Notes under the pieces: generated by a model | The model's input: only the letters and a program-made list of their open reading frames with translations | Database searches by the model: none | Told to the model about the DNA's origin: nothing | Made by a program: the position numbers and the translations under genes | Shown here: positions 1 to 64,000 of the stretch, in pieces | Position numbering within the stretch: position 1 is the stretch's first letter | Layout: every line of letters begins with the position of its first letter | Sequence record: NC_061442.1 | Length of the DNA stretch: 64,000 nucleotides | Reading direction: 5' to 3' (one strand)

Positions 1-1400
1 GGTGCAGCGACGAAAGAGTTCTGCGTTACCATCTCGGTATCGCCATTCGACCACGTAATACGGAACGTGTAGGTTGCGCTTTGCTGGGACGTGATGGTGG
101 AAGCACCAAGCACTTCAAGCAGCGTAATCAACTGCGCTTTAACCGTGACGTTCTTATTCGCAGTGAAGGTGACGCCGTTATACACATACGTGGCAGTCAG
201 CTTGACGACTGTATCAGTCGAGACTTTCTTACCAGTACCCTGCAGACCAACTAGGTCCAGAGCGTTTACGTTATCAACCACGAAGTTCGTAGGCATGATA
301 GTCGCAACGTTACCAGACTTGTAGCGAGCAGTAACGGTGTAGGTTTCTTTCTGCTTATAGAACAGCGTACCAGTACCAACGATAGCGATGGACACCAGCT
401 CGTCATCAATGATGAACGTGTTCTTGATCAGCAGATTGTAGGTAGCTGTTACCCAGTTGCCGTACACAGGGTCGCGCTTACGGGCAGTCACTTTCAGAAC
501 AACGTCAGCAGCTAAATCAGGAGCAGTGACTGTACCGTCCTGCGTGATAGTCACACCGATTACGTTTTCTTCGATAGACCACTCAACGCCAGCAGGCTGG
601 TGCTCGATACGGTCTGACCACTCAGCGTCAACGTTCAGTTTGACGCTACTGTTATCCGACATGTAACTTGCGTTGCCTGGCAGGCTAATACGCAGGTTCA
701 TCAAGTGAGGTGATTCCCACTCGACGTTATCAGCAGTAGGTTTTACCCACTTACCGATATACTTGTTAGGATTAACAGGGTCCTGATCGACGATAGCCAG
801 CACGTAGCCTTCTTGCGGTTCGTTAGAGCTTGCGACTTCAACGAATGCGGTAGCATTCAGGCGAATCATGGTGCGAGCGTAATCAGGATGGTCGTGGTTA
901 GTCGGATAACGTGCATTACTCATGCGCGTATCAGAGCTGGACACAGCAACTGTTTCAGCAGTCGATTCGGGTTCGTCTTTAGTGACGACATTCCCCAGAC
1001 GGCTGGTGGTCGCATGTGGGATTTCCAGATCGCCAACTTCAATCCCCAGATCACCTGCGTTCTCAACAACGAAGCGGAAGAACTGTTTCTGATTGAACAG
1101 TGCAGCGTAGTCGTTCACAGTTACCCATGAACCACGGTGATTACCGTCAGACACGGCGGAGGTACGACGCAGCACATACATATACTGCGGGCTGCCTGTG
1201 TTGGCATCAATCCAAATCAGGTTGTACGGCTTTTCAGAAAACGACGGCTCGGTCATAGACACGATAACCTGATGCACTTCCGTTTGATCGTTCGCGTTAG
1301 GACGGAACAGGAAAGTGATTGGGTTACGTGGCGTCAGACCGCGAGTGCGAGCCAGGCCGATATACTGTTTAGCAAAGCCGTCGATCGTGGTTACGCTCAT
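1..1400 (-). CDS. Virion structural protein (shared N-terminal domain, tail-fibre-type repeat, Ig-like beta repeats); 3' end beyond window
   Basis: Missing from ORF track because it runs off the edge. ATG at 1400 overlaps the TGA of the upstream gene (ATGA). Hand translation: MSVTTIDGFAKQYIGLARTRG...NLIWIDAN...HATTSRLGNVV...NHDHPDYARTMI...ITWSNGDTEMVTQNSFVAA. Confidence 0.75.
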   Translation of the reverse strand, partial: MSVTTIDGFAKQYIGLARTRGLTPRNPITFLFRPNANDQTEVHQVIVSMTEPSFSEKPYNLIWIDANTGSPQYMYVLRRTSAVSDGNHRGSWVTVNDYAALFNQKQFFRFVVENAGDLGIEVGDLEIPHATTSRLGNVVTKDEPESTAETVAVSSSDTRMSNARYPTNHDHPDYARTMIRLNATAFVEVASSNEPQEGYVLAIVDQDPVNPNKYIGKWVKPTADNVEWESPHLMNLRISLPGNASYMSDNSSVKLNVDAEWSDRIEHQPAGVEWSIEENVIGVTITQDGTVTAPDLAADVVLKVTARKRDPVYGNWVTATYNLLIKNTFIIDDELVSIAIVGTGTLFYKQKETYTVTARYKSGNVATIMPTNFVVDNVNALDLVGLQGTGKKVSTDTVVKLTATYVYNGVTFTANKNVTVKAQLITLLEVLGASTITSQQSATYTFRITWSNGDTEMVTQNSFVAA

Positions 1401-2029
1401 TCATTATTCTCCAGAATGTCGGTCGCAATCAGATGGCCGTAAGATGCTTTCACGTTAGTGTCAGCGATGAACGTAGCACCGTTATCACCTACATCGGCGT
1501 CCATGTTCACTTTATCCTGCACGGTCTTCACTTCAACCAGCGGCTTCTCTGGGTGCATTTCATCATGCGGCAGAGGAGTACGCTTGTCAGTGTTACGCGG
1601 GTCAGTCACAGACACAAATGTAGGACGACCAACAGAAGCAGGCTCAGCGGTCAGACGAGCGATCCCGTATTCGTCCACAGACGCGTTAGGAATATCTTCC
1701 GTACCGCTAATATCAGACGGGTCGTAATACTGTGGAGCCCAGAACGAGTTGAAGTTCTTCACTTCTTCCCACGTGTTCTGAAAACCACCAGCAGGCGTCT
1801 TAGACTTACGTGCAAGGAACTTACGATAGAACACACTATCGCGTACCATGCACAACCAGACGACGTTCATTGGCAACACGATCCCAACAGGTTCTTCCTG
1901 TGCGATGATGTGCGTACAACTGATGTTGAGTGTTGGGTTAATCTGACGAACAACCTGCTCTTTAGCAGTGTTATCCATGAAGCCCGTAACATTCAACAGA
2001 GCAGCGGCGATATCATTCAGTGTAGTCAT
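1397..2029 (-). CDS. Virion protein, paralog of the N-terminal domain of flanking genes
   Basis: 210 aa; LPMNVVW...TW...QYYDPSD...ASVDEYGIARL...DPRNTDKRTPLPHDEMHPEKP aligns by eye with both neighbours. Confidence 0.6.
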   Translation of the reverse strand: MTTLNDIAAALLNVTGFMDNTAKEQVVRQINPTLNISCTHIIAQEEPVGIVLPMNVVWLCMVRDSVFYRKFLARKSKTPAGGFQNTWEEVKNFNSFWAPQYYDPSDISGTEDIPNASVDEYGIARLTAEPASVGRPTFVSVTDPRNTDKRTPLPHDEMHPEKPLVEVKTVQDKVNMDADVGDNGATFIADTNVKASYGHLIATDILENNE

Positions 2030-2038
2030 AACCGCTCC

Positions 2039-2677
2039 TTAGTCAGTCGGCTGGCCGAGTTCAGATTCACGCACCTTACGCCACTGGAGCGTACTATCTT
2101 CAAGCACCATTACTTGGTTCACTTGAGGAACCAGCTGGTCTTTGATTGGCACATGTTCTTCACCGTAACTACCATTGATGCTGATCATGGTGGCGGGCTT
2201 CTCAGGATGGGTGTGGTCTAGTGGGTCACGATTGTTGGTAAGTGTTTCATCACCTTCAATCAGGACACGCGACTCGGATTCTGGATATGACAGATAGCCA
2301 ACACCACGAGTGACGCTAGTAGCCAGAGGAGGCAGCGCACGGTTGATGATTTGCAGATCGTTCGGGTCATACGTCTGTTCGGTCATCGCGTCATCGTAGA
2401 AATACAACGCAGTCCAAACATCTTTGTATGGGTCCGAGTTATCTTTCGCAGTACGCTTGAAGGCTGTACCGAAAGTAGACGACTCAGGGTTGTAGTCAAT
2501 CCAAATCGCATTGATTGGAAGGACCACGAAACGCGGAACTGCATACGAGCAGTAGAACAACAGACCTAACTGAGAGCCTTCCAGTGGAAGACGAAACATG
2601 ATCGGGTTTTTGTTCTGCTGGTGGATATTCGTAAGCAACTCAACGTTACTGATGAACTGTTCAAGTTTCAGTTCCAT
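2039..2677 (-). CDS. Virion protein, paralog of flanking genes
   Basis: 212 aa; LPINAIWID...VW...QTYDPND...ATSVTRGVGYL...RDPLDHTHPEKP; SD GGAG upstream. Confidence 0.6.
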   Translation of the reverse strand: MELKLEQFISNVELLTNIHQQNKNPIMFRLPLEGSQLGLLFYCSYAVPRFVVLPINAIWIDYNPESSTFGTAFKRTAKDNSDPYKDVWTALYFYDDAMTEQTYDPNDLQIINRALPPLATSVTRGVGYLSYPESESRVLIEGDETLTNNRDPLDHTHPEKPATMISINGSYGEEHVPIKDQLVPQVNQVMVLEDSTLQWRKVRESELGQPTD

Positions 2678-2708
2678 TGTGTTCTCCGTTTACCAGAAGC
2701 GGTAGTTA

Positions 2709-2715
2709 AAATTAT
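2709..2715 (-). promoter_or_regulatory. Late-type promoter motif variant ATAATTT
   Basis: 32 nt upstream of the start at 2677; variant of the CTAATTT motif found before structural genes. Confidence 0.4.
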
Positions 2716-3407
2716 ACAGGGTCACCGGACTTCGGACTGGTGGAACCGTATTTAATGCGGAACACGTAGTCAAGACTATCGAACGGGAAGTCATTGCGAT
2801 AGACGACATAATCAAAGCCACCCAACGAGACCTCAGCCGCACCCTCGAAGTTGAAGTCGTTAAACTCCATTGCACCATCCCATGAGCCAGAGAATCCTTG
2901 TGCAGTCTCTTGGAAATATCCATAGAGCAAGCGCTTTGGCCATGCGACATAGAAGAAGCGGTTGTTGTCTGATGTAGACTGGTTAGGAGGACAGGTAATT
3001 TCTTGAGGACTCGACTCACCTAGAACTGTAGGAAGTGAGCGGAAGAAGGTATCGTTATAGTCAAGCAACGACAACACTTTATCATGAATACCAAAGCGTG
3101 GGCCATACTCACCACTGAACGGCACAGACACCCTCACCTTATTCGACGTTGAGTTCAGGACAGTGCTGACGTTATATGCTTTGGCTACGATATCATGCTC
3201 GCCTGTATCAAAAGGCAGAGTGAAGTCGAAGTAGGCAGTCGTACCTGACGTAGGCATATCAAGTTTCTTGAGCACCGTACCCGCAGCGTTCTCAATCTGG
3301 AGTGTACCGCGCAACGGCGGATTGTCCATCGAGACCAAGAAGCGCAGCTCCTTGTTACGCAGCGAGAAGCAGTATTCCAAGTTACCTTGAATGGTCAAAG
3401 TAAACAT
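2712..3407 (-). CDS. Probable virion structural protein (beta-rich)
   Basis: 231 aa, SD GAGG, lies between tail sheath and fibre-like genes; no family recognised. Confidence 0.5.
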   Translation of the reverse strand: MFTLTIQGNLEYCFSLRNKELRFLVSMDNPPLRGTLQIENAAGTVLKKLDMPTSGTTAYFDFTLPFDTGEHDIVAKAYNVSTVLNSTSNKVRVSVPFSGEYGPRFGIHDKVLSLLDYNDTFFRSLPTVLGESSPQEITCPPNQSTSDNNRFFYVAWPKRLLYGYFQETAQGFSGSWDGAMEFNDFNFEGAAEVSLGGFDYVVYRNDFPFDSLDYVFRIKYGSTSPKSGDPV

Positions 3408-3423
3408 AGAACCTCACAATACG

Positions 3424-3451
3424 AAAAAAGGAGGACCGAAGCCCTCCCTTT
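3424..3451 (-). terminator. Intrinsic terminator
   Basis: GGGAGGGC-UUCG-GUCCUCCU plus U6, directly after the tail sheath stop. Confidence 0.8.
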
Positions 3452-3455
3452 GTGA

Positions 3456-5132
3456 TTACAGACTCAGACTTGTGGAGGTACTGCCTGACGGGTTGATGTT
3501 GAAACGATAGATCAGACGCTTAGTGGTGCGTGTCGGGTCTAACACGATATCCAGAATCAAGTCGCCGTTAGCGATAGTCTGGTTGGTGTTGTTGACTTCG
3601 TTACAAACAACCTGATAGCCCTGCGAGCCAGAAGAACCGCCACGAAGACCACGACCGAGTTTAATCTCTTCGAGGAACTTCTCAACGATACCCTGCAGGT
3701 AGCCACGAAGGATAGCATCGTTCGGATCGAACAAGCCAACCTTACAGGTGCGGTGACATACTTCAAGCACGTAACCGACCATACGCTGAATCTGAATCTG
3801 CTGGAATGCAGAGTTCATGTTATACTGCGTACTGGCTTCCCACACCGCGTAACCACCACCAGCAATGTCAGGCAGCTTACGGATGTAGTTGACCTGCTCA
3901 CGGGTCATAGCATCACGGTCATCCTGATCGTACTTCTGAGCAATAGCCAAGAAGTCAAGAGGGGCGGATGCAGTAATACCCGCAGGCGCGAACCACGTAC
4001 CACGATTGTTGTCGGTGTACGCAAACACAGCACAGATCTGTCCGACACATGCTGTCCACAGATAGCGGCCAGTATCTTCATCGAAGACTTTAATGTCAGG
4101 TGTGTACAGTGCCATGTTCGTGTCGTTCACGTTCAACGTCTGGCGGCGATAGCGAATTGCCTTAGACACAGACTGCTCGGCGGATGGAATACCGCAGATA
4201 ACGAAGCAGTTGATATGCGCAGCAGCAGCCGCTTTCATGCCACGATGGATGATGTAATCCTGAGTAGGACTAATCAGCAACGTCACACGAACTTCTTCTG
4301 GGTCACCGAAGTAATCCTGATACGCTTGCGCCAGCTGGTCAGAACCAACCGTGTCACCATCCGAACCACCCTGGAAGAAGATGAAGTCAGTGGTGAAGAA
4401 GTCGATATCAGTGGTGAAGTACGGGTTACGGATGAAGCGGAAGTTTGAGCTTTCGTTCTCCATCGCATAGTCGATACGATACTGACGTTCAAATTCATCG
4501 GCGTAATCGAACAGGCTGCACTGGTAGCTGTTTACCGGAGCGCTTCCTGCCTGATAGTTTTCATACTCGTCGATATAGAACAGTTTCGTATTGTACTTCG
4601 TGCGGTCATCGAATGGGTCGAGGCCACGAGGCGTAGCAGGGCGAATCTGCATAGCCATTGCGTTGTTCCAGTCGCCCGGGTTTTCCAGAATGACGTAGCC
4701 GATGATATTCTCATTCAGCGGGTCATCTGGCAGGAAGCCCAGTTGGTCTGGAGAGTCCACACCGACAATGTTACCTTCGTCGTCAGTGTAAGGACTGATA
4801 CGCAGCACAGGTTGAACAGCCGACGGGTCATCTACAGTCACGACACCGACCGCGTATTTCGCGTTCTTAGTCACACGGACGTATTTGAGTTGGTTGGTCT
4901 GTTTTGCCACAGGCAGCGCTAGATACAAGCCGAGGCCATACTTGGGATCTTTTGCACCGAAGATGTTTTTCAAATCATCTTTATTACGCACATCAACACG
5001 CTGATTGACAGGACCTCGACGGGCCTGACCAACGATGCCTACGACGGACGTAGATAAAGACGTTGCACCAACGGAGAGATCCCGTACGCCAGTGTAGACA
5101 CCAGCAGAGGAATGCGTTGAGTTAACGGGCAT
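3456..5132 (-). CDS. Contractile tail sheath protein
   Basis: Likely start ATG 5132 (SD AAGGAG). N-terminal SAGVYT...VGIVGQARRGPVN, WFAPAG, REQVNYIR, IQIQRM, LFDPND and C-terminal DIVLDPTR are typical sheath motifs. Confidence 0.92.
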   Translation of the reverse strand: MPVNSTHSSAGVYTGVRDLSVGATSLSTSVVGIVGQARRGPVNQRVDVRNKDDLKNIFGAKDPKYGLGLYLALPVAKQTNQLKYVRVTKNAKYAVGVVTVDDPSAVQPVLRISPYTDDEGNIVGVDSPDQLGFLPDDPLNENIIGYVILENPGDWNNAMAMQIRPATPRGLDPFDDRTKYNTKLFYIDEYENYQAGSAPVNSYQCSLFDYADEFERQYRIDYAMENESSNFRFIRNPYFTTDIDFFTTDFIFFQGGSDGDTVGSDQLAQAYQDYFGDPEEVRVTLLISPTQDYIIHRGMKAAAAAHINCFVICGIPSAEQSVSKAIRYRRQTLNVNDTNMALYTPDIKVFDEDTGRYLWTACVGQICAVFAYTDNNRGTWFAPAGITASAPLDFLAIAQKYDQDDRDAMTREQVNYIRKLPDIAGGGYAVWEASTQYNMNSAFQQIQIQRMVGYVLEVCHRTCKVGLFDPNDAILRGYLQGIVEKFLEEIKLGRGLRGGSSGSQGYQVVCNEVNNTNQTIANGDLILDIVLDPTRTTKRLIYRFNINPSGSTSTSLSL

Positions 5133-5158
5133 GTTTCGTCTCCTTATATGACTGTCTG

Positions 5159-5165
5159 AAATTAT
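5159..5165 (-). promoter_or_regulatory. Late-type promoter motif variant ATAATTT
   Basis: Between a terminator and the tail sheath start (27 nt upstream). Confidence 0.5.
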
Positions 5166-5186
5166 CGTATAAGCAGTTAGAAACGC

Positions 5187-5213
5187 AAAAGGGGCAGCCG
5201 AAGCCACCCCTTT
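5187..5213 (-). terminator. Intrinsic terminator
   Basis: GGGGUGGC-UUCG-GCUGCCCC-UUUU; tandem G-U pairs fix the minus strand; identical to 31677 copy. Confidence 0.85.
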
Positions 5214-5216
5214 GTT

Positions 5217-6317
5217 TTAGCAATCACAACCTACGGAATCGAAGTCAAGTTTCAGGCCCGGATAGAGTTGGTTAAACTCCTCCAGCGGCATGTTAAAGCC
5301 GGCGGCATTAACGTGACCATCACCACCACGAGAACGTGCGATAAAACGAGCACTGCCTACATGACCTTCAGGGAAACCACGAGAGCGGCAGCTAACGTAA
5401 ACCTTGGTAGGGTCACGATGGCCTTGGCGCACAAGCATCACTGTTTGGAAATGATCATAGTTCTCATAGACATACGTTCCTGTCTCGGACGCAATGCCTT
5501 TATCACAAGGAACGACTGCGTGTTTGACACCAATCAAATGGTTGGGTTCCGAGAAGAAGCTATTGGTATCAATCAGACCACGAATCTTTTCATTACGCGC
5601 TTCGATATTAATGAAGCCCTGAGCGATGATCTCTTCGATATCGCCAGACAAAATGATCTTATACGCAGCACGGACGGTATGAGGCATTTCAGTGTAGACG
5701 TGACCACACTTCTCTACTTCTTTGAAGACGTCCTTAACGTAACCTTCATAGAAAGCAAAGGCACGTTCATTGGTACGAATCCACAGGTCACGGTCAGACA
5801 CCAGTTGCGCACTGCGAATGATGTTATCAGTGCAGGCATATTGATGCTGTTGGAACTCTGACACATGAGCCATGTATGCGAGCAGCGTACCACTACCACC
5901 AGCTTTGAAAGTAAGACCCAGCGGAGATACGTCAAGCGCAGCACACTCTTTGGCGTACAGCTCTTGGCTGCGGCAATCATGGTGATCAAGCACCTTGAAG
6001 TTACCGCCATAGCGTTTAGTCATGACAGCCATCTGGCGTTCGGTCAGAGAGAAGTCAACAACGACAACGCGCGTATACTCGGAGGGTTCACCGATTAACT
6101 TACCGTCGGCGTCTTTCTGCAAATCGCTGAGTTTGATACCTTCGAGACCCTTCATGTCTTCGAACTTAGTACCATCGGCAGAAACGATATCTCCCTGGTC
6201 GTTGGCGTACACGGCAGGATAGAAATGGAGAGTATCGTTAGGGTATGCAAGTGCTGTAATGGCAGCAGCGAAACTACCATCAGCACATCCTTGATGATAG
6301 ACAACAAGTGTAGTCAT
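5217..6317 (-). CDS. DHH/DHHA1 family phosphoesterase
   Basis: YHQGCADG, VVVVDFS, VLDHH, DRDLW, SCRS and GGDGHVNAAGF motifs. Confidence 0.88.
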   Translation of the reverse strand: MTTLVVYHQGCADGSFAAAITALAYPNDTLHFYPAVYANDQGDIVSADGTKFEDMKGLEGIKLSDLQKDADGKLIGEPSEYTRVVVVDFSLTERQMAVMTKRYGGNFKVLDHHDCRSQELYAKECAALDVSPLGLTFKAGGSGTLLAYMAHVSEFQQHQYACTDNIIRSAQLVSDRDLWIRTNERAFAFYEGYVKDVFKEVEKCGHVYTEMPHTVRAAYKIILSGDIEEIIAQGFINIEARNEKIRGLIDTNSFFSEPNHLIGVKHAVVPCDKGIASETGTYVYENYDHFQTVMLVRQGHRDPTKVYVSCRSRGFPEGHVGSARFIARSRGGDGHVNAAGFNMPLEEFNQLYPGLKLDFDSVGCDC

Positions 6318-6319
6318 GA

Positions 6320-7180
6320 CTAAACCCAGTGGTTATTATGATTCGTTCCAGATTGGACGCTACGCATATGCTCAAGCATTTGACGCAGGCCCGCCAACGT
6401 CTGCTCCAGTGATACGCGGTACTGATCAGAAGCCACACTCTCTCCGTGGTGCAGCGAAAGAATATAAAGCGACCATTCTTCCGATTGGCGCAGGCGCTCC
6501 ATTTTCTTGTAGAGAATCTGACGGCGTTCACGAGCACGTAACAGACGCTGCATTAAATTAAGAGGTTCGTGAGATTTTTTCAGCAATTCAATGTGAATCG
6601 CATCCAGTCGCTCATAATCCAAACGCAACAGGGCCTCTTTGGCCTCAAGGAAAAGTTTGGAACGACGTAGTGCTTCATCCACAGGAAGGTTACGACACTT
6701 ATCCGGGTGAGTGATACGTGCGATAGCCTTGTAGATAGCCTTACATTTCTTACGCAGATGCGCCTTCGACCACTGTTCGTGCTCGGCCATCATATCTGCA
6801 TCTGCTTCGTTGTCCTGAGTTTCATGCTCAGTGTCTTCAACGAATGCTTCTTCCATGACCTTTTTGATATCATCCGCGTTGGCTTGATCTTCCAAGTCAT
6901 CGGAGTTAGCCATTTGCATGACCATCGCCTGAATCTCATTGTTCAAGATTTCAATCTCGGCGATGATTGGTCGATGTTCTTTGTTCAGGCCGTCCACCAG
7001 CTTTGTAACGCGTTCGCAATCAGCGCCATAGCGCAGTTCAAGCGCTGCGACTTCTTCGAGGATTTCGTCAAGCGTTTCGCCTGTGTCTTCCTCAAACTGC
7101 TCTACCGCATCTACCAGCTCAGTGGATGCGGTGTACGGCACAGGAAGTTGAGGGATAACCATCAACTGAGTATTTGTCAT
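6320..7180 (-). CDS. J-domain (DnaJ-like) protein with acidic coiled-coil N-terminus
   Basis: KAIYKAIARITHPDK (helix II plus HPD) followed by KLFLEAKEAL (helix III). Confidence 0.75.
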   Translation of the reverse strand: MTNTQLMVIPQLPVPYTASTELVDAVEQFEEDTGETLDEILEEVAALELRYGADCERVTKLVDGLNKEHRPIIAEIEILNNEIQAMVMQMANSDDLEDQANADDIKKVMEEAFVEDTEHETQDNEADADMMAEHEQWSKAHLRKKCKAIYKAIARITHPDKCRNLPVDEALRRSKLFLEAKEALLRLDYERLDAIHIELLKKSHEPLNLMQRLLRARERRQILYKKMERLRQSEEWSLYILSLHHGESVASDQYRVSLEQTLAGLRQMLEHMRSVQSGTNHNNHWV

Positions 7181-7371
7181 GGGCGCACAAGCTCCGAAAT
7201 TGGTTTAGCTACCAGCTCTGCAATGCGCGGCGGACACTGAGGGTTGCGTTTCAAATTCTTATGCAACCACTGCAAGTTATTACCGGACGAAGATACCTCA
7301 GCACGGAAACTGGGAAGTTTGAGTTCGTCACGATGTTTGGCCAGCAGCACATTCAGTTCATTCAGCAACAT
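7177..7371 (-). CDS. Hypothetical protein
   Basis: 64 aa; SD AAGGA; overlaps next start (ATGA). Confidence 0.6.
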   Translation of the reverse strand: MLLNELNVLLAKHRDELKLPSFRAEVSSSGNNLQWLHKNLKRNPQCPPRIAELVAKPISELVRP

Positions 7372-7380
7372 TGTTTTTCC

Positions 7381-8001
7381 TTAAAGAGATGAAGTCATGA
7401 GTTCAAGTAAATTTGAAACTACATGCGCAGGGCCTATGGAGATCCCTGTTTGCGCCTGTAGATGAATACGTTTCGTAAATAGCTCAAGCGGGTCAGGACT
7501 GCCGCCTGTAACTACAATGCGAGGTATCTTTGGGAACATCTCAAGGATATCACGCAGTCGCTCAATCTTATAGCTGGTGCTGTCTAGTGTTACGTTGGTC
7601 AACACTAACAACGACGGTCGCTTGCTTTTGAGTTGTTCATAGTCGAAGCGATCACCGTACAGCGTTACCCATCGTGGCTTGAGTGCGGTTGTCTCTGAGT
7701 CTTCAACGGCAGCATTGAAGATAGACAGCGCGGCCATCTTTGCACGGTAGTCGTTCGGGAAACTACTGATTACCGTGATACGTGGGTCAGCCTTGAAAGG
7801 GTCCTGAATCATACGTGCAAGGTGCGTAAGCTGTTTCGCTTTACCAACCACCTTGCCCTTGAAGTAAGGAGAAATAGACTTGTAGTCCTGTGCAGCTTCT
7901 GCCACATCAAACTGCTCTTGCTTACCGAATAATAGTTGTGGGTCAACGCCCAGCGTCTGCATCTGCTTTGCTACAGCAGGTTCAAAGTCAAATGTTAGCA
8001 C
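7381..8001 (-). CDS. Hypothetical protein, possibly degenerate DnaC/IstB-like AAA+ fold
   Basis: GTG start with SD GAGGG; strand/helix order RITVISS..AKMAALSI, PRWVTL, LLVLTN, RIVVTGG, but no intact Walker A/B. Confidence 0.45.
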   Translation of the reverse strand: MLTFDFEPAVAKQMQTLGVDPQLLFGKQEQFDVAEAAQDYKSISPYFKGKVVGKAKQLTHLARMIQDPFKADPRITVISSFPNDYRAKMAALSIFNAAVEDSETTALKPRWVTLYGDRFDYEQLKSKRPSLLVLTNVTLDSTSYKIERLRDILEMFPKIPRIVVTGGSPDPLELFTKRIHLQAQTGISIGPAHVVSNLLELMTSSL

Positions 8002-8021
8002 AATACCCTCCGTTGTTCATG

Positions 8022-8384
8022 TTAGGTATTTACAGATTCTGTGGCGCGCTGCCATACTACGAACTTGACGTTCAGGGCATGTTCTTCAAGCTCGGCCTCA
8101 CGTCTAGGCTCATACTTCGGGGAGTGCCAGCGTGTATGATCAGGACGTTCTACAGGCTTGGCCACAAACTGCTGTATTGGATTTGGTACTTGAAAATATT
8201 CATGGCTCTCGATAACAACTAGGTTATCAATGCGGAGAACACCAGGAACATCAAACACTTTCGGCAGGGTGCTCGGTGTGAGTGCAGACCCCATAACTGT
8301 TTCATGGTAATCAACAAGTGCTTTAACTAAAGCACGACCAGCACACGTAGACAGTGTAAGATTGTACTCGGTACGATATTCCAT
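8022..8384 (-). CDS. Hypothetical protein
   Basis: 120 aa, SD AAGGAG. Confidence 0.7.
   Translation of the reverse strand: MEYRTEYNLTLSTCAGRALVKALVDYHETVMGSALTPSTLPKVFDVPGVLRIDNLVVIESHEYFQVPNPIQQFVAKPVERPDHTRWHSPKYEPRREAELEEHALNVKFVVWQRATESVNT
8027..8035 (-). promoter_or_regulatory. Phage promoter motif CTGTAAATA
   Basis: Exact motif 26 nt upstream of the start at 8001. Confidence 0.65.
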
Positions 8385-8400
8385 GGTGCTCTCCTTAGTA

Positions 8401-8769
8401 TTACATCAGAGCCAGTTCAGGGTCGATATACGTGTATTGCCACACGATATTCCAACCTGAGGCGGCGTCTCTGTTCGGGTGAATGCGATAGCCGTAGATC
8501 ATCAGCTTGCCCTTAGTGTCAGGTTCAAGCGTAGGCTCATACTCCAGCCATGCTGCTTCGAGCTTCAACTTATCGGCGATATCTTTCGCCCAACCATCGA
8601 AGTCGTAGTCTTCTGGTACTTCCCAAGACAGAGAATGCTTGCGCCAGTGTTCAGCCTGCATGTCAGTGTCTTTGGAGATCCAGTCAAGATGTTCTACGCC
8701 CATATGGTAGGCAATGGAGTGTGCATATCCATGCTCATTCATGTGGCGCTGTAACTGATCAAGACGCAT
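8401..8769 (-). CDS. Hypothetical protein
   Basis: Likely start ATG 8769 (MRLDQLQRH, SD AAGGAG) rather than 8940, which overlaps the upstream gene. Confidence 0.65.
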   Translation of the reverse strand: MRLDQLQRHMNEHGYAHSIAYHMGVEHLDWISKDTDMQAEHWRKHSLSWEVPEDYDFDGWAKDIADKLKLEAAWLEYEPTLEPDTKGKLMIYGYRIHPNRDAASGWNIVWQYTYIDPELALM

Positions 8770-9079
8770 TAGGTTGCTCCTTAAAGCGTGGGAATACGGT
8801 AACGCTAATGCGCGTAGAACCTTTCTCATACTCACGCTCACTATGAGACACAAGCAGGACGTCGGTGACCTCCAAAGTATCTCTAATGAGAATGAGCAAC
8901 TGCCCAACAACGGACAGTGGATGGATATAGTTGGAGACAATCATATTGATCTCTGTTACCTGATCAGGATTGCCTACAGCACCATTTCCATCCCATTCTT
9001 CTACGCTCATACACGCTCGGGCTGCTTCACTCTTTAGCAGGTCCATCTCCAGAGTGAAGGGTAAACGCTCTTTCATCAT
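8759..9079 (-). CDS. Hypothetical protein
   Basis: 106 aa, SD AAGGAG. Confidence 0.65.
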   Translation of the reverse strand: MMKERLPFTLEMDLLKSEAARACMSVEEWDGNGAVGNPDQVTEINMIVSNYIHPLSVVGQLLILIRDTLEVTDVLLVSHSEREYEKGSTRISVTVFPRFKEQPNAS

Positions 9080-9118
9080 AAACTCCTTATAGCCTGTTGA
9101 AAAGAGACAGACTATAAA

Positions 9119-9589
9119 TTAGAGAGCGACGCCTTTAAGGAACGTTCGAGCGAATTTAATAAAGATCTTCTGCTTTGCCTCAGGCAGCTTGCGATAGCGC
9201 TGGATAATGTCTTCCAGCGAATCTTCATCAGTGGTGAGATGAACGCCTTCGACTGTACCGACTTCACCTTTCTGCCAGTTAGCTTTGGTTACTGTCAGCA
9301 GGAAGGTGCCACGATACTCTTCCACGCTGCGGCCACCAGCACCACCAACAGGATTGCGAACTTTAGTGTAGTCGATATTAGCAATACGCTGGACCGCAAA
9401 ACCATCAGGGAATTGCGCAAACACCGAAGACAGATCAATATCTGCTTTATTGTCAGGCGCAGGGGATTTAGCAACGAACTGCACACGGAACGATTCACCA
9501 CCTTCAACATCGTACTGGCCGTCGAAAATGATGTTGTCGTGCGCACGTAGCGTATCGGTAATGAGTTTGAAAATCGGATCGTTGAACAT
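9119..9589 (-). CDS. Hypothetical protein
   Basis: 156 aa, SD GAGGA; helical C-terminus (LEDIIQRYRKLPEAKQKIFIKFARTFL). Confidence 0.65.
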   Translation of the reverse strand: MFNDPIFKLITDTLRAHDNIIFDGQYDVEGGESFRVQFVAKSPAPDNKADIDLSSVFAQFPDGFAVQRIANIDYTKVRNPVGGAGGRSVEEYRGTFLLTVTKANWQKGEVGTVEGVHLTTDEDSLEDIIQRYRKLPEAKQKIFIKFARTFLKGVAL

Positions 9590-9590
9590 G

Positions 9591-10100
9591 TTAGTCCTCG
9601 ATATAGTTTACGAGCATACCAATGTGAGTAGTAATCATCGTTTTCTGCTCTACAGTGAGATCGGCAAATGCTGGAATATTTGGGTATTGTCCCTTCATTG
9701 CGAGATAGATCGTTTGAATATCAGAAGTCTTCTCCGCCTGACCCCGATAGATAATGCAGTCACGGAAGATATACGACATTGGTCTGCCGAGCGGATTGTG
9801 TTGAGGCTCAATCCTGTCAATAGCCACTAACACTATCGTACTGCCAAAGAGACTACGCAGCTCCTCAAGAGTCTCACCGTAATTGACACCTTCAAGGGAA
9901 TACGTTTCATACGTCGCGTCAACAGTGCTTGTTGCTGCACCGCCCAGGCTGATATCCAGGCGCAGGTCTATCTTCGTGCATTGGTCACGCATATCTGGAT
10001 GCGTAGTAAGAGTAAAGCCCTTCTCCTTAAGGGCTTCGCGCAACATCATCGGCAGTTCGAGACTTCCTGGGACGTGCTGCGGTTTATCATTTAGGTTCAT
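9591..10100 (-). CDS. Hypothetical protein
   Basis: 169 aa, coupled to the helicase stop; SD GAGG. Confidence 0.65.
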   Translation of the reverse strand: MNLNDKPQHVPGSLELPMMLREALKEKGFTLTTHPDMRDQCTKIDLRLDISLGGAATSTVDATYETYSLEGVNYGETLEELRSLFGSTIVLVAIDRIEPQHNPLGRPMSYIFRDCIIYRGQAEKTSDIQTIYLAMKGQYPNIPAFADLTVEQKTMITTHIGMLVNYIED

Positions 10101-11701
10101 CAGAGTCGCCTCATACCTAAGTTAGATGGCTGGCCTTTCACACGCGCTTCTGGTTCAAAGAAGTCAGGCAGTTCTCCATCGAGCGCTTCTTCTCTCGACA
10201 CAACTCCCATCCAGTCACGCAGTTTCTTCGGTGTACGTTTCGCTTTCGCGTAGCCAAATTTCCAGCACATCTTCAACACAGAGCGAGCACACTGCATCGA
10301 GCGGTCCATCTTTTGATCGATGAACATGCGTATGACTGGAGTGCGCTTACCTTCCATTGGTGTCAGAATACGACACGACTCCTGTTTCCAGTTCGGCTCG
10401 TTATTCATTGGCATGATGTAGTACAGCGTGTCCCACTTCGGAACGTTCAGGCCACGCTGCATCAGCTTACGCATACCGACGACACAACGAATCTTACCTT
10501 CACGCGCTGCATCAATGATTGGCTTACGACGCTTCGCCTCTTTCGCACCACCGAGGAACACGGCTGCGACTTCTTCCATGTAATGCTCATTGATACGCTG
10601 CACAAGGCGCCGTGCCTGATCAGTGAACATAATCGGTATCGCAATGCTTCGTCCTGCATCGAGATCTTTGATAACCCACTCAAAGATTTTGTCGTTACGA
10701 TCAGGATGGTTGGCAAGGAACTTACAGAAACGAACCCATCCAGCTTTCCCGTTATACTGCGCACGAGTCTGCACTTTCTTCGAGGTCTTATGCAGCGTTA
10801 CTTTCGGCACAAGCTCTTCCACGAAGGCTTCTGCAATCACAGGCCCGAAGATTGATTCGATCAGGTAGTGACGTCCATCTTTACGCTTAGGAGTTGCAGT
10901 CAGACCGAAACGATACTTCATCTTGAGAGATGCCAGTGTGCGACTATAGCAGCTCGCGTTACCAGCATGACATTCATCGACGAACAACGTACCGTAGTTT
11001 TCGTTCAGAAGTTTCAGGCGCTTCTTCGAGTTCTTACTGTCCGAGATAAGTGACTGGTAAGTAACGAGGATGATCTGAAAGTTCTTGTAGTCGTCGAGAG
11101 TCTTTGGGAAGCCGTACAGCTTCTTACCATGCTTCTCTTCCAACTCAGGCAGGTTCGTCATCTGCTCGATAGTTTCAAGAAACCCATCGAGGAAGTCTTT
11201 CTGGTCAGCCATAATGACTGTACGGAATCCAGAGTGACAGGCACCAGCAGTACCGATAACTGTCTTACCAGAACGCGGGGGTGCTTTGAACACACCACAC
11301 AGTTCGCCGAACATCTTCTCGAACGGCTCTTCCTGATAGTCACGCAGCTTACCAGTGAACTTCACTTTGTAGTCATACGGCACACGGCTTGTACCATTGA
11401 CGAACTTTACTTCTTTCAGGCTTAACCCTGCCGTACGTTCGAAGCGGTGCATCTCTCCGTAAGGAATCGAAACGTAACGCTTACCCTTGATATCAGAGTA
11501 TTTAGCCAACACGGTTATATCAACCAGACCACCCTTCGAACATTGACGGCATTCTTCGGACGGACGTATAGAACGAAACTCACAGTTCTTACAAGCGGCG
11601 TTGTCGAACTCATAGTGAGTCATCTTCTTAATGATGTTGTCAGCGTCTACATGCGTAACAGGAATATGCAGACGGCTATCGACCAGTACCTTGGCTGTCA
11701 C
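10100..11701 (-). CDS. uvsW: Superfamily 2 DNA helicase, UvsW-like, with N-terminal CxxC-CxxC
   Basis: LRDYQ, APPRSGKT, VDECH, GLTATPKRKDG, RGLNVP, QESCRILT; CKNC...CRQC. Confidence 0.85.
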   Translation of the reverse strand: MTAKVLVDSRLHIPVTHVDADNIIKKMTHYEFDNAACKNCEFRSIRPSEECRQCSKGGLVDITVLAKYSDIKGKRYVSIPYGEMHRFERTAGLSLKEVKFVNGTSRVPYDYKVKFTGKLRDYQEEPFEKMFGELCGVFKAPPRSGKTVIGTAGACHSGFRTVIMADQKDFLDGFLETIEQMTNLPELEEKHGKKLYGFPKTLDDYKNFQIILVTYQSLISDSKNSKKRLKLLNENYGTLFVDECHAGNASCYSRTLASLKMKYRFGLTATPKRKDGRHYLIESIFGPVIAEAFVEELVPKVTLHKTSKKVQTRAQYNGKAGWVRFCKFLANHPDRNDKIFEWVIKDLDAGRSIAIPIMFTDQARRLVQRINEHYMEEVAAVFLGGAKEAKRRKPIIDAAREGKIRCVVGMRKLMQRGLNVPKWDTLYYIMPMNNEPNWKQESCRILTPMEGKRTPVIRMFIDQKMDRSMQCARSVLKMCWKFGYAKAKRTPKKLRDWMGVVSREEALDGELPDFFEPEARVKGQPSNLGMRRL

Positions 11702-11703
11702 AT

Positions 11704-12255
11704 CTATTTCCTTTGATTCGGCAGACCGTACTCACGCTGATTAATCAAGTTCATCGTATCGACCAGCGCACGGTATGCAAACCCACACTTGTCGATATCC
11801 TTGATATAAAGGTCTAACTCTTCCTTGAGCAAATCAAGCTGATCAGCGTAACGGTAATACTCCGCCATAATGTTTCTGACACAACGCTCACGCTCTTTGG
11901 CGGCGCCGACGGCTTTCAGATCTCGTGCATAGGTTACCGAGGCATAATCCTGAAAACGTTCCAGCATATCATTTAACAGTTTCGAGGCTGCGTGGACATG
12001 CGTCATGATTTCAGTCATACGGCTTCGATAAGACTGATCTTGAATTATCGACTCCGCTACCTTGTTAAGAGCATTAGGGTCACCAGTCACATTCAGCGTT
12101 CTGACCTTGCGCATCTTAAACAGCTTACGCGCTTCGTCCTGATACTCTGCCAGAGGCATCTGAAACAGGTCATTGGTCTTGTAGATATCGCGCAACTTCT
12201 TATAGCGCTTATCTTCCTTGACCTTGAGTCGTATACGCTTTAGGTCATCCATCAA
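11704..12255 (-). CDS. Helical protein, possible UvsY-like recombination mediator
   Basis: All-helical; C-terminal LYIKDIDKCGFAYRALVD resembles T4 UvsY ALDAIKSRGFAIKHIQD (from memory); adjacent to uvsW-like gene. Confidence 0.45.
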   Translation of the reverse strand: MMDDLKRIRLKVKEDKRYKKLRDIYKTNDLFQMPLAEYQDEARKLFKMRKVRTLNVTGDPNALNKVAESIIQDQSYRSRMTEIMTHVHAASKLLNDMLERFQDYASVTYARDLKAVGAAKERERCVRNIMAEYYRYADQLDLLKEELDLYIKDIDKCGFAYRALVDTMNLINQREYGLPNQRK

Positions 12256-12686
12256 TCGCCTCTATCGGTTACAAGCAGTGGACTGTCAGGAGTCTTATGA
12301 GGCATGGCAAAGAAACTTCCATGCTCGTCACGATAGATCAACAGACCACCAGACGGCCCTTCAATCGGGCAGGTGAAGTTAAAGAGTTTTTCTAGTGGTG
12401 GCATATATCCCACAGACACATCGTTAAACGTACACCACTTCGCAGATATCTCCAGCATAGAACCAACAACAGTGTCAGCCAAACGCAGGTATGATTGTTT
12501 GAAGTGGTAGCTGTGTTCGATAGGAGCAACGCTATCAATCGTTAACTCAGTACCATACACCGCTTTATAAATTAGGCAGAAACGTCTGCGTCCCCGAGGG
12601 GCATTCGGTATTTCATACAACACATCATGTATGAGAGATGAAACGTCCCCAGAGAGGACGTTTTTCTTGACAACGAGTGTCGTCAT
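12252..12686 (-). CDS. Hypothetical protein
   Basis: 144 aa, ATGA-coupled on both sides. Confidence 0.6.
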   Translation of the reverse strand: MTTLVVKKNVLSGDVSSLIHDVLYEIPNAPRGRRRFCLIYKAVYGTELTIDSVAPIEHSYHFKQSYLRLADTVVGSMLEISAKWCTFNDVSVGYMPPLEKLFNFTCPIEGPSGGLLIYRDEHGSFFAMPHKTPDSPLLVTDRGD

Positions 12687-13861
12687 GCTGGCAGGTAACC
12701 GAAGTATAGCAGAGTGTGCGTGTCGAACTTATAGTTCAGGCTGAACGCATTCAACGAGTTGATGCTGCTACCGTGGAAGCCCATGTTATGCCGTTCTTCA
12801 CGCCCGATGTTACGCAGCAACTCACGGATGATACGCATGTCGAGAGAGGTGGTGAACTCTTTCTCAATCGGCTTCGCCAGTTTCAGGCTGTCCTGTACGC
12901 TACCACTATCGTTACCAAACTTGAGTCGGAACTCTTGTTTCTTAACATGCAGCTTCGCGTTCGTGTTGCCTTTCTTCTCAATCAGCGTCGAGATGTTAGC
13001 AAACGGTGCAGACAGGTCACCTTTGATTACGCAACCCAGAATAGGTTTACCGAGCTGTGCAATCATGTTGTCCATATAGCGATAGTCTTCATCGCTCGCC
13101 TGAATCGGAGGCAGAGTCAGAACGAACGATTCGGCTTCGGCAGCAAACGATGTGCTGTCAACATGGAACGTTACCTTTTCTTCGCCGCAGAAGCGATAGA
13201 CAAGGTCGAACATCTCACCTGTCATGCTGAAACGGAATGCAGGCACTTTCTTCTTCAACTCGAAACGATAACGAGATGAAGTCCAGTGCCCAGGACTGAC
13301 TAGGCTAAGGCTCTTACCGTCGCAGATAACACGACACATAACAGTCTGTCCTGTGATGGTATCTTTCAGACGAGTCAGCTTGACACCCTGAGTCATCGCG
13401 TCGATTACTTCACGCGTCATCTCATGACCACCTTCGATATGGTGATGCAGACCCTGTTCAACCATCGGAATTTGTTCGGCAGATACTGGGCGCAGTTTCA
13501 CTTCTGCTTTGTATTTGCCTTTCTGCTCGCTGATGTTCAAGACTTTACCATCGAACTCAACGCTCAGTTCCTTACGCTTGTTAATCAAGCCAGTCAACTG
13601 AATCGGGTCGATGTTCATGATTGTATCAGCGTCAGCAGTTGCACCAGGAACAAGGTACGCTACGAACGTGTCAGGAGTACGGCCCAGCACGAACACGTCA
13701 GACTTATACGTTACCAGCAGATGGATATGCGTCAACTTATCGTCCGACTCAGAGAAGCGCGTCACAAGGTCAACACGTTTCAGAATATCCGACAGGAACG
13801 TACCGTTCAATGTCAGGTTGCACTTCTTAGCGGGATTCTTCGGCAGTCGGCAAGTCTTCAT
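12683..13861 (-). CDS. dnaN: DNA polymerase sliding clamp, bacterial beta-subunit-like
   Basis: 392 aa (three-domain beta-clamp size); repeated beta-alpha units; LSLVSPGHW at the position of the beta VATDGHRL; next to the DNA polymerase. Confidence 0.65.
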   Translation of the reverse strand: MKTCRLPKNPAKKCNLTLNGTFLSDILKRVDLVTRFSESDDKLTHIHLLVTYKSDVFVLGRTPDTFVAYLVPGATADADTIMNIDPIQLTGLINKRKELSVEFDGKVLNISEQKGKYKAEVKLRPVSAEQIPMVEQGLHHHIEGGHEMTREVIDAMTQGVKLTRLKDTITGQTVMCRVICDGKSLSLVSPGHWTSSRYRFELKKKVPAFRFSMTGEMFDLVYRFCGEEKVTFHVDSTSFAAEAESFVLTLPPIQASDEDYRYMDNMIAQLGKPILGCVIKGDLSAPFANISTLIEKKGNTNAKLHVKKQEFRLKFGNDSGSVQDSLKLAKPIEKEFTTSLDMRIIRELLRNIGREERHNMGFHGSSINSLNAFSLNYKFDTHTLLYFGYLPA

Positions 13862-14123
13862 CTCTATCCTCTAAAACAAATTGTAGTGTGCCATGTATAT
13901 TTACAGCTTCAAGGCGCTTACCTGTTGGCATAAGCAGACCGTTCAACAGGCCAACGAAGTCAGCGCTGTAGCAGTCTGGAGCGATCTGGTGGACGTAGAT
14001 ATCGTCAGGAACATCCTGAGGATTAAGCTGCCAAGCAGTACGCAAGGCAGCTCCCATGAAAGCAGGACGCTCGACCAGATGCCTGTTCAGAAACGAACAA
14101 ATATCTTCGGCGCTTAACGTCAT
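13827..14123 (-). CDS. Hypothetical protein
   Basis: 98 aa, ATGA-coupled to polymerase stop; VGLLNGLL motif. Confidence 0.55.
   Translation of the reverse strand: MTLSAEDICSFLNRHLVERPAFMGAALRTAWQLNPQDVPDDIYVHQIAPDCYSADFVGLLNGLLMPTGKRLEAVNIHGTLQFVLEDRDEDLPTAEESR
13898..13906 (-). promoter_or_regulatory. Phage promoter motif CTGTAAATA
   Basis: Exact motif 37 nt upstream of the clamp start. Confidence 0.65.
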
Positions 14124-17100
14124 TTCTTGCTGATCCCCTTAATTGCATTCTTGAGAAGGGACTTGCTGATTTTGATTTTCTTCGGAGCACTTTCACCAGC
14201 AGAGGCTGCGGCTTTCTTAGCGGCTTCTTCTGCTTTATATTTCTCGAAGGTCTTGGTGTTCTTAGGAAGCTCGGCAAGCCATTCTTTGACGTTCTTCTTA
14301 TCCTTGTTGGTAAGAGGATTGACTTTGTCCATCGACCGAATCTTAATGTCGTTAGCCCAAAGCTGTTTCTTCATCCAATCGGACATAAGGTGATACTGGT
14401 CCTGCATGATGCTGTCAACAGTCTTGTCAACATCAAGGTCCTTCTCACCAAGCTCGTCACGTTTAATGATCAAGCCGTCTTTGATAAGTTTGTGGAGCTG
14501 AACATAAGAGAAGTTCCAGCCCTGCACATCTTTCTCGGACGCTCCAATCTCAAAGTCAATCTCAGGAACGGACGTGAACTCAAACCCTTCATGACGCTTC
14601 TGCACAACTTCGACCACTGCACTGGTCATCGCACGTTCGATCATATCAAGCGCAAGGAAGATCCATTTGTAATCGCAGTCTACGGTCAAGGAGTCGTGTA
14701 CAGATACGTTCATGTCGAAGTCAGGATAGTCGCCATTAGCTCTCCAGTATTCAAACTTCATGCGGTCCAGAATACGAATCGCGGACATCATCAAGTCAGA
14801 GCCGAAGCCCTGTACTGGACTGTTTACCGCACGACGGTCACAAGCGGCATGAACCATGTTCGCTTCTTTGTGTGACTCAGGCAGCATCAGGCCCCATAGA
14901 TGACGACGACGACCAACTGGAGATTCGACATAGAAGTTCTCGTGTGCAAACTTCTTGATTTTGTCGAACCATTTTAAGCCAACAGGGAAACGTGTTAAGA
15001 ACTTGCCTTTGATTTCTGCAATCTCTTTCACGTCACGGCCAGTAGACTTAGCAAGACCTTTATCACCCTGCTGATAAATCAAGCCGAAGATAACTGTCTT
15101 AACCGCGTTACGTACGGACTTGGTTACATACATTACGTTTGGAATACCGAAGAAGTATGCGGCGTTGATTTTGTGAACGTCACCCTCTGCTTCGACGCGG
15201 TGTTCAATCCACGGGTCAGGTACTGTACGGAAACGATGACGTAACTTACGGCCTTGCTCGAATACGTCTGCAACGCCTTGGTCACCTGAGATGATCGACC
15301 AGCCCCTTACTTCGTGGGCTGAGTAGTCGACCTTGATTAGTAAGCGATTTCGACGTGCAATCAAGATACGCTTGATCAGTTTACCCATCTCACTACGGCT
15401 CGGTACCTGCTGCAAGTTCGGGTCAGACGCTGAGGTACGACCCGTTACAACTCCAAGATAACCATACGTCGGTCGGATTGATCTATCGTGTTTGAAGTCT
15501 TCCGATTCGCCCCAGAGTTTAAGCAGGCTGTTAACGTAGGCGTTCTTGAGCTTGTACGCCTTTCCGAGTTTCGAGTAGAGAGCAACAAGCGGTATATCTG
15601 CATACGCCGCCTGGAAGTCCTTGTCCAGCTTGCCTGTCTTCTTACCGTTCTCACGTAGCTGTTCCCCTTCTTTCAGAGGCTTGAGTTTCATCACATCGAA
15701 GAACAGGATTTGCTTATGCTCTGACTTCGACATATCAAACTTCGTCACCTCAACACGCCCCATAAGACCCATCTTAGGAACGTTGTCGTCTTGGCAAATC
15801 AGTTTGTTCGCAGCCTTGACCTCGGGGCTGTTCATGAACTCACGCTCTACGTTTCGAATCTCCTCGTTGATAGGGCTATTCGGCAGGTTGAGCTTAAACA
15901 GGTAGTCGATATCGGCACCAGCGCCTGTCGTCTCCAGAATCGAGAACGCATGAATCTGGTCGGAGATTTGCTCACTAACCATCGACTCATACTTGGCGTA
16001 CTTGATATCGTTCGCACGAAGCATCTGCTTCTCTGCAATACGGAACGGCACGATAACGTCGAGGCCTGCGTATTCCTGAACGCTTTCGTCCAAGTCAACG
16101 TCTGCAATCGTCGCTCGCATTTCTTTACCGAATGATACTTCATGGTACACCTGACAGCCATACTGCATTGTCAGGTTCGCTAAGTTGTAGTAACCAGCGC
16201 CAGTAACGTTAAGCAATGACTTCGCGTTTTCATCGTTCGCAAATTCACCTGCCTGAATATCCCAGACGTTCGCTGCGTAACTACGAATGCCAAAGTTGGA
16301 GCGCATTACGTTCAGGTCGAACTTCGCGTTGGTATAGATCTGATACTTGTTGGAGTTATCCTCGAAGTAGTCTTTCAACATCGAGCTGACTTTACGCAAC
16401 TCTTTAGGAGTAAACGGGCTGTCGCGGTGATAGATTGGAATGACATACGCCTTCTTGCCGTCACAAGAAAGCTGTACCGTCAGAATCTTATTCTTGATTC
16501 GATTCAGGTTCTCTGTTTCGGTATCGACTGCAACCTTCTTGGCGCGCTTCATACGCTTCAAGATTTTCTCAAGTTGCTTGACCTTCGTTACATACACAAG
16601 GTCCCAGTTACGCTTCTTACCGCACGTAACCTCGTCGATCTTATAACGCATTCCCTTGTTCAACCATGGCAACATCCAACGTGCCATGTAGCCTAACGTG
16701 TACGATGACCCTTTGATGTGCATTGGGTTCAATACTGTATGATAGCTCACGTTCGGCAGATGGATGAAGCTATGCTTCTTACCATCACTCTTAACCTTAG
16801 TGGGAATCTCGACACCGTACCAATGCTCGTAGTGGTCTTTCGAGAATTGAATCTTCTCGTTGTTCAGCGCCTTGAACGGTGCCTTACCGAACGTCAAAAC
16901 ATAGTCAGGCTTATAGCTGACGATGATCTCACGAATACGTTCGGCGAATGCTGCATCAGCGTCTTCCTTAAACTGTTCACCCTTATCATAGGTTTTGAAC
17001 ATGTTATACGAGATAACAAGGAAGCTCCAGTCGTCGAGAGTGGTCTTGACCGGAAACGTATCTTCAAGATACTGCATCTGGTTCAGAAACAACTCACCTT

Positions 17101-17290
17101 CGGTTGAAGTAAAGATCTTACCGCTGCGCAAGTCTTCGGTGGGCATATGGTCGAGGACGAGTAGTGCTTTACCGCCTTTAGCGCTTTTACTTACGCTTTT
17201 CAGAAGTCGAACACCGTCATAGGTCTGCATGTCTGCAAACTGCTCCGGCGGGTCGAAGTCAAGAGCTATAAACTTGGGTTTGTTCACCAT
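14120..17290 (-). CDS. polA: Family A DNA polymerase: UDG-like N-terminal domain + 3'-5' exonuclease + polymerase
   Basis: Exo VAVDTET, NAKFDL, YAGLD; pol TGRTSASDPNLQQVP, motif A DYSAHEVR, motif B RNAVKTVIFGLIY, motif C VHDSL; N-terminal KPDYVLTFGKAPFKAL resembles family-4 UDG. Confidence 0.95.
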   Translation of the reverse strand: MVNKPKFIALDFDPPEQFADMQTYDGVRLLKSVSKSAKGGKALLVLDHMPTEDLRSGKIFTSTEGELFLNQMQYLEDTFPVKTTLDDWSFLVISYNMFKTYDKGEQFKEDADAAFAERIREIIVSYKPDYVLTFGKAPFKALNNEKIQFSKDHYEHWYGVEIPTKVKSDGKKHSFIHLPNVSYHTVLNPMHIKGSSYTLGYMARWMLPWLNKGMRYKIDEVTCGKKRNWDLVYVTKVKQLEKILKRMKRAKKVAVDTETENLNRIKNKILTVQLSCDGKKAYVIPIYHRDSPFTPKELRKVSSMLKDYFEDNSNKYQIYTNAKFDLNVMRSNFGIRSYAANVWDIQAGEFANDENAKSLLNVTGAGYYNLANLTMQYGCQVYHEVSFGKEMRATIADVDLDESVQEYAGLDVIVPFRIAEKQMLRANDIKYAKYESMVSEQISDQIHAFSILETTGAGADIDYLFKLNLPNSPINEEIRNVEREFMNSPEVKAANKLICQDDNVPKMGLMGRVEVTKFDMSKSEHKQILFFDVMKLKPLKEGEQLRENGKKTGKLDKDFQAAYADIPLVALYSKLGKAYKLKNAYVNSLLKLWGESEDFKHDRSIRPTYGYLGVVTGRTSASDPNLQQVPSRSEMGKLIKRILIARRNRLLIKVDYSAHEVRGWSIISGDQGVADVFEQGRKLRHRFRTVPDPWIEHRVEAEGDVHKINAAYFFGIPNVMYVTKSVRNAVKTVIFGLIYQQGDKGLAKSTGRDVKEIAEIKGKFLTRFPVGLKWFDKIKKFAHENFYVESPVGRRRHLWGLMLPESHKEANMVHAACDRRAVNSPVQGFGSDLMMSAIRILDRMKFEYWRANGDYPDFDMNVSVHDSLTVDCDYKWIFLALDMIERAMTSAVVEVVQKRHEGFEFTSVPEIDFEIGASEKDVQGWNFSYVQLHKLIKDGLIIKRDELGEKDLDVDKTVDSIMQDQYHLMSDWMKKQLWANDIKIRSMDKVNPLTNKDKKNVKEWLAELPKNTKTFEKYKAEEAAKKAAASAGESAPKKIKISKSLLKNAIKGISKK

Positions 17291-17329
17291 CTAGTCCTAT
17301 CAAAGTGTGTATCACAATATGATGGCAGT

Positions 17330-17338
17330 TATTTACAG
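17330..17338 (-). promoter_or_regulatory. Phage promoter motif CTGTAAATA
   Basis: Intergenic, right after a terminator, 40 nt upstream of the polymerase start. Confidence 0.75.
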
Positions 17339-17349
17339 ATTTAGAAATG

Positions 17350-17376
17350 AAAAAGGGCACCCTAAGGCACCCTTTT
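17350..17376 (-). terminator. Intrinsic terminator
   Basis: GGGUGCC-UUAG-GGUGCCC-type stem with G-U pairs plus U5. Confidence 0.75.
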
Positions 17377-17397
17377 GGATTATATTACACAGCGATA

Positions 17398-18135
17398 TTA
17401 CATGCGAAGTTCGGCAGCAGTGCGCTCGCCTTTCTTGGCGGCAGCGGCAATCTCAGCGTCAGTAGCATCCTTAGTGGCAAGGAGCTTGATGACGTTTTTG
17501 ATTGATCGCAGTTCGCCCAACTGTATTTGGACTTTCTTGACCTTTTTGAGATGATCACCAACGAAGGTCATCAGCCAGCCTTTCTGCTGCATGACAACAG
17601 CCACTTCCAGTTTCTTATACTGGAAGGAGAACTGCTTACCAGAAGCATATAAGAACTTACCAGTACCAGCCACAGGCTCAACAGCACGAATGAACTCAGG
17701 CGCATAGTCCTGTGCGTTTTGACTACGCAAGGAAGAGAACGCAGGAGAGAACGTAGTTGTGGTCGCTACAGCTTTACTTGCGCGTACGGGCTTCCCCAAG
17801 GTAGCATTCGCAGCTTCAGGTTTAACCTTGATGGCACGAAGCGCGTTGATGGTGGCCACCAGCGTCTTCGCCTTATACAGGTTCTTGATTGCAGTCACAG
17901 CGCTCTTGCCCGCAGCTTTCTTAGCAAAGGCCGTAGTGGCGTCAGTGTCTTTCAGAATGTCGAGAATGATTTCGAGCTTGGATGTGTCCAGCTCTTTGAT
18001 CTTCGTCAACTCGTCGATACGCTTGATCAACACTTTGGCATTCTTGCCAAAGAGGATATCTGCGTTGGCTACTTGAGCTTTGGTGGCCGCAGAGATAGAC
18101 ACAACTGCACCACTATTCATCGTCATGTTATACAT
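17398..18135 (-). CDS. Basic Lys/Ala-rich protein with VVSISA leader; probable internal head protein
   Basis: 245 aa, SD AAGGAA; leader motif shared with other ORFs. Confidence 0.55.
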   Translation of the reverse strand: MYNMTMNSGAVVSISAATKAQVANADILFGKNAKVLIKRIDELTKIKELDTSKLEIILDILKDTDATTAFAKKAAGKSAVTAIKNLYKAKTLVATINALRAIKVKPEAANATLGKPVRASKAVATTTTFSPAFSSLRSQNAQDYAPEFIRAVEPVAGTGKFLYASGKQFSFQYKKLEVAVVMQQKGWLMTFVGDHLKKVKKVQIQLGELRSIKNVIKLLATKDATDAEIAAAAKKGERTAAELRM

Positions 18136-18144
18136 CGTAGTTCC

Positions 18145-18711
18145 TTAGCGTTTCTTGGTCCAGTTGGAGTTCTGTTTGCCTTGCTGCTGATTGTTCTGCA
18201 CAGGCTGCTGGGCGTTTTCCGTTTCTTCTTCTGTCTCAACGTCATCTTCTTCCTCGTCGATGACTGGCTTAGCTTCTGGCACAGGTGCCTGCGTCTGCGT
18301 GTTGAGCGATGTTGCAGTTAGAGGTGCTGCCTGCAACGTATTTACAGCAGCTACGGGTTCCTGCACGGCAACCTTACGCGCTTGAGCAACTTCACCTACT
18401 GCGTGTTCGTGGACCAGATCGACAGTCACGAGCTGACCTTTCTCTTTCAAGATTTCATCAGCTCTTGCTTGGTCCCATTGGTCCCAAAGAATGTCCAGAC
18501 CTTTGTGCATGTAATTCATGCCCTTCGGCAGCTTACCGCGACCGTTGAAAGGTAGGCCGTTCGAAGGAGTGGCTGGCTCAAACTCGTCCATCATCTCCCA
18601 CTTACGTTTCGCTTCAATACACTTCGGTCCCCATACACCGTCACACAAACCATCATAGAGTCCCATCATGGTCATGATCAGCTGGAGCTTTTGGTAGAAC
18701 TTGTTTAGCAT
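18145..18711 (-). CDS. Protein with peptidoglycan-binding-like N-terminus and low-complexity tail
   Basis: GLYDGLCDGVWGPKCIEAKRKWE matches the PG_binding_1 DG.xG..T..A pattern; acidic then Q/N-rich C-terminus. Confidence 0.5.
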   Translation of the reverse strand: MLNKFYQKLQLIMTMMGLYDGLCDGVWGPKCIEAKRKWEMMDEFEPATPSNGLPFNGRGKLPKGMNYMHKGLDILWDQWDQARADEILKEKGQLVTVDLVHEHAVGEVAQARKVAVQEPVAAVNTLQAAPLTATSLNTQTQAPVPEAKPVIDEEEDDVETEEETENAQQPVQNNQQQGKQNSNWTKKR

Positions 18712-18728
18712 TGTCGTTCTCCTAAGAG

Positions 18729-18747
18729 AAAGGGGCCGAAGCCCCTT
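18729..18747 (-). terminator. Intrinsic terminator
   Basis: AAGGGGC-UUCG-GCCCCUUU. Confidence 0.8.
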
Positions 18748-18754
18748 AGTCTAA

Positions 18755-21700
18755 TTACACTGCCTTGTTTTTGGTAGTGGTGAGTTTCAGACGGTCAAGC
18801 GCCGTCGTCACTTTCTTGATGTTCGTGATATTGTAACCAGCTTTCACGATCTTGTTGATACGTGCTTTAGCGCCAGCGACATTCTTCACGAAACCAATCC
18901 ACATGCCAGGTGAGGAGTCGAAAGTACCAAACTTACGAGTGTTTGGAATCTTCGTACCGATGAAGCGTTTCATCTGCGGGTTTGTGTTCAGGTCGAACAT
19001 GATGCGCAGACGATCTTCCATCACCATAGGGTATGCCTTGACGTGTTTCTTATCAGAGGCTGCCTTGTGACGAATCAGGAAGAACTGCTTCAACTGCTCT
19101 TGAGCTTTCAACGCCAGTTTGATATTGAAGCCCATACGCGGCGTAGACTCGTCGAAGAAGTCCAGCACGAACTCCAAGCGCTTCTCAGAAGGCTTGTCGA
19201 ACACCAGTTTCTTCTTAACCTCTATGAAGTCGAGCATCTTCTCGAAGTCTGCATAGTAGGCACAGTCGTAATACACGTAGTCACCAAACTCCACGAAGTC
19301 GAATGCTTTGAGGGCTTTCGCATCAGGGTCGGTGGCGTTCGCGTAAATAGCCACGAAGCCGTTGTATACGGTAGGAGTCAATTCAAGCTCCATGTCCGCA
19401 CCAGTTGCGTCTTCAACAGCGGCAGCAACAGGTTTCTTACGACGGGTTGTGTTATCCAGCGCAGGCAGATCAGCAGGCTTACGACGACGAACACGACCAG
19501 CAGCCTCAGCAACACCTTCGTTGATTGGCTTACCTTCTGCCTTGTTCTCGGTACGTTTCTTGGCCCGAGCGGTCTTACGCGCTACTGCTACAACCTTCTT
19601 CTCTGTCTCAACCGTATCGGCAGTCTCAGTCTCGTCCTGAATGGTGTCTTCAACTTCAACACGATTCGCTTCGGCTGTAGCACGTTTGCGATCTTTCTCA
19701 TTCGCCCACGGCTTACGAGTCTCGAAGAACTTCTTGAGATCAGACTTATCAACTTTCGTTGCGATGTGAACCTTAGACGCAGGGAAGCTGACAGTCTCGC
19801 CTGTACCAGCCAGACGCACACGCACGGTACTGATTGGACTATCTGCCCGGAGTTTACCGTCAACAGTACGCACAGTCACAGACACTACAACACCATTGCC
19901 GTATTCAGTCACGACAGGTGCACGGGCCAGAGAGTCTTTCAGGCCTTCGCCGCTTGTGAAGTTACGGTTACGCGCCCAGTCAAGCAGACGCTCAAGGCCC
20001 CAGCCGTAGCGGTCAGGAATCTTCTGGTTAGCAACAAACGGAGTCTGCTCCATAACACGGAAGTCGTTCAGAGCAGGCGTGGACGGCAGTGCTTGCATTG
20101 CTGCAATCGTCGTCTTACGCATCTCTTGGAACTCCTGAGACTCGATATCGTTCAGCTCGCGTTTCGCAATGAAGTAATCTGCGAAGTCCGCCATTGTGTT
20201 GTTATCAATCAGAAGCTTGGCGCTCATTTTGATTGGTTCCAACTTGAACTGATCGAGTGCTTCGTAACGCTGGTTGCCCTTCTCGTCGAAGCGCGTTTTC
20301 TCCAGTGTCTTCCACATCAGGCGAGCGACCTTACCAACTTCAAGGGTCTTGTTCGTCATCACCCAGTCGATGAACACAACTTCACGGGCCATGTCGCCTG
20401 GCTTACCGTTCTCGTCGAGTTTTGCAGCAGCAACATCAGGACGGAAGATACGCGCAGTAGACTGGTCGTAAGTACCCGGTGACCACGGCGTATCGCAGCG
20501 GATGATACGACTACCCATCTGCATGTTGTGGCCTTCGGAGATTGCCTGTTCGTTCGCAATCAGAATCTGGACATTGTTGTCCGTTTTGAATGCGTCGAGG
20601 TTAGCGTCTTTGTTTTGCCCCAGCTTACCAACTTCACCGTGATACACTACAGCGACTTTCTTGTAGTTCTCAGGCAGAGCGTTGTAGATAGCGTTTGCGG
20701 AACGGACATAGCGCGTGAAGACAATCAGTTTACCCTGCACCTCTGGTTTCCAGTAGTCTGGATCATCTGGTGGAGGCGTCATTGAAGGCGGCAGCGCTTG
20801 ACGCTTGAACTCTTCGGACTGCTTACGTGCCAGATACTTCTGACCGTTGTAGACAGCAATGTCCAGTTCACGAGGAGTAACGCCTGGCTTCCAGTCGAAG
20901 ATCTGCTGTTCACCAACCATCTGGTCACGCTCAGGCTGCACTTCGAAGTGCTTCTTGATGCGGTCGATGATCGTCATGACTTTAGCAGAGGTGAAGCTGG
21001 TAACGCCAGCGGCTTCAAACGTCATACGTGCAACGTCATCACCCATTGGGTCAGTCAACATCATTTCCATACGCTGGAAGTACATGTTCAGATCGGCGTT
21101 ACCTGCAAGCAGCGCACCCAGGTCATCGCCTTCTTCGATATCGTCTTCGTCAATGTCAGAAGCGGCATCGTTATCACCACCAGCATCTTCGTCGTCGTCA
21201 TCGTTGGAGGCAGAGGCTTTGCGCTTCGCAGCGTTAGCAGCTTCCTGCAATTTCTCCAGCACCTGCTCATACATCGCGCTGTACACTTCCAGGTGTAGGC
21301 CCGAGTTAGGAACAGATGGGTCATCGATCTCAACCTGAATGAAGGTATCAATCGGGTTAGGCAGCATGAATGCCCAGTGCTTACGCTTGAACGAGATGAA
21401 CGCAGTGTGGTTCGCCATACGAGAGTGAGCACGACGAATCATTTCGATATCGTCCTTCGCACCGTCGTAAGCCACGTCAAGGTTATCACCAAACATAGCT
21501 GGTGTCATCAACGCAGCCTGACCTACGATATCACGCACACGGTCTGTTACCAGAGTACCTGTAGCGATACGAGCATAGCGAACGGACGGAGCTGTGAACA
21601 CTGCTTTGGTGTTGAAGTGCACCTGAGAACCAGCCTGACCACCAGAGAAGTTCTTCACCTTGTGCGATTCATCGAGCAGCACATAGCTGAAACGGAAGCG

Positions 21701-24604
21701 GTTGACGAACTCCACAGCACCACGAATACGAACGCGCACACCGCCAATGTCAACGTTGAACGTACCAGTCTGCAAGAAGCTCAAGCCCACGATGTAGATC
21801 GTGTTGCGAGGAGCCTGCTGGATAACGTCATACATGCGGTCTTCGCCCCACGTGTTAACAGTGTCAGCAGTAATAGGTACTGCGTTCCAGCCGTCAACGA
21901 TTTTGTGGAGGTCATCACACCAGTTAGCCACTAGGTTAGATGGGCAGATGATCAGAGGACGAATTGTTTCTTCACCCAGGTCATCCAGCTCTTTAATCAG
22001 AGCAGCAACGTCAGACAGACCGATGATAGTCTTACCACCGCCAGGCGCGATAAAGATAGTCGCAAAGCGAGGACGGCGACGCAGAGTTTTATGCGCTTCA
22101 ACCTGATGTGGAAGTAACGCAGCACCATCACGCAAACCAGGAATACGGATATCGTCAATCGTGATACCGCTGTCCGGTTTCAGTTTCTCAATCTCCACCT
22201 CAGCCTGTTCGAAGTATTCGAGAGACTTAGGAATCACTTCGCTGTACAGCGCGGCGAATGGCAGAATGATCTGTTGCAGACGGTCAGAACCAGGAGCCGT
22301 GTCGCTTTCAATCAGAGAGCTAAACAGCTTCTTACGATCAGACTTAGTGATCGCATTGGCCATTTCACGGTAGACTGCACCACCAAAGTAGTTGTTCAGT
22401 CGTGCCATGTCAGCCAGCTTCGACGTTTCACCCATCACGAAGTAGTGAGTGTGTGACGGCAGCGATTCTGTTGCAGCCTGAATGCTTCCCATCTCGGTGA
22501 GAGAGGTAGAGATCAGGTTAGAGCCACGCAGACCAGCAGCATCGTTCAGTACGCGAATCATGATACGCATCACGGTCAGTGCTGGCCGCTCTTCCGCAAT
22601 CTCAGGAATCGAGAAGTCGTTCTCAATCAGGTTCTGATACAGGTTCTGGTCCATTGGACTTTCTGCCAATGAAGCGTTCTCCGCATCCATACCGATTGCA
22701 ACACGCGCGTTCTGAATCAGCGTCTTCATGTCAGGAACTTGTTTGTTCTTGAGCATGAACTCATACGTCTGACAAGTAGACGCAATGATCTGAATCAGTT
22801 CGTGAAGGTTTGAACCTTCGGTGCTGTTGTACTTGATAGTGCTATCAGAGACAGCTTCTACCAAACGACCTGCACCAGACTCAGCTTTTGCCGCTTCAAT
22901 CATCATGTCGTTAGACGTGCGATAAGCAGGCATCATGCCGGAGGATTGGTTCTTATGGATGTTACCGATCACGTTAGACACAGAGCGATAGTTCGGTGCT
23001 TCACCAGGCTCTGCAAAGTCATAGCCCAGTGAGTCAGCAACGTCCAGAGCTGTAGGAGATTTCATACCAACGGTACGAGTCTCTTTAACATCAAGGCCGC
23101 CACCATTCGAAGTGTTGACGATCAGCGCGAAGTCTGGATCGATACCAATACACACGTTGCTGAAACGGTTCAGGGTTTTAGCTTTAGCCTGAATATCGCG
23201 GTCGAAGTCCAGATTGCCGTTCTGAATAGCGAACATGCTGGTACGCAGTGTATCGTGGTCAGTAGACAGCGGCACACCTTTCTCAAACAGGCTCTCCAGC
23301 ACATCGTTCAGCGTAGTCTCGTAGTTACGAACCATCTCAACGTCAATATCTTCACGGCGAGGCAGCACAGCGAGAGTACCGTTCGGCATGATCGTCAGAC
23401 CGTTGTCGTCAGCAACAACGTCATTAACTACATAGCCAAACTTCTCACGGAGTTTCTTCAACTCAGGCAGAGTGGTGGCTGAGGTAACGTAGCGTGGGAT
23501 ACGCGCAGCACGAGTGATACCAGTACGAGTAGAGCCAGCAACACGGAAGTAGTAGCTCGCCCAGCCCTGGAACCAACGATACAGACACATGGTCTGCGTG
23601 TCAGCACCCTGACTGATGTACTCCACCAGCTCTTTTTCGAAGTTAACGATCAACCCAGCTTCAACACGAACGTCGATAGCGAGAGCAACATCGTTAAAGT
23701 CAACAGGCGTGTCGTGACTGATCTTCATCGCCTGGAGCTTGCGCTCAATCATTGCCTTACCGGGCACAGGACGAATGCCAATAGTCATGAAGTCGCCCAG
23801 CGCTTCTGCGGCAGCCTTGTCCAGATTACGGAACAAGTCAATGTCGATGCCGTTCATCGCAGGGTGAATAGAGCGCAGTGCTGCGTTATAAACAGACCAG
23901 TCTTTATCGAGAGGTATACGTACCATCTTCGTATCAAAGACGTTGCCGTTGGAGCGCTCTACGCCGAAGATATCTTTGTACAGAGTCTTCGCCACACGAA
24001 TCGCAGACTGTGCGATCTCTGAGCTGTATGTACGCAGATTGGCGCTTTCGAAGCTCGCATCATTATCAACGCGAGGACGGTCGCTACCCTGATTGTTCAG
24101 GACGTTAAAGTTACCGTGCGCTGCCAGTTGGCTGGTAGGAACAGGCGTACCAGACATGACAATATCTTTACCGCCCGGATATCGCGTACTGTTTTCAATG
24201 ATAGCGCCCGACGAGGCAGACAGATGCTCGGCGAGTGAGGTCTTAATCTCACGGCTCAGCTTATCTCCGTTCAGCGTCATGTTAATGCGCATGGTCGCCA
24301 GATCGATGTTCGCCTTGATACGCTTGGTAAACTCCTCAGGAGCAACCTCCAGCATATCTTCGAACTCTGCACCGTTGACGACGATGTAGCTGATCAAGTC
24401 AAAGGCTGCGTATAAGCGAGCGACGGTTGACGCGGTGAATACTGCAAGGGTTTCGTAGTTACGACGAGACTTCCCTGTAGCATACATCTTCGACATTTTA
24501 CCATCGAACGCGGGCGGCAACGCACGGATAGCAAGCGCCTGGTTAAAGGTGTCGGCGATCTGCTGGGTTGCGGTTGCTGAGGTACTGATCATTTGATTCA
24601 TCAT
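18755..24604 (-). CDS. Large SNF2-family (SF2) ATPase/helicase, 1949 aa
   Basis: LLPHQVEA, APGGGKT, PLIICPSNLVANW, LLDESHKVKN, IATGT, LIVFTRY, SEGHNMQ, WSPGTYDQSTARIFR; long uncharacterised N- and C-terminal regions. Confidence 0.88.
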   Translation of the reverse strand: MMNQMISTSATATQQIADTFNQALAIRALPPAFDGKMSKMYATGKSRRNYETLAVFTASTVARLYAAFDLISYIVVNGAEFEDMLEVAPEEFTKRIKANIDLATMRINMTLNGDKLSREIKTSLAEHLSASSGAIIENSTRYPGGKDIVMSGTPVPTSQLAAHGNFNVLNNQGSDRPRVDNDASFESANLRTYSSEIAQSAIRVAKTLYKDIFGVERSNGNVFDTKMVRIPLDKDWSVYNAALRSIHPAMNGIDIDLFRNLDKAAAEALGDFMTIGIRPVPGKAMIERKLQAMKISHDTPVDFNDVALAIDVRVEAGLIVNFEKELVEYISQGADTQTMCLYRWFQGWASYYFRVAGSTRTGITRAARIPRYVTSATTLPELKKLREKFGYVVNDVVADDNGLTIMPNGTLAVLPRREDIDVEMVRNYETTLNDVLESLFEKGVPLSTDHDTLRTSMFAIQNGNLDFDRDIQAKAKTLNRFSNVCIGIDPDFALIVNTSNGGGLDVKETRTVGMKSPTALDVADSLGYDFAEPGEAPNYRSVSNVIGNIHKNQSSGMMPAYRTSNDMMIEAAKAESGAGRLVEAVSDSTIKYNSTEGSNLHELIQIIASTCQTYEFMLKNKQVPDMKTLIQNARVAIGMDAENASLAESPMDQNLYQNLIENDFSIPEIAEERPALTVMRIMIRVLNDAAGLRGSNLISTSLTEMGSIQAATESLPSHTHYFVMGETSKLADMARLNNYFGGAVYREMANAITKSDRKKLFSSLIESDTAPGSDRLQQIILPFAALYSEVIPKSLEYFEQAEVEIEKLKPDSGITIDDIRIPGLRDGAALLPHQVEAHKTLRRRPRFATIFIAPGGGKTIIGLSDVAALIKELDDLGEETIRPLIICPSNLVANWCDDLHKIVDGWNAVPITADTVNTWGEDRMYDVIQQAPRNTIYIVGLSFLQTGTFNVDIGGVRVRIRGAVEFVNRFRFSYVLLDESHKVKNFSGGQAGSQVHFNTKAVFTAPSVRYARIATGTLVTDRVRDIVGQAALMTPAMFGDNLDVAYDGAKDDIEMIRRAHSRMANHTAFISFKRKHWAFMLPNPIDTFIQVEIDDPSVPNSGLHLEVYSAMYEQVLEKLQEAANAAKRKASASNDDDDEDAGGDNDAASDIDEDDIEEGDDLGALLAGNADLNMYFQRMEMMLTDPMGDDVARMTFEAAGVTSFTSAKVMTIIDRIKKHFEVQPERDQMVGEQQIFDWKPGVTPRELDIAVYNGQKYLARKQSEEFKRQALPPSMTPPPDDPDYWKPEVQGKLIVFTRYVRSANAIYNALPENYKKVAVVYHGEVGKLGQNKDANLDAFKTDNNVQILIANEQAISEGHNMQMGSRIIRCDTPWSPGTYDQSTARIFRPDVAAAKLDENGKPGDMAREVVFIDWVMTNKTLEVGKVARLMWKTLEKTRFDEKGNQRYEALDQFKLEPIKMSAKLLIDNNTMADFADYFIAKRELNDIESQEFQEMRKTTIAAMQALPSTPALNDFRVMEQTPFVANQKIPDRYGWGLERLLDWARNRNFTSGEGLKDSLARAPVVTEYGNGVVVSVTVRTVDGKLRADSPISTVRVRLAGTGETVSFPASKVHIATKVDKSDLKKFFETRKPWANEKDRKRATAEANRVEVEDTIQDETETADTVETEKKVVAVARKTARAKKRTENKAEGKPINEGVAEAAGRVRRRKPADLPALDNTTRRKKPVAAAVEDATGADMELELTPTVYNGFVAIYANATDPDAKALKAFDFVEFGDYVYYDCAYYADFEKMLDFIEVKKKLVFDKPSEKRLEFVLDFFDESTPRMGFNIKLALKAQEQLKQFFLIRHKAASDKKHVKAYPMVMEDRLRIMFDLNTNPQMKRFIGTKIPNTRKFGTFDSSPGMWIGFVKNVAGAKARINKIVKAGYNITNIKKVTTALDRLKLTTTKNKAV

Positions 24605-25098
24605 TCACCCAGTTTACTATAGTTGTCGATTACAGACGTCCACACCGCAGGTACAGGCAGGCGTCGGTCCGCAGCGATATCAGAAAGCACGATGGCCAGC
24701 GCATAAGCACGAAGTGGGTTCAATCCCTCAAACTTATCACGGGTGAACACCGAAGTCAGTTGCTCATTGGTCAACGTCTGATACTGCGCTCTGTATTCAG
24801 TCAGGTAGGTGCGATACTTACCGTCGTCAACAGGCGTGGTGTCAGGAGTGTTCTGCACATAGAGCAGCGCTTTCCCCAACGCATCCATAATCAGCAGCAA
24901 GTCTGCTTGATCGTACGGCGTGATATCAGGAACGTTAGAAGTGCCGAGCAGTTCAATGACTGACTCAGGCAATTGGATAGGCTCTTGGGCCTCAGATATG
25001 GACTCAATAATCCCCTGCGCAGCACCCGCATAGCTCTTTCCGCTTAACGAGATACTTGACAGTAAGGAATGGAGCCGCGTATTTACGTCGTGCGTCAC
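24601..25098 (-). CDS. Hypothetical protein with SISLSG leader
   Basis: Likely GTG start at 25098 (SD AGGAG): MTHDVNTRLHSLLSSISLSGK. Confidence 0.6.
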   Translation of the reverse strand: MTHDVNTRLHSLLSSISLSGKSYAGAAQGIIESISEAQEPIQLPESVIELLGTSNVPDITPYDQADLLLIMDALGKALLYVQNTPDTTPVDDGKYRTYLTEYRAQYQTLTNEQLTSVFTRDKFEGLNPLRAYALAIVLSDIAADRRLPVPAVWTSVIDNYSKLGE

Positions 25099-25108
25099 GG
25101 TTCTTCTC

Positions 25109-25891
25109 CTAGATAAAAATGCTCTTGACCAGAGAGTTGAGTTTCTTTTCCACAGCATGTTTCTTGTGCGTGGTCAGGAAGCTGCACAGGCGACGGGACT
25201 GTAGATGCAGAGCAATAGCATTGCCCTTGACGCGCATACAATCAACACCCAGATCAATATTCCACGGATGCCAAGCACGGGGTGCAAGCATCGCCTGTTG
25301 GATATTTGGATAAGTGTCCATCACAACGGGTATCGCAGACTTCGCCAGTTTCTTGGTCAAATTATCAGTTTTGAACAAAGCCTTAGGCTGTTTGTTCGAA
25401 AACCAGTAAGGAATCTGCTTGTGAAGCAACTCGCCCACTTTCGGAATACCACTACGAGTAGTATGAGGTACATAGACCAAATAGATATCGATCGTGGTAT
25501 TGATGCAGTTCGCAACACGGTTATAATCGCTGGTGGTCCGTGAGTGAACTTCTGCGAGTTTGAACTTGTTGGTGAACTCAATGCGTTGTAACCACTGACG
25601 CAAGTCCTGTTGTTGCAGACGGAGCAGAGCGCGAGCCGTCTCAAGAGAATGCTTAGTCACAGAAGGAATAGGACGGAGCAGATACTTAGTGCTCGTCTTC
25701 GCCAGCGAGGACATGAAACCTTCAACAACACGCTGCATACCCAAAGGCTGAGGCAGCGAATGGAATAAATCGACTGCGGTCTGTGTTGTTATGAACGCAC
25801 CCCACGCTTCGATGTACTCTGGGCTAACGCAATCAGGGAACGCACGTAGGTTCAATCCTACTTCGGAGCCATAGCGTTTCAAACGACTCAC
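25109..25891 (-). CDS. Hypothetical protein
   Basis: 260 aa; GTGA overlap with the HNH gene stop. Confidence 0.6.
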   Translation of the reverse strand: MSRLKRYGSEVGLNLRAFPDCVSPEYIEAWGAFITTQTAVDLFHSLPQPLGMQRVVEGFMSSLAKTSTKYLLRPIPSVTKHSLETARALLRLQQQDLRQWLQRIEFTNKFKLAEVHSRTTSDYNRVANCINTTIDIYLVYVPHTTRSGIPKVGELLHKQIPYWFSNKQPKALFKTDNLTKKLAKSAIPVVMDTYPNIQQAMLAPRAWHPWNIDLGVDCMRVKGNAIALHLQSRRLCSFLTTHKKHAVEKKLNSLVKSIFI

Positions 25892-26253
25892 TTTCTACCT
25901 CCGTGCAGCAGTCTGGAACCTCTGCGGTTCGCAGTGCCTATCTGATTATTATCGCACACATAGCATAGCAGTTCAAGATTGTGCTTCATGTTAGAACCGC
26001 CATTAGCGTGTGCAATTTTATGGTTGAGTATAAGCTCTCGCGTAGGCTTACCACAACGTTCGCAGTAATATCCACGCTCGTCGATGATACTCATTTTGAG
26101 CTTGGTCCATTCTGCTCGATCCATACGGACGTGAGTGCCTGCGCGGGCTCGTTCAAATCCAGTTACGCCAGCAAGACGCTGAGAGGTAGACAGACTCCGC
26201 CCACGTCCTCCTTGTGCTCTTGCTGCAATACCACCTCTAGGTCTGTATGCCAT
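25888..26253 (-). CDS. HNH endonuclease with Arg/Gly-rich N-terminus
   Basis: CERCGK...NHKIAHANGGSNMKHNLELLCYVC. Confidence 0.8.
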   Translation of the reverse strand: MAYRPRGGIAARAQGGRGRSLSTSQRLAGVTGFERARAGTHVRMDRAEWTKLKMSIIDERGYYCERCGKPTRELILNHKIAHANGGSNMKHNLELLCYVCDNNQIGTANRRGSRLLHGGRK

Positions 26254-26278
26254 GTGCCTATTCTCCTAAATACAATGA

Positions 26279-26287
26279 TATTTACAG
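26279..26287 (-). promoter_or_regulatory. Phage promoter motif CTGTAAATA
   Basis: Intergenic, 26 nt upstream of the HNH start. Confidence 0.65.
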
Positions 26288-26289
26288 AC

Positions 26290-27096
26290 TTACGCAGAGG
26301 CGGAGAAGATCTGTACCGTCTTATCCAGTCCAGCTTGATACGATTGTTCCACGTCTTTCGCAGCACGTCGAATGATGTTCTGCGTAGAGTTCTGGGCAGC
26401 AGAGATAAGCTCAACAGGTAGGTTCTTTTTGTTCCAAGCATTAATCTGGTGGAACACGCCAACAAGAATCGTACCAGCAGACTCGGCGAATGGTCCAAGT
26501 ACCTCTGCGTTAAGAATCTCACCCAACTGGCCAACGTCACGCAGCGCACGTAGGTCTGCAATGATCTCACGCATCTGGTTATACAGTTGCATAAGCGCAT
26601 AGATATCACGGCTCTGCTTGGACTTTTTATACTGCGCCTCACAGATACGAGCCATGTCCTGACACTGCACGAACATGGTCATGTACTCGGCAATCTGCTC
26701 GTTCTCTTGTTTGATGACGTCAGGGATTTCGTCAATGACTTCAAGTAACTGACCTTCAAGAACGGCCACATCAGTGATTCCTTTCTTAGCCTTGTCCTTC
26801 TTGGACTTCTTCTTGATTGTATCGGCAGCGTTTTCTTTCTTCTTTTTCTTCTTCGGCTTTTCGTCGATAGAAGATATTGCCTTTTGGGTATTGGCGATAT
26901 CTGCGTAAAGTTCTTCTGGGTTAAGCACACCAGGCATGATATCTTTCGAAGGGTCTTTCTTCTTTTTCTTTTTGACTTTCACGCCTTTGCTAACTGTCTT
27001 AGCTTTAACAGCGGTAGTCTTAGCTTTCACTTTCGCTTTGCCTTTCTTTGTAGGCTGTGCGTAAGAGCCAATGTCATCCAAGCTTATGGCCGCCAT
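26290..27096 (-). CDS. Hypothetical protein: poly-Lys N-terminal half and helical C-terminal half
   Basis: 268 aa, SD GAGGA; K6 runs. Confidence 0.65.
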   Translation of the reverse strand: MAAISLDDIGSYAQPTKKGKAKVKAKTTAVKAKTVSKGVKVKKKKKKDPSKDIMPGVLNPEELYADIANTQKAISSIDEKPKKKKKKENAADTIKKKSKKDKAKKGITDVAVLEGQLLEVIDEIPDVIKQENEQIAEYMTMFVQCQDMARICEAQYKKSKQSRDIYALMQLYNQMREIIADLRALRDVGQLGEILNAEVLGPFAESAGTILVGVFHQINAWNKKNLPVELISAAQNSTQNIIRRAAKDVEQSYQAGLDKTVQIFSASA

Positions 27097-27118
27097 GTGA
27101 AAATCCTCTGTAGAAACG

Positions 27119-27146
27119 AAAAAGGGAACCCCGCGAGGCTCCCTTT
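27119..27146 (-). terminator. Intrinsic terminator
   Basis: AAAGGGAGCCUC-GCGG-GGUUCCCUUUU-type stem with G-U pairs after the stop at 27156. Confidence 0.7.
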
Positions 27147-27155
27147 AGGGTTTGA

Positions 27156-27956
27156 TTAGAAGCTGTGACCTTTGATGATACCAGCAATCTTGCTGTAGTA
27201 GTCCGGGCTGTAGCGGAACACTTGAGCATAGTAGCTCAACAGCTTAGGTACGTCAACGCCAGCAGCGGCAGACACGCTATCAACGGCAGGGAACTGGTTC
27301 GGGTCCAGTTCGTCGCCAGACAGAACAGCAACCATAGACATGGAGCTAATCTGTTCTTCGTTGCCTTCCTGATCAACCACCAGCATGGTATTGTCATCGG
27401 TAACGTTAGCAGCAACGAAACCAATCTTCAACGCGCCTGAGTTAGACACGAAGCTGACCATATCACCGCCTACAGCCGCCGCCAGAATCGCTTCATTGCG
27501 CAGGATTGCCTGAGCCAGTTCAGGACGCTGGGCCGAGAAGTTAACAGTCGAGGCACCGCTGACAGAACGAATCATGTCAATCAGTTCAGCGTTGTCATTG
27601 GCGGAGCTGTCACGCACCAGAACGTCTTCACCGGATTCAGATTTACGCACATGCCACATGCGCTCGCTCTGGTCCATGTACATGTTCTTAGACAGTGCCT
27701 GGAACTGATCGCCCATCTGAGACACAGGGATGATATCCTGCATACGGCTCATGATAGTACGCACGAAGCTGGTGGTCTTACCGCCTTCGATCAGAGTGGA
27801 TGCACCGTCGACTGGAAGATATTCGCGGTTGCAGGATGCACTTACGATTGCGCCGAAGTTATCAGCGATGTTCTCACCCTGTGCGTGGGTTAACTGTACG
27901 ATGGCAACGCTCTGAGTGTCGTTGACCTGATCGATCTGTTTAATGAAAGCCTTCAT
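27156..27956 (-). CDS. Probable head/virion structural protein
   Basis: Likely start ATG 27956 (SD AGGAG at proper spacing); late-type motif upstream; internal RSVSGA and DSVSAA. Confidence 0.5.
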   Translation of the reverse strand: MKAFIKQIDQVNDTQSVAIVQLTHAQGENIADNFGAIVSASCNREYLPVDGASTLIEGGKTTSFVRTIMSRMQDIIPVSQMGDQFQALSKNMYMDQSERMWHVRKSESGEDVLVRDSSANDNAELIDMIRSVSGASTVNFSAQRPELAQAILRNEAILAAAVGGDMVSFVSNSGALKIGFVAANVTDDNTMLVVDQEGNEEQISSMSMVAVLSGDELDPNQFPAVDSVSAAAGVDVPKLLSYYAQVFRYSPDYYSKIAGIIKGHSF

Positions 27957-27985
27957 TGTCATCTCCTGAATATTTCGACAATATG

Positions 27986-27992
27986 AAATTAG
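27986..27992 (-). promoter_or_regulatory. Late-type promoter motif CTAATTT
   Basis: Intergenic, 30 nt upstream of start. Confidence 0.55.
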
Positions 27993-28003
27993 TATACTTA
28001 GGG

Positions 28004-29200
28004 TTAGCCAGTGACGCGATAACGTGCATTGACCCAGATACTGCGGTTACCAACAGTAGCCCATTTGGTGGTTGGGCTGTTTGTGATGCCGAGCTTGCCG
28101 AGTGAACGTGCACCGTCAATCGCATTGGCACCCTGAGAACCATCACCGTCGTTTATTCCAGCTTTAGACAGTTTGTTCTTCAAGTTCGTAACAGGACCTT
28201 GAATCTCCGTTTCGAGTTTGCCTAAAGCAGACTCAATAGACGGCGTACGGTCCATGTTTAAGTTAACCACCTGACCGGTGAAGTCAAATGCCAACTGACC
28301 TTCTGCTTGCAATTGAGCAGCAAGCGCGTAGTACGAAGCGCAGATAACCCAACCATTAAGGATGGTGCCTTGCATATTCGTGCCGTTGAAACCCGTCACA
28401 CGAGGACCAATCGTGTTGAACAGCGCAAGCCCACGATAGAGATAGTTGATGATCTCTGCCTGAGTATATTCCAACTCAGGGATAACGTTCATCGCACGGG
28501 CTTTGTTGATGTGGTCTTCTACCATAGATGCTGCAATCAGGATCTGCGGTGTAACAACCCAGAGCTTGTACGTGAACATCTTCGTAGTCTTACGAGTGTT
28601 CGATGTGTGCTGTGCGATTAAGCTGATAGGCTCCAGTCGTCTGACTGCTACCCACACAGGAATCTGAAACACACAAGTCTTGGCGCGGTTCACAACCATC
28701 TTCACACCAGAATCACCGCCGTCGATATCCGAAGCAATGATTTGGTTGTTGAGTGCAAGTTGGAATCTCAGCTTATCGCCACGCGTGTCGAAGTGAAACG
28801 GCAACGTCATCTCAAACGTTTCGTCATCACCGAACAGGCACACGATATCTGTCACGCGGTTCTCTGTCATAGGCTCAACAATGAGTTCCTGACGAGACTG
28901 CATGATTCCTTCTTCCGACTCATAGCGCCATGAGAGCAGCAAACGTTTATCGTCCACCAGCCCCATGTTGGGCACAGCAACATCAGCAGTCCATGCGCCC
29001 GGGATTTCCCCAGGCGTTGCGACTACCTGTGCCAGAATCGATCTATCATCAGGGTCAATGAGGCTTACGACAGGCCCCATGTCATCTGATAGCGGGTACA
29101 GTGGTTCGTCTAGGTCGTTATAGAAACTTTCCTCGACTACCAGTACGTTACCTTCTGTTGTGCGCATATCAGTCTGCCTTAGTGAGTCCCAGATACTCAA
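28004..29200 (-). CDS. Probable neck / head-tail adaptor (T4 gp13-like C-terminal half)
   Basis: ELEYTQAEIINYLYRGLALFN and FDFTGQVVNLNMDRT...LETEI resemble neck-protein patterns from memory; Ig-like N-terminal half. Confidence 0.4.
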   Translation of the reverse strand: MSIWDSLRQTDMRTTEGNVLVVEESFYNDLDEPLYPLSDDMGPVVSLIDPDDRSILAQVVATPGEIPGAWTADVAVPNMGLVDDKRLLLSWRYESEEGIMQSRQELIVEPMTENRVTDIVCLFGDDETFEMTLPFHFDTRGDKLRFQLALNNQIIASDIDGGDSGVKMVVNRAKTCVFQIPVWVAVRRLEPISLIAQHTSNTRKTTKMFTYKLWVVTPQILIAASMVEDHINKARAMNVIPELEYTQAEIINYLYRGLALFNTIGPRVTGFNGTNMQGTILNGWVICASYYALAAQLQAEGQLAFDFTGQVVNLNMDRTPSIESALGKLETEIQGPVTNLKNKLSKAGINDGDGSQGANAIDGARSLGKLGITNSPTTKWATVGNRSIWVNARYRVTG

Positions 29201-30275
29201 TCAGATTGCGTAGCTGGTCGTTATACCCACCTTCGATTAGCGCTCTCGCCATTGATACGTGGTTGGAGTTCGCTGTACGCACTACCTTAGCCTGATAGTC
29301 AGGAACGTTTTGCATGTTCTGATTCAGGTTGTAGAAGTAGCTACGCACGAAGTTCGTTCGCTCCACGTTACTCGCTTCCATGTCGCTGGTGTCCTGTGTA
29401 GGTGTCAGCAACAGGTAGAGGGCGGCAAGCAGTTCAGGAGACTGATCGACCATCGGAGAGGCAAGTGAAGCAGCGAGCTTCATCAGACCCTTCGATACAA
29501 AGTCAACAACAGTCTTCTCAATATACGCCGTGCCCGCTCTGCCTACGTTAGGCAGATACAGGCCAGGCAGGATGTAGATGCAGAAGTACAGCGGGAAGTC
29601 TTTACGCATCACGTCAGAGATAAGCATCTCTGAGTAGTCCTTCCAGATGTTCACGTTGAAGTGCCATTCGTCGTAAGGCACAGTGCGCATCAAGTTAGAC
29701 ACTGACAGGTCTTTCACTTGGTTCGCCTGCGATGCAAGATCGCGAGCGCTCTGCGAAGGAGTCAGTGACGAACTAGATACCAGCTGGACGTAGTTGCGAG
29801 TGACTGCGCCTACAGTGTTGTAGACTACGTTCAACATTTCAACGCCGTTACCGTTCAGGCCGAAGATAACAGAACGAGGAAGACCGATGGTGATGTACTC
29901 GTTGTTATTGTCCACGCCCCACAAGCGCCAGTAACGCCCGCGTCCAAGTTGAGTCATAGGCTGCGGGAGAATACGGTTAGCGCGAGGTTTCAGGCAGAAC
30001 GTGAAACAGATACCGCTGTCAATCATGATCACTGAATCATCAGGACGATTCGAATAACCCATCGACATATCGTTGTCGGTACTGTACACGTTCACCAGAG
30101 TGAAGTTCAGAGCCTTAGTAAAAGGCATCTGCGCTTCAATCAAATAGCCGAGGACTTGTCGCAGGATAGTATCGAGCACATACGGAGTAGCAGAACGCAT
30201 TTGCTGCGGACGATACTGCCCGCTGTATGTGTTCTCTTTGAATGTGCGATCTACCTTGAAGTGCGTCAACGCCAT
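29169..30275 (-). CDS. Probable virion structural protein
   Basis: 368 aa in late operon; no family recognised. Confidence 0.55.
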   Translation of the reverse strand: MALTHFKVDRTFKENTYSGQYRPQQMRSATPYVLDTILRQVLGYLIEAQMPFTKALNFTLVNVYSTDNDMSMGYSNRPDDSVIMIDSGICFTFCLKPRANRILPQPMTQLGRGRYWRLWGVDNNNEYITIGLPRSVIFGLNGNGVEMLNVVYNTVGAVTRNYVQLVSSSSLTPSQSARDLASQANQVKDLSVSNLMRTVPYDEWHFNVNIWKDYSEMLISDVMRKDFPLYFCIYILPGLYLPNVGRAGTAYIEKTVVDFVSKGLMKLAASLASPMVDQSPELLAALYLLLTPTQDTSDMEASNVERTNFVRSYFYNLNQNMQNVPDYQAKVVRTANSNHVSMARALIEGGYNDQLRNLIEYLGLTKAD

Positions 30276-31564
30276 TACTTAACCGATTGCTTGAGCAAAC
30301 GTTTCTGCGCAGGGTTCAGGCCCATCACGTCTGCGATTTCATCAATCTTACGCAGAGTCAGAACGCCCTTAGCAGTACCACCAGAACCTGTCAGGCTGAT
30401 CTTAACCAGCTCTCGTCCACTACGACCACGAACGACCTGATGGATAACGCTGTTCTTACCACCACGTCCCGCACGAAGTACAGTAGAAGCCATGCCCAGG
30501 ATTTCAGTGATAGCTTCTTTCTTCTCGGTAGGGCTAAGGCCCGGCACCAGACGAACATACAGGCTATCGTTCTGCACACGCACGTTGTCGAAGATCTCTT
30601 TCTTACGACCACGAATATCGTGTTGAGCATTACCCAGTTGAGTAGTGTCGCGCAGGTTCTGAGTTGAGCGATTGATTGGTTTGCGTTCGCTGTAGTTCAG
30701 GAAACCGTCAACAGCCATGAGCTGGTTGATAGTACGCTTCATTTCTGGAGCAGTAGCAACCAGACGGCCCATAGGGAAACTACCCGGAACCTTCTCGTCA
30801 ACCAGCGACGTAAGGAAGTTTTCACTGATGCCACTGGCTACCGCGATCGTGGTAGACAGTACCATTGCGTAGTTCGGATAGTGCAGGCCTTCTGAGTTCA
30901 CGAAGTTATCAATGAACACATAGGTCTGGAAGCAGATAGGGTCCGTGCCAGACGCGATGAAGGTACGTGTACGAATCTTCGAATAGTCTTCTTTATTCAG
31001 AATCTTCGACAGGTAGTTGGCGATGGTTGCAGCCAGCTTGGTATGCTCTTTAGGAGCGCCGTTCTTAACGTCGATGCTCATAAGTTTAACCAGACGTTGC
31101 TGCTGGGTCTTCGCCTGTTCGATGACGCTTAACAGAGACTTAGCGGCTGCGTTCTGATCTTTGAATGCGCTGAAAGTCTTGCTGCTAAGAATCTGGTAGG
31201 CTACTGCCAGTTCACCAATCGCTTGGCTCAGTTGGCTCACCTGATTGTTATACTGCGCTTTACTGCGAACGTCAGTGATATCAATCTTAGACAGATCGAT
31301 AACCTGATTCAGGTCAATCGCTTTGGCCTGTTTACCTTTGATTGAACCTTCGAGATCAGCCAGCTCAACAGCTTTAGGGCTGGCGCTGACCGACAGAAGT
31401 TTCTTTGGAATAGTGACTGAGGTGGCTTTAGCGATAACTTTGTCGAGTACGTTACGGAACTCTTTCGCTGTACGCGCACCGCGTAACGCAGTCATATTCC
31501 CAGAGCTATAGTCAACAGATGCGCTGATGCTGCTAACTTCATTGTTTTTGGCAGTCTTAGCCAT
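30275..31564 (-). CDS. Probable virion/head protein with SSISAS leader
   Basis: Likely ATG 31564 (SD GAGGA); late-type motif upstream. Confidence 0.55.
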   Translation of the reverse strand: MAKTAKNNEVSSISASVDYSSGNMTALRGARTAKEFRNVLDKVIAKATSVTIPKKLLSVSASPKAVELADLEGSIKGKQAKAIDLNQVIDLSKIDITDVRSKAQYNNQVSQLSQAIGELAVAYQILSSKTFSAFKDQNAAAKSLLSVIEQAKTQQQRLVKLMSIDVKNGAPKEHTKLAATIANYLSKILNKEDYSKIRTRTFIASGTDPICFQTYVFIDNFVNSEGLHYPNYAMVLSTTIAVASGISENFLTSLVDEKVPGSFPMGRLVATAPEMKRTINQLMAVDGFLNYSERKPINRSTQNLRDTTQLGNAQHDIRGRKKEIFDNVRVQNDSLYVRLVPGLSPTEKKEAITEILGMASTVLRAGRGGKNSVIHQVVRGRSGRELVKISLTGSGGTAKGVLTLRKIDEIADVMGLNPAQKRLLKQSVK

Positions 31565-31602
31565 GATCATCCTCTACTGGGTCTAGTATTCATGTCGAGT
31601 AA

Positions 31603-31609
31603 AAATTAG
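31603..31609 (-). promoter_or_regulatory. Late-type promoter motif CTAATTT
   Basis: Intergenic after terminator, 39 nt upstream of start. Confidence 0.55.
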
Positions 31610-31676
31610 CGACTAAGGTCAGTTTTACCCAACATAGTTCTCGTATAGACTTTACAAATTTTGGGCTGTAGAATAC

Positions 31677-31707
31677 AAAAAGGGGCAGCCGAAGCCACCC
31701 CTTTTTT
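31677..31707 (-). terminator. Intrinsic terminator
   Basis: Same GGGGUGGC-UUCG-GCUGCCCC stem as at 5187, plus U5. Confidence 0.85.
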
Positions 31708-31737
31708 GTTTGTGTATCGTAGTACCGACCAGGTCGA

Positions 31738-32418
31738 TTAAACGATCACTTTACCTTTTTTCTTGGTCTTAGCAGCTTTCTTACCAGCTACTTTCTGAGC
31801 CGCGGTGCCGGTGTGCTTAACGGCTTTAGCAGTAGTCTGCTTACCGCCTTTCAGACGTGGCAGTGGTTTCAGCTTAGGCTTAACCAGAGTTACTGCTTTC
31901 GGCTGTACCTTTGGAGTTACCAGCTTGCCGTCTTTAACGGTAGGCTTACGCGCTTTACGTGCGGCCATACGCGCTTTCTGTTTGGCGATCAGGTTTTTGT
32001 AGCCAGCTTTCTGTTTGGCAGCCAGGTTGCTCTGAGCAACTTTCTGACGGGCCAGCAGCAGCTTGCGCACTTTGTCCTGAGAAACTTTGGTAGCTTTCAG
32101 GCCAGCCTGATACTTAGCCAGACGCTCTTTCAGACGCTGCTCGATAGACTTCGCTTTACCTTTCTTAGCCTGCTTACGCAGGTGAGTAGCACGTTCGTTG
32201 TCGAACTTCTTCTCGGAAGCGGTACGCGCAGCCTTCTTCGCTTTGGCTGGCTTAGCGGCAGCAGGAGTTTTAGCAGCTTTTGCTTTCTTCGCTTTTGCAG
32301 GTTTAGCAGCGGCTGGCTTGGCAGCTTTTGCTTTTTTAGCTTTAGGCGCTTTCGCAGCCGCAGGCTTTTTGGTCATCTTTGGATCTTTGGTGCTTTTCAG
32401 TTTGCGTTTTACGGCCAT
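31738..32418 (-). CDS. Histone H1-like (Hc2/AlgP-type) Lys/Ala-rich DNA-binding protein
   Basis: 226 aa dominated by K and A; repeats KAKKAKAAK(T)PAAAKPA; SD GAGGA; own promoter and terminator. Confidence 0.7.
   Translation of the reverse strand: MAVKRKLKSTKDPKMTKKPAAAKAPKAKKAKAAKPAAAKPAKAKKAKAAKTPAAAKPAKAKKAARTASEKKFDNERATHLRKQAKKGKAKSIEQRLKERLAKYQAGLKATKVSQDKVRKLLLARQKVAQSNLAAKQKAGYKNLIAKQKARMAARKARKPTVKDGKLVTPKVQPKAVTLVKPKLKPLPRLKGGKQTTAKAVKHTGTAAQKVAGKKAAKTKKKGKVIV
32227..32370 (-). repeat. Imperfect tandem coding repeat (about 16-17 codon unit, 2 full copies plus partial)
   Basis: KAKKAKAAKPAAAKPA / KAKKAKAAKTPAAAKPA / KAKKAART; boundaries approximate. Confidence 0.65.
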
Positions 32419-32471
32419 GATTATATCCTCAAGTTACAATTGAACTTTCGTCCTTCGGGACATTAAAGTTT

Positions 32472-32501
32472 TTGAAATCAGCATGTAAAAATTAGTATAA
32501 T
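32472..32501 (+). promoter_or_regulatory. Candidate sigma70 promoter firing antisense into sbcD
   Basis: TTGAAA (32472-77) - 18 nt - TATAAT (32496-501). Confidence 0.35.
32489..32495 (-). promoter_or_regulatory. Late-type promoter motif CTAATTT
   Basis: Context TATACTAATTTTT, 71 nt upstream of histone-like gene. Confidence 0.55.
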
Positions 32502-32537
32502 CTCTCCAGGATTCCTGAGGAAATTTCCTAAACATTT

Positions 32538-33611
32538 TTACATAGCAGTATACCCTATTTCAGATAACACCGCGTTAAGTTCTTTGCGAGCACTTATCCG
32601 CAAAGACTTTTTAATTCCAGACGCCTTAAGGTAATCCTTGAGGCCATCACGTGGGTCAATATCCGCAAGCGCCAGCTCACTAACATCAACTGTATCTATA
32701 TTATCGAGATCGACACGTTTATTCGTGGAATTAATTTGGGAAATATTTGGGACGCGAGTACGGATATCTGCTGGGATCGACACGGTATCTTTTACGATGA
32801 CACGATAACGGATCGCTGGGTTTACTTCAAGGCGTGACCAATCCTTTTGATTCTCAATCATAACTGTTTCTAATCTAAACCCAGGCTTACTGTCAACGAA
32901 CTTCCGCTGAACCACCAGCTCGCCTTTCTTATACTTGGCACGAATGTGGATGAATCCTTTCGGCAACGCTTCACCAAACGTTTTCTGGTAGGGCGAGCCG
33001 CAATACTCGAAGCGTTTCTTCTCCAGCACTTGAGCCAGATGGATGTGACCACTTATCGTATAATCACGTGGGTCAACCTTGATATCGTGCTTCGCTTTAA
33101 GAGGGCGTCCGTTATCCCCCAATGCACCCACAGCTTCTACGTGACAGAAGTTGAGGCAGGGCTTCTTGTGTTTGATACTCTCCTTCGCAGGGTGTGCTAG
33201 GAAGTTCACAACGATACCATCAATCTCAACCTGTTCAGGGCGCAGATAGATGTGCAATGATTTGAGGAAGTCCCACTCACAGAATGTTTTGATAAGGTCC
33301 ATGCTGGTGTTAGACATATCAGCCCAGTCATGGTTGCCTCCACAGTACCATGTGTCGATAACACCTTCGTACTTGAGGAAGAACTGGAGCAGCTTGCGCT
33401 TTGTCTCGTCGTCCATCTTGAACTTGTCAGTTATATCACCAGGAACAAAGATGTGACGTATGCCGTGCTCAACAGCGTATTGATAGATGCGGTCAATCGT
33501 TTCCAGTTGACGATCAACGTGGTCGACAGGGAAGTGATTAGCGAGTCCTTCGAAGTGCCAGTCAGCAGTCACTAGGGCTTCAAGGAAGGCCGCTACTTTG
33601 TTCTTTTTCAT
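32538..33611 (-). CDS. sbcD: SbcD/Mre11 (gp47-like) metallophosphoesterase nuclease
   Basis: TADWH, PGDITD, GGNHD, FCHVE, SGHIH, GSPYQKTFGE. Confidence 0.9.
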   Translation of the reverse strand: MKKNKVAAFLEALVTADWHFEGLANHFPVDHVDRQLETIDRIYQYAVEHGIRHIFVPGDITDKFKMDDETKRKLLQFFLKYEGVIDTWYCGGNHDWADMSNTSMDLIKTFCEWDFLKSLHIYLRPEQVEIDGIVVNFLAHPAKESIKHKKPCLNFCHVEAVGALGDNGRPLKAKHDIKVDPRDYTISGHIHLAQVLEKKRFEYCGSPYQKTFGEALPKGFIHIRAKYKKGELVVQRKFVDSKPGFRLETVMIENQKDWSRLEVNPAIRYRVIVKDTVSIPADIRTRVPNISQINSTNKRVDLDNIDTVDVSELALADIDPRDGLKDYLKASGIKKSLRISARKELNAVLSEIGYTAM

Positions 33612-33640
33612 TAGTGTAATCCACAGGTTTCAATGTCTGC

Positions 33641-33649
33641 TATTTACAG
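33641..33649 (-). promoter_or_regulatory. Phage promoter motif CTGTAAATA
   Basis: Directly after a terminator, 30 nt upstream of sbcD. Confidence 0.75.
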
Positions 33650-33677
33650 AAAAATGGGCACCATAAGGCACCCATTT
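33650..33677 (-). terminator. Intrinsic terminator
   Basis: AAUGGGUGCC-UUAU-GGUGCCCAUUUUU. Confidence 0.75.
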
Positions 33678-33680
33678 GGA

Positions 33681-34208
33681 TTATTTTCTGGCTTTTATTT
33701 TGTTTCGTTCATTGAATCTCTGCCAATCTTTCCACCAGTGCTCGATGGACTTGCCATTCTTGTACGCATAGTCGATACAGTTCTGTGTACCAGACGGTGC
33801 TCCGCAGCAGAGTGCAACTAGACGATCAGTGTTGTCTACCATGAAGTGGTTGCGCTTGTTCAACGCAAACACCTCTTGGCCATCCATGTGAACCCAATCT
33901 TCTTTGGAAGTAACAATATGGACTTCGTGGCTCTTGTTCAACAGACCGTCAAGTTCAAATACACTCGATATCTTCCACAGTTTGTTAAAGCCAGGGAAAG
34001 GAAGACAGGACACGACTCTGTGTCCTTGCTCAATAGCAGCGGTGGCGATAGCCATGTCAAACCCTAGAGCGCAGCCCACCCATATTTCAGTGTCTGTCTC
34101 AAGGCGCAGCAATCGTCTATGAGCAAAAGTATAGAGGCGACGTTTTGCCTCAGGGCTAAAGCCACCTAGATACTGTGGGCGATGACCGGTAAAGGATAGT
34201 TTCTCCAT
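33681..34208 (-). CDS. SLOG superfamily protein, YspA/DUF1273-like
   Basis: SFTGHRP, GCALGFD, LPF, RNHFMVD, SGTQNCIDYA..GK. Confidence 0.85.
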   Translation of the reverse strand: MEKLSFTGHRPQYLGGFSPEAKRRLYTFAHRRLLRLETDTEIWVGCALGFDMAIATAAIEQGHRVVSCLPFPGFNKLWKISSVFELDGLLNKSHEVHIVTSKEDWVHMDGQEVFALNKRNHFMVDNTDRLVALCCGAPSGTQNCIDYAYKNGKSIEHWWKDWQRFNERNKIKARK

Positions 34209-34214
34209 GCGCTG

Positions 34215-34223
34215 TATTTACAG
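34215..34223 (-). promoter_or_regulatory. Phage promoter motif CTGTAAATA (possibly leaderless mRNA)
   Basis: Only 6 nt between motif and ATG 34208; no SD in between. Confidence 0.6.
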
Positions 34224-35087
34224 CATTAATACCTTCTGCGACAAAGAGAAGTCTACAAGATAGAGTTGACTTGGGATGCAGTTATCTTCAACCGAGTAGT
34301 CTTCTCCTTTCTTCAAGCGTACAAGCAATCCGGAGTAGGGTAGACAGGCGTCAGACAAGTTAATAGTCTCGTCGTCCACCAGCTTAGACTTGATGCGAAG
34401 TCCTCGGGCTTCGGTGGTGGTCGCATTGGTGTAGGCAATCGAAGGGCCGTAGCCCGTATCAGAAATAGAAAAAGAGGTTGGCCATGAGGCGTGAGTGTAA
34501 TCACTCGTTACGGTTAGAGTGTTGTTCTCACCGTACGCAAAAGTACCGCCAGAAGGAGAGGATGGAGGTGTGTAGTAACCCAACGCATTCACGCTGGCTA
34601 CACCATCCGTTTTAGTTCTGTAGCTATATCCAACGTACACGGCGTAGGTGCGAGCCGCAGATATAGCAGAACGCACACCAATCATAGGCATCGAGGCATC
34701 ACGCGATCCATTAAGTCTACTGGGAAACAGTGTGATATACTGGAACGATGTGTTGGAAGAACCATACAGTCCAGTTAAATTCGGGACAGAGTGCTGTGAC
34801 CACGATCTGTTTGTCTGACGAGCCAAGGCAGCCAATAGAGCCACTGTGCTTCCAGATGTAATACGAGCAAGCTCCGTCAGATAGTACACAGAATCTTTCT
34901 GACCGGAAACTATCATGGTCCTACGATTCTGTCCTAACGTAGTTCGGGCCTCACGCAGCATAAGACCCAAAGATCTATCATCGGTTGGCGCTAACAGGTC
35001 TACGTTATCCTTGACTCGGTCGAAGAAAAACATGTCAGGTGAGGCTGCGTCTGACCATGAGTTTGCTGGTGCCGCTATGTATTGCAT
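34218..35087 (-). CDS. Virion fibre-like protein, paralog family member 1
   Basis: MQYI..., MFFFD, REARTTLG, YYL at N-terminus; ETINLSDA...RLKKGEDYSVE at C-terminus; S/T/G-rich core. Confidence 0.55.
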   Translation of the reverse strand: MQYIAAPANSWSDAASPDMFFFDRVKDNVDLLAPTDDRSLGLMLREARTTLGQNRRTMIVSGQKDSVYYLTELARITSGSTVALLAALARQTNRSWSQHSVPNLTGLYGSSNTSFQYITLFPSRLNGSRDASMPMIGVRSAISAARTYAVYVGYSYRTKTDGVASVNALGYYTPPSSPSGGTFAYGENNTLTVTSDYTHASWPTSFSISDTGYGPSIAYTNATTTEARGLRIKSKLVDDETINLSDACLPYSGLLVRLKKGEDYSVEDNCIPSQLYLVDFSLSQKVLML

Positions 35088-35127
35088 ATGATATTCCTTT
35101 ATTTAGCACATCCTTGTGCTGCCAGAC

Positions 35128-35493
35128 TCAAGCCACTACTTCAAGTTCACGATCACCAGATGCCCAAACGAGTTCACGAATGTTTCGTGGCATGATGATA
35201 CAGCCGCTCGACGCAGTGCCCGGCGCTTTGATGCTATCACCGTGCATCTGAAATGCAGAGCGACCAAACATCACGTTTTCTTTTGCAGGGGTTAAGTCCA
35301 TCGCGTATGGGCCTGTCTTCGCGCTGGTGCGAGGAGCATTCAGCGTGTAGTGACCTACAGGCAAGGGTCCCATTCCCACGATGTTCTGACTGTCGTGTTT
35401 GTTCTTGTGCTCACCTTTACCTGCATAGCCGGTAGCAATGAGTTTACCTGCCGAGTTATACAGACGGCCTGTTGTTTGTTCATACTTCCACAT
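35128..35493 (-). CDS. Tlde1/DUF2778-like L,D-transpeptidase-fold protein
   Basis: GPLPVGHY...GRSAFQMHGD...ASSGCII (H...C catalytic pattern); SD GAGGAG. Confidence 0.8.
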   Translation of the reverse strand: MWKYEQTTGRLYNSAGKLIATGYAGKGEHKNKHDSQNIVGMGPLPVGHYTLNAPRTSAKTGPYAMDLTPAKENVMFGRSAFQMHGDSIKAPGTASSGCIIMPRNIRELVWASGDRELEVVA

Positions 35494-35502
35494 AGAGACT
35501 CC

Positions 35503-36354
35503 TCAGATGTGTATGGTGGATTGTTTTAGTTGCACATACGGACGTGTACCTGGCATCAGGTCTGCGTCCACTTCGAAATCAACACCTTTAAGCAAACGCA
35601 TAAAGACATTATCTGCCATGACCATAACAGCATGACTCAGATTGATGGCCTCATTCTCAGCAGTGAGATTCTCACCAGTAGCTCTATACTGGACAGGCCC
35701 AGAATTTTGATATGGTCTATGTACTCCGTTCTGTGAAGCACTGTTTGGATAAGTCCACATTGACAGGCAATCAACAAACAAAACAGAATCAGTCACGTCA
35801 GAAAATACAGGTGAGATATCTAAGATACCGCCGGCTGGGCTGTTAGTGAACGGTATACTTTTTGTCGATAGCGTAGCGCCGTCCGAATACATACCACGAA
35901 CAGAATAACTTCTACCTAGAAATGTACCGCTGTCCTCTGCTTTCCATGTAGGATATAAGATTGCTTCCACATTCCCAGGATTCAGCACAGACACACGATT
36001 CTGCAAAGCCTGATAGGAGTACGCAGTAGGACCTTGTCTGTATTCGTCACCACCATTAGAAACATGATGGTGTATAACACCTACGTTTGATGAAGCAGTA
36101 GATATAGTGGGAGGTGCCGCATACTGGCTCTCGCCGTTTTTCGCGTACTTCAAGAAGGTGAGATAGTAGTTGTCGCCAGCACGACCACGCACAGGGTTGA
36201 GTTGATTGTTAGTGCCTAAGACAGTACGTGCTAAACGCAACGTGTCGTCGATGGCATCAGAAGTAAATTCAGGTAGGTCATCATGATCATCAAAGAACAT
36301 GACTGCGGGATGCACTGCTTCGTTCAGCGATGCGAAACTGGATAAGTATTGCAT
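35503..36354 (-). CDS. Virion fibre-like protein, paralog family member 2
   Basis: Likely start ATG 36354 (MQYLSSF); LARTVLG..LNPVRGR..YYL; EAINLSHA...LLKGVDFEVD...PGTRP. Confidence 0.55.
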   Translation of the reverse strand: MQYLSSFASLNEAVHPAVMFFDDHDDLPEFTSDAIDDTLRLARTVLGTNNQLNPVRGRAGDNYYLTFLKYAKNGESQYAAPPTISTASSNVGVIHHHVSNGGDEYRQGPTAYSYQALQNRVSVLNPGNVEAILYPTWKAEDSGTFLGRSYSVRGMYSDGATLSTKSIPFTNSPAGGILDISPVFSDVTDSVLFVDCLSMWTYPNSASQNGVHRPYQNSGPVQYRATGENLTAENEAINLSHAVMVMADNVFMRLLKGVDFEVDADLMPGTRPYVQLKQSTIHI

Positions 36355-36395
36355 GTTATATACCTTGGTTTTATTGATGTACCACGGCATAGCAC

Positions 36396-36428
36396 AAAAG
36401 GGCCTACACCTCTCGATGCAAGCCCCTT
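36396..36428 (-). terminator. Intrinsic terminator
   Basis: GGGCUUGCAUC-GAGA-GGUGUAGGCCC-UUUU; G-U pairs and GNRA loop on the minus strand. Confidence 0.75.
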
Positions 36429-36435
36429 GGGAGTG

Positions 36436-36573
36436 TCAGACTATGATTGTCTTGATCACGTTACGGTTCTTCTTTGGGTCGAACCATACTTCTTCGATAA
36501 TCTTGCCCATGCCGAAATTGATCATCTGAACCGTACGGCGTCGAACGAGTTGCAGACGTTTAGACTGGAACAT
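36436..36573 (-). CDS. Small basic protein, 45 aa (below ORF-track cutoff)
   Basis: SD AAGGAG + ATG 36573; MFQSKRLQLVRRRTVQMINFGMGKIIEEVWFDPKKNRNVIKTIIV; terminator follows the stop. Confidence 0.65.
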   Translation of the reverse strand: MFQSKRLQLVRRRTVQMINFGMGKIIEEVWFDPKKNRNVIKTIIV

Positions 36574-36575
36574 GA

Positions 36576-37085
36576 TTACTCCTTAATCATTTTGACGCGC
36601 ATATGATCGAAAATGCCGAACGTAGGCACGTCATGGTTTTGACCTTCATTACCTTTGATGGAGTCGTAGCCAGCGAGGTTCAGTATCTTACTGATCTCGG
36701 TGTACTCGTCCCACCACATGTAGACACGTTTGTGCTTACTGTCTGGAATGAGTTTGTTCAACTTATCTAGGCGTGCTACTAAGGTCAGTGCTTCGTCGCG
36801 GCCAACACGCTTATCCTGAAACGCTTCCATGATAAGTTTCTTAACCCGACTATAGATCTCAGCGAACTTGACCTCTGTCCAGAGAGAACGAAAGTTCAGG
36901 CTGGCATAGCGTCCAGGGTCCGCATGAAATTTGTAGAGGCGCCCATCCTCCGCATACAATTCAGCATACGCACGATCGGGAGTTACCCACGTCATGTGTT
37001 GCTTCTTCGCATGTTCATCTGACCAGTCTTCTGCAAGACCTCGATAGTAGATTGTGGGCGCACTCAGGCTGACGAAGACCTGCAA
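36576..37085 (-). CDS. ADP-ribosyltransferase-fold protein with VFVSLSA leader
   Basis: YYRG, WVTPDRAYAELYA..GRLYKF, C-terminal AGYDSIKGNEG...FGIFD; TTG start abutting the upstream TAA. Confidence 0.55.
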   Translation of the reverse strand: MQVFVSLSAPTIYYRGLAEDWSDEHAKKQHMTWVTPDRAYAELYAEDGRLYKFHADPGRYASLNFRSLWTEVKFAEIYSRVKKLIMEAFQDKRVGRDEALTLVARLDKLNKLIPDSKHKRVYMWWDEYTEISKILNLAGYDSIKGNEGQNHDVPTFGIFDHMRVKMIKE

Positions 37086-38033
37086 TTACTTGTCCAGACG
37101 CTCGAACTTAACGCCAGCATCGCTCTGGGTAAAGCGAATGACGCCAGGGATTTCGAAGCCATCGCGGTTCTTCTGCACAGGAATCTTTTTGTCTTCCAGG
37201 TGCATACGCAGTTCGGTCATGACGATGTTGTTCTTACCGATTGCTTTGCCTTTCAGGCCTTTCGCATTGTAAGTCACATCACCAGATTTCGTCTTCGTAT
37301 TGAACTTGATGCCGACAGTATCGAGCAGGTCAGGCAACGCTTTATGGACTTTAGCAGACAGTTCGCCTGGGTCCATCTTCGCAGCTTTGGCGCGGGCAGG
37401 AGTCTTAGCGCCCGCCACGATGCCTTTGTTGCGTTTGAAAGGAGCTTTGGCGTTTTTACGATCGGTATCGGTCACGCGAACTTTAGGCTTAGCGGCCTTA
37501 GTACCTACCGCATCGAACGCAGCTTCTTTCAAGAACTTAGGCTTGAACGCACCACGTTTACCAGTTACACCAAACTCAGTCAGCTTGGCACTACGGATTG
37601 CTTTCAGTGCCTTTTCTGCGCCTACGCCAGTTTTGATATCAGCCGCAGACAGAGGCAGATTCAAGCCGCCAAGACCATGTGCCTTAGCTACTTTGTTTGC
37701 TTCACGCAATTCCGCTTTAGCAGTTTTAAGGTCAGCAGCAGCTTTCGCCTTCTCTGCTTTGCGTGTAGCCATAAGCTTGGTGCGCTTGTCACCACGAGGA
37801 AGTTGATTAGCTTTGGTTGCAGCAGTGTTTGCTTTGATGGAAGCGGTGATGCCAGACACAGCAGCAGTCTTAGCTTTCTTCAAGTGACCAACAACAGCCT
37901 GCAACTCACCTTTCTTGGCAGAGTTAACCACCAGCGTAGAAGCGCCGCCAACTTTAGCGATCTTGTACGCAGGTTTCTTAGCGGCAGATTCAGAAGCTAC
38001 GGCTTCCGCGAGGTTGATTTTAATCAGAGACAT
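37086..38033 (-). CDS. Basic Lys/Ala-rich probable internal head protein (paralog A)
   Basis: 315 aa; MSLIKINLAEAVASESA leader; KRNKGIVAGA motif; SD AAGGAA. Confidence 0.6.
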   Translation of the reverse strand: MSLIKINLAEAVASESAAKKPAYKIAKVGGASTLVVNSAKKGELQAVVGHLKKAKTAAVSGITASIKANTAATKANQLPRGDKRTKLMATRKAEKAKAAADLKTAKAELREANKVAKAHGLGGLNLPLSAADIKTGVGAEKALKAIRSAKLTEFGVTGKRGAFKPKFLKEAAFDAVGTKAAKPKVRVTDTDRKNAKAPFKRNKGIVAGAKTPARAKAAKMDPGELSAKVHKALPDLLDTVGIKFNTKTKSGDVTYNAKGLKGKAIGKNNIVMTELRMHLEDKKIPVQKNRDGFEIPGVIRFTQSDAGVKFERLDK

Positions 38034-38086
38034 TTGTTATTCCTTAATCAGGATAGTACATAAGTGGTTAGTTGAGAGGACTTGCA

Positions 38087-38965
38087 TTATCGTGCGCGGA
38101 TAGCGTCGTCACGTTCACGCTCGGCCATTTTCATTTTCTGTGTAGCAGCCTCAAGACGTTTACCAGTAGCACCGTCGCGAATGATGTTATCGTACTTGGT
38201 AACCTGCTTGTCCAGTCGGGTGATAGCTCGCTCACGTGCGGCAGGAGACATTTCGCTATAGTCAACACCGGCAAGGGCAGCAGCACGTTTTGCTTTCGCC
38301 TCTTTAGCTTTTGCAGGAGAGTACGCGCCGGCCACAATGCCTTTGTTGCGTTTGGCCGCGACGGGCTTAGGCTTGTCGCTAGGCTTAGCACCTGGCGTAG
38401 GTTTCTTAGCAGCAGAGGATGCGCCGATCTTATCGAACTTATCACCCGTTGCGAAACGAGGCTTGAGCAATGATGGGCTACGATTCGTACCGCTCGCTTT
38501 CACCCAGAAGGTATCTGCTTTAGCTTTACCGATTTTGCTGATTGTGTAATCAGGCTGAGTCATCGTGATATAAGACGGACGAATCGGAGTGGACAGAACT
38601 TTCAGGCCCGCTTTAGCAAGAGAGGCAACAGCAGACGTAGCCAGCTTCTTAGCAGCAGTAACATCCTTTTTGATCTTGGCGTTGTTAGCTTTGATCTTAG
38701 CGCTGATAGGAGCTTTCTTTTCTGAGTCTCGCGTTGACTTCAACTTGAGTTTCAGCTTCGCAGTAGTCTGACCGAGTTTAGCCGCAGCAACACCTAAGAC
38801 CTTCGCCTGCTTCAATGAAGTAGCAGCCTTAGCGACAACAGGCTTATACTTAGAGTTGATTACGATCATAGGACCGTTGGACGATTGAACGATATGATAC
38901 GACGATTTCTTCACAGCAGACTCAGACAGCAAAGAATCCGCAATATTGATTCTGATAACAGTCAT
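38087..38965 (-). CDS. Basic Lys/Ala-rich probable internal head protein (paralog B)
   Basis: 292 aa; MTVIRINIADSLLSESA leader; KRNKGIVAGA motif. Confidence 0.6.
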   Translation of the reverse strand: MTVIRINIADSLLSESAVKKSSYHIVQSSNGPMIVINSKYKPVVAKAATSLKQAKVLGVAAAKLGQTTAKLKLKLKSTRDSEKKAPISAKIKANNAKIKKDVTAAKKLATSAVASLAKAGLKVLSTPIRPSYITMTQPDYTISKIGKAKADTFWVKASGTNRSPSLLKPRFATGDKFDKIGASSAAKKPTPGAKPSDKPKPVAAKRNKGIVAGAYSPAKAKEAKAKRAAALAGVDYSEMSPAARERAITRLDKQVTKYDNIIRDGATGKRLEAATQKMKMAERERDDAIRAR

Positions 38966-38974
38966 TCCTATTCC

Positions 38975-39580
38975 TTACACCAGCGCTCGGCTTGGGATAT
39001 CGAAGTTTTTACCAGCGGAATAATCACCCAATGCGCGATACAGTGAATCACGTAACATTTGCTCGATGATATCAGAGTTATGCGCAGATGCGTCTTTGAA
39101 AGCAACCTCAATCGAATCAGTTCTTGGATTCACTACTGCATAGCGCAGCGGGCAAATAGTTTGTGCTTCACACCAAGCGTCGATTCGCGGCTGCAATTCA
39201 GGCGTAATGGGAATGCGGAAATCAGCGAGAGCAAAGATCACGCTTTGAATTGGTGGTGGTGCAGACTGCGACATGTACTTGCCGTTAGGACTTAGGCGTT
39301 CCATAGCAGTCGAGGCTTCAAAGATCGATTGGTAACCTTCACCGATTGTGGTAATGTTACTGAGCTTGAAGCTATGCGTCGTCAGGCCTTTGCGAATGAG
39401 TTTGGCGACTTTCAGATCGTAGTCACCTGAATCATCTTGCGCAAAACAGACGAAAGCGTAGAAGGAAAATCCAGAGTCTTCGCGCAGCAGACGATGGTCC
39501 AGCACACGGAACCCCACGACGCTTTGCAGCGCCTGTGAGGTGATCTGAATTCCCTTAGATAAGGCGACAAAGATTTGCAT
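38975..39580 (-). CDS. Hypothetical protein with MQIFVALSK leader
   Basis: 201 aa, coupled to the upstream stop. Confidence 0.6.
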   Translation of the reverse strand: MQIFVALSKGIQITSQALQSVVGFRVLDHRLLREDSGFSFYAFVCFAQDDSGDYDLKVAKLIRKGLTTHSFKLSNITTIGEGYQSIFEASTAMERLSPNGKYMSQSAPPPIQSVIFALADFRIPITPELQPRIDAWCEAQTICPLRYAVVNPRTDSIEVAFKDASAHNSDIIEQMLRDSLYRALGDYSAGKNFDIPSRALV

Positions 39581-39918
39581 TAACGCAGAGTCTTCAACGC
39601 CTGTTTAGCTTTCGCCAAATCAGTGAAGTATTTGGCATCGTCATCGAACTCTGGTTCCATGCGGATTTCGATGCCAGATACGTTGAAGCCAATATCTTCA
39701 TCTTCATCTTTGGTGACCATGCCGAAACGAGCTACGCCTTCTTTATAGCTAATGAAACGGAAGTCGATGATATCTTCCGGACCGCTCAGGTCAGAAGGCA
39801 TACCATCATCCAGCAGATCGAAGAACTCTTTCTTCGTCAGCTTAGTGAACACACCGGTCATAGCGTTGGCCGAAGTAGACGATACAGATTCGTCCAGATT
39901 CAGTTTGATAAGACTCAT
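39580..39918 (-). CDS. Acidic hypothetical protein with SVSSTSA leader
   Basis: 112 aa; MSLIKLNLDESVSSTSA. Confidence 0.6.
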   Translation of the reverse strand: MSLIKLNLDESVSSTSANAMTGVFTKLTKKEFFDLLDDGMPSDLSGPEDIIDFRFISYKEGVARFGMVTKDEDEDIGFNVSGIEIRMEPEFDDDAKYFTDLAKAKQALKTLR

Positions 39919-39920
39919 GG

Positions 39921-40493
39921 TTAGTTTACTCCAACTTGTTTTGTGATGGTGATAACACGCTGGTACCAGCCGTAAATGTTATCTTCCTGGGTTTCGTCTG
40001 CCTTAGCAATGTTCTTCAACTTCGCAATACGGCATCCATTGTAGGCATAAGCCAGAACTTTGATATCGCGCACTTTGCAGTAAGCTGTAAGTGCGGCGAT
40101 AGTCTTAGGTCCGATATTTGCAGCAGGGGCAAAATCTGGGTAGAGTTTACCGCGCTGATTCAGGATGTTCAACTGGTCTTGCAGTTCTGCAATTGCAGCT
40201 GGTGGTCCTGAGTTAACTGCATAGTCGAATACCCACAGAGCCAGCTCTTGACTGAACTTCGCAAGTTCATCACACTTGCAGAAATCCCAAAAGTTAGCGC
40301 TATAGATAGCATATGCAATTTCGTACGGAAGATTCTGCATATCGCCTTTATAGCCATACGCACGAGCATTCTTCTCGGTGACGCCCCAACGAGTTGGGCC
40401 ACCACGATCTGCCGAACGATTCGTGTACTTCTCTCCACCTTCACGGTCAATGACCTCAGCGATGGCTTTCTTACGAAACGTCAGAGCGTCCAT
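39921..40493 (-). CDS. Glycoside hydrolase family 108 lysozyme (endolysin) with PG-binding C-terminus
   Basis: Likely start ATG 40493 (SD GAGG); IDREGG...DRGGPTRWGVT, FDYAVNSG, IGPKTIAAL, YGWYQR. Confidence 0.9.
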   Translation of the reverse strand: MDALTFRKKAIAEVIDREGGEKYTNRSADRGGPTRWGVTEKNARAYGYKGDMQNLPYEIAYAIYSANFWDFCKCDELAKFSQELALWVFDYAVNSGPPAAIAELQDQLNILNQRGKLYPDFAPAANIGPKTIAALTAYCKVRDIKVLAYAYNGCRIAKLKNIAKADETQEDNIYGWYQRVITITKQVGVN

Positions 40494-40519
40494 AATGATT
40501 CCTCTTGGTCGACGTATCA

Positions 40520-40526
40520 AAATTAG
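40520..40526 (-). promoter_or_regulatory. Late-type promoter motif CTAATTT
   Basis: Intergenic, 27 nt upstream of lysozyme start. Confidence 0.55.
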
Positions 40527-40528
40527 CG

Positions 40529-41386
40529 TTAGACAGACAACTTTGAAGATTTGAAACGCATTCTAGGGCGTGTACCAGGCACTGCATCAAACGGAGTAAA
40601 ATCGCTGCTGTCGAACTTAACAAAGCCGCCAAACTCATTCAGATAGCAGAATGCTTTATCCAGATGGACTGTTTCGTCCACACCCGTTTGCGTCTGATAA
40701 AGAAGGCCGTCGCCGGTAGTCTGCGTCAATCTAGGATAGCCATTGGAGCTGCCTGTCACACTTGCGGATATAGCGACTTGAAGCAACTGGAAAGGTAAAC
40801 CGACTGAGGAATATGAAGGTCTAACTTCTACGAAACTACACGCTGGAACTCCTGTGTACTGCGCGGCTATTCCATTCATCTGATTGCCGCCCTCATGAAC
40901 ATATCTTATACCTATCTGAGGAGATCCAGATTGTCCGTAAGGACAGTTCGAGTCGGATAGGCGCACAGGAGGAAACACAAGAGTACCTTGACCATCCTGT
41001 GTGAAAGAAATCGAACCTTCACCTATATGCAGAGTTGTTGCTGAGTCCAGACCTAAAGCATACGACTGGGCATCTGCAATGGAACTAACCCCAGACAGAG
41101 TTCCGATCCCTGTCTGCTTAACTATCTCAGTCGTCTTCTCAATCAGAGAAGATCTCGGCTGGGTGTACTTCAAATTAGGCAGGTAATATTTGTTGTTCTT
41201 CCTACCTCGTACAGGATTGAGAAAGCCATTGAAGGCTAATACCGCTCTAGCCTTACGTGCTATGACATTCGCAGTATTAAAGTCTGTCAGGTCGATGGTC
41301 TGATTCTCGGAGCTATCGTACAGAAACACGTTTGGGTTCTGGGCGGACGACCCTGCCAACCCGAAAAAAGAATGAATATATTGCAT
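40529..41386 (-). CDS. Virion fibre-like protein, paralog family member 3
   Basis: MQYIHSF...ARAVLA..FLNPVRGR..YYL; ETVHLDKA...PGTRPRM. Confidence 0.55.
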   Translation of the reverse strand: MQYIHSFFGLAGSSAQNPNVFLYDSSENQTIDLTDFNTANVIARKARAVLAFNGFLNPVRGRKNNKYYLPNLKYTQPRSSLIEKTTEIVKQTGIGTLSGVSSIADAQSYALGLDSATTLHIGEGSISFTQDGQGTLVFPPVRLSDSNCPYGQSGSPQIGIRYVHEGGNQMNGIAAQYTGVPACSFVEVRPSYSSVGLPFQLLQVAISASVTGSSNGYPRLTQTTGDGLLYQTQTGVDETVHLDKAFCYLNEFGGFVKFDSSDFTPFDAVPGTRPRMRFKSSKLSV

Positions 41387-41431
41387 GTAATGTGCCTCAG
41401 TAGTGAAGGGAAGGTTCTACGCGCTGAGGAA

Positions 41432-41438
41432 AAATTAG
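41432..41438 (-). promoter_or_regulatory. Late-type promoter motif CTAATTT
   Basis: Just after a terminator, 46 nt upstream of start. Confidence 0.55.
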
Positions 41439-41451
41439 CTCCAAGATCGAC

Positions 41452-41471
41452 AAAAGGGGCCGAAGCCCCTT
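41452..41471 (-). terminator. Intrinsic terminator
   Basis: AAGGGGC-UUCG-GCCCCUUUU, same as at 18729. Confidence 0.8.
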
Positions 41472-41811
41472 AGAATGTCCAACGCGTTGACCAAGCGATC
41501 AATCCTGAGATAATACCGATGTGTGACAGGTACCCGTACTGCAACACATAGCCTCTGACATAGTGCTTCATGCCGCCCTCATACGCACCATCATACACGG
41601 CAGAGATCATCGTGAACGACATAACGTAGGTGAACACATGCCACGTTGTCATCTCCATCACTTCGTTGCAGAACACTATCAGGAATAGTGCGACACCCAT
41701 GATGTACAATGTGCGTTTGGTCTCGGTTAGATTGATACCAAGCACAACAGGACGCATCATGAAGGACGCGAGTATCGAAACCAGCATTAGCGTTTCATAG
41801 TCGGCTGACAT
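41470..41811 (-). CDS. Small multi-pass membrane protein
   Basis: 113 aa with 3-4 hydrophobic segments. Confidence 0.6.
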   Translation of the reverse strand: MSADYETLMLVSILASFMMRPVVLGINLTETKRTLYIMGVALFLIVFCNEVMEMTTWHVFTYVMSFTMISAVYDGAYEGGMKHYVRGYVLQYGYLSHIGIISGLIAWSTRWTF

Positions 41812-42116
41812 GCTGCGTCCACCTGATCGGGAGTGATATGCGCTTTATTGCGCAGGTCGAGTGCCAGTTGCGCCTTACGTCCTATGCGGGCATACGACTC
41901 AAGATCATCGTCGGAGTAACCGCTCATGCTTTCGCGTACATGAGACAGCTCGGCCATTTGGCGTGGACTCAGTTCGTTCGAACGCGCATAGGCAGTCGCA
42001 TGATCAATGTTGCCTACATTAAAGCCTGCACAACGATTCCAGATAGGCTCGGCATTAGGGTCCGTCTGCACCATCAACGTACCGTGACGATCAACGTCAT
42101 GAATGTTACGACTCAT
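41787..42116 (-). CDS. Hypothetical protein
   Basis: Likely start ATG 42116 (MSRNIHD, SD GGGAG). Confidence 0.6.
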   Translation of the reverse strand: MSRNIHDVDRHGTLMVQTDPNAEPIWNRCAGFNVGNIDHATAYARSNELSPRQMAELSHVRESMSGYSDDDLESYARIGRKAQLALDLRNKAHITPDQVDAACQPTMKR

Positions 42117-42117
42117 A

Positions 42118-42834
42118 TCAAACTCCCTGGTTAGAAACGTAGGTGTCGGTGATATTAGCAGTCTTCTCCACGTTACCGCGAATATAACCGATCTCAAACA
42201 CCTGTACGTTATGCTTGACCACAGCCTCACCTACTGTCTCACACGCACCGCTATGCAGATCAAGGAATGCCTGACACAAACGTTCTGCTACGGGCTTCGC
42301 AAGAATCTTCATCAGCGTATGTCTCTGGACGGCAGACAGCTTTATGGGCATCGCATCAATCTCACGCTCAATCGACTTTCGTCCACCATTGAATATCCAC
42401 TTACAGATAGTGGCAGTCAGTGGCTTCTGGTGCGTCTTAGATGGAAGCGTATAGATGTATGTCATCAAACTGTAGAACAAACTTCCGTCGATGGCCCGAC
42501 GCTTGAGGTCATCAAGGTACTGACCTACAGGCTGCAACTTACCGCGCTGCGGAACCATGTCATCTAGTTTAAGATCAACATCAAGACCGAAGCGCTTCAA
42601 CGATTCAGAGTGGCCGAATACATAGACGATGTGCTGCGGCATATCTCGGATTGCTACAGCATTACGCGAATACTCTTTCGCACCAACAACGAACAGGTGC
42701 TTACGGTATTTCTTCGAGGGGTCAATCGTACCACCAAGCGGAACAAACGTCACACGATCGGCTTGACCTTTCTTCTTTAACCAACCCATGACTTGCTCTG
42801 GGCTCTGGCGTGTCACCGCGATTACAGGCATCAT
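42118..42834 (-). CDS. Hypothetical protein
   Basis: 238 aa, SD GGAG, in sbcC operon. Confidence 0.65.
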   Translation of the reverse strand: MMPVIAVTRQSPEQVMGWLKKKGQADRVTFVPLGGTIDPSKKYRKHLFVVGAKEYSRNAVAIRDMPQHIVYVFGHSESLKRFGLDVDLKLDDMVPQRGKLQPVGQYLDDLKRRAIDGSLFYSLMTYIYTLPSKTHQKPLTATICKWIFNGGRKSIEREIDAMPIKLSAVQRHTLMKILAKPVAERLCQAFLDLHSGACETVGEAVVKHNVQVFEIGYIRGNVEKTANITDTYVSNQGV

Positions 42835-43157
42835 TACTCCACAGTGTTGAGTGCTTTAGCCGTGTACTCACGCAGAGTACGTTCGATGTTCGTCGCCAAC
42901 GTAGGATGACAGATAAGCTGACTGTCTTTCATGAACACACGCAGCGACGGTCGCATCACCTTACGGGTTCTGGCATTCATGCGAAACACACGGTGCACAG
43001 TAGAGGTGAAATATTCCTCCTCTACTTCATCCATGCAGTTGACGTTGGCGACCACTTCATACTTCGCAAAGATTTGCGGATTGCGATTGATGAACGTAGG
43101 GTCCATCGGTACGCTATTCTTTTCGTGATCGCGATTGAGCTGACCAAAGATCATCAT
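42834..43157 (-). CDS. Hypothetical protein
   Basis: 107 aa, ATGA-coupled to sbcC. Confidence 0.6.
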   Translation of the reverse strand: MMIFGQLNRDHEKNSVPMDPTFINRNPQIFAKYEVVANVNCMDEVEEEYFTSTVHRVFRMNARTRKVMRPSLRVFMKDSQLICHPTLATNIERTLREYTAKALNTVE

Positions 43158-45481
43158 ATCACCTTACGAGACAGGCTGGACGTTCCACCTTGTTTGGTCA
43201 CTGTCCATTGATTGTTAGAGAAGTGCTCTACGTCATTCGGAGTTATCCAATAGATGTTCGGGATAATCTGTTTGAGTATAGGCAGGAAGTTTTCAATGAT
43301 GTGCTCACTCACTGCTGGGCTGCAACTGTTATCAGGCTCGTCGAGGATGATAAAGTTCGTGCGGCGGTTAGCAGGAATGAACGGCATGATCGCAACAGCA
43401 AACAACAGGCGGAAGCAGTTAGTCTCTGCACCACTCATGATACCAATGTCCGTAGTCTTCTTAGAAGTCATACGGGTCACCAACGCAACTACACCTTGCT
43501 TGCTGGTGGACAGAGTGAAGTGCATAGGCTCTGGGAACACGAGGCTGCTGTATTCGTTCAGCTTGTTTTCGATCTGCTTCAATCGGCTTTCAACGGCTTT
43601 CAGTTTGAGAGCGTTGTTGCTGTACGCTTTATAGAGAACTTCGAATACCTTGCGCTTATCAATCAGAGGCTGGAGCTTGGAGAGTTTGCTGCGAAGTTCA
43701 CGCAGTGTTTCCTCGTAGTGCTCATGCTCCTGAATACGCATCTGGATGCCTTGCGCCTTGCGTTCTTTCTTGTCGATATCGTTACGAAGTTGTTCTGACT
43801 TAGCCTCAATCTTTTTGTAACGACCATCGAGGATATAGAACGGGTCTTCTGGTTCACCTACGGCCTTCATTGCAGAAGTCAGGTCTTTCAGAATCTCAAG
43901 ATCCTTGATGCGGTTCTTGATTGTCTTACGAGCCTTCTTCGGCTGCTTAACCTCTTTAGGTTTCTTGAGTGCTGCTTTACGTGCTTGCAGCTTCTCCAAC
44001 TTCTTCGCCTGTTCGAATTGTTCTTCGATAGCGTCAAGCTGTTTGCCCAGCTTCTTGATTTGTTTCTCAAGGGCTTCACGGTCATGCTTAGGCTTCTTCA
44101 CCTTGTCGTCTTGCAACGCAGTGAGTTCAGCGTTCAGCTTATGATAGTCGATAGCCTCAATACACTCGTCAATGATCGCCTGTGCTTTGGTTGCAGCGCG
44201 TGCCATAGCTTTCAGGTCAACATCCTGACCGCATGTCGGGCAAGAGTTACCGTCGTGGTCGTGTTCTTCAAACGCACGATACGCCTGAACTATTGCTTTG
44301 GATTCTGCGCGGGCATCCTGTGCCTCTTCCTGAGTTCGTTTAGGACTTTTGAGCTTAGACAGTCGCTTGGTGAGCTTTGCACAGGCTTCTCGCCAGTCGT
44401 CGTACTCTTCCTGTTGTTCATCTACCTTCTCCAGTAGTTCCTGTGCAGCCTCTTCCTCTTTAACCAGCTTGCCATGTTGCTTACGCAGCTTCTTGTTATC
44501 AAGGTCTGCAACGTCACCAAGTGCTTTGATACGCTTCTTAACGTCAGCGAGTTCCTGCTCGTACTCGTCCAGCGCTTCAACGTAGTCATCATACTTGTCG
44601 TGATCAATCAATTGACCACGCAGGTCATTCAGTTCGCCTTTGAGATCGGTTGTCTCAATGCCGAGAGTGTCCAGCTGATGTTTCAGCTTCTCGTACTTAC
44701 GCGCATTGCTACGTGCGGAACTAAGCTCCAGCAGTTCTTCGTTCAGGCGATTACGCCGGGCTTTCATCTTATCCAGATGTTCGATGATAGCTTTTAGCGT
44801 ATTCTTTTCTTCTGCGTGAATGGACAGCGCGTTCTGCTTACGCTGCGTCACGTCGAGCATGTCAGCCAGACCTTTCGATTCTGTCTCGGCATCTTTTGCC
44901 AAGTCCAGTTTCTTCTTCAACGCCATACGAATGTTGTCAAAGATATCTAGGTTGAACAGACGTGTCAGGTAGACCAGACGCTCCGACGGAGTTGCACGTT
45001 GGAACGGATGTTGAATCTGCGACTGGATGTAGCAGTAGCTGTAGAACTCTTCCTTAGAAAGAGGCCAGTGCTTCTGTACCCAACCACGCGCAACGTCCTG
45101 ACGACCAACCTTCTGGTCTTCGCCGTTGTAGTACACCTGATACTTCGTGGCAGTCTGCACTATACGCACAACTCCACCAAGAGGTGAGTTCCACGACAGG
45201 TCAATCGAACTACCTTTGCCAAGCATGTTCCCCTTGTCTTTCTTTTTCATCGCAAGGGGATCAGCTTCATACAGCAAGGTAGGTATTGCAGCGAACAGCA
45301 TACTTTTACCTACGCCGTTCGTGTTGTCCTTAACGTTTGGACTATCGAGGTTCTTTCCGCAGATAGTTGCGAAGCCCTCTTTGTCTAGGCCGTCAATGTC
45401 GAGTTCCTTGTACACGCCAACGTCGCGCAAGTGAATCTCTTTCAGGCCGATACCATGTTGCTGTACTTTCTTTTTGGCCAT
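43154..45481 (-). CDS. sbcC: SbcC/Rad50 (gp46-like) SMC ATPase
   Basis: Walker A GKN..TNGVGKS, Q-loop IQSQ, coiled coils around CPTC zinc hook, signature MSGAE, Walker B IILDEP. Confidence 0.92.
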   Translation of the reverse strand: MAKKKVQQHGIGLKEIHLRDVGVYKELDIDGLDKEGFATICGKNLDSPNVKDNTNGVGKSMLFAAIPTLLYEADPLAMKKKDKGNMLGKGSSIDLSWNSPLGGVVRIVQTATKYQVYYNGEDQKVGRQDVARGWVQKHWPLSKEEFYSYCYIQSQIQHPFQRATPSERLVYLTRLFNLDIFDNIRMALKKKLDLAKDAETESKGLADMLDVTQRKQNALSIHAEEKNTLKAIIEHLDKMKARRNRLNEELLELSSARSNARKYEKLKHQLDTLGIETTDLKGELNDLRGQLIDHDKYDDYVEALDEYEQELADVKKRIKALGDVADLDNKKLRKQHGKLVKEEEAAQELLEKVDEQQEEYDDWREACAKLTKRLSKLKSPKRTQEEAQDARAESKAIVQAYRAFEEHDHDGNSCPTCGQDVDLKAMARAATKAQAIIDECIEAIDYHKLNAELTALQDDKVKKPKHDREALEKQIKKLGKQLDAIEEQFEQAKKLEKLQARKAALKKPKEVKQPKKARKTIKNRIKDLEILKDLTSAMKAVGEPEDPFYILDGRYKKIEAKSEQLRNDIDKKERKAQGIQMRIQEHEHYEETLRELRSKLSKLQPLIDKRKVFEVLYKAYSNNALKLKAVESRLKQIENKLNEYSSLVFPEPMHFTLSTSKQGVVALVTRMTSKKTTDIGIMSGAETNCFRLLFAVAIMPFIPANRRTNFIILDEPDNSCSPAVSEHIIENFLPILKQIIPNIYWITPNDVEHFSNNQWTVTKQGGTSSLSRKVI

Positions 45482-45693
45482 TAGAAATACTCTACGGTTT
45501 CTTCCTGCACAAGATTGGTACCGTGAGTCTGCGCAAACACTTCAATCTCGTCTTGCGAGTAAGGAGTGGAGGACTCGGCGATAACATCATACGAAACGGA
45601 TTCATCGCGCGTGTCAGACACAACAGGTTTAATGATGCGCCAGACAGGCAGTGCGATTGTTTCGCGCTTTAAGATTTTGGCTGCAACTACCAT
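45481..45693 (-). CDS. Hypothetical protein
   Basis: 70 aa, TAATG-coupled. Confidence 0.55.
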   Translation of the reverse strand: MVVAAKILKRETIALPVWRIIKPVVSDTRDESVSYDVIAESSTPYSQDEIEVFAQTHGTNLVQEETVEYF

Positions 45694-45902
45694 TAGTGGA
45701 ATACCGCCGTTGGTTCAACCCAGAGTTCAGGGTTGTTGTATTTAGCGCGAAGCTCGTTCATCTGATCATCAGTCAGAGGACTGTCGGAGATGTGAATGCA
45801 CTGAGGAACTTTTTCCTCTTGACCTGTAACAGGATGAATGTCACGGTCATTGCGCATAACTGCCCAGCGTTTGGTTACGTTGATATGAATGGTGCGTTCC
45901 AT
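45693..45902 (-). CDS. Hypothetical protein
   Basis: 69 aa, first gene after CTGTAAATA motif. Confidence 0.55.
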   Translation of the reverse strand: MERTIHINVTKRWAVMRNDRDIHPVTGQEEKVPQCIHISDSPLTDDQMNELRAKYNNPELWVEPTAVFH

Positions 45903-45939
45903 AGTGAAGACCTATGTATAGTGTATGAATGATACTCGA

Positions 45940-45948
45940 TATTTACAG
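45940..45948 (-). promoter_or_regulatory. Phage promoter motif CTGTAAATA
   Basis: Intergenic after terminator; heads the sbcC operon. Confidence 0.75.
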
Positions 45949-45965
45949 TTTTTAAGGCTATAGAC

Positions 45966-45995
45966 AAAAAGAAGGGCCACCGTTAGGCAGCCCCT
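45966..45995 (-). terminator. Intrinsic terminator
   Basis: GGGCUGCC-UAAC-GGUGGCCC-UUCUUUUU. Confidence 0.7.
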
Positions 45996-46267
45996 GCGAA
46001 CACTTTACGCACCCCATTATCCAGATAGTGGTCTGCATAGAAAGGTCCGTTTTCATTTTCAATACCAATACGGCGGCAGAGCTGACGACGCAAGCGCTTA
46101 GGCCACACCATCTCGTCATCCAGCAGATGAATAACCGTAGGTAGCGCTTCGAGTTGAGTCATTGTCAGGTCACGAATCTTATCGTCAATCTTACAAAGTT
46201 CAGCGTAGTCCTGTTCAGGTGTGGGTACAGGACGTTTGGGCTTAGATAGATCTACGGTGATTTCCAT
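45983..46267 (-). CDS. Hypothetical protein
   Basis: 94 aa, SD GGAGG. Confidence 0.65.
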   Translation of the reverse strand: MEITVDLSKPKRPVPTPEQDYAELCKIDDKIRDLTMTQLEALPTVIHLLDDEMVWPKRLRRQLCRRIGIENENGPFYADHYLDNGVRKVFAGAA

Positions 46268-46713
46268 CAGTACCTCCTAGGCTTCTTGATTTTCTTAATC
46301 GTGGACTTAGGACGTTTGATTGCCCGCAGTGCCTTACGTGCTTCGACAATCTTCTTGGACAACTCAGAGCGCTGGGCCTTAACAGCATCAGTGTCCTGCT
46401 CGGTGCCTTTAAGTTTCTCAAGGCGATTCCACTCTTTGACCAAACGATCAACGACGTTAGCACGAGACACACGTTGCTGGTTAACGCGCACAATGTCCTG
46501 TTGCTTCTTCACGGAGTCACGAGTGTTATTCACTTCGTCCCGTGCAGACTTCACGCCTTTAGTATCACCTTCGGACTGTTTGTCGTTCAGCTTCTTTCGT
46601 GCAACCTGCGAACGTCGCTGGGCGCCCTTGAGATCATCTTTCGAGTTCTCAAGGCTGACCTTTGTGTCTTCAAGTGGGCTGGTTCGCGCACTCAAACTGA
46701 TAAGTATTTTCAT
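46267..46713 (-). CDS. Basic coiled-coil protein with MKILISLSA leader
   Basis: Likely start ATG 46713 (SD GAGG); the 46776 start would run through a terminator. Confidence 0.6.
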   Translation of the reverse strand: MKILISLSARTSPLEDTKVSLENSKDDLKGAQRRSQVARKKLNDKQSEGDTKGVKSARDEVNNTRDSVKKQQDIVRVNQQRVSRANVVDRLVKEWNRLEKLKGTEQDTDAVKAQRSELSKKIVEARKALRAIKRPKSTIKKIKKPRRY

Positions 46714-46728
46714 ACTGACCTCAAATAG

Positions 46729-46753
46729 AAAAGGGTGACCCGAAGGCCACCCT
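46729..46753 (-). terminator. Intrinsic terminator
   Basis: AGGGUGGCC-UUCG-GGUCACCCU-UUU. Confidence 0.8.
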
Positions 46754-46844
46754 GTGTAGAATGGCGCGCTATGCACCCGACTGGTTAGGTCTACTACGAT
46801 TATTTAACCTCGCAGTAGTGAGCGAGGAGATGGGGATCACCTCC

Positions 46845-47381
46845 TCATGCGGATTGAAGTTGAATGATTTCTTCGTCTTCGATATCCGCGCCAGACCACG
46901 AACGAATCACGGATGCGTTACCACGATTACCTGTCAGCATCATCTTGAGAGATGGCTTGGCATCGCGCTCTGCGTAATAGTCGATCAGAGCTTTATCTGA
47001 ACCGAACCATAAAAGGGAGTGACCGCCCTTAGGGCAGATCAAGAACTGAGTAGGACGTTGAGGTACGCTCAATGTCAGATAGAAGTCACCTGCGCCAGTA
47101 GGTCCCATCATAGGCATAGGCTTCATGATCTGTTGGAAGTCTTTAGCATCTCTAAGACGCATATCACCCAACAACCAAACAGCACCTTCTTCACCTTCAC
47201 GCACGGCGCTCAACGTGCCTTTACGAGAAGTGATAGATCCGAATACATCTTGATCGAATCGAGCCAGCCCAAAGATAAGTGATGCGAGTTTCTTCAAATC
47301 AGGAGTGGTGCATGGACTGTCAATTTTAGCCATGCCCTCAGACCCGATTGTAATCTTCGATAACGAAACAAAGATTTTCAT
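46845..47381 (-). CDS. Hypothetical protein with MKIFVSLSK leader
   Basis: 178 aa; late-type motif upstream. Confidence 0.6.
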   Translation of the reverse strand: MKIFVSLSKITIGSEGMAKIDSPCTTPDLKKLASLIFGLARFDQDVFGSITSRKGTLSAVREGEEGAVWLLGDMRLRDAKDFQQIMKPMPMMGPTGAGDFYLTLSVPQRPTQFLICPKGGHSLLWFGSDKALIDYYAERDAKPSLKMMLTGNRGNASVIRSWSGADIEDEEIIQLQSA

Positions 47382-47417
47382 ATTGTCTTCCAGAGCTGTA
47401 TGATTAATTGTGTTATA

Positions 47418-47424
47418 AAATTAG
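47418..47424 (-). promoter_or_regulatory. Late-type promoter motif CTAATTT
   Basis: After terminator, 37 nt upstream of start. Confidence 0.55.
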
Positions 47425-47448
47425 TGTTTGATCAGACAATTCTGAAAC

Positions 47449-47480
47449 AAAAATGGGCGGCACAAAGGCCACCCATTTTT
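47449..47480 (-). terminator. Intrinsic terminator
   Basis: AAAAAUGGGUGGCC...GCCGCCCAUUUUU stem after clamp-loader stop. Confidence 0.75.
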
Positions 47481-47487
47481 CACTTAT

Positions 47488-48771
47488 TTACTTCTTCTTC
47501 TTTTTCTTTTTCGCAGGCTTGTCGTCTTCGTCGTCTTCGCCCATCTTGACTGACAGCTTACCTTCATAGATATCCGCCATGAGAGTAAGCACTTTGGATT
47601 CCAACATAATGTCTGCTGGTACGGACGTTGAGTTGAAAGCTACTTCGGCATCAGCCAGTGAGGATTGCAGATAGACCATGCTAACCAGATTGACTTTGAT
47701 GTTGTCTTTCTTGGTCATGTTCATGAACATCTTGAGGCCAGCCGACTGCCACTTATTCGTTTCGGCATAATGACCTAACACGCCGTGAATAATCCAACGA
47801 GCTTTCGCAACGATTGCACGTGGGTTGTTCGCTTCACGCAGGAACTGAATTACTGCAATCAGGTCCATAGACAGATACGCACCAATCATCTGGACAGCTT
47901 TCGCTTCCATGTCGATTTCTGGATCTGCTGCTGCTAGTTCGGCAACTAGGTTCTTATCGAACTCCTCACCACCTTTGACCGACGCATAGATGTTCTGCAA
48001 CATCGTGATTGCACCACGCATCTGGCCACCAGCATACTCAGCTACCTGATGAAGTGCCGACGTAGCTTTATCTAGAGCTTTGTCTTTCTTCGGCAGTATG
48101 GAGAGTTGCTCACTAATCTCGACCAAACGCTTATGAATAACATCGGTCGGGATAGGTCTGATAGGCAGTTGCGTCATGCGACTGATCATCGTGTTCTTCA
48201 TCTTCTCAGGGTTCGTTGTTACGAAGATGAATACAACGTGAGCTGGTGGTTGCTCGGTGATTTTCAACAGCTTGGATTCTGCCGCGCTGGACATTAAGTG
48301 GGATTCATCGAAGATGAACACACGGCGTTTGAACATCGGACTCAGAGGTGCGCTGTCCACAATCTTCTGGCTGCCGTCCACTTTACCTGCATCGCCACCC
48401 ATGTCGAACTCTTGCTCGTCAGGGTGTGCACCACGGTCGTGCATCTCACACGAACGACACTTACCGCAGGCGCTGAATGTTTCGCAGTTGATATACTTCG
48501 CCACCAGACGAGCGAACGTTGTCTTACCAGAACCGAGATGACCTGTGATGATCATCGTTGATGGAACTGTCTTCGACTTCTGCCAGCCTTTCATGATCTT
48601 AACTATGTGGTTTTGTCCCACATAGTCTTCGATACGCTTCGGTCTAAACTGATCAGCAAAGTTAATCGTGGTCAGTTCACCAGACTCGGAAGAATCGCCT
48701 TTCTTTTTCTTCGACGGCTTACCCTCGTCAAAGCTACGCGACTTCTTCTTTTTCTTTTCTTCTTTAGCCAT
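47488..48771 (-). CDS. dnaX: Clamp loader, DNA polymerase III gamma/tau-like
   Basis: FRPKRIEDYVGQ, GHLGSGKTTFAR, INC..ACGKCRSC zinc module, IFDESH, LLKITEQPP, FIFVTT, TMISR; poly-Lys termini. Confidence 0.9.
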   Translation of the reverse strand: MAKEEKKKKKSRSFDEGKPSKKKKGDSSESGELTTINFADQFRPKRIEDYVGQNHIVKIMKGWQKSKTVPSTMIITGHLGSGKTTFARLVAKYINCETFSACGKCRSCEMHDRGAHPDEQEFDMGGDAGKVDGSQKIVDSAPLSPMFKRRVFIFDESHLMSSAAESKLLKITEQPPAHVVFIFVTTNPEKMKNTMISRMTQLPIRPIPTDVIHKRLVEISEQLSILPKKDKALDKATSALHQVAEYAGGQMRGAITMLQNIYASVKGGEEFDKNLVAELAAADPEIDMEAKAVQMIGAYLSMDLIAVIQFLREANNPRAIVAKARWIIHGVLGHYAETNKWQSAGLKMFMNMTKKDNIKVNLVSMVYLQSSLADAEVAFNSTSVPADIMLESKVLTLMADIYEGKLSVKMGEDDEDDKPAKKKKKKK

Positions 48772-48808
48772 TTTCAATTCGCCCTTAGTTCTAATGCGTT
48801 ACACCAGT

Positions 48809-48817
48809 TATTTACAG
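48809..48817 (-). promoter_or_regulatory. Phage promoter motif CTGTAAATA
   Basis: After terminator, 38 nt upstream of clamp loader. Confidence 0.75.
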
Positions 48818-48826
48818 TATTTAGAC

Positions 48827-48864
48827 AAAAAGAAAGGACCACATCCAAAACGGAGGGTCCTTCT
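48827..48864 (-). terminator. Intrinsic terminator
   Basis: AGAAGGACC...GGUCCUUUCUUUUU. Confidence 0.65.
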
Positions 48865-48917
48865 ACGTGTAGCAATAAAGTTTGGAATGATAACGCATCG
48901 GCAGTGGGCGCTGACGA

Positions 48918-49115
48918 TTAGGCAAAGCTCAACTCCCAACGTGGAACCACGCGGAAGAATTGCTTAAAGTGGGACGGTGGGTTATTCTTGATTGATTCAA
49001 GTTTCTTTTCCACTACGTCATAATCTTTTATGCCACTCTCGACTGTATGAGTGGTGAACGTACCGTCAGCCTGAATCAAGTCGGCGACAACACGGTAGCT
49101 TGGTTTTCTCAGCAT
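48918..49115 (-). CDS. Small hypothetical protein
   Basis: 65 aa, SD AGGAG; variant promoter CTGTAAACA at 49155-49163. Confidence 0.65.
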   Translation of the reverse strand: MLRKPSYRVVADLIQADGTFTTHTVESGIKDYDVVEKKLESIKNNPPSHFKQFFRVVPRWELSFA

Positions 49116-49184
49116 CTATTCTCCTGAAAACGAAATTCTTATTGCTCTGAATTATGTTTACAGATTACTGGAGTAGTCATAAAA

Positions 49185-49545
49185 GAATAAAGTAAGACAA
49201 ATCTTAAACTCCAATAGGGACTCGTTAGAAATCCTATTGGAGTTCACCCTCAGTGCGATGACGGTCGCCCGAAGGTGTTCTCCCCGTGTCTTTCAAATGC
49301 ACCGACACGGTAGCGCTTGCGGTCTTACGCTCTTGTGTGTGCAGCGCGTCGGCAGCAGGTAGCATTTACGCGCAGCAAAGAGCAGCCGCTTTCGGCCATT
49401 AGCGATAACGCGGTGTTACGCTTAACGGCCTATGTGACTCTGGCCGAGTCTGTACAAAAAAGAGTTCGGCCTATCCCCAATTCGGCAAAAAGAACAGGCC
49501 GAACTAAACATTCAACACACACTCCATGTGCGCTGTTTTGTACTG
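49185..49545 (-). ncRNA. Candidate novel highly structured non-coding RNA (about 360 nt)
   Basis: No credible ORF; about 10 stems, several closed only through minus-strand G-U pairs; 7-bp long-range pairing 49192-98/49322-28; CTAATTT promoter motif at 49550-56. Ends approximate. Confidence 0.7.
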
Positions 49546-49549
49546 TTAC

Positions 49550-49556
49550 AAATTAG
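49550..49556 (-). promoter_or_regulatory. Late-type promoter motif CTAATTT upstream of candidate ncRNA
   Basis: 28 nt past the HAD gene stop, with no ORF following. Confidence 0.55.
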
Positions 49557-49583
49557 AAACATGTTGAAATAATCAGACAATTC

Positions 49584-50171
49584 TTAGTTGAGCATCGGAA
49601 GAAGATTTTCTAAGAAATGCTGGCGATCAAATGAACTAATTCGGTGAGGATGTTTGATGTGCAGGTTCCACGCCTTGTCAAACAGCAACACGTTCTTTGG
49701 TAGGACTACGTTAACACCAACACGCGTGAAGGAATCACGAACGGCCGTAACTGGATTGTCGTCAACAAGAATCCAAGTACCTTCACCGTAAGTCGCATTC
49801 AGAAAAGCAACCTTGTCAGGATGCTCAACGCTGTTTAAGCAGTGAACATGATCGAACAATGACAGGTGCTTCTCCAGAGACTTGCGCGTGTAGCGTTCAC
49901 CTTTTTCGTGGTAACCGCGATGCGTACAGATACCAGCACTGAATCCATCACGAACCAACATCGCAACTGTCTGGATGAAGTACGGACGCATGTTCGCATT
50001 CAACATGAACGTACCTTCGGCAAGCATGTCAATAAAAGGCTGCTTACCGTTCTCGGGTGTAATAAAGGTGTCAGTGCCTGGGTAGATTCCGTAATTCATA
50101 AGATGACACAGCATGAAGTTATGCGTATCAAATGCCGTGTCGTCCATGTCGAAGAAAATATGTTTGATCAT
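49584..50171 (-). CDS. HAD-superfamily nucleotidase (5'(3')-deoxyribonucleotidase-like)
   Basis: IFFDMDDT (motif I), ICTHR (II), DK (III), ILVDDN (IV). Confidence 0.82.
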   Translation of the reverse strand: MIKHIFFDMDDTAFDTHNFMLCHLMNYGIYPGTDTFITPENGKQPFIDMLAEGTFMLNANMRPYFIQTVAMLVRDGFSAGICTHRGYHEKGERYTRKSLEKHLSLFDHVHCLNSVEHPDKVAFLNATYGEGTWILVDDNPVTAVRDSFTRVGVNVVLPKNVLLFDKAWNLHIKHPHRISSFDRQHFLENLLPMLN

Positions 50172-50515
50172 TAATGCCTCGTGCTCTTAACTACCAGAGG
50201 AATATCGTTAATGAAGGCCAGAGTCAGCAACTCGCTGTTAAAGCGCAGGCGCATTTCATCGGCATTCGTAACAAGAATAATATCAGACAGAGGATCAACC
50301 TTGAAGATTGGAACCTCAATAAGTACGGTGGTGTCCTCAGTTTCGTCGTCATCAACAATGAAGTAACCACCGTACATCAAAACAGTATCACCAGAATCGA
50401 CGAGATGACCAACGATTGCGTCCTCTCCGTCCATGATCATGTGCAGAGGCTGATCGATGTAGTAGCCGCTATCATCGTCTGCCCCGAACTCAAAGTGGAA
50501 ATCATCATCGCTCAT
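50171..50515 (-). CDS. Acidic hypothetical protein
   Basis: 114 aa. Confidence 0.6.
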   Translation of the reverse strand: MSDDDFHFEFGADDDSGYYIDQPLHMIMDGEDAIVGHLVDSGDTVLMYGGYFIVDDDETEDTTVLIEVPIFKVDPLSDIILVTNADEMRLRFNSELLTLAFINDIPLVVKSTRH

Positions 50516-50517
50516 GG

Positions 50518-51090
50518 TTAGGCCCTCAAATCAACCAGTATCGAAGCACTCAGGTCTCGGAGCATATCTCGCCCAAGAGAAGTGTACATCGTCTGCGCTA
50601 TAACTATTCGTTCAAGGAAAAGGCGAGAACTGTTAACGTCATGGCCTGTCTTCTGCTGAACGAAGTCGATGATTGATGACGCAGGCTGAATTAGGAATGT
50701 GAGTATCTCGGCGTCGTGGAGCACGTTGCCCATAGCCGTCACAGGACGCATCTCTGTTTCCTGATCGAGAATGTATGAGATGACTCGGTCTTCATTGCCT
50801 ATGTTAGGGAATAGCTTAAAGAACTTGCGTACCGACTTGACTGTCGCCATGAAGTCATAGTCTGGGTTGGTGGGCATACGCAAGAAGAGGGAGGCGAGCA
50901 ACAAGTTTATTTCTAACTGTGGACCTTGTTCAATGTTCAACATTGCATGTGAAGTCAGCACAACATTCAACGAGAAGTCACGAGTGTAGAGCGGGTGAGA
51001 GGTCGCTGTCTGGTCAAAATAGTCAAGGGCGGAACGCAACCCCTGACGTATTAACAGGTGCTCTGCTTTAATGCGAGTCAGGCGATGCAC
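50518..51090 (-). CDS. Hypothetical protein, possibly inactive HD-domain fold
   Basis: Helix pattern HPLY..FSLNV...LLLASLFLRM...VISYILD...VLHDAEIL tracks HD domains but lacks the HD residues. Confidence 0.4.
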   Translation of the reverse strand: MHRLTRIKAEHLLIRQGLRSALDYFDQTATSHPLYTRDFSLNVVLTSHAMLNIEQGPQLEINLLLASLFLRMPTNPDYDFMATVKSVRKFFKLFPNIGNEDRVISYILDQETEMRPVTAMGNVLHDAEILTFLIQPASSIIDFVQQKTGHDVNSSRLFLERIVIAQTMYTSLGRDMLRDLSASILVDLRA

Positions 51091-52064
51091 TACTCAGCAC
51101 CGCGAATCTCTTTCAGACTATTCTTGATCGCTTTGCGTAGCGTCTTACCAACGTCGATGCCGTCGATGTGACGAGCAAACACGTTGGCGAATAGCGTGGT
51201 CGGGTTTTTCATAATCGCCTTGTCGAGATCAGGGCGACCCTCTGCAATTTGCAACTCGCCCGGCCAGAGTTCTGCAACTGCCGCGCTGTCATTAGCAGCA
51301 ATCAGTTCAAGCTCACGGACGGAGATAGAGTTCTGTCGGGCAATCGTACGGAAGATTATGTCAACGAACGGCAGCATGTCTTCGCTAACAACGTTCTTCA
51401 CGTCCTTAGCATCACCAGCACGTTGGAAATCTTCCAGCAGGCTTTCGAGATGTGACTGCGTGATCTTCTGGACGTTACGCAGTTTCTTGAACAGCATCAT
51501 CCAGCGGACCTTGCGCTTGGAACTCAGCAGGTGAGTCCACACAGATTCACCGAGCGCAATCATCAGACGATTGTACACGTCAACGCTCAGGCTATCACGA
51601 TCAACAAAGACAGTCATCTCGTCATGCCATTCGTCCTTACGGAACTTAGAACGGAACGCATGAGTCTTCGACCCCGACTGCTGGACGAAGTTGATTTGTT
51701 TGCAGCGGCGAACAGCTTCGGCCAGATGATATTTCTCAATCACCTTAGGAAGTTTCTTAACGCCCATGCGACACGCTTTTGCTACTTCGGACTCACGACC
51801 GAAAAGAGACAGACGAGGCAAGCCACCGTAGACAGGCATTGAAGCGTACGGTCTGACTGTCACACCGCATACGGACATGCCTGGCTCAGGGTCAGGACCT
51901 AATACGCAGAGAACATCACCCGCCTTAGGACTGAACTTGATTGTCTCAGGGTCTGGCGTACTAAGCGTGTTGGCCAATATACCAACAGTGTTCCCAGTAG
52001 CCAGTACCAAATGGTTTTTGTTACCCTGCCTTACAACAAGGTAATCCTTTTCACTGTGTTTCAT
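51090..52064 (-). CDS. Hypothetical protein
   Basis: 324 aa, SD AAGG; no family recognised. Confidence 0.65.
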   Translation of the reverse strand: MKHSEKDYLVVRQGNKNHLVLATGNTVGILANTLSTPDPETIKFSPKAGDVLCVLGPDPEPGMSVCGVTVRPYASMPVYGGLPRLSLFGRESEVAKACRMGVKKLPKVIEKYHLAEAVRRCKQINFVQQSGSKTHAFRSKFRKDEWHDEMTVFVDRDSLSVDVYNRLMIALGESVWTHLLSSKRKVRWMMLFKKLRNVQKITQSHLESLLEDFQRAGDAKDVKNVVSEDMLPFVDIIFRTIARQNSISVRELELIAANDSAAVAELWPGELQIAEGRPDLDKAIMKNPTTLFANVFARHIDGIDVGKTLRKAIKNSLKEIRGAE

Positions 52065-52072
52065 AACGACCT

Positions 52073-52606
52073 TTATTGAAGTTGATCAGCGATATCGAAC
52101 GTATGGACTTCGGCTGTGTAACCTTGTCGGAACATACGACCTTCCGAACGGCCAGTAGCTTGCTCAAACGATGGAGGCGACCACGAAGTTGAGGCTTCGA
52201 TTGAGATAAGAACTTGCTCGTCCCACATATCACCGTCTTCAAGATAGTCGGCAATCATGTTGAGAGCGGCAGGACGATCAAAGCCCAGATGCGCCAGCTC
52301 GGCGATAATGAGTCGCGGTGCAGTGCGGTCTTTCATTTCGTCGAGTTCATATTGCAGTTCAGCAAGCGTTGTGACTTTGTGAGAGTCCGCACCTGTCATG
52401 CCAGCATAGTCATCTGGTCCGAAATAAGCAATATCAAAGTCAGGGATATCGGTTTGACTAACAAAGAAATGAGGTGCGTCCACCAAAATTGAAGGTGAGG
52501 CGCACATCTGGAGAAAACCCATATAAGGATGTTTAATCTCATGGGCTTCTACCGAACAGGACTTCCCAGCAAGGTCTTGCTTAATGCTGTGTGCGAGATT
52601 ATTCAT
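52073..52606 (-). CDS. Hypothetical protein
   Basis: Likely start ATG 52606 (MNNLAHS, SD GAGG). Confidence 0.6.
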   Translation of the reverse strand: MNNLAHSIKQDLAGKSCSVEAHEIKHPYMGFLQMCASPSILVDAPHFFVSQTDIPDFDIAYFGPDDYAGMTGADSHKVTTLAELQYELDEMKDRTAPRLIIAELAHLGFDRPAALNMIADYLEDGDMWDEQVLISIEASTSWSPPSFEQATGRSEGRMFRQGYTAEVHTFDIADQLQ

Positions 52607-52613
52607 GGTAACC

Positions 52614-52826
52614 TCATTTCTCAGGAGTAGGGGTAAAGGGGCTGTGAACAAACGGGTTTGTCTTATTGACATACAGGAACCCGAATGCGTTTTGTTTGTA
52701 ACTCTGACGCGCGGCCGATTGCTTTTGTTTAGCTTCGGCGTGTTGTGCGTCCTGCTCGTCAAAGATACCTCGACGATGGAACTTAAAATCAGGGTGTACT
52801 GAAATATCTTTGACGATAGCAGTCAT
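52614..52826 (-). CDS. Small hypothetical protein
   Basis: 70 aa, ATGA-coupled to the TnpB-like gene stop. Confidence 0.5.
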   Translation of the reverse strand: MTAIVKDISVHPDFKFHRRGIFDEQDAQHAEAKQKQSAARQSYKQNAFGFLYVNKTNPFVHSPFTPTPEK

Positions 52827-53854
52827 TTTTTATATTGTCCTGTAACTGTATATACCAGGGTTTTCTTGGAGACGCGAGCATTGACTATCAGATACTTAAA
52901 CTCTTTCGTCAAGTCAAGCTCACCAGACGTAACGCCAATGATCGGAATGTTCTTGATCTCACCAAACGTGAGTGTCGTTCCCATGTCATTAATGGAATAC
53001 GAAGACGAAAGTGAAACACTGTTCAGTGACTTCTTGGAAATCATTGAAGGGTGTTTACCGTGTTGGCGTTTTGCATCCAACCACTTCTGCCAATCACTCA
53101 TTGCGTGGTGCATCGAACGTTTGATCAGCGAACGAGGAATATCTCCTTCGTACTGCTTGCGAAACTCCGTGATGACTTTCGAGTCAGGTGCACCTGCAGT
53201 AACGCGACGTTTGTCCTTAAGCGCTTTCTTCAAATGCTCTGACCAATAGTTGTATGCTTCGACACGGATTTTTAAATAGTCTTCCATGTCGGCTGCCTGT
53301 GCTAGGCTACATTCAATTTCAAATGTCACCAACTTACCCCGATAGCTTGGCGTGTCGGCGGCGTGTCGCTCTGCTTGTTTTGCAGCGCGTGTTTCGGCAA
53401 TCAATTTCTCCTTCAGGCACGCCGCCCATGAGTAAGCAAACGTCAAACGCAAATCAGCACCGTGCGTCATCAGGTCAGGACAGAATTGAAGAATCAACGG
53501 AATTGCGTAACCTAGATTACACTTGCGTTCGATAAACGCAGACTTGAGATCGTCTGGGCTGAGTTTACCCGCGCCTAAATCTGCGAACAATTTACGCGTC
53601 TGTTTGAACGATTCGGAAATGTGCGAGCTATCATAGATAACATCATCCATTGATATGCCAGACTCTACAACTTTGGCATATGCTTCTTCAATCGTAACAT
53701 CAGGCCACGTCCTGTACCCAACGTCCGCCAGCAAAAGATTTCGATGACAGTAAAGCTCATACATGTGCAAAAAGTCTGCGACAGGCAGACTCTCTGGGTA
53801 TACGAATTGTTGGGATACTTTCTTTGGCGTGATACTAGCTTTCTTCTTAATCAT
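52823..53854 (-). CDS. TnpB-derived protein: unknown N-terminal domain + TnpB-like WED/REC lobe, no RuvC
   Basis: Residues about 174-343 align by eye with the IS200/IS605 TnpB N-terminal half ([50 protein letters not shown]); the ORF stops just before RuvC-I. Confidence 0.6.
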   Translation of the reverse strand: [343 protein letters not shown]

Positions 53855-53861
53855 CGCGTTC

Positions 53862-55541
53862 TCACTGGAGTTTGCTGGCTATTTTCAGATACTCACTATT
53901 TACAGTTTCTACATCAGTGAAACCCTTCTTAGCGGTCACATCGCGCCTCAATCCCCCCATACGCAAACCATTCTCCCAGAGTCGCATGAACAACAAGCTA
54001 TTAAGAGTAGGTTGCATGAAGGGTTTTTCTTTCAACGCAACGTCACCTGTATACTCCGTCAAGAGTATCGCACCATCAAACTCGGCACTGCACCATTCAG
54101 CCTCCGCCAAGATTTTTAACAGGTTATGATTTTCCATGCCCTGTATCAAATGACTAAGCACTGTATATTGATCCCGCTTAAAGCGGTGTGCAGGGACCTG
54201 ATGTGAGCAGCCAGAATCATTCTTAAAATAGTAGGCACCGTTGCGGGAGTATGATGCGTCCCTAATTCGTTCGCAAAGTTCACTAACGACCTCAGACGCA
54301 GGCTTGAACATAGCCTTCCACTTATCCCAGATAAAGCCAACATGCTGGTGCATTTCTTTCTCGGTCATCCGAAGTTTCTTAACCGCATTGACCACTTTCG
54401 TGTCATTCAACAATTGTCGATAGATATCTGTCGCCATCGGCTTTTGTTGTTCGTTGTCCGTACGATTTTCGAAAGACTGTTTAAAATATTTCTGATTACT
54501 CCACCCGCTGTATATCCCCCCGTAGTTAAGGGTCTTCGCTGTACTTCGCGTTATCTTCAACTGACGTGCGACTTTATCATGATTGAGATTCTCCAGCTCA
54601 GGACAATCCAAACCGTGCGTTGCCATAAGGTCCAATAGCAGAACCATTTGGGCATTAGGCATATCGAAGTTACGTCCATACGAATGATCGAAACATAGCA
54701 GCTTTACCAGCTTAGGTAAAGCTGCGGTTGTGCCGAACAAACGCGAGCCGACGTGGTTCATCGTATACTCGTCGTAAAACTCAACCAGTCTATCATTAGG
54801 ATTATCGTTAACCAAACGGAACCCGAAACGACAAATCTTTTTCAAGAATGAGTTAAGACGTAGGTGCAGTTTCTTCCGTCGATTAGTCTTGGTGTTGTGC
54901 ATGATATCCAAGAATCGATCGAGGTAGAAACGATACGGACGTTGATTAGCCTGCGCCTTGTTTATCAAGTCGATAACCTCACCGCAATATGCCCTACGAT
55001 TCTCGAAGTTATGAGGACGTATGAACGAGCGGGATTTTATCTCAGAGCAGAACGAAGACTCGACCAAATCTTCCTCGTTCTTATACAACGCTCGCCTGCG
55101 AGCAGGCTTCATGAGATTATACATAGGTTCATCGAGCGTTATCAGCTCACAGAAAATGTCCGTGAACGTTTTGTTGAGCGTATATTTTCTGGCGATTCCT
55201 TTTATGTAGTCGTAACGAGTATGATCGACCTTTCGGCTCAACCATGAAGCCACGGAGTATTCTTTGTGGTACACCATGGCATATCGCATCTTTTCGTGCT
55301 GACGCATGTAGGTGTGAGTCACTACCGTCTCGTTATAAACGTTTCGGCGCTCCATGACATTGGATTTATCGAGAAGGTGCATGAAAAACCACGCCAAACT
55401 CTCGTAAAACTTATCAGATTTTGCTTTAGGTGGCTTTGGGCAAGAATAGATCGTATCCCAGAAGAACTTATGGGCCGATTTCTGCACCGTGAACGCCCAT
55501 CCAGGCATCACGGCCTTCTTGCGGTACACAGGCTTTGCCAT
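53862..55541 (-). CDS. Minimal family-A-fold nucleotide polymerase (TV-Pol-like), no exonuclease domain
   Basis: Likely start ATG 55541 (SD GAGG). GSRLF, motif A FDMPNAQMVLL, motif B RSTAKTLNYGGIY, motif C EFDGAIL in correct order. Confidence 0.65.
   Translation of the reverse strand: MAKPVYRKKAVMPGWAFTVQKSAHKFFWDTIYSCPKPPKAKSDKFYESLAWFFMHLLDKSNVMERRNVYNETVVTHTYMRQHEKMRYAMVYHKEYSVASWLSRKVDHTRYDYIKGIARKYTLNKTFTDIFCELITLDEPMYNLMKPARRRALYKNEEDLVESSFCSEIKSRSFIRPHNFENRRAYCGEVIDLINKAQANQRPYRFYLDRFLDIMHNTKTNRRKKLHLRLNSFLKKICRFGFRLVNDNPNDRLVEFYDEYTMNHVGSRLFGTTAALPKLVKLLCFDHSYGRNFDMPNAQMVLLLDLMATHGLDCPELENLNHDKVARQLKITRSTAKTLNYGGIYSGWSNQKYFKQSFENRTDNEQQKPMATDIYRQLLNDTKVVNAVKKLRMTEKEMHQHVGFIWDKWKAMFKPASEVVSELCERIRDASYSRNGAYYFKNDSGCSHQVPAHRFKRDQYTVLSHLIQGMENHNLLKILAEAEWCSAEFDGAILLTEYTGDVALKEKPFMQPTLNSLLFMRLWENGLRMGGLRRDVTAKKGFTDVETVNSEYLKIASKLQ
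53897..53905 (-). promoter_or_regulatory. Phage promoter motif CTGTAAATA
   Basis: Inside the upstream gene end, 43 nt upstream of the TnpB-like start. Confidence 0.65.
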
Positions 55542-55870
55542 TTGGACCTCAAAACATACGTTTCGTGGCTGATCTTTACAGAATCCGCTCTTTTCTCGTG
55601 GTACGGAACTCAAATTGCATCATCAGATGGGTAGATAGGATATATCAGCATGTTCATGCAGCATGAGCGCACTATAGTCACAAGAAATCAGTAGCCCGAT
55701 TCCGAATCCCTGCTCCCAGGAGACATATCCCTAAAGTATAACCAGCTAAAAACAGCAAAAAAGCTAAACCGTCTTTAGACTGGTTATTTGGTGTCAATGC
55801 AGAGGATTCTGAATCCTCGTGAGAAGACACGCATACAGGGTGCACCAGGAGCGAATCTGTCGGAAGTCGG
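55542..55870. promoter_or_regulatory. Long intergenic control region / candidate origin
   Basis: Two GATTCNGAATC palindromes (55698, 55805), three phased AGC(T/A)AAA tracts (55744, 55754, 55762), promoter variant CTGTAAAGA at 55573-81. Confidence 0.4.
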
Positions 55871-56527
55871 TTACTTTTTGCGCGAAACGCGCTTACCGAG
55901 TTTTACGCCAATCTGCGTCATAACACGCTTCACAGTCTCTCCATCGTGCTCCTCAATAGCGTTTGCGAGTTTTTCGCCTTGCTCCCGAGAAAGCTCAGGC
56001 ATAATCAATTTCAGCATCTGCGAACGCATTTTTGCCGACTTCGATTTGCCTTTCGATACAGACACGCCCTCATTAGCAGATAACGCACTGCTAATAGCCT
56101 TTTGCACACGACGGTCGCCGAAGATATCGCCGAAGATATCACCGAACAGGTCCTTGAACGACATTCCGCCGCTCATGATATCATCCTTAGTGAAGCGAAC
56201 AGGCTGCCCCAGCGCATTCGTCTTTGTGCTGTGCGTCGATTCAACTTCATTCGTTGTACGCCCACCAGCACGGAAGTTCTCGTCAGGACGTGACGCTTTG
56301 CCTTCTGCGCCCGGCTTTGTGTTGCCGTTACGCAAATCTGGGTCTCCCTCAACAGCCTTATCAGGGTCGAACATGTCGTCCGCTGTTTCGCTCTGGTTTG
56401 GATCGAAAGGAATCTTACCTGTCAGCTTATTCGGGTCCGGCCAGCTATCTGGGATATCAGACGCCGGTTGAGGCTTGTTCGTCATATCGTTCACATCGCC
56501 GCTCAGGCTGATCTTAATGCGAGTCAT
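55871..56527 (-). CDS. Probable virion protein with IKISLSG leader
   Basis: 218 aa, SD AGGAG; disordered P/D-rich N-half, helical C-terminus. Confidence 0.55.
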   Translation of the reverse strand: MTRIKISLSGDVNDMTNKPQPASDIPDSWPDPNKLTGKIPFDPNQSETADDMFDPDKAVEGDPDLRNGNTKPGAEGKASRPDENFRAGGRTTNEVESTHSTKTNALGQPVRFTKDDIMSGGMSFKDLFGDIFGDIFGDRRVQKAISSALSANEGVSVSKGKSKSAKMRSQMLKLIMPELSREQGEKLANAIEEHDGETVKRVMTQIGVKLGKRVSRKK

Positions 56528-56535
56528 GGTTGCTC

Positions 56536-57642
56536 CTATCGAATTTTATTGCCTTTGAAAATGTTGTACGCAATCTCTTTGCGCTGAACAGGACGCGTGG
56601 TACATACCCATTCCCATTGTTCGTTCTTTGCGGTACGCTTCTTAGGTGCTTCCATCACTTTCAGCACATAATTCTTGAACGGTAGGACGAGAATGTCCTC
56701 CGGCTCAATAGCACCGCTACGCGCAGGAAGGACTACTGTGATGTTACCGACAGTCAACTCCTGATCGTAGTTCAACACGTTTGCTTCTTCGCTGATGTTG
56801 CCTTTAACGGCAGACACACCCAAATCGAAGATAATCGTAGCGTGGGTGAATGCTGCGACGTCCTTGATACGGACAATCACATGCTTGCCTCGCCATGGTT
56901 CCAGATTGGCTGCTGTCAGCTCTTGCTCAACGCCATTGACCACCAGCACAGGACGCGGGAATGCAGGCAGCATCTGATCGTTTAGACGTACCGAATAAGT
57001 CGCCTGCGTAAAGTATTTTGGAATAAGCTGATCGAAATCAACGTGTCCGTCTTTACGCACCTGCCTGAAAGTTGCAGGGCTGGTGGACTGATCGAGCGTG
57101 TATGCTGTCAGCACTTTTGCGTGATGGTGAGTCATAACGTTGTATACGAAGCCTGTGCTGATAAAGCCGGGCACAACGCCTTGACGGAAGCAGATACCGC
57201 AGTTCACAACGTTACCTGCATCCCATCCGTTTGAAACTTCTTCGTCACCGTTACCCATGAGGTCGGCAGCGTCCATTACTGCATTCATGCCATCGTCGAT
57301 ATCATCAAGGGATACTGTCTGGCGCCCACCGCCGAACATACCTTTTGACACCGTGCCTAGTTTAACTCCAGCATCCATTGCAGACGATTCGCGGCCGAGC
57401 GACTTCATGCCACCCACCTGCTCGTCAAAGATATCGTTGTCCACTTTGTTGCAGCTACAGGTCAGACCCATCTTCGCTTTCTTGAAGATGATTACATCGG
57501 TGGCATCAACCTGCAACGCCTGTTCAACTTTCGACTGCACAACCTTCTGAACTGAGTCGAGGCGTTGCTGGACACGGTCCGTTTCGTAGGTCTTATGGCG
57601 GTCGTATGAATTTCGAGGGCGTCCTCGTTCAATCCAGCTCAT
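56536..57642 (-). CDS. Probable head-closure/neck protein with Cys cluster
   Basis: CSC...CGICFRQG..PGF and C-terminal EPEDILVL...VLKV...WEW beta pattern; late-type motif upstream. Confidence 0.4.
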   Translation of the reverse strand: MSWIERGRPRNSYDRHKTYETDRVQQRLDSVQKVVQSKVEQALQVDATDVIIFKKAKMGLTCSCNKVDNDIFDEQVGGMKSLGRESSAMDAGVKLGTVSKGMFGGGRQTVSLDDIDDGMNAVMDAADLMGNGDEEVSNGWDAGNVVNCGICFRQGVVPGFISTGFVYNVMTHHHAKVLTAYTLDQSTSPATFRQVRKDGHVDFDQLIPKYFTQATYSVRLNDQMLPAFPRPVLVVNGVEQELTAANLEPWRGKHVIVRIKDVAAFTHATIIFDLGVSAVKGNISEEANVLNYDQELTVGNITVVLPARSGAIEPEDILVLPFKNYVLKVMEAPKKRTAKNEQWEWVCTTRPVQRKEIAYNIFKGNKIR

Positions 57643-57665
57643 AATCGTTCTCCTCTGTGTGCTTT

Positions 57666-57672
57666 AAATTAG
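57666..57672 (-). promoter_or_regulatory. Late-type promoter motif CTAATTT
   Basis: In divergent intergenic region, 24 nt upstream of start. Confidence 0.55.
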
Positions 57673-57740
57673 TGTACAAAATTTAGGACCTTCACCCTAG
57701 TAAATACTTATTTAGAGTACGTTAAAACACGGAGCCTTTT

Positions 57741-58289
57741 ATGCGTATTCTTTCAGGCGACCCGGGCAAAGTGAACTTCGCGTTGGCTGTTCAGGAGTTT
57801 AAAGACAGACGCATCACTGTGCTTGGGACGAGGATGTTTAAGAAACCCATCCAAAATCTTCATCTGGACATGCGGCAGCCCACCAAAGAGTTTTTGGCTG
57901 AACTCGAAGAAATGTGGAAGCTATATGGACCGTTCGACGCTATGTGTTTCGAACGCTTCCAGTCGCGTGGTCTTGGCGGTAACACCATTGAAGCAATTAG
58001 TCTGATGCTTGGTGTCATATCGTTCTTCGCGCTCAAAAAGAAATGCCCGCTTGATTTGATTACGGCGAGCCAGTGGAAGAACGCATTCAACCGCAGCATG
58101 GTGCTCAAGGACTATTACGAGCTTCACAATCTCAAGTCCAAGAAAAGCCGCAAAGCTATTCACGAATTTGATGCGTGTCTCATTGGCGCGTATACCTTCT
58201 ACCGACATTCAGGGATTAAACCATTTACTGGCTTCTCTCGCATCATTGATGTGTATGTGCCTAAATTCCTGGCGTCACCTGTACTGTGA
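57741..58289 (+). CDS. ruvC: RuvC-type Holliday junction resolvase
   Basis: ILSGDPGKVNFA, CFERFQ, ITASQWK, HEFDACLIG; SD GGAG. Confidence 0.85.
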   Translation: MRILSGDPGKVNFALAVQEFKDRRITVLGTRMFKKPIQNLHLDMRQPTKEFLAELEEMWKLYGPFDAMCFERFQSRGLGGNTIEAISLMLGVISFFALKKKCPLDLITASQWKNAFNRSMVLKDYYELHNLKSKKSRKAIHEFDACLIGAYTFYRHSGIKPFTGFSRIIDVYVPKFLASPVL

Positions 58290-58295
58290 GGGCAT

Positions 58296-58661
58296 ATGGA
58301 ACAAATTGAACTGTTACGTGTAGTGAAAGAGATCCTCAGCGAATACGGCAAAGTCGAGTTTCTGGCGCAAGGTCATGTTGGTGTGAACACCGAGCATCGT
58401 GCGACCTATGAAACGTTAATCACTGTGACCTCGGATAGCGACACAACTTTCCCTGAAGCAGATTTCCGCGCTAAGATTGCGGCGCAGATTGACGAGTATC
58501 GTGTGGTGGGATTCAAGCGCACCTACAACGAGCAGACCAGAGAGTTTGTGCTGCAACTGACCGACCCTATATTCACCTACCGTGACCCATTGGTGTGTCC
58601 AGCAAACGGTAAAACTTTGTATTCGGTTTCCGTAGGTTTCCCGTTCGTGTCCACCAATTAA
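58296..58661 (+). CDS. Hypothetical protein
   Basis: 121 aa, SD GAGG. Confidence 0.65.
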   Translation: MEQIELLRVVKEILSEYGKVEFLAQGHVGVNTEHRATYETLITVTSDSDTTFPEADFRAKIAAQIDEYRVVGFKRTYNEQTREFVLQLTDPIFTYRDPLVCPANGKTLYSVSVGFPFVSTN

Positions 58662-58662
58662 T

Positions 58663-58671
58663 CTGTAAATA
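58663..58671 (+). promoter_or_regulatory. Phage promoter motif CTGTAAATA
   Basis: The only plus-strand copy seen, upstream of a plus-strand gene. Confidence 0.7.
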
Positions 58672-58707
58672 TCCTTACTTGGTTAACGTGCGTGTGGGAT
58701 ATTGAAA

Positions 58708-59391
58708 ATGGCGAAGTTGAAGAAAGAACCAGCGGTCAAAGTCAAGAAGAAAAAGGCTTTGACGGCCAAAACAAAGAAAGAAAAAGCGAAAGCGATTCCT
58801 ATCAGTGTTGTGCAGGACACACGTCCTATCACCACTTGTCCTGAAATGGAAGAGAAGCCGCAGCCTTTCCTATTCCGTGGCCAGTGTCCAATTGTAACCT
58901 GCCAGTATTGCACACGCGAAACGCCGACAGGCTGCATGGCGCTTGACCGCAAAGAGTCGGCAGATCGTTCAATCTCCAACAAGGAGATACTCTATTATAA
59001 GAAAGGTCTCTTCCCTGAACTTAAAGAGATGGATCAGAAAACGCTGGACAATACGATTCGACGCGCACAGAATCGTACCCGTAATGCTATCTGTCTTACT
59101 ATGTTTATTGCCGGCATTGATGATTCTGATTGCGATCGCTCTTTCAAATATGTAGAGGGTCGTTCCAAACTCGTCGATCAGGTCCATAACTATCTGATTC
59201 AAACGTTCAACGATTACCGTCCGTGGATGCTCGCATACCTCGATGACGAGAAACGTTTTAGCGACATGGTTGGCAAAATAACCAACTCTGACTTTAATTT
59301 AGTTAACGCATTACGATTGACTCCTCGCAAGTATCAAACGTTCTGCCAGTCGCTACAAAATCTTAAACAATCTGGAGACTCTCATGAGTAA
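58708..59391 (+). CDS. Hypothetical protein with basic N-terminus and Cys cluster
   Basis: CPIVTCQYC...GC possible zinc site; likely start ATG 58708. Confidence 0.6.
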   Translation: MAKLKKEPAVKVKKKKALTAKTKKEKAKAIPISVVQDTRPITTCPEMEEKPQPFLFRGQCPIVTCQYCTRETPTGCMALDRKESADRSISNKEILYYKKGLFPELKEMDQKTLDNTIRRAQNRTRNAICLTMFIAGIDDSDCDRSFKYVEGRSKLVDQVHNYLIQTFNDYRPWMLAYLDDEKRFSDMVGKITNSDFNLVNALRLTPRKYQTFCQSLQNLKQSGDSHE

Positions 59392-61156
59392 CTTTATTTC
59401 TCTCGATCAGTATCGCGCCATTCTAAAGCGCAATATTCTGAAAGAGCCTCAGATGCTTGTCATTAATCAGACGCAGCCTCTGGGACAAATCTTCTTCCAA
59501 TGCCCTGGCGATAACTTTGCGATGAAAGATATCATCGTGCCTGCTTCGAAGAACGCAATCGATCTGACTCAGCAAGCTCCGCTGGAAAACCTGCTGGCAT
59601 GTAGCCAACTGAAAGCGCTACTGCAAACGCAACGTCTGGTACTGCTGAACCCTGAAGAAATGCCAACGCCGGGCGAAGGTATTCAACAACCTGAGTTGAC
59701 TACACCTCCTGTTGCTGGTGCAATCTCTGTTGACGGCAAGACTATCCCGAATGCAATCGTGATCGTCGAGCAGAACGGCAACGTGTGGACCGGCGCTTCT
59801 AACGGCAGCGGTGTGTTCACTGTGGACGTGTCTGGCCTTGAAGAAGGTGTGTTCTCTATCACTGTAACTGCTGATGGTTTCGTACCTGCACGTTACAACT
59901 TCACTGCCGGTGCGCAACCTCTGCAACCAATGCCTGCGCCTACCGTACACGCTGTCTTTAAAGAGACAACTGTGTCGGGAACCACTGTTGCGAATGCTAA
60001 TATCATCGTATCGGTGCAGAGCAAAGAGTTTACAGGTCAGGCTGATGATCAGGGTGCGTTTAGCATTAGCGTTGACCCACTGCCGTTTGACATTATTCAC
60101 CTGACGATCACTGCTGCTGGTTATCTGGATAACGTTGTCAATCACATGGTTGACTCTGTTCCTGGTCTGGCTCAGATTAACAGCGCACCGTTCCTGTCTA
60201 CTGCACTGGCGGGTAAGGCAAGTCCAGAAGCTGAAATCGAAATCATCATCACTGGCCAGTCCAATCAGTTCGTTACTGCTGCTGCAAACGGCGATTGGTC
60301 TGCTGTTGTTGGTGCGGTTAAAGGTGAAGTCTCTATTCGTGTGCTGGAGAAAGATGGCTACGACGAAGCGACTGCTACCATGCAGCCTACCAAACTGCCT
60401 GCTCCTGTACTGGCTGTCGATAACGCCGATAGCATCGGTGAGAATCAAACAGCATTCGGCGGTGCAATCACAGGCCTGAGTGCAGAAGCAAATGACGTAG
60501 CTGTGACTCTGACTGTTCAGGCTGGTCTGTACGAAGGTACTGTTGACCTTCAATCAAGCCACTGGTCTGTGACTGGTGTTGATGCAAAAGCTGGTGTGGG
60601 TTCTGTAGGTGTTGTTAACCTGACGTCGGCCTTCTATGAAGACGCATCGACTCAGTTCAACATTCTGGAAGAGTTCGCTCAACCTACGCTGCAACAGGCG
60701 CAGGATGGTCAAACTGCTGTGGTCGGTGACACTGTAGCTTCCGCTACTGTTAAGGTCACGATGGGTGGTGAGACTAAAACTGCTTCTTCAAATCCTCAGG
60801 GCGCGTTCTCTGTTGATGGCTTCACCAACGTTGTTCCTGGGACAATTCATATCGAACTGTCCCGCGCACAATACAAACCTGCTGCGTTCGATGTAACACT
60901 CGTCGTGCAGGCGTTGGGTCAATTGGACCATGAGCTGGCTGTCGGTGATGACACAGCTACTGGCCACGCTACACCAGGGTCTACGGTAACTCTGACTCAG
61001 GGTAGCATTTCTGGCGACGCTGTTGCGGATGCTTCTACTGGCGAATTTATTATCAGCCTGTCTGGTCCGCTTGTCGCAGACACTCAGGTAGAGCTGAAAG
61101 TAGAACATGCGAACTACGTTGACTACACTGAAACCTTAGCTGTTTCTAATCCTTAA
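59384..61156 (+). CDS. Ig-like repeat virion decoration protein (Hoc-like)
   Basis: N-terminal domain paralogous to next gene, then about 5 beta-sandwich repeats (G.T...A.V.V....A...G.F.V). Confidence 0.7.
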   Translation: MSNFISLDQYRAILKRNILKEPQMLVINQTQPLGQIFFQCPGDNFAMKDIIVPASKNAIDLTQQAPLENLLACSQLKALLQTQRLVLLNPEEMPTPGEGIQQPELTTPPVAGAISVDGKTIPNAIVIVEQNGNVWTGASNGSGVFTVDVSGLEEGVFSITVTADGFVPARYNFTAGAQPLQPMPAPTVHAVFKETTVSGTTVANANIIVSVQSKEFTGQADDQGAFSISVDPLPFDIIHLTITAAGYLDNVVNHMVDSVPGLAQINSAPFLSTALAGKASPEAEIEIIITGQSNQFVTAAANGDWSAVVGAVKGEVSIRVLEKDGYDEATATMQPTKLPAPVLAVDNADSIGENQTAFGGAITGLSAEANDVAVTLTVQAGLYEGTVDLQSSHWSVTGVDAKAGVGSVGVVNLTSAFYEDASTQFNILEEFAQPTLQQAQDGQTAVVGDTVASATVKVTMGGETKTASSNPQGAFSVDGFTNVVPGTIHIELSRAQYKPAAFDVTLVVQALGQLDHELAVGDDTATGHATPGSTVTLTQGSISGDAVADASTGEFIISLSGPLVADTQVELKVEHANYVDYTETLAVSNP

Positions 61157-61164
61157 TCTTACCT

Positions 61165-61185
61165 AAGGGGCTTCGGCCCCTTGTT
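61165..61185 (+). terminator. Intrinsic terminator
   Basis: AAGGGGC-UUCG-GCCCCUU-GUU. Confidence 0.75.
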
Positions 61186-61208
61186 GAAATACAATTCGGA
61201 GAATTACC

Positions 61209-61862
61209 ATGTCAGATAAAGCAAGCACTAAGGTTCAACCTATCACGTTGACCGCATACAACGAAAAGTATGGCAACGATGTTACAGCACCGATGTATGT
61301 CGCTAACCGCACTGAGCCGCGCGGCAACGTAATGTTCAGCGCACAGGACGACATGGGACAGCCAGTTCCAGTTCTGGTGCCGGCAACATTCATCCCTGTC
61401 GACCTGACCCAGCAGGCTACCAAAGAGAGCCTGTTGAAATCTACTCACCTGCGCCGTGCGTTGAATCGTAACCAGCTGGTAATCATCGACACTGAAAGCG
61501 CAGAGCACTACCTGCGTACCAGTGCTATGGCTAAGTCCGAGATGAAGAACCTCAACAGAATGGGCAGCGCTATCGCAGCCGAGCTGGGCGAAGAAGGCGG
61601 TGACCTGGCGCAGATCGATCTGGGCGGTAACAATCGTCGTCACGTTCAATTCGAAGGCGGTACTCAGTATTCTGAAAACCAATTCGTCAACGCATTCATT
61701 GTTCGTGCTGCGGAAGACAGCGAAGAATCTGATGACAACCTGCAGCGTGAATTCCTGTCTCGCGGTATTAATCTGCCTGCGTCAGAGCTGCAAATCCTGC
61801 GCAAACACGTTACTCGTCCGGCAATCGTTGAACTGATCGTTCAGGCACTTGACGACGCGTAA
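61209..61862 (+). CDS. Probable virion protein sharing N-terminal domain with the Ig-like protein
   Basis: NRTEPRGNVMF...VPAT..PVDLTQQA...LL..L versus NQTQPLGQIFF...VPAS..AIDLTQQA...LL..L. Confidence 0.6.
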   Translation: MSDKASTKVQPITLTAYNEKYGNDVTAPMYVANRTEPRGNVMFSAQDDMGQPVPVLVPATFIPVDLTQQATKESLLKSTHLRRALNRNQLVIIDTESAEHYLRTSAMAKSEMKNLNRMGSAIAAELGEEGGDLAQIDLGGNNRRHVQFEGGTQYSENQFVNAFIVRAAEDSEESDDNLQREFLSRGINLPASELQILRKHVTRPAIVELIVQALDDA

Positions 61863-61878
61863 TCGAAAGCTACAGACC

Positions 61879-61918
61879 AAAAAAAAATGGGAGGCCCCGA
61901 AAGGAGTCTCCCATTTTT
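61879..61918. terminator. Bidirectional intrinsic terminator between convergent genes
   Basis: A9-UGGGAGGCCCC-GAAA-GGAGUCUCCCA-U5. Confidence 0.8.
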
Positions 61919-61919
61919 G

Positions 61920-62978
61920 TTACGTTCGCTTATTCGTTATGGCTTTAGGTCTAGCCCATCCCAATGTCTTCGCTGGCATGATGCACTTCTTACCGTGAAT
62001 ATCTTTCAGCGTCATACGCACTTCTTTTATTAGATTCATCGGAGCGTTGTCTGGGTCCAGTTTAATCAGCTTACCATCTTCGTCATACTCACGAGGAAGT
62101 TTAAAGTGCTTGACAGGTACTGGAGAGTTCTTTTCAAACTCCGCTTTGATTTTATTACGCAGCAACTTCCCGCCTCCATCATTGTCTGTCATTGTGTAGA
62201 CGACACTAACCCCTAACATCTCAAGCGTTCTGCGTTTCGTTTCCCCAAACTGCTCTGCACCGAGTACAGCCAACGCAGGAATCCCGTAAGACAATAAAGC
62301 AAGCGCATCACGAGGACCTTCAACAAGAACGATATATCGCAACTTGTATTTCTTCAAACACTCTTTGACTAGAGGTAGTGGGAACAAGCCTTTCTCTTTT
62401 GCCCAGTCACCATTCGAGTTCACATAGCTGGTGCCGTTCATTTGCTTACGCAGATACGCAGCGATACCACCTATATATTTCGAACCATGCTTACATGGGA
62501 AAAAGCACACGTTCGTGCCTTGACGTTGTGCGTTCAGCAATCCACCAGCAGCTTGGACAAGCGCTCCAGGATAACCACGCCACTCAACATCTACTGGCCA
62601 CTCCATGTAGCTGTTTCTGCCGAGAGCTTTCATCAACAAACCGACAGACGGGTACGTACCAATCTTCGTGCTGATTTGCTCATACGTTTTGAACAACGCA
62701 CTCAGGCTGTTTGTGTTCGCGTCTTTAAGCGCCCAGCCTTTAATTTCCTGTAGCTTTGCGTGTGCCGCTAATTTGTTCCAACCACCCTTCTCTCCACAGC
62801 CGAAGCAGTGAAAGAAGCCGAGTGGTATCTCCATACCAACAGAAGTGTAAATACCACAACTAGGAGTCTTATCGCTGTGGAACGGACAGCACACCATAAC
62901 AGTGTCACCGTTGTATTTCTTGTCGCCCGGCAATTTGCCTATTTCGTCAAGTATTATTTGATGAACATCTTCTGCCAT
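61920..62978 (-). CDS. dnaG: DNA primase, DnaG-type (CHC2 zinc finger + TOPRIM)
   Basis: CCPFHSDKTPSC...FHCFGCG; VLVEGPRDAL; TDNDGGG. Confidence 0.9.
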   Translation of the reverse strand: MAEDVHQIILDEIGKLPGDKKYNGDTVMVCCPFHSDKTPSCGIYTSVGMEIPLGFFHCFGCGEKGGWNKLAAHAKLQEIKGWALKDANTNSLSALFKTYEQISTKIGTYPSVGLLMKALGRNSYMEWPVDVEWRGYPGALVQAAGGLLNAQRQGTNVCFFPCKHGSKYIGGIAAYLRKQMNGTSYVNSNGDWAKEKGLFPLPLVKECLKKYKLRYIVLVEGPRDALALLSYGIPALAVLGAEQFGETKRRTLEMLGVSVVYTMTDNDGGGKLLRNKIKAEFEKNSPVPVKHFKLPREYDEDGKLIKLDPDNAPMNLIKEVRMTLKDIHGKKCIMPAKTLGWARPKAITNKRT

Positions 62979-63017
62979 ACCATCACCTGTTTGTTTCGTA
63001 ATTTGAGCATATAAGCA

Positions 63018-63026
63018 TATTTACAG
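63018..63026 (-). promoter_or_regulatory. Phage promoter motif CTGTAAATA
   Basis: Intergenic, 40 nt upstream of primase. Confidence 0.75.
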
Positions 63027-63041
63027 AAAAAGGACAATAGA

Positions 63042-63374
63042 ATGGGCAATCCACATCGTTACGTGCATACGGCACAACGTCGTTACTACGGCAAACACTG
63101 GATTGGCTTTTGCGATCTGATTCGCGTCGAGCCTCAAACTTACGGAGCATTCGACAAGCAGGACGATATGATTGGCCTGTCGCTCCCACGTAATTTTGAC
63201 GTAGACGCTGCAACAAAGAGTCTGCGCTTGATTTACACCACGAATGACGAGAACGTAGAAGTACGCTGCTACCTGTTTGGTACTCGCTACTATAGGTTCG
63301 TATTCTTCGAGCAAACCATTGCCGTTAGCGAGGACTCCAATGAGAACGTTAGCAAACATACCAGCGCGAGCTAA
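63042..63374 (+). CDS. Hypothetical protein
   Basis: 110 aa, SD AAGGA. Confidence 0.6.
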   Translation: MGNPHRYVHTAQRRYYGKHWIGFCDLIRVEPQTYGAFDKQDDMIGLSLPRNFDVDAATKSLRLIYTTNDENVEVRCYLFGTRYYRFVFFEQTIAVSEDSNENVSKHTSAS

Positions 63375-64000
63375 TGACACGCGCAATCTGTCTCGCATCG
63401 GTAAAATGATTGACGCTGCTCTTGACGTAAAGAACCAAGAGAAGCGTTGGCCGAAGAAGCGAGTCAGTCCATCTATGTTCCCTATCTGCCCTATTCAAGA
63501 GGCAGCCAAACTTATTTACCAGAAGCATAACAACTGCATGACCGGTGAGTCAGGTACGTTGCTGAACATCTTTGCGAAAGCAGGGACCGGGATGCACGAA
63601 TCATTGCAGAATGCTTTGGGTCATAGTGGTCAGATGGTTGGTCACTGGAAATGTACGAACGATAAATGCGTTGAGTTCCCAAAGACTAAAGGTAAGATGG
63701 TCGATGGTGAGTACGTCAAAGGCAAATACACGCGAACTCGAAGCACGAACAATCGTTGTCCATCGTGCGATAAACCCATGGCTTACGCAGAACTCAAAGT
63801 CCTGTACAAGTCACTCAAGGGATATGTCGATGGCCTGATTGATAATCTGGACGGTACGTACAGCCTGATAGATTTGAAATCGACTATGGTGACCAAAGCT
63901 GCTGATGGATCTTTCTTCGTTAAGTATCACCGCTTCCAGATTGCGACATACGCATACCTGCTGAAAAAGCGTTACGGCTATAACATCGTTGATTATACTC
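63340..64000 (+). CDS. PD-(D/E)XK (RecB/Cas4-like) exonuclease, 3' end beyond window
   Basis: Not in ORF track. ATG 63340 (SD GAGGA); hand translation gives VSPSMFPIC, GTGMHE, CTNDKC..CPSC, AE..GYVDG, IDLKS, QIATYAYLL. Confidence 0.8.
   Translation, partial: MRTLANIPARANDTRNLSRIGKMIDAALDVKNQEKRWPKKRVSPSMFPICPIQEAAKLIYQKHNNCMTGESGTLLNIFAKAGTGMHESLQNALGHSGQMVGHWKCTNDKCVEFPKTKGKMVDGEYVKGKYTRTRSTNNRCPSCDKPMAYAELKVLYKSLKGYVDGLIDNLDGTYSLIDLKSTMVTKAADGSFFVKYHRFQIATYAYLLKKRYGYNIVDYT

Follow-up and report, generated by a model that had tools for sequence, protein, structure and literature searches.

A short Ser-x-Ser tag on unrelated proteins of an Erwinia jumbo phage, most likely a cutting and loading signal for head-packed proteins

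Why should proteins with unrelated bodies begin with the same few residues? The question is raised by a 64,000-nucleotide stretch of DNA, referred to here as the window, which spans record positions 124,001-188,000 of Erwinia jumbo phage pEa_SNUABM_35 (NC_061442.1). About 20 unrelated proteins of this phage start with a short Ser-x-Ser tag. A preliminary description had listed 12 such leaders in the window, and each of these strings can be found on the minus strand at the start it gave. Its claim that the bodies are unrelated also holds (BLASTP, residue 21 to the end), the exceptions being the paralogs gp190 and gp191 and a short domain common to gp130 and gp146. The leaders fall into two classes: type A, of 8 residues (M-x-[IVL]-x-[IV]-S-L-S), and type B, of 17-20 residues (MSLIKLNL...S-[ET]-S-A). 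Both are kept in six other phage genera, with protein bodies just 27-80% identical. The type A leaders and an associated internal site are as follows.

47355..47381, minus strand: gp205 leader MKIFVSLSK (residues 1-9), type A; CDS 46845-47381
46687..46713, minus strand: gp204 leader MKILISLSA, type A; CDS 46267-46713
46241..46267, minus strand: gp203 leader MEITVDLSK, type A variant; CDS 45983-46267
39554..39580, minus strand: gp192 leader MQIFVALSK, type A; CDS 38975-39580
39263-39271, minus strand: gp192 second conserved site, S104-Q-S106, internal
37059..37085, minus strand: gp189 leader (TTG)-QVFVSLSA, type A; true CDS 36576-37085, RefSeq start 36995
56498..56527, minus strand: gp216 leader MTRIKISLSG, type A, looser; CDS 55871-56527

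The gp205 leader is retained in 19 homologs and in four of six other genera, and is gone in Yoloswag and SNU5. Orthologs of gp204 retain M-x-[IVL]-[LV]-[IV]-S-L-S in 6/6 genera, with bodies 44-82% identical. The variant leader of gp203 (MEITVDLSK), absent from the earlier list, has the form MEIVISFSA in the Yoloswag ortholog. The gp192 string was correctly located, but reads A-L-S, not S-x-S; ortholog leaders are MKIFVSLAA, MEMYVSLSR, MRISISLSA, MEKVVSLSA, MTQIVVSVSA and MMEILVSISA, and the internal gp192 site, a further addition to the list, is conserved in 7/7. For gp189, the leader proposed at 37085 is present as coding sequence, but with a TTG start codon and with the RefSeq start 30 codons downstream. 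We consider this N-terminal extension to be real coding sequence because the Y3 ortholog begins ATG-MQIFVSLSS and because differences within the extension are distributed 5/5/13 by codon position. The ortholog leaders of gp216 are MRVMISLNS, MTKIYVSLNS, MKISISLND, MKLRLSLSR and MKLKINLSE, with Asn in place of the second Ser in three genera.

The type B leaders in the window are as follows.

37983..38033, minus strand: gp190 leader MSLIKINLAEAVASESA, type B; CDS 37086-38033
38915..38965, minus strand: gp191 leader MTVIRINIADSLLSESA, type B, paralog of gp190; CDS 38087-38965
39868..39918, minus strand: gp193 leader MSLIKLNLDESVSSTSA, type B; CDS 39580-39918
18088..18135, minus strand: gp171 leader ending VVSISA, degenerate type B; CDS 17398-18135

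The leader of gp190 is conserved in five genera, and the ORF that contains it in Yen9-02, SNU5 and Yoloswag, 545-646 residues long, is a fusion with a gp192-like part. That of gp193 is retained in the Y3 and Yen9-02 orthologs, with SESS at its end, and orthologs of gp171 in six genera have the full type B leader, MSLIKLN...S-[ETV]-S-A-T-K. The position after the second Ser, earlier given as [AGK], is not conserved across the set; A, K, S, G, M, Q, D, R, F and H are all found.

Further S-x-S sites of the window lie in larger or structural genes, at the N-terminus, internally or at the C-terminus.

24575..24601, minus strand: gp173 leader MNQMISTSA; CDS 18755-24601 (1,948 residues, 215 kDa)
31520..31564, minus strand: gp181 leader ...NNEVSSISA (residues 1-15); CDS 30275-31564
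31385-31393, minus strand: gp181 second conserved site (residues 58-60)
24994..25002, minus strand: gp174 conserved site I-E-S-I-S (residues 33-35; 7/7); CDS 24601-25098
27156..27956, minus strand: gp178 (266 residues), six conserved S-x-S sites at 39, 106, 131, 171, 205 and 227
26293..26307, minus strand: gp177 C-terminal I-F-S-A-S-A, last CDS residues; CDS 26290-27096

The gp173 protein has SNF2-related and Helicase_C domains (Pfam), and its orthologs in six genera retain M-x-I-S-[TM]-S-[AK]. Its PaBG ortholog is gp202, which aligns at 29.6% identity along 1,979 residues and reads SLSA at positions 9-12. This ortholog corresponds to band 1 of the virion and is the only leader-bearing protein with a documented virion location. 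Both sites of gp181 are conserved in 7/7, and the C-terminal motif of gp177 in 5/5 aligned orthologs. The SLSG of gp174 (residues 17-20), which had been counted among the leaders, is a chance match and is not conserved in orthologs; the S-x-S at residues 33-35 is. The protein gp178, orthologous to PaBG gp197, is encoded in the connector-proximal structural block, and its six conserved internal sites, also missing from the earlier list, form the pattern expected of a degraded core protein; gp178 is a candidate scaffold or core protein that would be cut into pieces.

The same motif is present in the core head proteins. In the major capsid protein, S-x-S lies at residues 66-68; it stands at the predicted propeptide boundary in 32/32 close relatives (reference residues 60-80, in a variable linker; background 1.4%), and in distant PaBG-like capsid proteins the equivalent place holds [SA]-[LMP]-S-A. 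A cut at this site, as placed by conservation, would remove 18-19% of the mass; the published loss for the PaBG capsid protein is ~20%. Portal homologs with 45-100% identity have hydrophobic-x-S-x-S-[AS]-G directly ahead of their conserved core. The head protease gp140, encoded outside the window and assigned to phrog_18299 ('head maturation protease'), has an N-terminal S-x-S-F that is kept in homologs down to ~43% identity; in some homologs only 1-2 residues precede it, fewer than a recognition site would be expected to have. Its AlphaFold model matches only T4 gp21 in the PDB (5jbl, probability 0.94-0.95; next 0.02), in a weak fold match (E 0.014, TM 0.35-0.49). A candidate catalytic triad, H124, S181 and E236, does not vary across 38 homologs. 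Its His and Ser are 57 residues apart, similar to the spacing in T4, and S181 and E236 are separated by a Cys/His insertion. In the head module, a glycosyltransferase gene adjoins the protease gene.

The occurrence of the tag on ~20 proteins and at the expected trimming places of capsid protein, portal and head protease makes it most likely a signal for cutting and loading head-packed proteins. Every in silico test that was run favoured this prohead-protease and capsid-cargo interpretation, which the preliminary description had put forward. The probable form is a propeptide system similar to the T4 CTS, with Ser instead of Glu specificity. The recognition site of the gp21-like protease gp140 would be S-x-S, usually after one or two hydrophobic residues and mostly followed by Ala, and we would place the scissile bond after the second Ser (P3 = S/A, P1 = S, P1' mostly A). 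Type A and type B leaders would draw unrelated proteins into the assembling prohead, in which the protease would remove them. Predicted cargo comprises gp173, small proteins of unknown fold and a Nudix enzyme, with ADP-ribosyltransferases in relatives; once mature, it would stay in the head and presumably be delivered with the DNA. A point against is that some orthologs carry S-L-N or A-L-S instead of S-x-S. We put forward only tentatively the stronger version, that a gp21-fold protease has switched its P1 preference from Glu to Ser and that the 8-residue M-x-[IVL]-x-[IV]-S-L-S alone may be a portable, cleaved loading tag, defining an injected proteome of 15-20 enzymes.

Were S-x-S the prohead protease site and the 8-residue leader not the targeting element, the proteins would enter the head through other contacts and the leader might merely be trimmed, or it might keep enzymes inactive until they are in the head. 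The sites of the capsid protein, portal and gp178 need just hydrophobic-x-S-x-S, and leaderless gp205 orthologs exist, as this explanation would have it. Type A, however, also conserves M-x-[IVL]-x-[IV], beyond what internal sites need, and unrelated accessory genes have acquired the whole leader; we regard trimming without targeting as unlikely.

The leader lies apart from the fold. In the AlphaFold model of gp205, residues 1-8 have pLDDT below 50 and the fold begins at residue 9-10, and the NUDIX domain of gp117 begins at residue 20. It is also modular: non-homologous accessory genes of relatives bear the whole leader, among them genes for an ART-PolyVal domain protein and an RNA-polymerase ADP-ribosylase-like protein. 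Of the SNF2 and ART-like cargo suggested earlier, the former has a PaBG counterpart, the gp173 ortholog, among the virion bands, and ART-type domains are seen on leader-bearing genes in relatives. Some carriers are less easily placed in a head; the gp130 gene bears a leader, yet lies between tail-tube genes, and neither the Nudix protein gp117 nor gp236 is an obvious component of the head. The non-structural appearance of several carriers, gp117 and gp236 among them, is what would be expected if the leader were unrelated to the head and acted as a degron, a chaperone or ATPase handle, a substrate tag for the gp211 'peptidase' or an O-glycosylation sequon; gp211 is annotated as a peptidase and lies within the block, and the head module contains the glycosyltransferase gene. 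We consider such a role improbable, given that the motif stands exactly at the expected maturation boundaries of capsid protein, portal and protease, that gp211 has neither an HExxH motif nor a detectable family, and that the gp173 ortholog is found in virions.

In its strict form, the 8-residue leader begins 9 proteins, compared with 0.83 in shuffles (maximum 5 in 2000). Across 55 families with at least three orthologs, all 400 X.Y patterns were compared over the first 25 residues, and S.S was the most often conserved (11/55 families; runner-up 4), with overall ortholog identity alike (59.5% versus 58.5%). The genome-wide scan proposed in the preliminary description gave 21 proteins with S.S[AGK] within residues 1-20, against 9.7 expected. 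This loose motif is thus enriched only ~2-fold, which, together with the paralogy of gp190 and gp191 and the short domain common to gp130 and gp146, would suit chance, serine-rich composition or a hidden paralog family with a shared first β-strand. The strict-leader and S.S counts, the unrelated bodies, the disorder of the leader in the model and its loss in two genera make such an origin very improbable. A nucleotide signal at the 5' coding end, acting in translation or as RNA, is scarcely credible: type A leaders do always lie at the start codon, but the serine codons are AGC/AGT or TCG/TCT depending on the gene, as had been described, and the motif also lies inside the capsid protein, the portal, gp178 and the fused ORFs.

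The closest parallel to the favoured propeptide system is the T4 CTS, a short (10-20-residue) N-terminal propeptide on diverse proteins that ends at a gp21 site; the T4 capsid protein is trimmed at a CTS-type motif, and the cargo genes are variable, with the leader alone in common (PMC3012670, PMC5694885). Shared features are a short leader on unrelated proteins, the same motif in the capsid protein and a protease model that matches gp21. The leaders and cargo themselves have no sequence similarity to those of T4, the site is S-x-S instead of hydrophobic-x-Glu, type A has just 8 residues, the portal and the protease N-terminus also bear the site, and cleavage and packaging in the system described here are predictions. 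The proteases of phiKZ (gp175), 201phi2-1 and SPN3US (gp245) act in jumbo-phage heads with many processed ejection proteins, at sites with a small P3 (A, or S/A/G) and a hydrophobic P4, and propeptides may hold multiple sites (PMC10052503, PMC5694885). The pEa_SNUABM_35 sites would likewise have a small residue at P3 and a hydrophobic residue ahead, but whereas phiKZ-type cleavage always follows Glu, here the two Ser are the fixed positions and the residue between them may be E, T, I, L, V, Q, H or K. Those phages are nucleus-forming, whereas the clade studied here is that of the Lu11/PaBG/Y3 'hairy' myoviruses. A Ser at P1 would be unprecedented, because all characterised gp21-type proteases cut after Glu. 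A Glu-specific site of that type (hydrophobic-x-E in T4, S/A/G-x-E in phiKZ, A-x-E in SPN3US) was rejected, as many sites have no Glu (STS, SIS, SLS, SQS, SVS); in S-E-S sites, E is replaced by T, I, V, H or K in orthologs.

Other known signals fit less well. Sec, Tat and lipoprotein signal peptides have 15-25 residues, a hydrophobic core and A-x-A or a lipobox, whereas type A has 8 residues and type B no hydrophobic core. Cleavage of the Prp/L27 type, known from Firmicute phages, was rejected, as the leaders end in S-x-S and not in aromatic residues before Ala; neither of the peptidase genes tested has a Prp-like Pfam match. Herpesvirus assemblin, a serine protease, belongs with gp21 to the capsid-maturation fold family, and its site has small residues, Ala and Ser, but with Ala before Ser, the reverse of the order seen here. 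Encapsulin cargo-loading peptides are short and send unrelated cargo into an HK97-fold shell, but are usually C-terminal and uncleaved, whereas the present leaders are N-terminal and predicted to be cleaved; the likeness is an analogy only. Domains of the ART-PolyVal and ADP-ribosylase types are described as being injected with phage DNA (PMC7824862). As in polyvalent proteins and the packaged ADP-ribosyltransferases of the T4 Alt type, such domains are found on leader-bearing genes of relatives; in polyvalent proteins they form parts of one giant protein, whereas in the present clade each makes up a small protein by itself, behind a leader.

The analysis also leads to at least one revised gene start, for gp189. 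In the jumbo phages of the Lu11/PaBG/Y3/Alexandra group, ~70% of genes are without known function. If the proposed role is true, the tag would for the first time open head maturation and the packaged or ejected proteome of this group to study, and candidate anti-host effectors could be annotated directly from sequence. It would also widen the specificity range of capsid-maturation proteases, so far all reported as Glu cutters, and with just 8 residues the tag would offer a compact means of filling large phage heads with foreign proteins, a use to which the T4 CTS has already been put. Should the tag be both portable and Ser-specific, the injected proteome, including the SNF2 motor, ADP-ribosyltransferases and a Nudix hydrolase, would be readable from any genome of the clade.

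The window is 100% identical to positions 124,001-188,000 of NC_061442.1, the 261,719-bp genome of Erwinia phage pEa_SNUABM_35 (genus Alexandravirus), a 'hairy' jumbo myovirus grouped with Lu11, PaBG, NCTB, the Dickeya JA/AD1 phages and Erwinia phages Y3 and Yoloswag; these 'hairy' jumbo myoviruses have been named the 'Lupandier group' (PMC7412058). Syntenic segments of 48-49 kb were compared from six other genera, represented by Y3, SNUABM_7, fHe-Yen9-02, Yoloswag, SNUABM_5 and JA29, and the remainder of the pEa_SNUABM_35 genome was also analysed to reach the head genes, which the window does not include. Yersinia phage phiR1-37 was rejected as a relative, homologues of gp181 and gp205 being absent from the 50 kb searched, and served as a negative control only.

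At the N termini of otherwise unrelated proteins are two types of leader containing S-x-S. Type A comprises eight residues, M-x-[IVL]-x-[IV]-S-L-S, and type B 17-20 residues, composed of MSLIKLNL, a spacer and S-[ET]-S-A; the residue following the second serine is variable, mostly alanine. The twelve leaders listed in the preliminary description are all present on the minus strand at their assigned starts, and the mixed coding of the serines that it reported, with both AGY and TCN codons, is borne out. One carrier, gp203, had been overlooked, and the SLSG of gp174, taken there for a leader, is not conserved among orthologues; another S-x-S in this protein (residues 33-35) is conserved.

Leader carriers of pEa_SNUABM_35
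gp189, window 36576-37085, minus strand: type A, from a TTG codon at 37085 (RefSeq start, 36995)
gp192, gp203, gp204, gp205 and gp216, in the window: type A
gp190, gp191 and gp193, in the window: type B
gp171: worn type B, with the full leader on orthologues in other genera
gp173 and gp181: short variants
gp072, gp117 (Nudix), gp130 and gp146, outside the window in the same strand block: strict type A
gp236, plus strand: strict type A

The leader of gp189 requires the TTG start, which precedes the RefSeq start by 30 codons and directly follows the stop codon of gp190. The Y3 orthologue has ATG at this position, and the codon-position differences (5/5/13) mark the extension as coding; together these sequence comparisons indicate that the TTG is the real start.

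The gene for gp130 is located between tail-tube genes. Both gp130 (record 96419-97090) and gp146 (112270-114132) share an N-terminal domain of roughly 60 residues, related to the KMPT-N/KTSC domain (Pfam) of gp139 (record 105016-106152), the neighbour of the protease gene. The tail-fibre proteins gp099 (MSLTRINP; record 63159-63980), gp098 (MPIIRINP; 62680-63156) and gp104 (MGLIKVS; 69656-70288), all encoded outside the window, have N termini similar to the initial half of type B but lacking S-x-S-A, and this half may be a docking element in common with the tail fibres.

Nine N termini in the whole genome match the strict type A pattern, versus 0.83 in shuffles (maximum 5 in 2000). When 55 families, each with at least three orthologues, are scored for conservation within residues 1-25, S.S ranks first of 400 X.Y patterns (conserved in 11 families; runner-up, 4), and the families that conserve it do not differ from the rest in overall orthologue identity. 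The leaders persist across the six other genera although the protein bodies are only 27-80% identical. No account of the motif was found in the literature searched.

The leader behaves as a separate module. In the AlphaFold model of gp205 (15 sequences; pLDDT 76, pTM 0.74), exactly residues 1-8 fall below pLDDT 50 and are unstructured, with the predicted fold starting at residue 9-10; the NUDIX domain of gp117 begins at residue 20. The gp205 orthologues of Yoloswag and SNUABM_5 start at the Met within S-M-S-G and have thus lost the leader. Between the orthologues of gp204 and gp205 is a variable spot, occupied in other genera by unrelated genes that all open with the leader, which is also found on larger accessory proteins (595-725 residues) in Yoloswag, SNUABM_5 and JA29. 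This variable set resembles the internal-protein genes of T4, a diverse group in which the capsid targeting sequence (CTS) is the sole common part (PMC3012670). In three genera, gp192-like and gp190-like proteins form a single ORF of 545-646 residues, in which the type B leader and its Met are internal, at about residue 220. An AGGA-like ribosome-binding site is retained ahead of this Met, and these ORFs may either encode polyproteins or have kept an internal start.

Leader-bearing genes in other genera
SNUABM_7 gp209, gp204-gp205 spot: leader and RNA-polymerase ADP-ribosylase PHROG (E 3e-13)
JA29 gp192, gp204-gp205 spot: leader and Pfam ART-PolyVal (E 2e-27), domain from residue 33
Y3 gp206 and JA29 gp190, gp204-gp205 spot: leader
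fHe-Yen9-02, L010 25815-27488: fused gp192/gp190-like ORF
SNUABM_5, L013 25783-27723: fused gp192/gp190-like ORF
Yoloswag, L011 26414-28051: fused gp192/gp190-like ORF

A tag unrelated to the head, an RNA signal, paralogy of the carriers and chance are each disfavoured as explanations of the leader, and are jointly countered by the mixed serine codons, the shuffle counts, the disorder of the leader in the gp205 model, the first rank of S.S, and BLASTP comparison of the protein bodies, which are unrelated except for gp190 with gp191 and the short gp130/gp146 domain.

The same motif is present in head proteins. The major capsid protein gp136 carries V-H-S-T-S-A at residues 64-69, and in an alignment of 120 homologues S-x-S is kept in 32/32 close-clade capsid proteins, directly after a conserved G-x-[LIV]-V in a linker that is otherwise variable; S.S occurs in only 1.4% of equal-sized windows of the mature part. 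At the equivalent place, distant capsid proteins of the PaBG type carry [SA]-[LMP]-S-A. A cut at S-x-S is predicted to remove 18.0-18.2% of the capsid protein mass in pEa_SNUABM_35 and 18.8-19.0% in PaBG; the PaBG authors reported a loss of about 20% on maturation. No conservation of a downstream L-x-E was found in the alignment. Within the propeptide of gp136 (record 100985-102085), residues ~30-41 form a strongly conserved block, L-A-L-S-S-S-T-G-E-I-N-A, common even to PaBG; it may contact the scaffold or provide another cleavage site.

In the portal, hydrophobic-x-S-x-S-[AS]-G immediately precedes the conserved core (homologues 45-100% identical), and a conserved S-x-S site is found in the head-module proteins gp134 and gp135. 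Six conserved sites occur in gp178, a 266-residue candidate scaffold or core protein, a pattern expected of a chopped-up core or scaffold protein; gp181 has two, and gp192 one internal site. The annotated 'ATPase' gp138 (record 102907-104937, outside the window; 676 residues) contains acidic DFDSESS repeats and >20 S-x-S motifs, and may be a scaffold-like substrate rather than an ATPase. The basic, Lys/Ala-rich, histone-H1-like gp182 (window 31738-32418, minus strand) was rejected as a protease substrate, S-x-S being absent in every genus examined; its syntenic counterpart of similar composition in PaBG, gp191, is found in multiple gel bands of the virion.

In the PaBG structural proteome, band 1 is gp202, a 221-kDa 'RuvB helicase-like' protein. 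This protein carries S-L-S-A at residues 9-12 and is the orthologue of the 1,948-residue gp173, with 29.6% identity across 1,979 residues and a matching gene neighbourhood. The domains of gp173 are SNF2-related and Helicase_C; beyond these and the NUDIX domain of gp117, searches of Pfam, PHROGs, NCBIfam and PDB sequences found no functions for the leader proteins, and the only matches to the gp205 model were its orthologues in BFVD, with none in the PDB. The window also encodes gp186 (35128-35493, minus strand), a protein without a leader that matches PF10908 (Tlde1; E 2e-15), a domain whose fold is that of the L,D-transpeptidase effectors of type VI secretion.

The protease gp140 (L006 6152-6931, outside the window) is assigned to PHROG 18299 ('head maturation protease'), with no match in Pfam or PDB sequence searches. 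Its AlphaFold model (pLDDT 80, residues 1-19 disordered) matched only T4 gp21, the T4 prohead protease, in the PDB (probability 0.89-0.95 and E 0.014-0.03 for three chains of 5jbl; next hit, probability 0.02). His124 and Ser181 are invariant among homologues with T4-like spacing, and S-x-S-F is kept in the N-terminal region down to about 43% identity. After Ser181 is a Cys/His-rich insertion whose invariant C191, C194, C206 and H208 look like a zinc-binding motif absent from T4 gp21. The putative peptidase gp211 (window 51090-52064, minus strand; annotated via PHROG 17197) is unsupported as a processing enzyme, lacking HExxH, a Pfam or NCBIfam family and a PDB sequence match.

Characterised gp21-type proteases all cut after Glu (PMC5694885, PMC10052503). 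Here the middle residue of S-x-S differs among orthologues (E, T, I, L, V, Q, H or K) while both serines stay constant, so Glu cannot be required at the site, and Glu-type cleavage adjoining the motif was rejected, Glu not being conserved. If the site is read with a hydrophobic residue at P4, Ser/Ala at P3 and Ser at P1, it is similar, except at P1, to the phiKZ/SPN3US logo (Val at P4, Ala or Ser at P3).

Conservation, the sites in head proteins and the modularity of the leader favour the head signal of Ser-based specificity, analogous to the T4 CTS, put forward in the preliminary description. With moderate confidence, drawn from sequence and predicted structure, we propose that diverse proteins are brought into the prohead by their leaders, which the gp21-like protease would then remove at S-x-S; this enzyme would use the same site to process the capsid protein and the portal, the core proteins and its own chain.

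Follow-up and report, generated by a model that had tools for sequence, protein, structure and literature searches.

The structured RNAs to which the locus described here is most readily compared are GOLLD, ROOL and HEARO, which as first described were found comparatively in phage DNA, comprise hundreds of nucleotides with many helices and pseudoknots, and are encoded by stand-alone genes whose function was not known at discovery. Transcriptional riboswitches and attenuators provide a second point of reference, in that a pseudoknotted core with an invariant junction is followed by two mutually exclusive, covarying helices, one of them a hairpin with U-rich sequence. The OMEGA RNAs of TnpB and IscB (reRNA and HEARO) provide a third, with a pseudoknotted, structured scaffold and, as at the present locus, a protein of TnpB-like fold encoded in the same genome. 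Lastly, phi29-like pRNA is a stand-alone structured phage RNA that acts in trans in a protein machine; it may be comparable as an analogy of role only, the promoter class of the RNA described here being common to structural and lysis operons, and inspection by eye revealed no intermolecular loop-loop complementarity that is kept across lineages.

Here, we describe a predicted RNA on the minus strand of Erwinia phage pEa_SNUABM_35 (MZ443788), identified in a window of 64,000 nucleotides (NC_061442.1) in which each coordinate is the record coordinate minus 124000. It shares the size class, fold complexity and phage setting of GOLLD, ROOL and HEARO but has no match in Rfam 15, is smaller (215-470 nt), is confined to one jumbo-phage clade with fixed synteny and has no adjacent tRNA genes. 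Compared with riboswitches and attenuators, it is much larger, has its own putative promoter and, in JA-type phages, its own terminator, and is followed by genes with a promoter of their own; neither a ligand nor a regulated gene is evident. Unlike OMEGA RNAs, it neither overlaps nor adjoins the protein gene, carries no variable guide and occurs in genomes that lack the protein. Our preferred reading, held tentatively, is that the locus encodes a stand-alone structured non-coding RNA belonging to a previously undescribed family, with a predicted start a few bases after a CTAATTT motif.

Fold, conservation and distribution of a non-coding RNA

The RNA lies in a gap of 468 nt without annotation (49116-49583), between an upstream HAD-type phosphatase gene (49584-50171) and a downstream 65-aa gene (48918-49115) that is followed by the clamp loader gene. 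Its body, helices P1 through P10, occupies 337 nt (49207-49543, minus strand) with a folding z-score of -8.7 to -9.0. Folding of the minus strand yields -153 kcal/mol (z = -8.7), as against z = -3.5 for the plus strand, and the fold contains many G-U pairs, which restrict it to the minus strand. Forty 359-nt minus-strand windows gave a background z of -1.13 +/- 1.43 with a minimum of -5.06, so that the target, at -9.0, is the most extreme outlier among 41 windows. A preliminary description of the sequence had proposed a strand-specific, highly structured non-coding RNA in this gap, which the z-scores, the covariation and the lack of a conserved ORF bear out, and every helix that it listed was found where it had been placed.

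Covariance models of three domains (5′, central and 3′ core) had 95-98% of cells paired and compensatory changes in 41 of 82 pairs: 14 of 20 in the 5′ domain (98.5% paired), 11 of 34 in the central domain (97.8%) and 16 of 28 in the 3′ core (94.8%). The covariation score was reached by 0 of 500 shuffles in each domain, although these controls overstate significance because the sequences come from few clades; slid controls were 23-49% paired. A structure-blind MAFFT alignment with RNAalifold also gave compensatory changes, in 27 of 89 pairs. The search for such changes among homologues from related phages, which the preliminary description had recommended, thus succeeded for P2, P3, the P6/P7 domain, P8, P9 and distal P10. 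P1 and P4 never vary, so covariation gives no information on them, and in model R2 the 3′ strand of P1 was misaligned by variation in the length of a U run.

The locus does not behave as a protein-coding sequence. There is no conserved reading frame over the RNA, the longest ORFs shifting in place, strand and frame across homologues; indels are mostly of 1-2 nt, and variable columns show no 3-base periodicity (63/57/57 by position modulo 3). A small protein-coding gene was rejected on these grounds (no conserved frame, indels mostly not multiples of three and no third-position bias). Where small CDSs have been annotated across the RNA, in Yoloswag, SNUABM_5 and fHe-Yen9-02, they lack conservation from one lineage to another. 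Nucleotide identity of the RNA (70-90%) exceeds that of the upstream gene (55-81%) in six of six comparisons and is similar to that of the downstream gene (63-91%), and by this measure purifying selection on the RNA is about as strong as on the neighboring genes.

About 55 phage records contain a homologue, as do a few metagenomic contigs, and none of these homologues is annotated as RNA. They fall into at least seven groups, including Alexandra-, Sasquatch-, Snu-, Yoloswag-, Rivs- and Salmondvirus and the Yersinia phage fHe-Yen9-02, all within one clade of Enterobacterales jumbo phages and at a fixed syntenic position. The RNA measures about 340 nt in pEa_SNUABM_35; the version in Dickeya JA-type phages is shorter (about 215-290 nt) and that of the Yoloswag type longer (about 470 nt). 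Cellular or prophage copies were sought with a sequence pattern in 185,579 genomes of bacterial and archaeal species, and none of the 21 matches to that pattern fit the RNA sequence profile at E <= 0.01. In IMG/VR, the GGGGAG pattern gave many chance matches and a tighter pattern gave true members alone. The loci around the clamp loader in Lu11 and PaBG had no match to the RNA, and the match in NCTB, which we treat as a lead only, is weak (29.5 bits), with a P10 base that reads ACUUCAA/UUGAAGU.

The sole constant neighbor of the RNA is the HAD-type phosphatase gene, which ends in its own stop codon and measures 191-202 aa in all related phages examined, regardless of the size of the RNA after it. 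This adjacency proves little, since phages with the RNA share the same gene order throughout the region. The gene downstream varies by lineage, and the 65-aa gene is missing in JA13. The wider surroundings are replication genes (helicase, DNA polymerase, clamp, clamp loader, primase and SbcCD). Neither mobility nor repeated copies of the RNA were apparent, Tandem Repeats Finder gave no match, ARAGORN found no tRNA or tmRNA, and the neighboring proteins and gp214 had mostly no matches in Pfam, PHROGs, NCBIfam or PDB sequences. The HAD protein had weak SRP19 matches (E ~0.1), which we attribute to chance.

Searches of the whole window against Rfam 15 at gathering thresholds returned zero matches, and relaxed searches (E <= 10 over the window region, E <= 1 over seven homologous loci) returned chance-level matches at most. 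The families covered include RNase P, tmRNA, group I and II introns, 6S, GOLLD, ROOL, riboswitches and ribozymes. The view that the RNA bears no tmRNA, RNase P or intron signature held up in these searches, in which group I/II introns were included and ARAGORN was empty. A self-splicing intron was rejected, as the HAD gene is uninterrupted with its own stop and the downstream gene has its own promoter motif, and a CsrB-like sponge was rejected because the five GGA motifs in the RNA, counted manually, are about the number expected by chance.

Domain architecture and an alternative pairing in the 3′ core

The 5′ domain (49452-49543) is closed by P1 (49536-49543 with 49452-49459), whose strands GUACAAAA and UUUUGUAC are present and invariant, and encloses P2 and P3. 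The Yoloswag and Yen9-02 types, read by eye, have another helix, in which the bases after the U run pair upstream of P3. In the P2 hairpin (49513-49535), 97.9% of cells are paired and four of seven pairs are compensatory, and the loop holds an invariant GGAGU (alignment G59-T63). P3 (49463-49505) is a long hairpin, 98.8% paired with 10 of 13 pairs compensatory, and together with the U run behind it (49456-49461; 6 to 12 bases depending on the phage) it spans 49456-49505 and looks like an intrinsic terminator inside the RNA, one that could end most transcripts after about 90 nt. The idea that the RNA is only a terminator or 3′ UTR was rejected, since 245 nt with covarying helices lie beyond P3 and its U run.

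P4 (49436-49450) is a small GACUC/GAGUC hairpin that is present with all five pairs never varying. The helices of the bulged hairpin P5 (49394-49430) are 96-100% paired with one compensatory pair, and its loop GUAACACCGCGU (49408-49419) is invariant; in pEp_SNUABM_52, this loop motif carries a 10-nt tandem duplication. The P6 domain (49319-49389), which the preliminary description divided into P6 and P7, has 10 of 18 pairs compensatory and consists of a closing helix GCGG/CCGC followed by two inner helices, with an invariant GCUACC in the apical loop (49358-49363). Complements of the invariant P5 and P9 loops, as antisense targets, occur in the window at chance level. P1-P6, making up the 5′ and central domains, would be lineage-specific scaffolding around the 3′ core.

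The 3′ core is the part common to all lineages and consists of UAAGAC, an H-type pseudoknot, the G-rich strand GGGGAG, P9 and P10. The single-stranded UAAGAC (49322-49327), on the 3′ side of the P6 closing helix, is invariant in 24 sequences from five lineages and departs from the consensus in fHe-Yen9-02 only. The pseudoknot (49284-49316) pairs 49312-49316 with 49299-49303 (S1) and 49304-49310 with 49284-49290 (S2); it occurs at the same place in all 24 sequences through eight different S1 and seven different S2 sequence pairs, four of five S1 pairs are compensatory in the 3′ core model, and its score was reached by 0-9 of 200 shuffles per sequence. Its S2 stem had been described as P8, and the pseudoknot itself had gone undescribed. 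A different pseudoknot had been suggested, between GUAAGAC and a GUCUUAC in the 3′ tail; that pairing is perfect in 3 of 31 distinct sequences and is otherwise missing or broken by an uncompensated mismatch.

Directly 3′ of S2 lies the nearly invariant strand X1, GGGGAGAA (49278-49285), which is able to pair with ACUCC of P10. It is followed by the P9 hairpin (49245-49277; seven of nine pairs compensatory), whose loop GACCGUCAUC (49257-49266) does not vary among the Alexandra, Y3 and SNU7 types; in the Yoloswag type, this loop motif is located on another hairpin. P10 (49207-49244) is a long terminal hairpin, 99.5% paired, in which 5 of 14 pairs are compensatory and seven never vary: its 7-bp base ACUCCAA/UUGGAGU is invariant, and also a DNA palindrome, and its distal part covaries. 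Conservation of the U-rich 3′ tail UUUAAGAUUUGUCUUAC... (49185-49206) is limited to the Alexandra, Y3 and SNU7 types, and the tail may be part of the promoter region of the next gene rather than of the RNA.

An alternative pairing is conserved in this region, in which ACUCC pairs either with the GGAG of X1 or with the 3′ GGAGU to form the full P10. The three strands (X1, X′ and X2) change jointly between lineages, and both folds are stable when forced, the full P10 being preferred by 5-9 kcal/mol. The arrangement of P9 and P10 looks like a switch. In one fold of such a toggle, GGAG would pair with ACUCC, extending P9 and stacking it on the pseudoknot; in the other, ACUCC would pair with the 3′ GGAGU and P10 would be complete.

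Transcription signals and competing readings

The promoter-like motif CTAATTT (49550-49556, class B) precedes P1, as had been proposed from the sequence, although at a spacing of 6 nt rather than 7, and is invariant in the A1 alignment. Either CTAATTA or CTAATTT is present in Yoloswag-type and JA-type homologues, and CTAATTT is conserved upstream of the RNA in all types checked except fHe-Yen9-02. On the minus strand of the window, it occurs 13 times, 6 of them in intergenic gaps, where copies precede, for example, the endolysin operon and the head-tail connector operon, a pattern that fits a putative late promoter. Directly after the stop codon of the upstream gene is a conserved box, GAATTGTCTGA (49573-49583, minus strand; 10 of 11 positions invariant in 22 aligned phages), which also precedes another CTAATTT at about 47424-47450, in the gap 47382-47487, and is probably a promoter-associated element acting at the DNA level. 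The downstream limit of the RNA unit is the promoter-like motif of the next gene, CTGTAAACATAAT (49151-49163, minus strand), which is of class A; this class, CTGTAAA(T)A, precedes the genes for DNA polymerase, SbcD, sliding clamp, primase and clamp loader and is identical to what the annotation of phage Lu11 calls a "putative middle/late promoter". A scan of 47-51 kb for sigma-70 promoter and terminator consensus sequences gave matches at chance level, those inside the RNA being parts of P2 and P5/P6. The conserved CTAATTT upstream and, in JA13, a canonical terminator after the RNA followed by the promoter of the next gene suggest that the RNA would be its own transcription unit.

These same signals bear on the rival that survives best, which we consider possible but rather unlikely: that the structure is a cis-acting leader or attenuator, in which the alternative pairing and the terminator-like P3 set transcription into the 65-aa gene and the clamp loader gene. 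Transcripts from the putative CTAATTT promoter, or read-through from the upstream operon, would cross the structure and be controlled in the manner of a riboswitch or attenuator. Joint covariation of three strands, as seen in X1, X′ and X2, typically marks an antiterminator/terminator pair, P3 with its 6-12 U residues resembles a terminator, and the pseudoknot with its invariant junction bases resembles an aptamer. Moreover, a U-rich stretch follows P10, and the Alexandra type has no canonical terminator after P10 and no other terminator before the next gene, so that there the RNA could be the long leader of a late transcript extending into the 65-aa and clamp loader genes. However, between the RNA and the start of the downstream genes lies a conserved promoter motif belonging to those genes, and JA-type phages have a strong, independent terminator about 30-45 nt after P10, which in those phages lacks a U tract. 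The RNA, with 215-470 nt and ten helices, is also far larger than known expression platforms, and the gene that it would regulate is lineage dependent, the 65-aa gene being absent in JA13.

The invariant single-stranded UAAGAC and GGGGAG on either side of the conserved pseudoknot would also be expected of a self-processing or catalytic RNA, in which the pseudoknotted core with its invariant junction is the active site, and small ribozymes are common in phage genomes. We regard this as improbable, given that the only Rfam ribozyme match was a chance one to RAGATH-13 (16 bits against a gathering score of 80) and that neither mobility nor repeated copies were seen. Similarly, the location among replication genes and the G-rich strand adjoining a conserved structure could point to a replication origin at which the transcript, persistently hybridized to the template, primes DNA synthesis. 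Yet cumulative GC skew does not turn near 49 kb, repeats, iterons and an AT-rich unwinding stretch are all lacking, and the promoter motif is of the class found at lysis and structural operons, not replication genes, making an origin quite improbable.

The preliminary description also noted a TnpB-like gene without RuvC 3.3 kb away and likened parts of the RNA to OMEGA RNAs. The first observation stands: the AlphaFold model of gp214 (pLDDT 80.6) matches ISDra2 TnpB, ISFba1 TnpB, Cas12f, Cas12k and Fanzor2, with a best structural match at E = 2.6e-4 and TM = 0.70 to a TnpB chain resolved in its non-RuvC part only, and the protein thus has a TnpB/Cas12f-like fold, apparently without RuvC. Its pairing with the RNA, and the likeness to OMEGA RNAs, did not stand. 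An OMEGA-type guide RNA working with gp214 is very improbable and already largely refuted by distribution: gp214 homologues occur in 22 phage records only and the RNA in about 55, and Alexandra, SNUABM_2, AD1, Y3 and many others keep the RNA (70-91% identity) without gp214, so that most carriers of the RNA lack the protein. In Alexandra, SNUABM_2 and the metagenomic contigs mg054 and mg055, no gp214 homologue was found by tblastn or HMM, and unrelated ORFs fill its slot. The RNA lies 3.3 kb downstream of gp214, past five genes (gp213 to gp209) and then the HAD gene, and transposon ends were not seen; OMEGA RNAs, by comparison, are encoded within the transposon end, at or across the 3′ end of the nuclease gene for TnpB and on its 5′ side for IscB. 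Furthermore, the 5′ leader is only about 6 nt, and the 3′ tail, far from being variable, is shared within the Alexandra, Y3 and SNU7 types; conservation of both flanks of the fold leaves no guide segment or guide-like end, and there is no Rfam match, HEARO and related families included.

Least probable of all is an element acting as DNA, either an array of single-stranded hairpins, in which G-T wobbles are tolerated, or a palindromic protein-binding site at the perfect, sequence-invariant P10 base, since the covariation across helices and pseudoknot far exceeds what a single palindrome would show, the P10 half-sites are separated by a spacer of variable length that itself covaries as a stem, and the whole is bracketed by promoter and terminator signals.

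Possible roles and significance

Under the preferred reading of a stand-alone RNA gene, the RNA would act in trans as a folded molecule, and the invariant nucleotides of the junction, the loops and the P10 base may bind a partner, whether a phage or host protein or a small ligand. We speculate further, and regard it as unlikely, that the RNA is a subunit of a new jumbo-phage ribonucleoprotein or RNA machine, made together with the late genes, in which partner binding switches the fold. If this were true, its roles could include virion assembly or packaging, takeover of host translation via three exposed GGAG motifs, or counter-defense.

Large, intricate non-coding RNAs are rare, and almost every class studied has been fundamental, in catalysis, ribonucleoprotein scaffolding or ligand sensing. 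The RNA described here combines a ten-helix fold, a pseudoknot and an apparent two-state switch, and its presence in cultured phages of plant-associated hosts (Erwinia, Dickeya and Yersinia) makes transcript mapping, probing and structure determination feasible. Recognizing it amends the annotation of about 55 phage genomes, in some of which spurious small CDSs have been placed across the locus. Should it prove to be part of a ribonucleoprotein machine, it would constitute a functional class not seen before among phage RNAs, as opposed to a regulator of adjacent genes.

The locus and its minus-strand fold

The RNA lies in an unannotated 468-nt gap (49116-49583, minus, the coding strand) in the 261.7-kb genome of Erwinia phage pEa_SNUABM_35, an Alexandravirus; window coordinates are those of the record minus 124000. 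The upstream gene, gp208 (49584-50171), carries a HAD-type phosphatase signature whose Asp-x-Asp-Asp-Thr, Thr/His, Lys and Asp-Asp positions are invariant in an alignment of 20 homologues, and it gives a weak PHROGs match to the polynucleotide-kinase/phosphatase family. A 65-aa gene (48918-49115) and the clamp loader gene (47488-48771) follow downstream. The surrounding 50 kb form a replication block (DNA polymerase, helicase, clamp, primase, SbcCD) through which a few structural and lysis genes are scattered. Farther away, gp225 (63406-64000, plus strand) carries the RefSeq label 'CRISPR/Cas system associated' and probably corresponds to the Cas4/RecB-like nuclease that PMC7412058 mentions for this group of phages; the part of the window that was examined showed no CRISPR array.

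All ten helices (P1-P10) proposed in the preliminary description are present where it placed them. On the minus strand the folding energy is -153 kcal/mol (z = -8.7), compared with z = -3.5 for the plus strand, and because of numerous G-U pairs (e.g., columns 131-172 and 146-156 of the 3' core alignment) the fold works on the minus strand alone. In forty control windows matched for length and strand, z was -1.13 ± 1.43 with a minimum of -5.06, against -9.0 for the target. The second-best fold of the background sample (8750-9108, minus strand, z = -5.06) extends across a solitary plus-strand ORF (8843-9037) and into a short gap (9038-9118). The gap had been described as having no credible ORF, and indeed no reading frame is conserved among homologues: across 22 homologues the longest ORF shifts in position, strand and frame, almost every indel is 1-2 nt, and the distribution of variable columns by codon position (63/57/57) lacks three-base periodicity. 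At 70-90% nucleotide identity to relatives, the RNA is more conserved than the upstream gene (55-81%) and close to the downstream gene (63-91%). Small hypothetical CDSs are annotated over the homologues in Yoloswag (gp204, locus L023 1240-1404), pEa_SNUABM_5 (pEaSNUABM5_00214, locus L024 1231-1356) and fHe-Yen9-02 (fHeYen902_106c, locus L025 1767-1973); none is conserved from one lineage to another, and they are probably spurious.

Covariation, pseudoknot and alternative helices

A structure-blind MAFFT alignment analyzed with RNAalifold yielded 89 pairs, 27 with compensatory changes. Pairs were also counted after three domain models had been realigned using Infernal, a procedure whose figures lean high because few clades are represented and each alignment is fitted to its model: 98.5% of cells were paired in the 5' domain (P2, P3; 14 of 20 pairs compensatory; slid controls 26-46% paired), 97.8% in the central domain (P4-P6; 11 of 34; 28-38%) and 94.8% in the 3' core (S1, P9, P10; 16 of 28; 23-49%), and none of 500 shuffles reached the observed covariation score in any domain. 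The compensatory changes that the preliminary description had suggested looking for among homologues thus occur in all three domains. Agreement of the models with the structure-blind alignment and with independently made single-sequence folds of every lineage renders the fold secure. Covariation support is good for P2, P3, P6, the pseudoknot, P9 and distal P10; there is no variation at all in P1, P4 and the base of P10, and very little in P5. The fold is non-coding, strand-specific and conserved: its 3' core occurs in every lineage, and the outer domains differ from one lineage to another.

Relative to near-identical Y3, the P5 loop of pEp_SNUABM_52 contains a 10-nt tandem duplication of the invariant motif GUAACACCGC (columns 185-194 of A1, the alignment of 22 phages). 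The conserved loop sequence ACCGUCAU has been relocated within the fold: it forms the P9 loop in Alexandra-type RNAs and is carried by a hairpin upstream of P6 in Yoloswag-type RNAs (L023 ~1310-1330, L024 ~1270-1290 and the metagenomic locus mgL066).

A pseudoknot had been proposed between GUAAGAC and GUCUUAC, a pairing that is perfect in just 3 of 31 distinct sequences; in most Alexandraviruses the tail reads GUCUGAC, so that an A-G mismatch stays uncompensated, and a tail of this kind is absent from the Yoloswag, JA and Yen9-02 types. P8, correctly identified as a helix, is stem S2 of an H-type pseudoknot, a role that had been missed. Its partner stem S1 pairs 49312-49316 with 49299-49303, straddling the 5' strand of S2. 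Both stems keep the same position in all lineages with differing sequences (eight S1 and seven S2 variants), and S1 is also supported as helix 1 of the 3' core covariation model.

The strand directly after S2 (X1, GGAG...) can pair with the 5' strand of P10 (X', ...ACUCC), which in P10 itself pairs with the 3' strand (X2, GGAGU...), giving two mutually exclusive helices. In the Alexandra, Y3, SNU7 and Yoloswag types X1:X' consists of 4 bp, an internal loop and P9; in fHe-Yen9-02 and the JA type it is an unbroken helix of 10-12 bp. The three segments co-vary, changing together between lineages. When each state was forced in seven lineages, both proved stable (-26 to -33 versus -34 to -39 kcal/mol), with full P10 favored by 5-9 kcal/mol; the modeled pattern is that of a conserved conformational switch. 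A third, invariant GGAGU is present in the P2 loop.

Distribution and relation to known RNAs

blastn detects the RNA region in 46 records of Alexandravirus, Sasquatchvirus (Y3) and Snuvirus phages, none of which annotates it. A longer version of ~470 nt was found by sequence profile in Yoloswag, pEa_SNUABM_5 and one metagenomic contig, and a shorter one (~215 nt to the end of P10) by pattern scans in Dickeya phages JA11, JA13 and JA29 and metagenomic contigs. R1, a covariance model of the 3' core, recovers all of these relatives at 55-159 bits and adds Yersinia phage fHe-Yen9-02 (35 bits, E = 3e-8). It also weakly matches the marine phage NCTB (29.5 bits; L029 2483-2616, on the minus strand of that locus), perhaps reflecting distant homology. 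The NCTB P10-like hairpin shows a compensatory change (ACUUCAA/UUGAAGU) in a stem invariant elsewhere, and its apical loop is nearly identical; the clamp loader is not adjacent. Additional contigs from a metagenome scan all came from the same phage clade, a pattern scan of 185,579 bacterial and archaeal species (one genome each) gave chance hits only, and no match was found around the clamp loader of Lu11 or PaBG.

Searched against Rfam 15, the window produced nothing at gathering thresholds; relaxing the cutoff to E <= 10 for the 1-kb region brought up no noteworthy hit, and seven homologous loci had no match at E <= 1. The RNA had been said to lack tmRNA and intron signatures, and this holds: tRNA and tmRNA were not found, and an intron was rejected on the constant length of the HAD gene (191-202 aa, with its own stop codon, in every related phage examined). 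Literature searches returned no description of the RNA, and a large survey of candidate structured RNAs in viruses (PMC10690425) contains motifs of 29-151 nt only. This is a real structured phage RNA family, undescribed as far as the tools and literature show, and we are confident that it represents an RNA gene of a new family.

The preliminary description suggested that the RNA might be an OMEGA RNA paired with gp214 (52823-53854, minus, 343 aa). Sequence searches of Pfam, PHROG, NCBIfam and PDB gave no match to gp214, and an AlphaFold model (12 sequences, pLDDT 80.6) matches ISDra2 TnpB (E = 2.6e-4; TM 0.70 to 8ex9_A, the chain with only the non-RuvC part resolved) as well as ISFba1 TnpB, Cas12f, Cas12k and Fanzor2, bearing out 'RuvC-less TnpB-like' at the level of fold. 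The pairing finds no support in distribution, adjacency or guide: gp214 homologues occur in only 22 phage records, Alexandra, SNUABM_2 and two metagenomic relatives have unrelated ORFs in the gp214 slot and retain the RNA, the two genes are not adjacent, and the RNA has no variable guide. The patchy presence of gp214 among near-identical phages (in pEp_SNUABM_52, absent from Y3; in SNUABM_28, absent from SNUABM_22) suggests an accessory or formerly mobile gene.

Transcription signals and possible mode of action

Two classes of promoter-like motif occur in coding-strand intergenic gaps of the window, in many cases immediately behind a terminator hairpin rich in GC. Class A is CTGTAAA(T)A, identical to the motif annotated in phage Lu11 as a 'putative middle/late promoter', with minus-strand copies at 17338, 33649, 45948, 48817, 49163 and elsewhere. 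It stands ahead of the genes for DNA polymerase, SbcD, clamp, primase and clamp loader, and the copy at 49151-49163 separates the RNA from the 65-aa gene. Class B is CTAATTT(TT), with minus-strand copies at 31609, 32495, 41438, 47424, 49556 and 57672; it is found ahead of the operons containing the endolysin and the head-tail connector. PMC7412058 reports that these phages employ the host RNA polymerase together with phage sigma factors. CTAATTT is present ahead of P1 as described, at a spacing of 6 nt rather than 7, and fHe-Yen9-02 is the only type checked in which it is not conserved ahead of the RNA; its designation as late is plausible on the basis of those two operons. In JA13, CTAATTT is followed by the RNA, a canonical GC-rich terminator with nine U, a class A promoter and the clamp loader, which from sequence reads as a self-contained transcription unit.

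P3 and its U run (6-12 U) resemble intrinsic terminators elsewhere in the pEa_SNUABM_35 genome, and a short 90-nt product ending there is possible. Because covarying structure extends past the U run, and bases beyond it can pair upstream in each lineage (as P1 in pEa_SNUABM_35 and in other registers, read by eye, in Yoloswag and Yen9-02), read-through molecules appear to be the conserved product. The run itself (49456-49461; A1 columns 133-144) shows a homopolymer length polymorphism, 6 to 12 bases among otherwise close phages.

The main rival to a trans-acting RNA is a cis-acting attenuator of read-through into the downstream genes, which would make use of both the X1/X'/X2 switch and the terminator-like elements; however, a separate promoter lies downstream, JA-type phages have a separate terminator, and the identity of the downstream gene changes. 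A replication origin or primer, a ribozyme, or a DNA-level role for the element is less likely. We tentatively propose, as a serious possibility held with some doubt, that the RNA acts in trans: it would be a stand-alone molecule made from its own promoter, would work as a folded RNA whose partner is bound via invariant junction, loop and P10-base nucleotides, and would toggle between two folds.

Follow-up and report, generated by a model that had tools for sequence, protein, structure and literature searches.

The gp214 locus and its distribution

The DNA analysed was a window of 64,000 nt (the whole stretch, taken from record NC_061442.1) that comes from Erwinia phage pEa_SNUABM_35, a jumbo phage of 262 kb belonging to the PaBG group. 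The gene of interest, gp214 (MPK65_gp214), is annotated as hypothetical. Its product comprises an N-terminal helical domain and a C-terminal module that is probably a WED-REC module of the TnpB type. The features of the locus are as follows.

52614..52826, minus strand: gp213, a small conserved ORF of 70 aa, ATGA-coupled to gp214
52823..53854, minus strand: gp214, 343 aa, ATG start, stop codon at 52823-52825
52826..53344, minus strand: C-terminal half of gp214 (residues 171-343), TnpB-like WED-REC, pI 9.6, stopping short of RuvC-I
53345..53854, minus strand: N-terminal domain of gp214 (residues 1-170), all-helical, pI 6.5
53862..55541, minus strand: gp215, 559 aa, family-A (Pol I / T7-like) polymerase-like, the upstream neighbour of gp214
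53897..53905, minus strand: promoter-like motif CTGTAAATA, 44 nt upstream of the gp214 ATG and within the 3' end of gp215
55542..55870, minus strand: intergenic, the leader of the operon formed by gp215 and gp214; it contains a CTGTAAAGA motif (55573-55581) as well as two conserved blocks that are unique

The gp215 stop is separated from the gp214 ATG by 7 nt, and a polymerase-like gene and its gp214 homologue either show this 7-nt gap or overlap. An ATGA overlap of gp214 with gp213, reported in an earlier sequence-only reading of the window, is present in the sequence. The same reading had assigned gp214 a phage promoter of its own, which holds at the level of the motif because the placement of CTGTAAATA is non-random and conserved: of the 15 copies found across the window, 11 precede an ORF start by 27-44 nt (P about 9e-6), and at 8 homologous loci across genera it is conserved 42-51 nt upstream of the homologue start. 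A scan for sigma-70 promoters found none upstream of gp214. The leader of the gp215-gp214 operon gave a fold z-score of -3.9. Having apparently its own promoter motif, gp214 may also act independently.

Full-length gp214 homologues (26-100% identity) were found in 22 phage records from five genera, Alexandra-, Sasquatch-, Rivs-, Yoloswag- and Salmondvirus, in all of which the site is syntenic and fixed, with a polymerase-like gene on one side and a peptidase gene on the other. Among 1.8 billion proteins searched, the family formed 7 clusters, all within a single phage lineage. Further loci came from IMG/VR (six) and a metagenome scan (two), all of known types, and neither search added an intermediate that retains RuvC. 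The gene is missing from many close relatives of pEa_SNUABM_35, and relative to SNUABM_16 it has diverged further than gp215 (84% versus 94% identity). The dN/dS ratios, proposed earlier as a check, came to about 0.07 (0.073 for the N-terminal domain and 0.061 for the C-terminal half), indicating purifying selection on both halves. The gene was thus correctly described as intact, and it is neither restricted to one isolate nor evolving neutrally. With the gene intact, conserved and subject to purifying selection, we regard gp214 as an exaptation and not as a decaying gene, in agreement with the domestication proposed from the sequence.

Resemblance of the C-terminal half to TnpB

The AF2 model of gp214 was built from an input alignment of 12 sequences and had a pLDDT of 83.8, with most blocks of the C-terminal half at 85-94. 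This half consists of a strand, three REC helices and six WED strands. When the model was compared with the PDB using Foldseek, a structural check that had been suggested for this half, the top 13 matches were all TnpB, Cas12f, Cas12n or Fanzor proteins, with ISDra2 TnpB first. The best match, 8exa_A, had a probability of 1.0 and a modest E-value (2.8e-4); 8ex9_A, a WED/REC-only chain of 166 residues, gave a TM-score of 0.66 on the target chain. The PDB alignments spanned about 178 columns, which is the size of the C-terminal half, at sequence identities of 8-15%. Matches in BFVD, an independent library of viral structures, were mostly TnpB/Fanzor-like transposases, so that the top 13 PDB and most BFVD matches belong to one superfamily, with probabilities of 0.9-1.0. 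The model and TnpB share an unusual topology in which a helical bundle is inserted after barrel strand 1. ISDra2 TnpB was compared through its PDB structures and not through its sequence.

Residues from about 174 to 343 had been read as colinear with the N-terminal half of TnpB, and profile-profile alignment by hhalign gave the same register, pairing gp214 171-343 with residues 2-167 of E. coli InsQ. The TnpB alignment had nine members, the IS609 InsQ of E. coli and eight phage TnpBs; a search for homologues of InsQ gave nothing but near-identical copies from E. coli, and the diverse TnpBs were drawn from phage records. The strand and first-helix block of gp214 (ending AYN) was aligned to InsQ 6-33, the PRSLI...WQKWL...HP block to InsQ 76-101, and the LTFGEIKNI block to the 'LPKLGW' strand of TnpB. 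The TnpB-invariant residues Q17, N33 and P101 fell on the family-conserved Q186, N202 and P269 of gp214. The gp214 family scored 27.2 against TnpB without its bridging member and 33.1 with it, compared with 14.5 ± 2.2 (maximum 20.6) for 60 column-shuffled templates and 13-18 for unrelated pairs of alignments; the hhalign probability was only 4-16%. The TnpB alignment was required for this comparison, as hhalign against InsQ as a single sequence was uninformative.

The bridging sequence, P0017, was recovered by the gp214-family profile at an E-value of 3.7e-6 (1.8e9 proteins searched). It is a distant positional orthologue, with a polymerase-like gene upstream and the peptidase (42% identity) downstream, and it had no match in the phage collection. 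Its residues 384-533 matched positions 9-171 of 403 in phrog_506 (E 1.1e-7), a TnpB family because InsQ matches it at 2.5e-136, and they also matched NF040570 (E 2.7e-4) with 20.3 bits against a curated family cut-off of 100 bits. The C-terminal end-point of P0017 is the same boundary as in gp214. For gp214 and its Erwinia-phage relatives, searched as single sequences and as family profiles with and without P0017, nothing relevant was found in PHROGs, NCBIfam or PDB sequences, and NF040570 gave no match for gp214 or five relatives; by HMM searches of these three libraries the Erwinia-phage proteins have no conventionally significant sequence link to TnpB. On the basis of the fold, the one bridging sequence and the profile-profile scores, we consider it very probable that the C-terminal half of gp214 is a TnpB-type WED-REC module.

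The stop codon had been placed just before RuvC-I, and indeed residue 343 aligned with InsQ 167, with the RuvC-I Asp (InsQ D183) 16 residues further on. A RuvC-like nuclease domain with its D-E-D triad is absent from gp214, which ends at the InsQ-167 equivalent. The zinc-finger/TNB region (CxxC...CxxC), which in TnpB sits C-terminal to RuvC-II and has invariant C334, C337, C353 and C356 in the TnpB alignment, has no counterpart either. Loss of the whole RuvC/zinc-finger half, as proposed, is borne out by the alignment of gp214 to InsQ 2-167 only. The gp214 protein cannot cut DNA. The ORFs downstream of gp214 had no TnpB similarity and no RuvC remnant, and none of the neighbouring genes, which are phage genes conserved in synteny, matched a transposase, in line with the reported lack of tnpA and IS ends.

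The start of gp213 loosely resembles the GxDxG strand, and gp213 was considered as a vestige of RuvC-I. This was rejected: hhalign against TnpB gave a score of 10 (E 0.71), two genera have His in place of the Asp at position 7, and a 96% identical copy is present in Alexandra, a phage that lacks gp214.

The N-terminal domain, with helices at residues 25-163 in the AF2 model, had no match beyond its own family in PHROG, NCBIfam, PDB or BFVD, and so the fusion of the C-terminal half to a new domain of ~170 aa stands as first described. Its similarity to Alexandra gp221, a 165-aa accessory protein of the Alexandra type, was marginal (hhalign 21-23, reached by 2 of 60 shuffles). The 164-174-aa proteins of cassette types B and C were likewise evaluated as split halves of gp214 and rejected, as the TnpB-like half was unsupported and the link to the N-terminal domain was marginal.

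gp215, the gene cassette and the structured RNA

The AF2 model of gp215 (pLDDT 79.9, pTM 0.76) had KlenTaq, Klenow, T7 DNAP, Pol theta, T7 RNAP and POLRMT as its top Foldseek matches, with a probability of 1.0. Its family profile matched the motif B region of Pol gamma (E 0.0025), and 14 of 14 matches were Pol gamma. The invariant residues D293, K336 and D489 were read by eye as motifs A, B and C, so that the predicted structure and the sequence point to a family-A palm-fingers fold with all three motifs and the two catalytic Asp. By the same by-eye reading the steric-gate position is Gln (Q298) rather than Glu, and sugar selectivity is not readable from the sequence. The gp215 protein is therefore classed as family-A polymerase-like, a putative polymerase of DNA or RNA.

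gp214 and gp215 are co-inherited as a swappable cassette. Type-A gp215 (at least 39% identity) is confined to the Erwinia-phage records that carry gp214, the two sets coinciding exactly, and the gp214 carriers among Dickeya phages have a polymerase-like gene about 23% identical to gp215. In phages without gp214 both genes are swapped together for another pair of a polymerase-like and a small protein, so that these loci hold an alternative cassette and not a deletion. The co-inheritance was not mentioned in the sequence-only reading.

The element at 49116-49583 is unannotated, conserved and structured (94% identity, z -5.8, 11 compensatory pairs). An RNA at 49.2-49.5 kb had been suggested as a partner used by gp214, with co-occurrence as a check. 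The element is carried by 46 phage records, compared with 22 for gp214. Over 20 of the 46, Alexandra (91% identity) among them, lack gp214, and the two do not co-occur. It also lies 3.3 kb from gp214 with five other genes in between. The proposed link was rejected because the element occurs in many phages without gp214. No match to Rfam was found at 47-57 kb, and the 3' flank of gp214 is tightly packed coding sequence (gp213 and gp212).

Interpretation and comparison with known systems

TnpB is the ancestor of Cas12, and the N-terminal WED-REC half is where both proteins hold the TAM duplex and some of the guide-target heteroduplex. The best explanation, to which we give a probability of roughly 0.6 as a whole, is that gp214 would descend vertically from an ancient exaptation event in which a TnpB-like protein kept its WED-REC half, lost the RuvC nuclease and zinc-finger half entirely and acquired a helical domain of ~170 residues in front, and that gp214 would serve as a non-catalytic nucleic-acid-binding subunit working with gp215. 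The fold and the charge of the C-terminal half (pI 9.6) suggest nucleic-acid binding, and a physical contact between gp214 and gp215, like the role of gp214, is what we infer. The helical domain would dock on the polymerase gp215 and the basic WED-REC module would hold duplex DNA or an RNA:DNA hybrid, with gp214 acting as a specificity or processivity factor. This polymerase-partner mechanism is put forward tentatively. A further version, in which gp214 is the targeting or duplex-holding subunit of a polymerase and its WED-REC module recognises a specific DNA motif or an RNA:DNA hybrid, possibly together with a small RNA, and delivers or anchors gp215 there, seems rather unlikely; if true, it would be a TnpB-derived polymerase-recruitment system traded among phages as a cassette.

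The basic C-terminal half and the CTGTAAATA motif, conserved upstream of gp214 in all genera, would also suit a stand-alone, protein-only DNA-binding factor that reads a fixed phage or host motif from its own promoter and independently of gp215, for example a transcription or replication-origin regulator using the former TAM-reading cleft, since in TnpB structures WED plus REC forms the TAM-duplex site. However, gp214 is strictly inherited with the polymerase-like gene and swapped together with it as one cassette, the two genes are 7 nt apart or overlap, and no target motif was identified; we regard such a factor as unlikely, if a serious candidate. It is improbable that the C-terminal half is instead an unrelated beta-barrel and helical-bundle nucleic-acid-binding domain with a coincidental likeness to TnpB. 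The 8-15% identity in the structural alignments, the low hhalign probability and the lack of a direct HMM match to TnpB in the Erwinia-phage proteins would fit convergence, but the structural matches fall in one superfamily at high probability, the insertion of the helical bundle is common to both folds, P0017 is significant in two independent TnpB profile libraries, and the alignment register takes in TnpB-invariant residues.

A TldR-like regulator, RNA-guided or RNA-binding with a phage ncRNA as its guide, has precedent in the TnpB/TldR family (10.1101/2023.11.30.569447), and the window holds both the genuinely conserved, structured element at 49116-49583 and a second conserved non-coding stretch before gp215. 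Against it stand the distance of the 49-kb element and its failure to co-occur with gp214, the empty Rfam search, and two features of gp214 itself. The RuvC domain, which in TnpB structures holds much of the omega-RNA scaffold, is absent here, and the DNA directly 3' of gp214 is coding; in TnpB the omega-RNA maps to the 3' end of the gene or beyond it, and TldR guides likewise lie 3'. We consider this reading quite improbable. Truncated tnpB fragments are common in genomes, and gp214 is missing from many close relatives, yet its origin as a decaying IS200/IS605 tnpB remnant, a pseudogene fragment by chance in frame with an upstream ORF, is hardly credible: it is full length at a fixed syntenic position in five genera, its TnpB-like half has a dN/dS of 0.06, the very distant P0017 stops at the same end-point, no tnpA, IS ends or RuvC remnant was found, and an alternative cassette rather than a deletion occupies the loci without it.

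Compared with TnpB, which is the RNA-guided endonuclease of IS200/IS605 and IS607 (ISDra2, PDB 8exa/8ex9/8bf8; IS609 InsQ), gp214 171-343 keeps the WED-REC order of TnpB residues ~2-167, with the strand, the helical REC insertion and the barrel strands in common and conserved Q, N and P positions aligned. In contrast to TnpB, it lacks the RuvC, zinc-finger/TNB and C-terminal domains as well as tnpA, IS ends and a detectable omega-RNA; it has the extra 170-residue N-terminal domain and a fixed, non-mobile place in a phage operon, and it scores under every TnpB family cut-off.

Like TldRs, including the prophage-encoded fliC-associated ones, gp214 appears TnpB-derived, immobilised, nuclease-dead, phage-borne and under selection. 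Its WED/REC-only architecture had been set apart from TldRs, which were said to keep a dead RuvC. The complete loss of the RuvC half in gp214 stands, but many TldRs are also truncated at the C terminus, losing parts of RuvC and ZnF but retaining the remaining fold and the interface that binds RNA (10.1101/2023.11.30.569447), so that the difference is one of degree together with the N-terminal fusion. TldRs have the overall TnpB fold, an RNA-binding interface and an adjacent guide RNA, whereas gp214 has lost the RuvC half entirely and carries a new N-terminal domain, and no guide was found next to it; its partner gene is polymerase-like and not a regulated target gene. gp214 falls outside the definition of TldRs by a complete TnpB-like fold with a degraded RuvC active site and a preserved RNA-binding interface (10.1101/2023.11.30.569447).

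Cas12k (V-K CAST), Cas12m and sigma-factor-associated dCas12f/TnpB resemble the proposed gp214 in that the TnpB/Cas12 scaffold is put to use in targeting or binding on behalf of another enzyme, but all of them keep a guide RNA and a RuvC scaffold, although an inactive one. Such Cas12/TnpB exaptations serve a transposase or RNA polymerase (PMC10691335; PMC12259090). In the literature searched we found no report of one that is WED-REC-only or paired with a family-A polymerase. As a proposed small non-catalytic partner, gp214 would be no more than a functional analogue of family-A polymerase accessory subunits, such as thioredoxin with T7 gp5 or Pol gamma B, to neither of which it is homologous.

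As a conserved jumbo-phage gene, gp214 would be an uncommon case of a transposon protein put to new use. To our knowledge, the TnpB/Cas12 exaptations so far (Cas12 effectors, Cas12k, Cas12m, TldR and sigma-associated dCas12f) keep the RuvC scaffold, partly truncated in TldRs, and a guide RNA. If our reading is true, a selected WED-REC-only derivative in a lytic jumbo-phage lineage would mean that the DNA/RNA-gripping half is usable as an independent module, and its pairing with the family-A polymerase-like gp215 would point to a use beyond cutting or repressing. The swapping of cassettes at the gp214-gp215 locus may reflect an arms race, and for two hypothetical genes of Erwinia and Dickeya biocontrol phages these results would provide a first functional lead.

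Gene context and conservation of gp214

The window was 100% identical to Erwinia phage pEa_SNUABM_35 (NC_061442, Alexandravirus, 261.7 kb), and a window position is the record position minus 124000. This phage is affiliated with the PaBG group of jumbo phages; phages of this group encode a canonical replicase of the Pol I type, the beta and gamma subunits of Pol III, and a sigma-70-like factor of their own (PMC7412058). The ORF and the ATGA coupling to the next ORF (gp213) described in the sequence-only reading were seen, as was the ATG start.

52614-52826, minus strand: gp213, 70-aa ORF, ATGA overlap with gp214
52823-53854, minus strand: gp214, hypothetical protein of 343 aa (ORF and annotation)
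53862-55541, minus strand: gp215, annotated as hypothetical, upstream of gp214

Across the Erwinia and Dickeya phages the gene order was kept (Holliday-junction resolvase, two ORFs, polymerase-like gene, gp214, small ORFs, peptidase, clamp loader), and no transposase was found near gp214, in agreement with the claim that tnpA is lacking beside it. The first ~25 residues of gp213 (start MTAIVK) are conserved across genera and are followed by a variable low-complexity tail; translational coupling joins gp213 to the preceding accessory gene, of whichever type.

Five genera, 22 phage records in all, carry full-length homologues of gp214 (26-100% identity). Compared with SNUABM_16, dN/dS was 0.067 overall, 0.073 in the N-terminal domain and 0.061 in the TnpB-like half, values that are approximate because dS (~1.3) is near saturation. 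Full length in five genera with dN/dS ~0.07, gp214 fits domestication rather than decay, as had been proposed. The C-terminal half is basic (pI 9.6) and the N-terminal domain is not (pI 6.5).

Relationship of the C-terminal half to TnpB

Because sequence-only searches with gp214 (PHROGs, NCBIfam with its several TnpB models, PDB sequences) gave no relevant match, the TnpB alignment proposed in the sequence-only reading needed stronger tests. An AlphaFold2 model, made without templates after 12 homologues were collected, had a mean pLDDT of 83.8. In this model residues 25-163 were all-helical, and residues 175-341 formed one strand, three helices and six strands, in that order, which is the WED-REC topology with the helical REC bundle inserted after the first barrel strand. 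The top 13 Foldseek matches in the PDB were TnpB-superfamily chains only, the best being ISDra2 TnpB 8exa_A (E 2.8e-4, probability 1.0, 178 columns) and the others including 8ex9_A, ISFba1 TnpB, Cas12f, Cas12n and Fanzor2. The TM-score against 8ex9_A (RuvC unresolved, 166 residues), normalised on that chain, was 0.66. Beyond the family's own members, the matches in the BFVD viral library were giant-virus and phage 'transposases' of TnpB/Fanzor-like type. The aligned length was the size of the C-terminal half, whose match to the TnpB/Cas12f superfamily was in this way borne out by the modelled structure; the N-terminal domain had no structural match in the PDB or BFVD.

Among 1.84 billion cluster representatives, a profile search recovered seven clusters only, and the family is therefore very narrow. 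P0017 (533 aa, E 3.7e-6), the most divergent member of the family, is encoded on a metagenomic phage contig with a gp215 homologue upstream (E 3e-9) and a homologue of peptidase gp211 directly downstream (42% identical), and is thus a positional orthologue of gp214. The last 150 residues of P0017 matched positions 9-171 of 403 in phrog_506 (E 1.1e-7) and positions 3-66 of NCBIfam NF040570, 'RNA-guided endonuclease TnpB family' (E 2.7e-4). Since InsQ, the E. coli IS609 TnpB, matches phrog_506 end to end (E 2.5e-136), that profile is TnpB. P0017 stops at the end of WED, ahead of any RuvC.

In profile-profile comparison with InsQ plus eight diverse phage TnpBs, the gp214 family scored 27.2 without P0017 and 33.1 with it; column-shuffled templates scored 14.5 ± 2.2 (n = 60, maximum 20.6) and unrelated alignment pairs 13-18. 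The alignment was colinear (gp214 171-343 to InsQ 2-167) and recovered the register proposed in the sequence-only reading, and TnpB-invariant Q17, N33 and P101 aligned with Q186, N202 and P269, conserved in the gp214 family. The fold, the P0017 bridge and the profile-profile scores indicate that gp214 is probably homologous to the front half of TnpB (probability about 0.8).

gp214 aligns to InsQ only as far as residue 167 and so stops 16 residues short of D183, the RuvC-I aspartate of InsQ. No TnpB similarity was found by NCBIfam search in the ORFs downstream, and the RuvC/zinc-finger half is missing from gp214, as claimed, and from these ORFs. With no RuvC, no zinc finger, no IS context and scores below family cut-offs, gp214 falls outside TnpB by membership tests, and likewise outside TldR. 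As a candidate RuvC remnant, gp213 was rejected: its family scored 10 against TnpB by profile-profile comparison, the Asp in its N-terminus is His in two genera, and Alexandra, without gp214, keeps a 96% identical gp213.

The polymerase-like neighbour and the exchanged cassette

In SNUABM_5 the homologue of gp215 carries the annotation 'putative helicase'. The gp215 family profile matched DNA polymerase gamma only, around motif B, the O-helix (best E 0.0025). Its AF2 model (pLDDT 79.9, pTM 0.76) matched KlenTaq, Klenow, T7 DNA polymerase, Pol theta and the T7 and mitochondrial RNA polymerases (probability ~1.0 over ~315 columns), and D293, K336 and D489, read by eye as motifs A, B and C, were invariant. 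The profile match, structural matches and invariant residues mark gp215, as modelled, as a family-A polymerase-like protein that the phage encodes besides its canonical replicase and that retains the catalytic Asp residues. Its steric-gate position holds Gln instead of the usual Glu.

Alexandra and other close relatives share ~89% DNA identity as far as the first base of gp213, whose start codon is exactly the cassette breakpoint. Comparison of window 52827-55541 with Alexandra (L006) and phage loci L026-L031 gave at least three very divergent types of polymerase-like plus accessory gene cassette, exchanged among phages with flanks 80-90% identical in DNA; between types the polymerase-like proteins are only ~21% identical. 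Type A is gp215 with gp214; type B (e.g. Alexandra) has a polymerase-like gene ~21% identical to gp215, then an unrelated 165-aa ORF, and type C (other relatives) a third polymerase-like gene, then a 174-aa ORF. Type-A gp215 at ≥39% identity occurred only in Erwinia-phage records with gp214, and in Dickeya JA phages the gp214 homologue was paired with a polymerase-like gene ~23% identical to gp215. This distribution shows that the polymerase-like gene and the accessory gene after it are both inherited and exchanged together. Similarity between the gp214 N-terminal domain and the type-B accessory protein was marginal (hhalign 21-23; 2/60 shuffles equally good). The polymerase-like genes of Dickeya phage JA11 (L004, 3575-4792; 405 aa) and of AD1 (L029, 2874-3926; 350 aa) are annotated far too short for their orthologues of ~540 aa, with long unannotated gaps upstream, and may have mis-called starts or be disrupted.

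Regulatory elements and possible function

Only 7 nt lie between the gp215 stop and the ATG of gp214, and scanning for sigma-70 promoters upstream of gp214 found none. The motif CTGTAAATA had 15 copies in the window, of which 11 stood 27-44 nt upstream of the ATG of a same-strand ORF of ≥65 aa (binomial P ~9e-6). Example sites of CTGTAAA(T/G/C)A are 58663(+), 63026(-), 55581(-), 53905(-), 49163(-), 48817(-), 45948(-), 33649(-), 26287(-), 17338(-) and 13906(-). One copy lies within the gp215 3' end, 44 nt upstream of gp214; in eight loci the motif is kept at 42-51 nt before the start of the gp214 homologue, and in Dickeya phages its TAA doubles as the stop codon of the polymerase-like gene. The claim that gp214 has its own promoter therefore stands as far as the conserved motif goes. 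The motif is a candidate for a class of phage promoters, which the sigma-70-like factor that PaBG-group phages encode may read.

55542-55870, minus strand: gp215 leader, with two blocks unique in the window (55656-55679 and 55781-55798)
49116-49583, minus strand: unannotated intergenic element of 468 nt between gp208 and gp207 (conservation and fold)

The leader (fold z-score -3.9) is a candidate regulatory element or small RNA. Its 21-nt (first block) and 13-nt (second block) cores recur exactly in SNUABM_16 and SNUABM_7, even though the SNUABM_7 polymerase-like protein is only 70% identical; both are absent from type-B and type-C phages.

The 468-nt element is 94% conserved among three Alexandravirus species, with a fold z-score of -5.8 and compensatory changes at 11 base pairs (four sequences); no Rfam match was found. 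The element probably comprises one or several phage small RNAs and a terminator. Five genes and 3.3 kb separate it from gp214, on the downstream side. Of the 46 phage records that have it, more than 20 lack gp214, so co-occurrence fails and the element has no link to gp214. The sequence-only reading thus held in its observation and its domesticated WED-REC fusion, and lost its ncRNA partner.

TnpB and TldR guides sit directly 3' of their gene; nothing like a guide RNA was seen directly 3' of gp214. With the failed co-occurrence, this leaves an RNA-guided regulator with little credence. That the TnpB resemblance is fold convergence appears improbable, and a stand-alone DNA-binding regulator is a somewhat unlikely alternative. 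A pseudogene can practically be dismissed, given the full-length homologues in 22 records and the dN/dS of 0.067.

In a census of TnpB/Cas12 exaptations (PMC10691335), the forms associated with sigma factors, SpoIIE, flagellin, DppD and others have an inactivated or rearranged RuvC and all keep the scaffold, whereas gp214 lacks the RuvC half. C-terminal truncations are noted in TldRs, with fold and RNA interface otherwise intact (10.1101/2023.11.30.569447); gp214, in contrast, is WED-REC only. Our literature search, of incomplete coverage, found no WED-REC-only TnpB derivative and none paired with a family-A polymerase.

The function of gp214 can be inferred as follows. In published ISDra2 structures, WED and REC together bind the TAM duplex and, on one side, the guide-target heteroduplex, and RuvC is the catalytic part and makes much of the contact with the RNA scaffold. 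Without RuvC, gp214 is therefore unable to cut and ill suited to holding omega-RNA; it could still clamp duplex nucleic acid. Because gp214 is co-inherited with gp215, we tentatively favour, as the most likely role, a non-catalytic binding subunit of this polymerase-like protein, in which the helical N-terminal domain would be the docking part.
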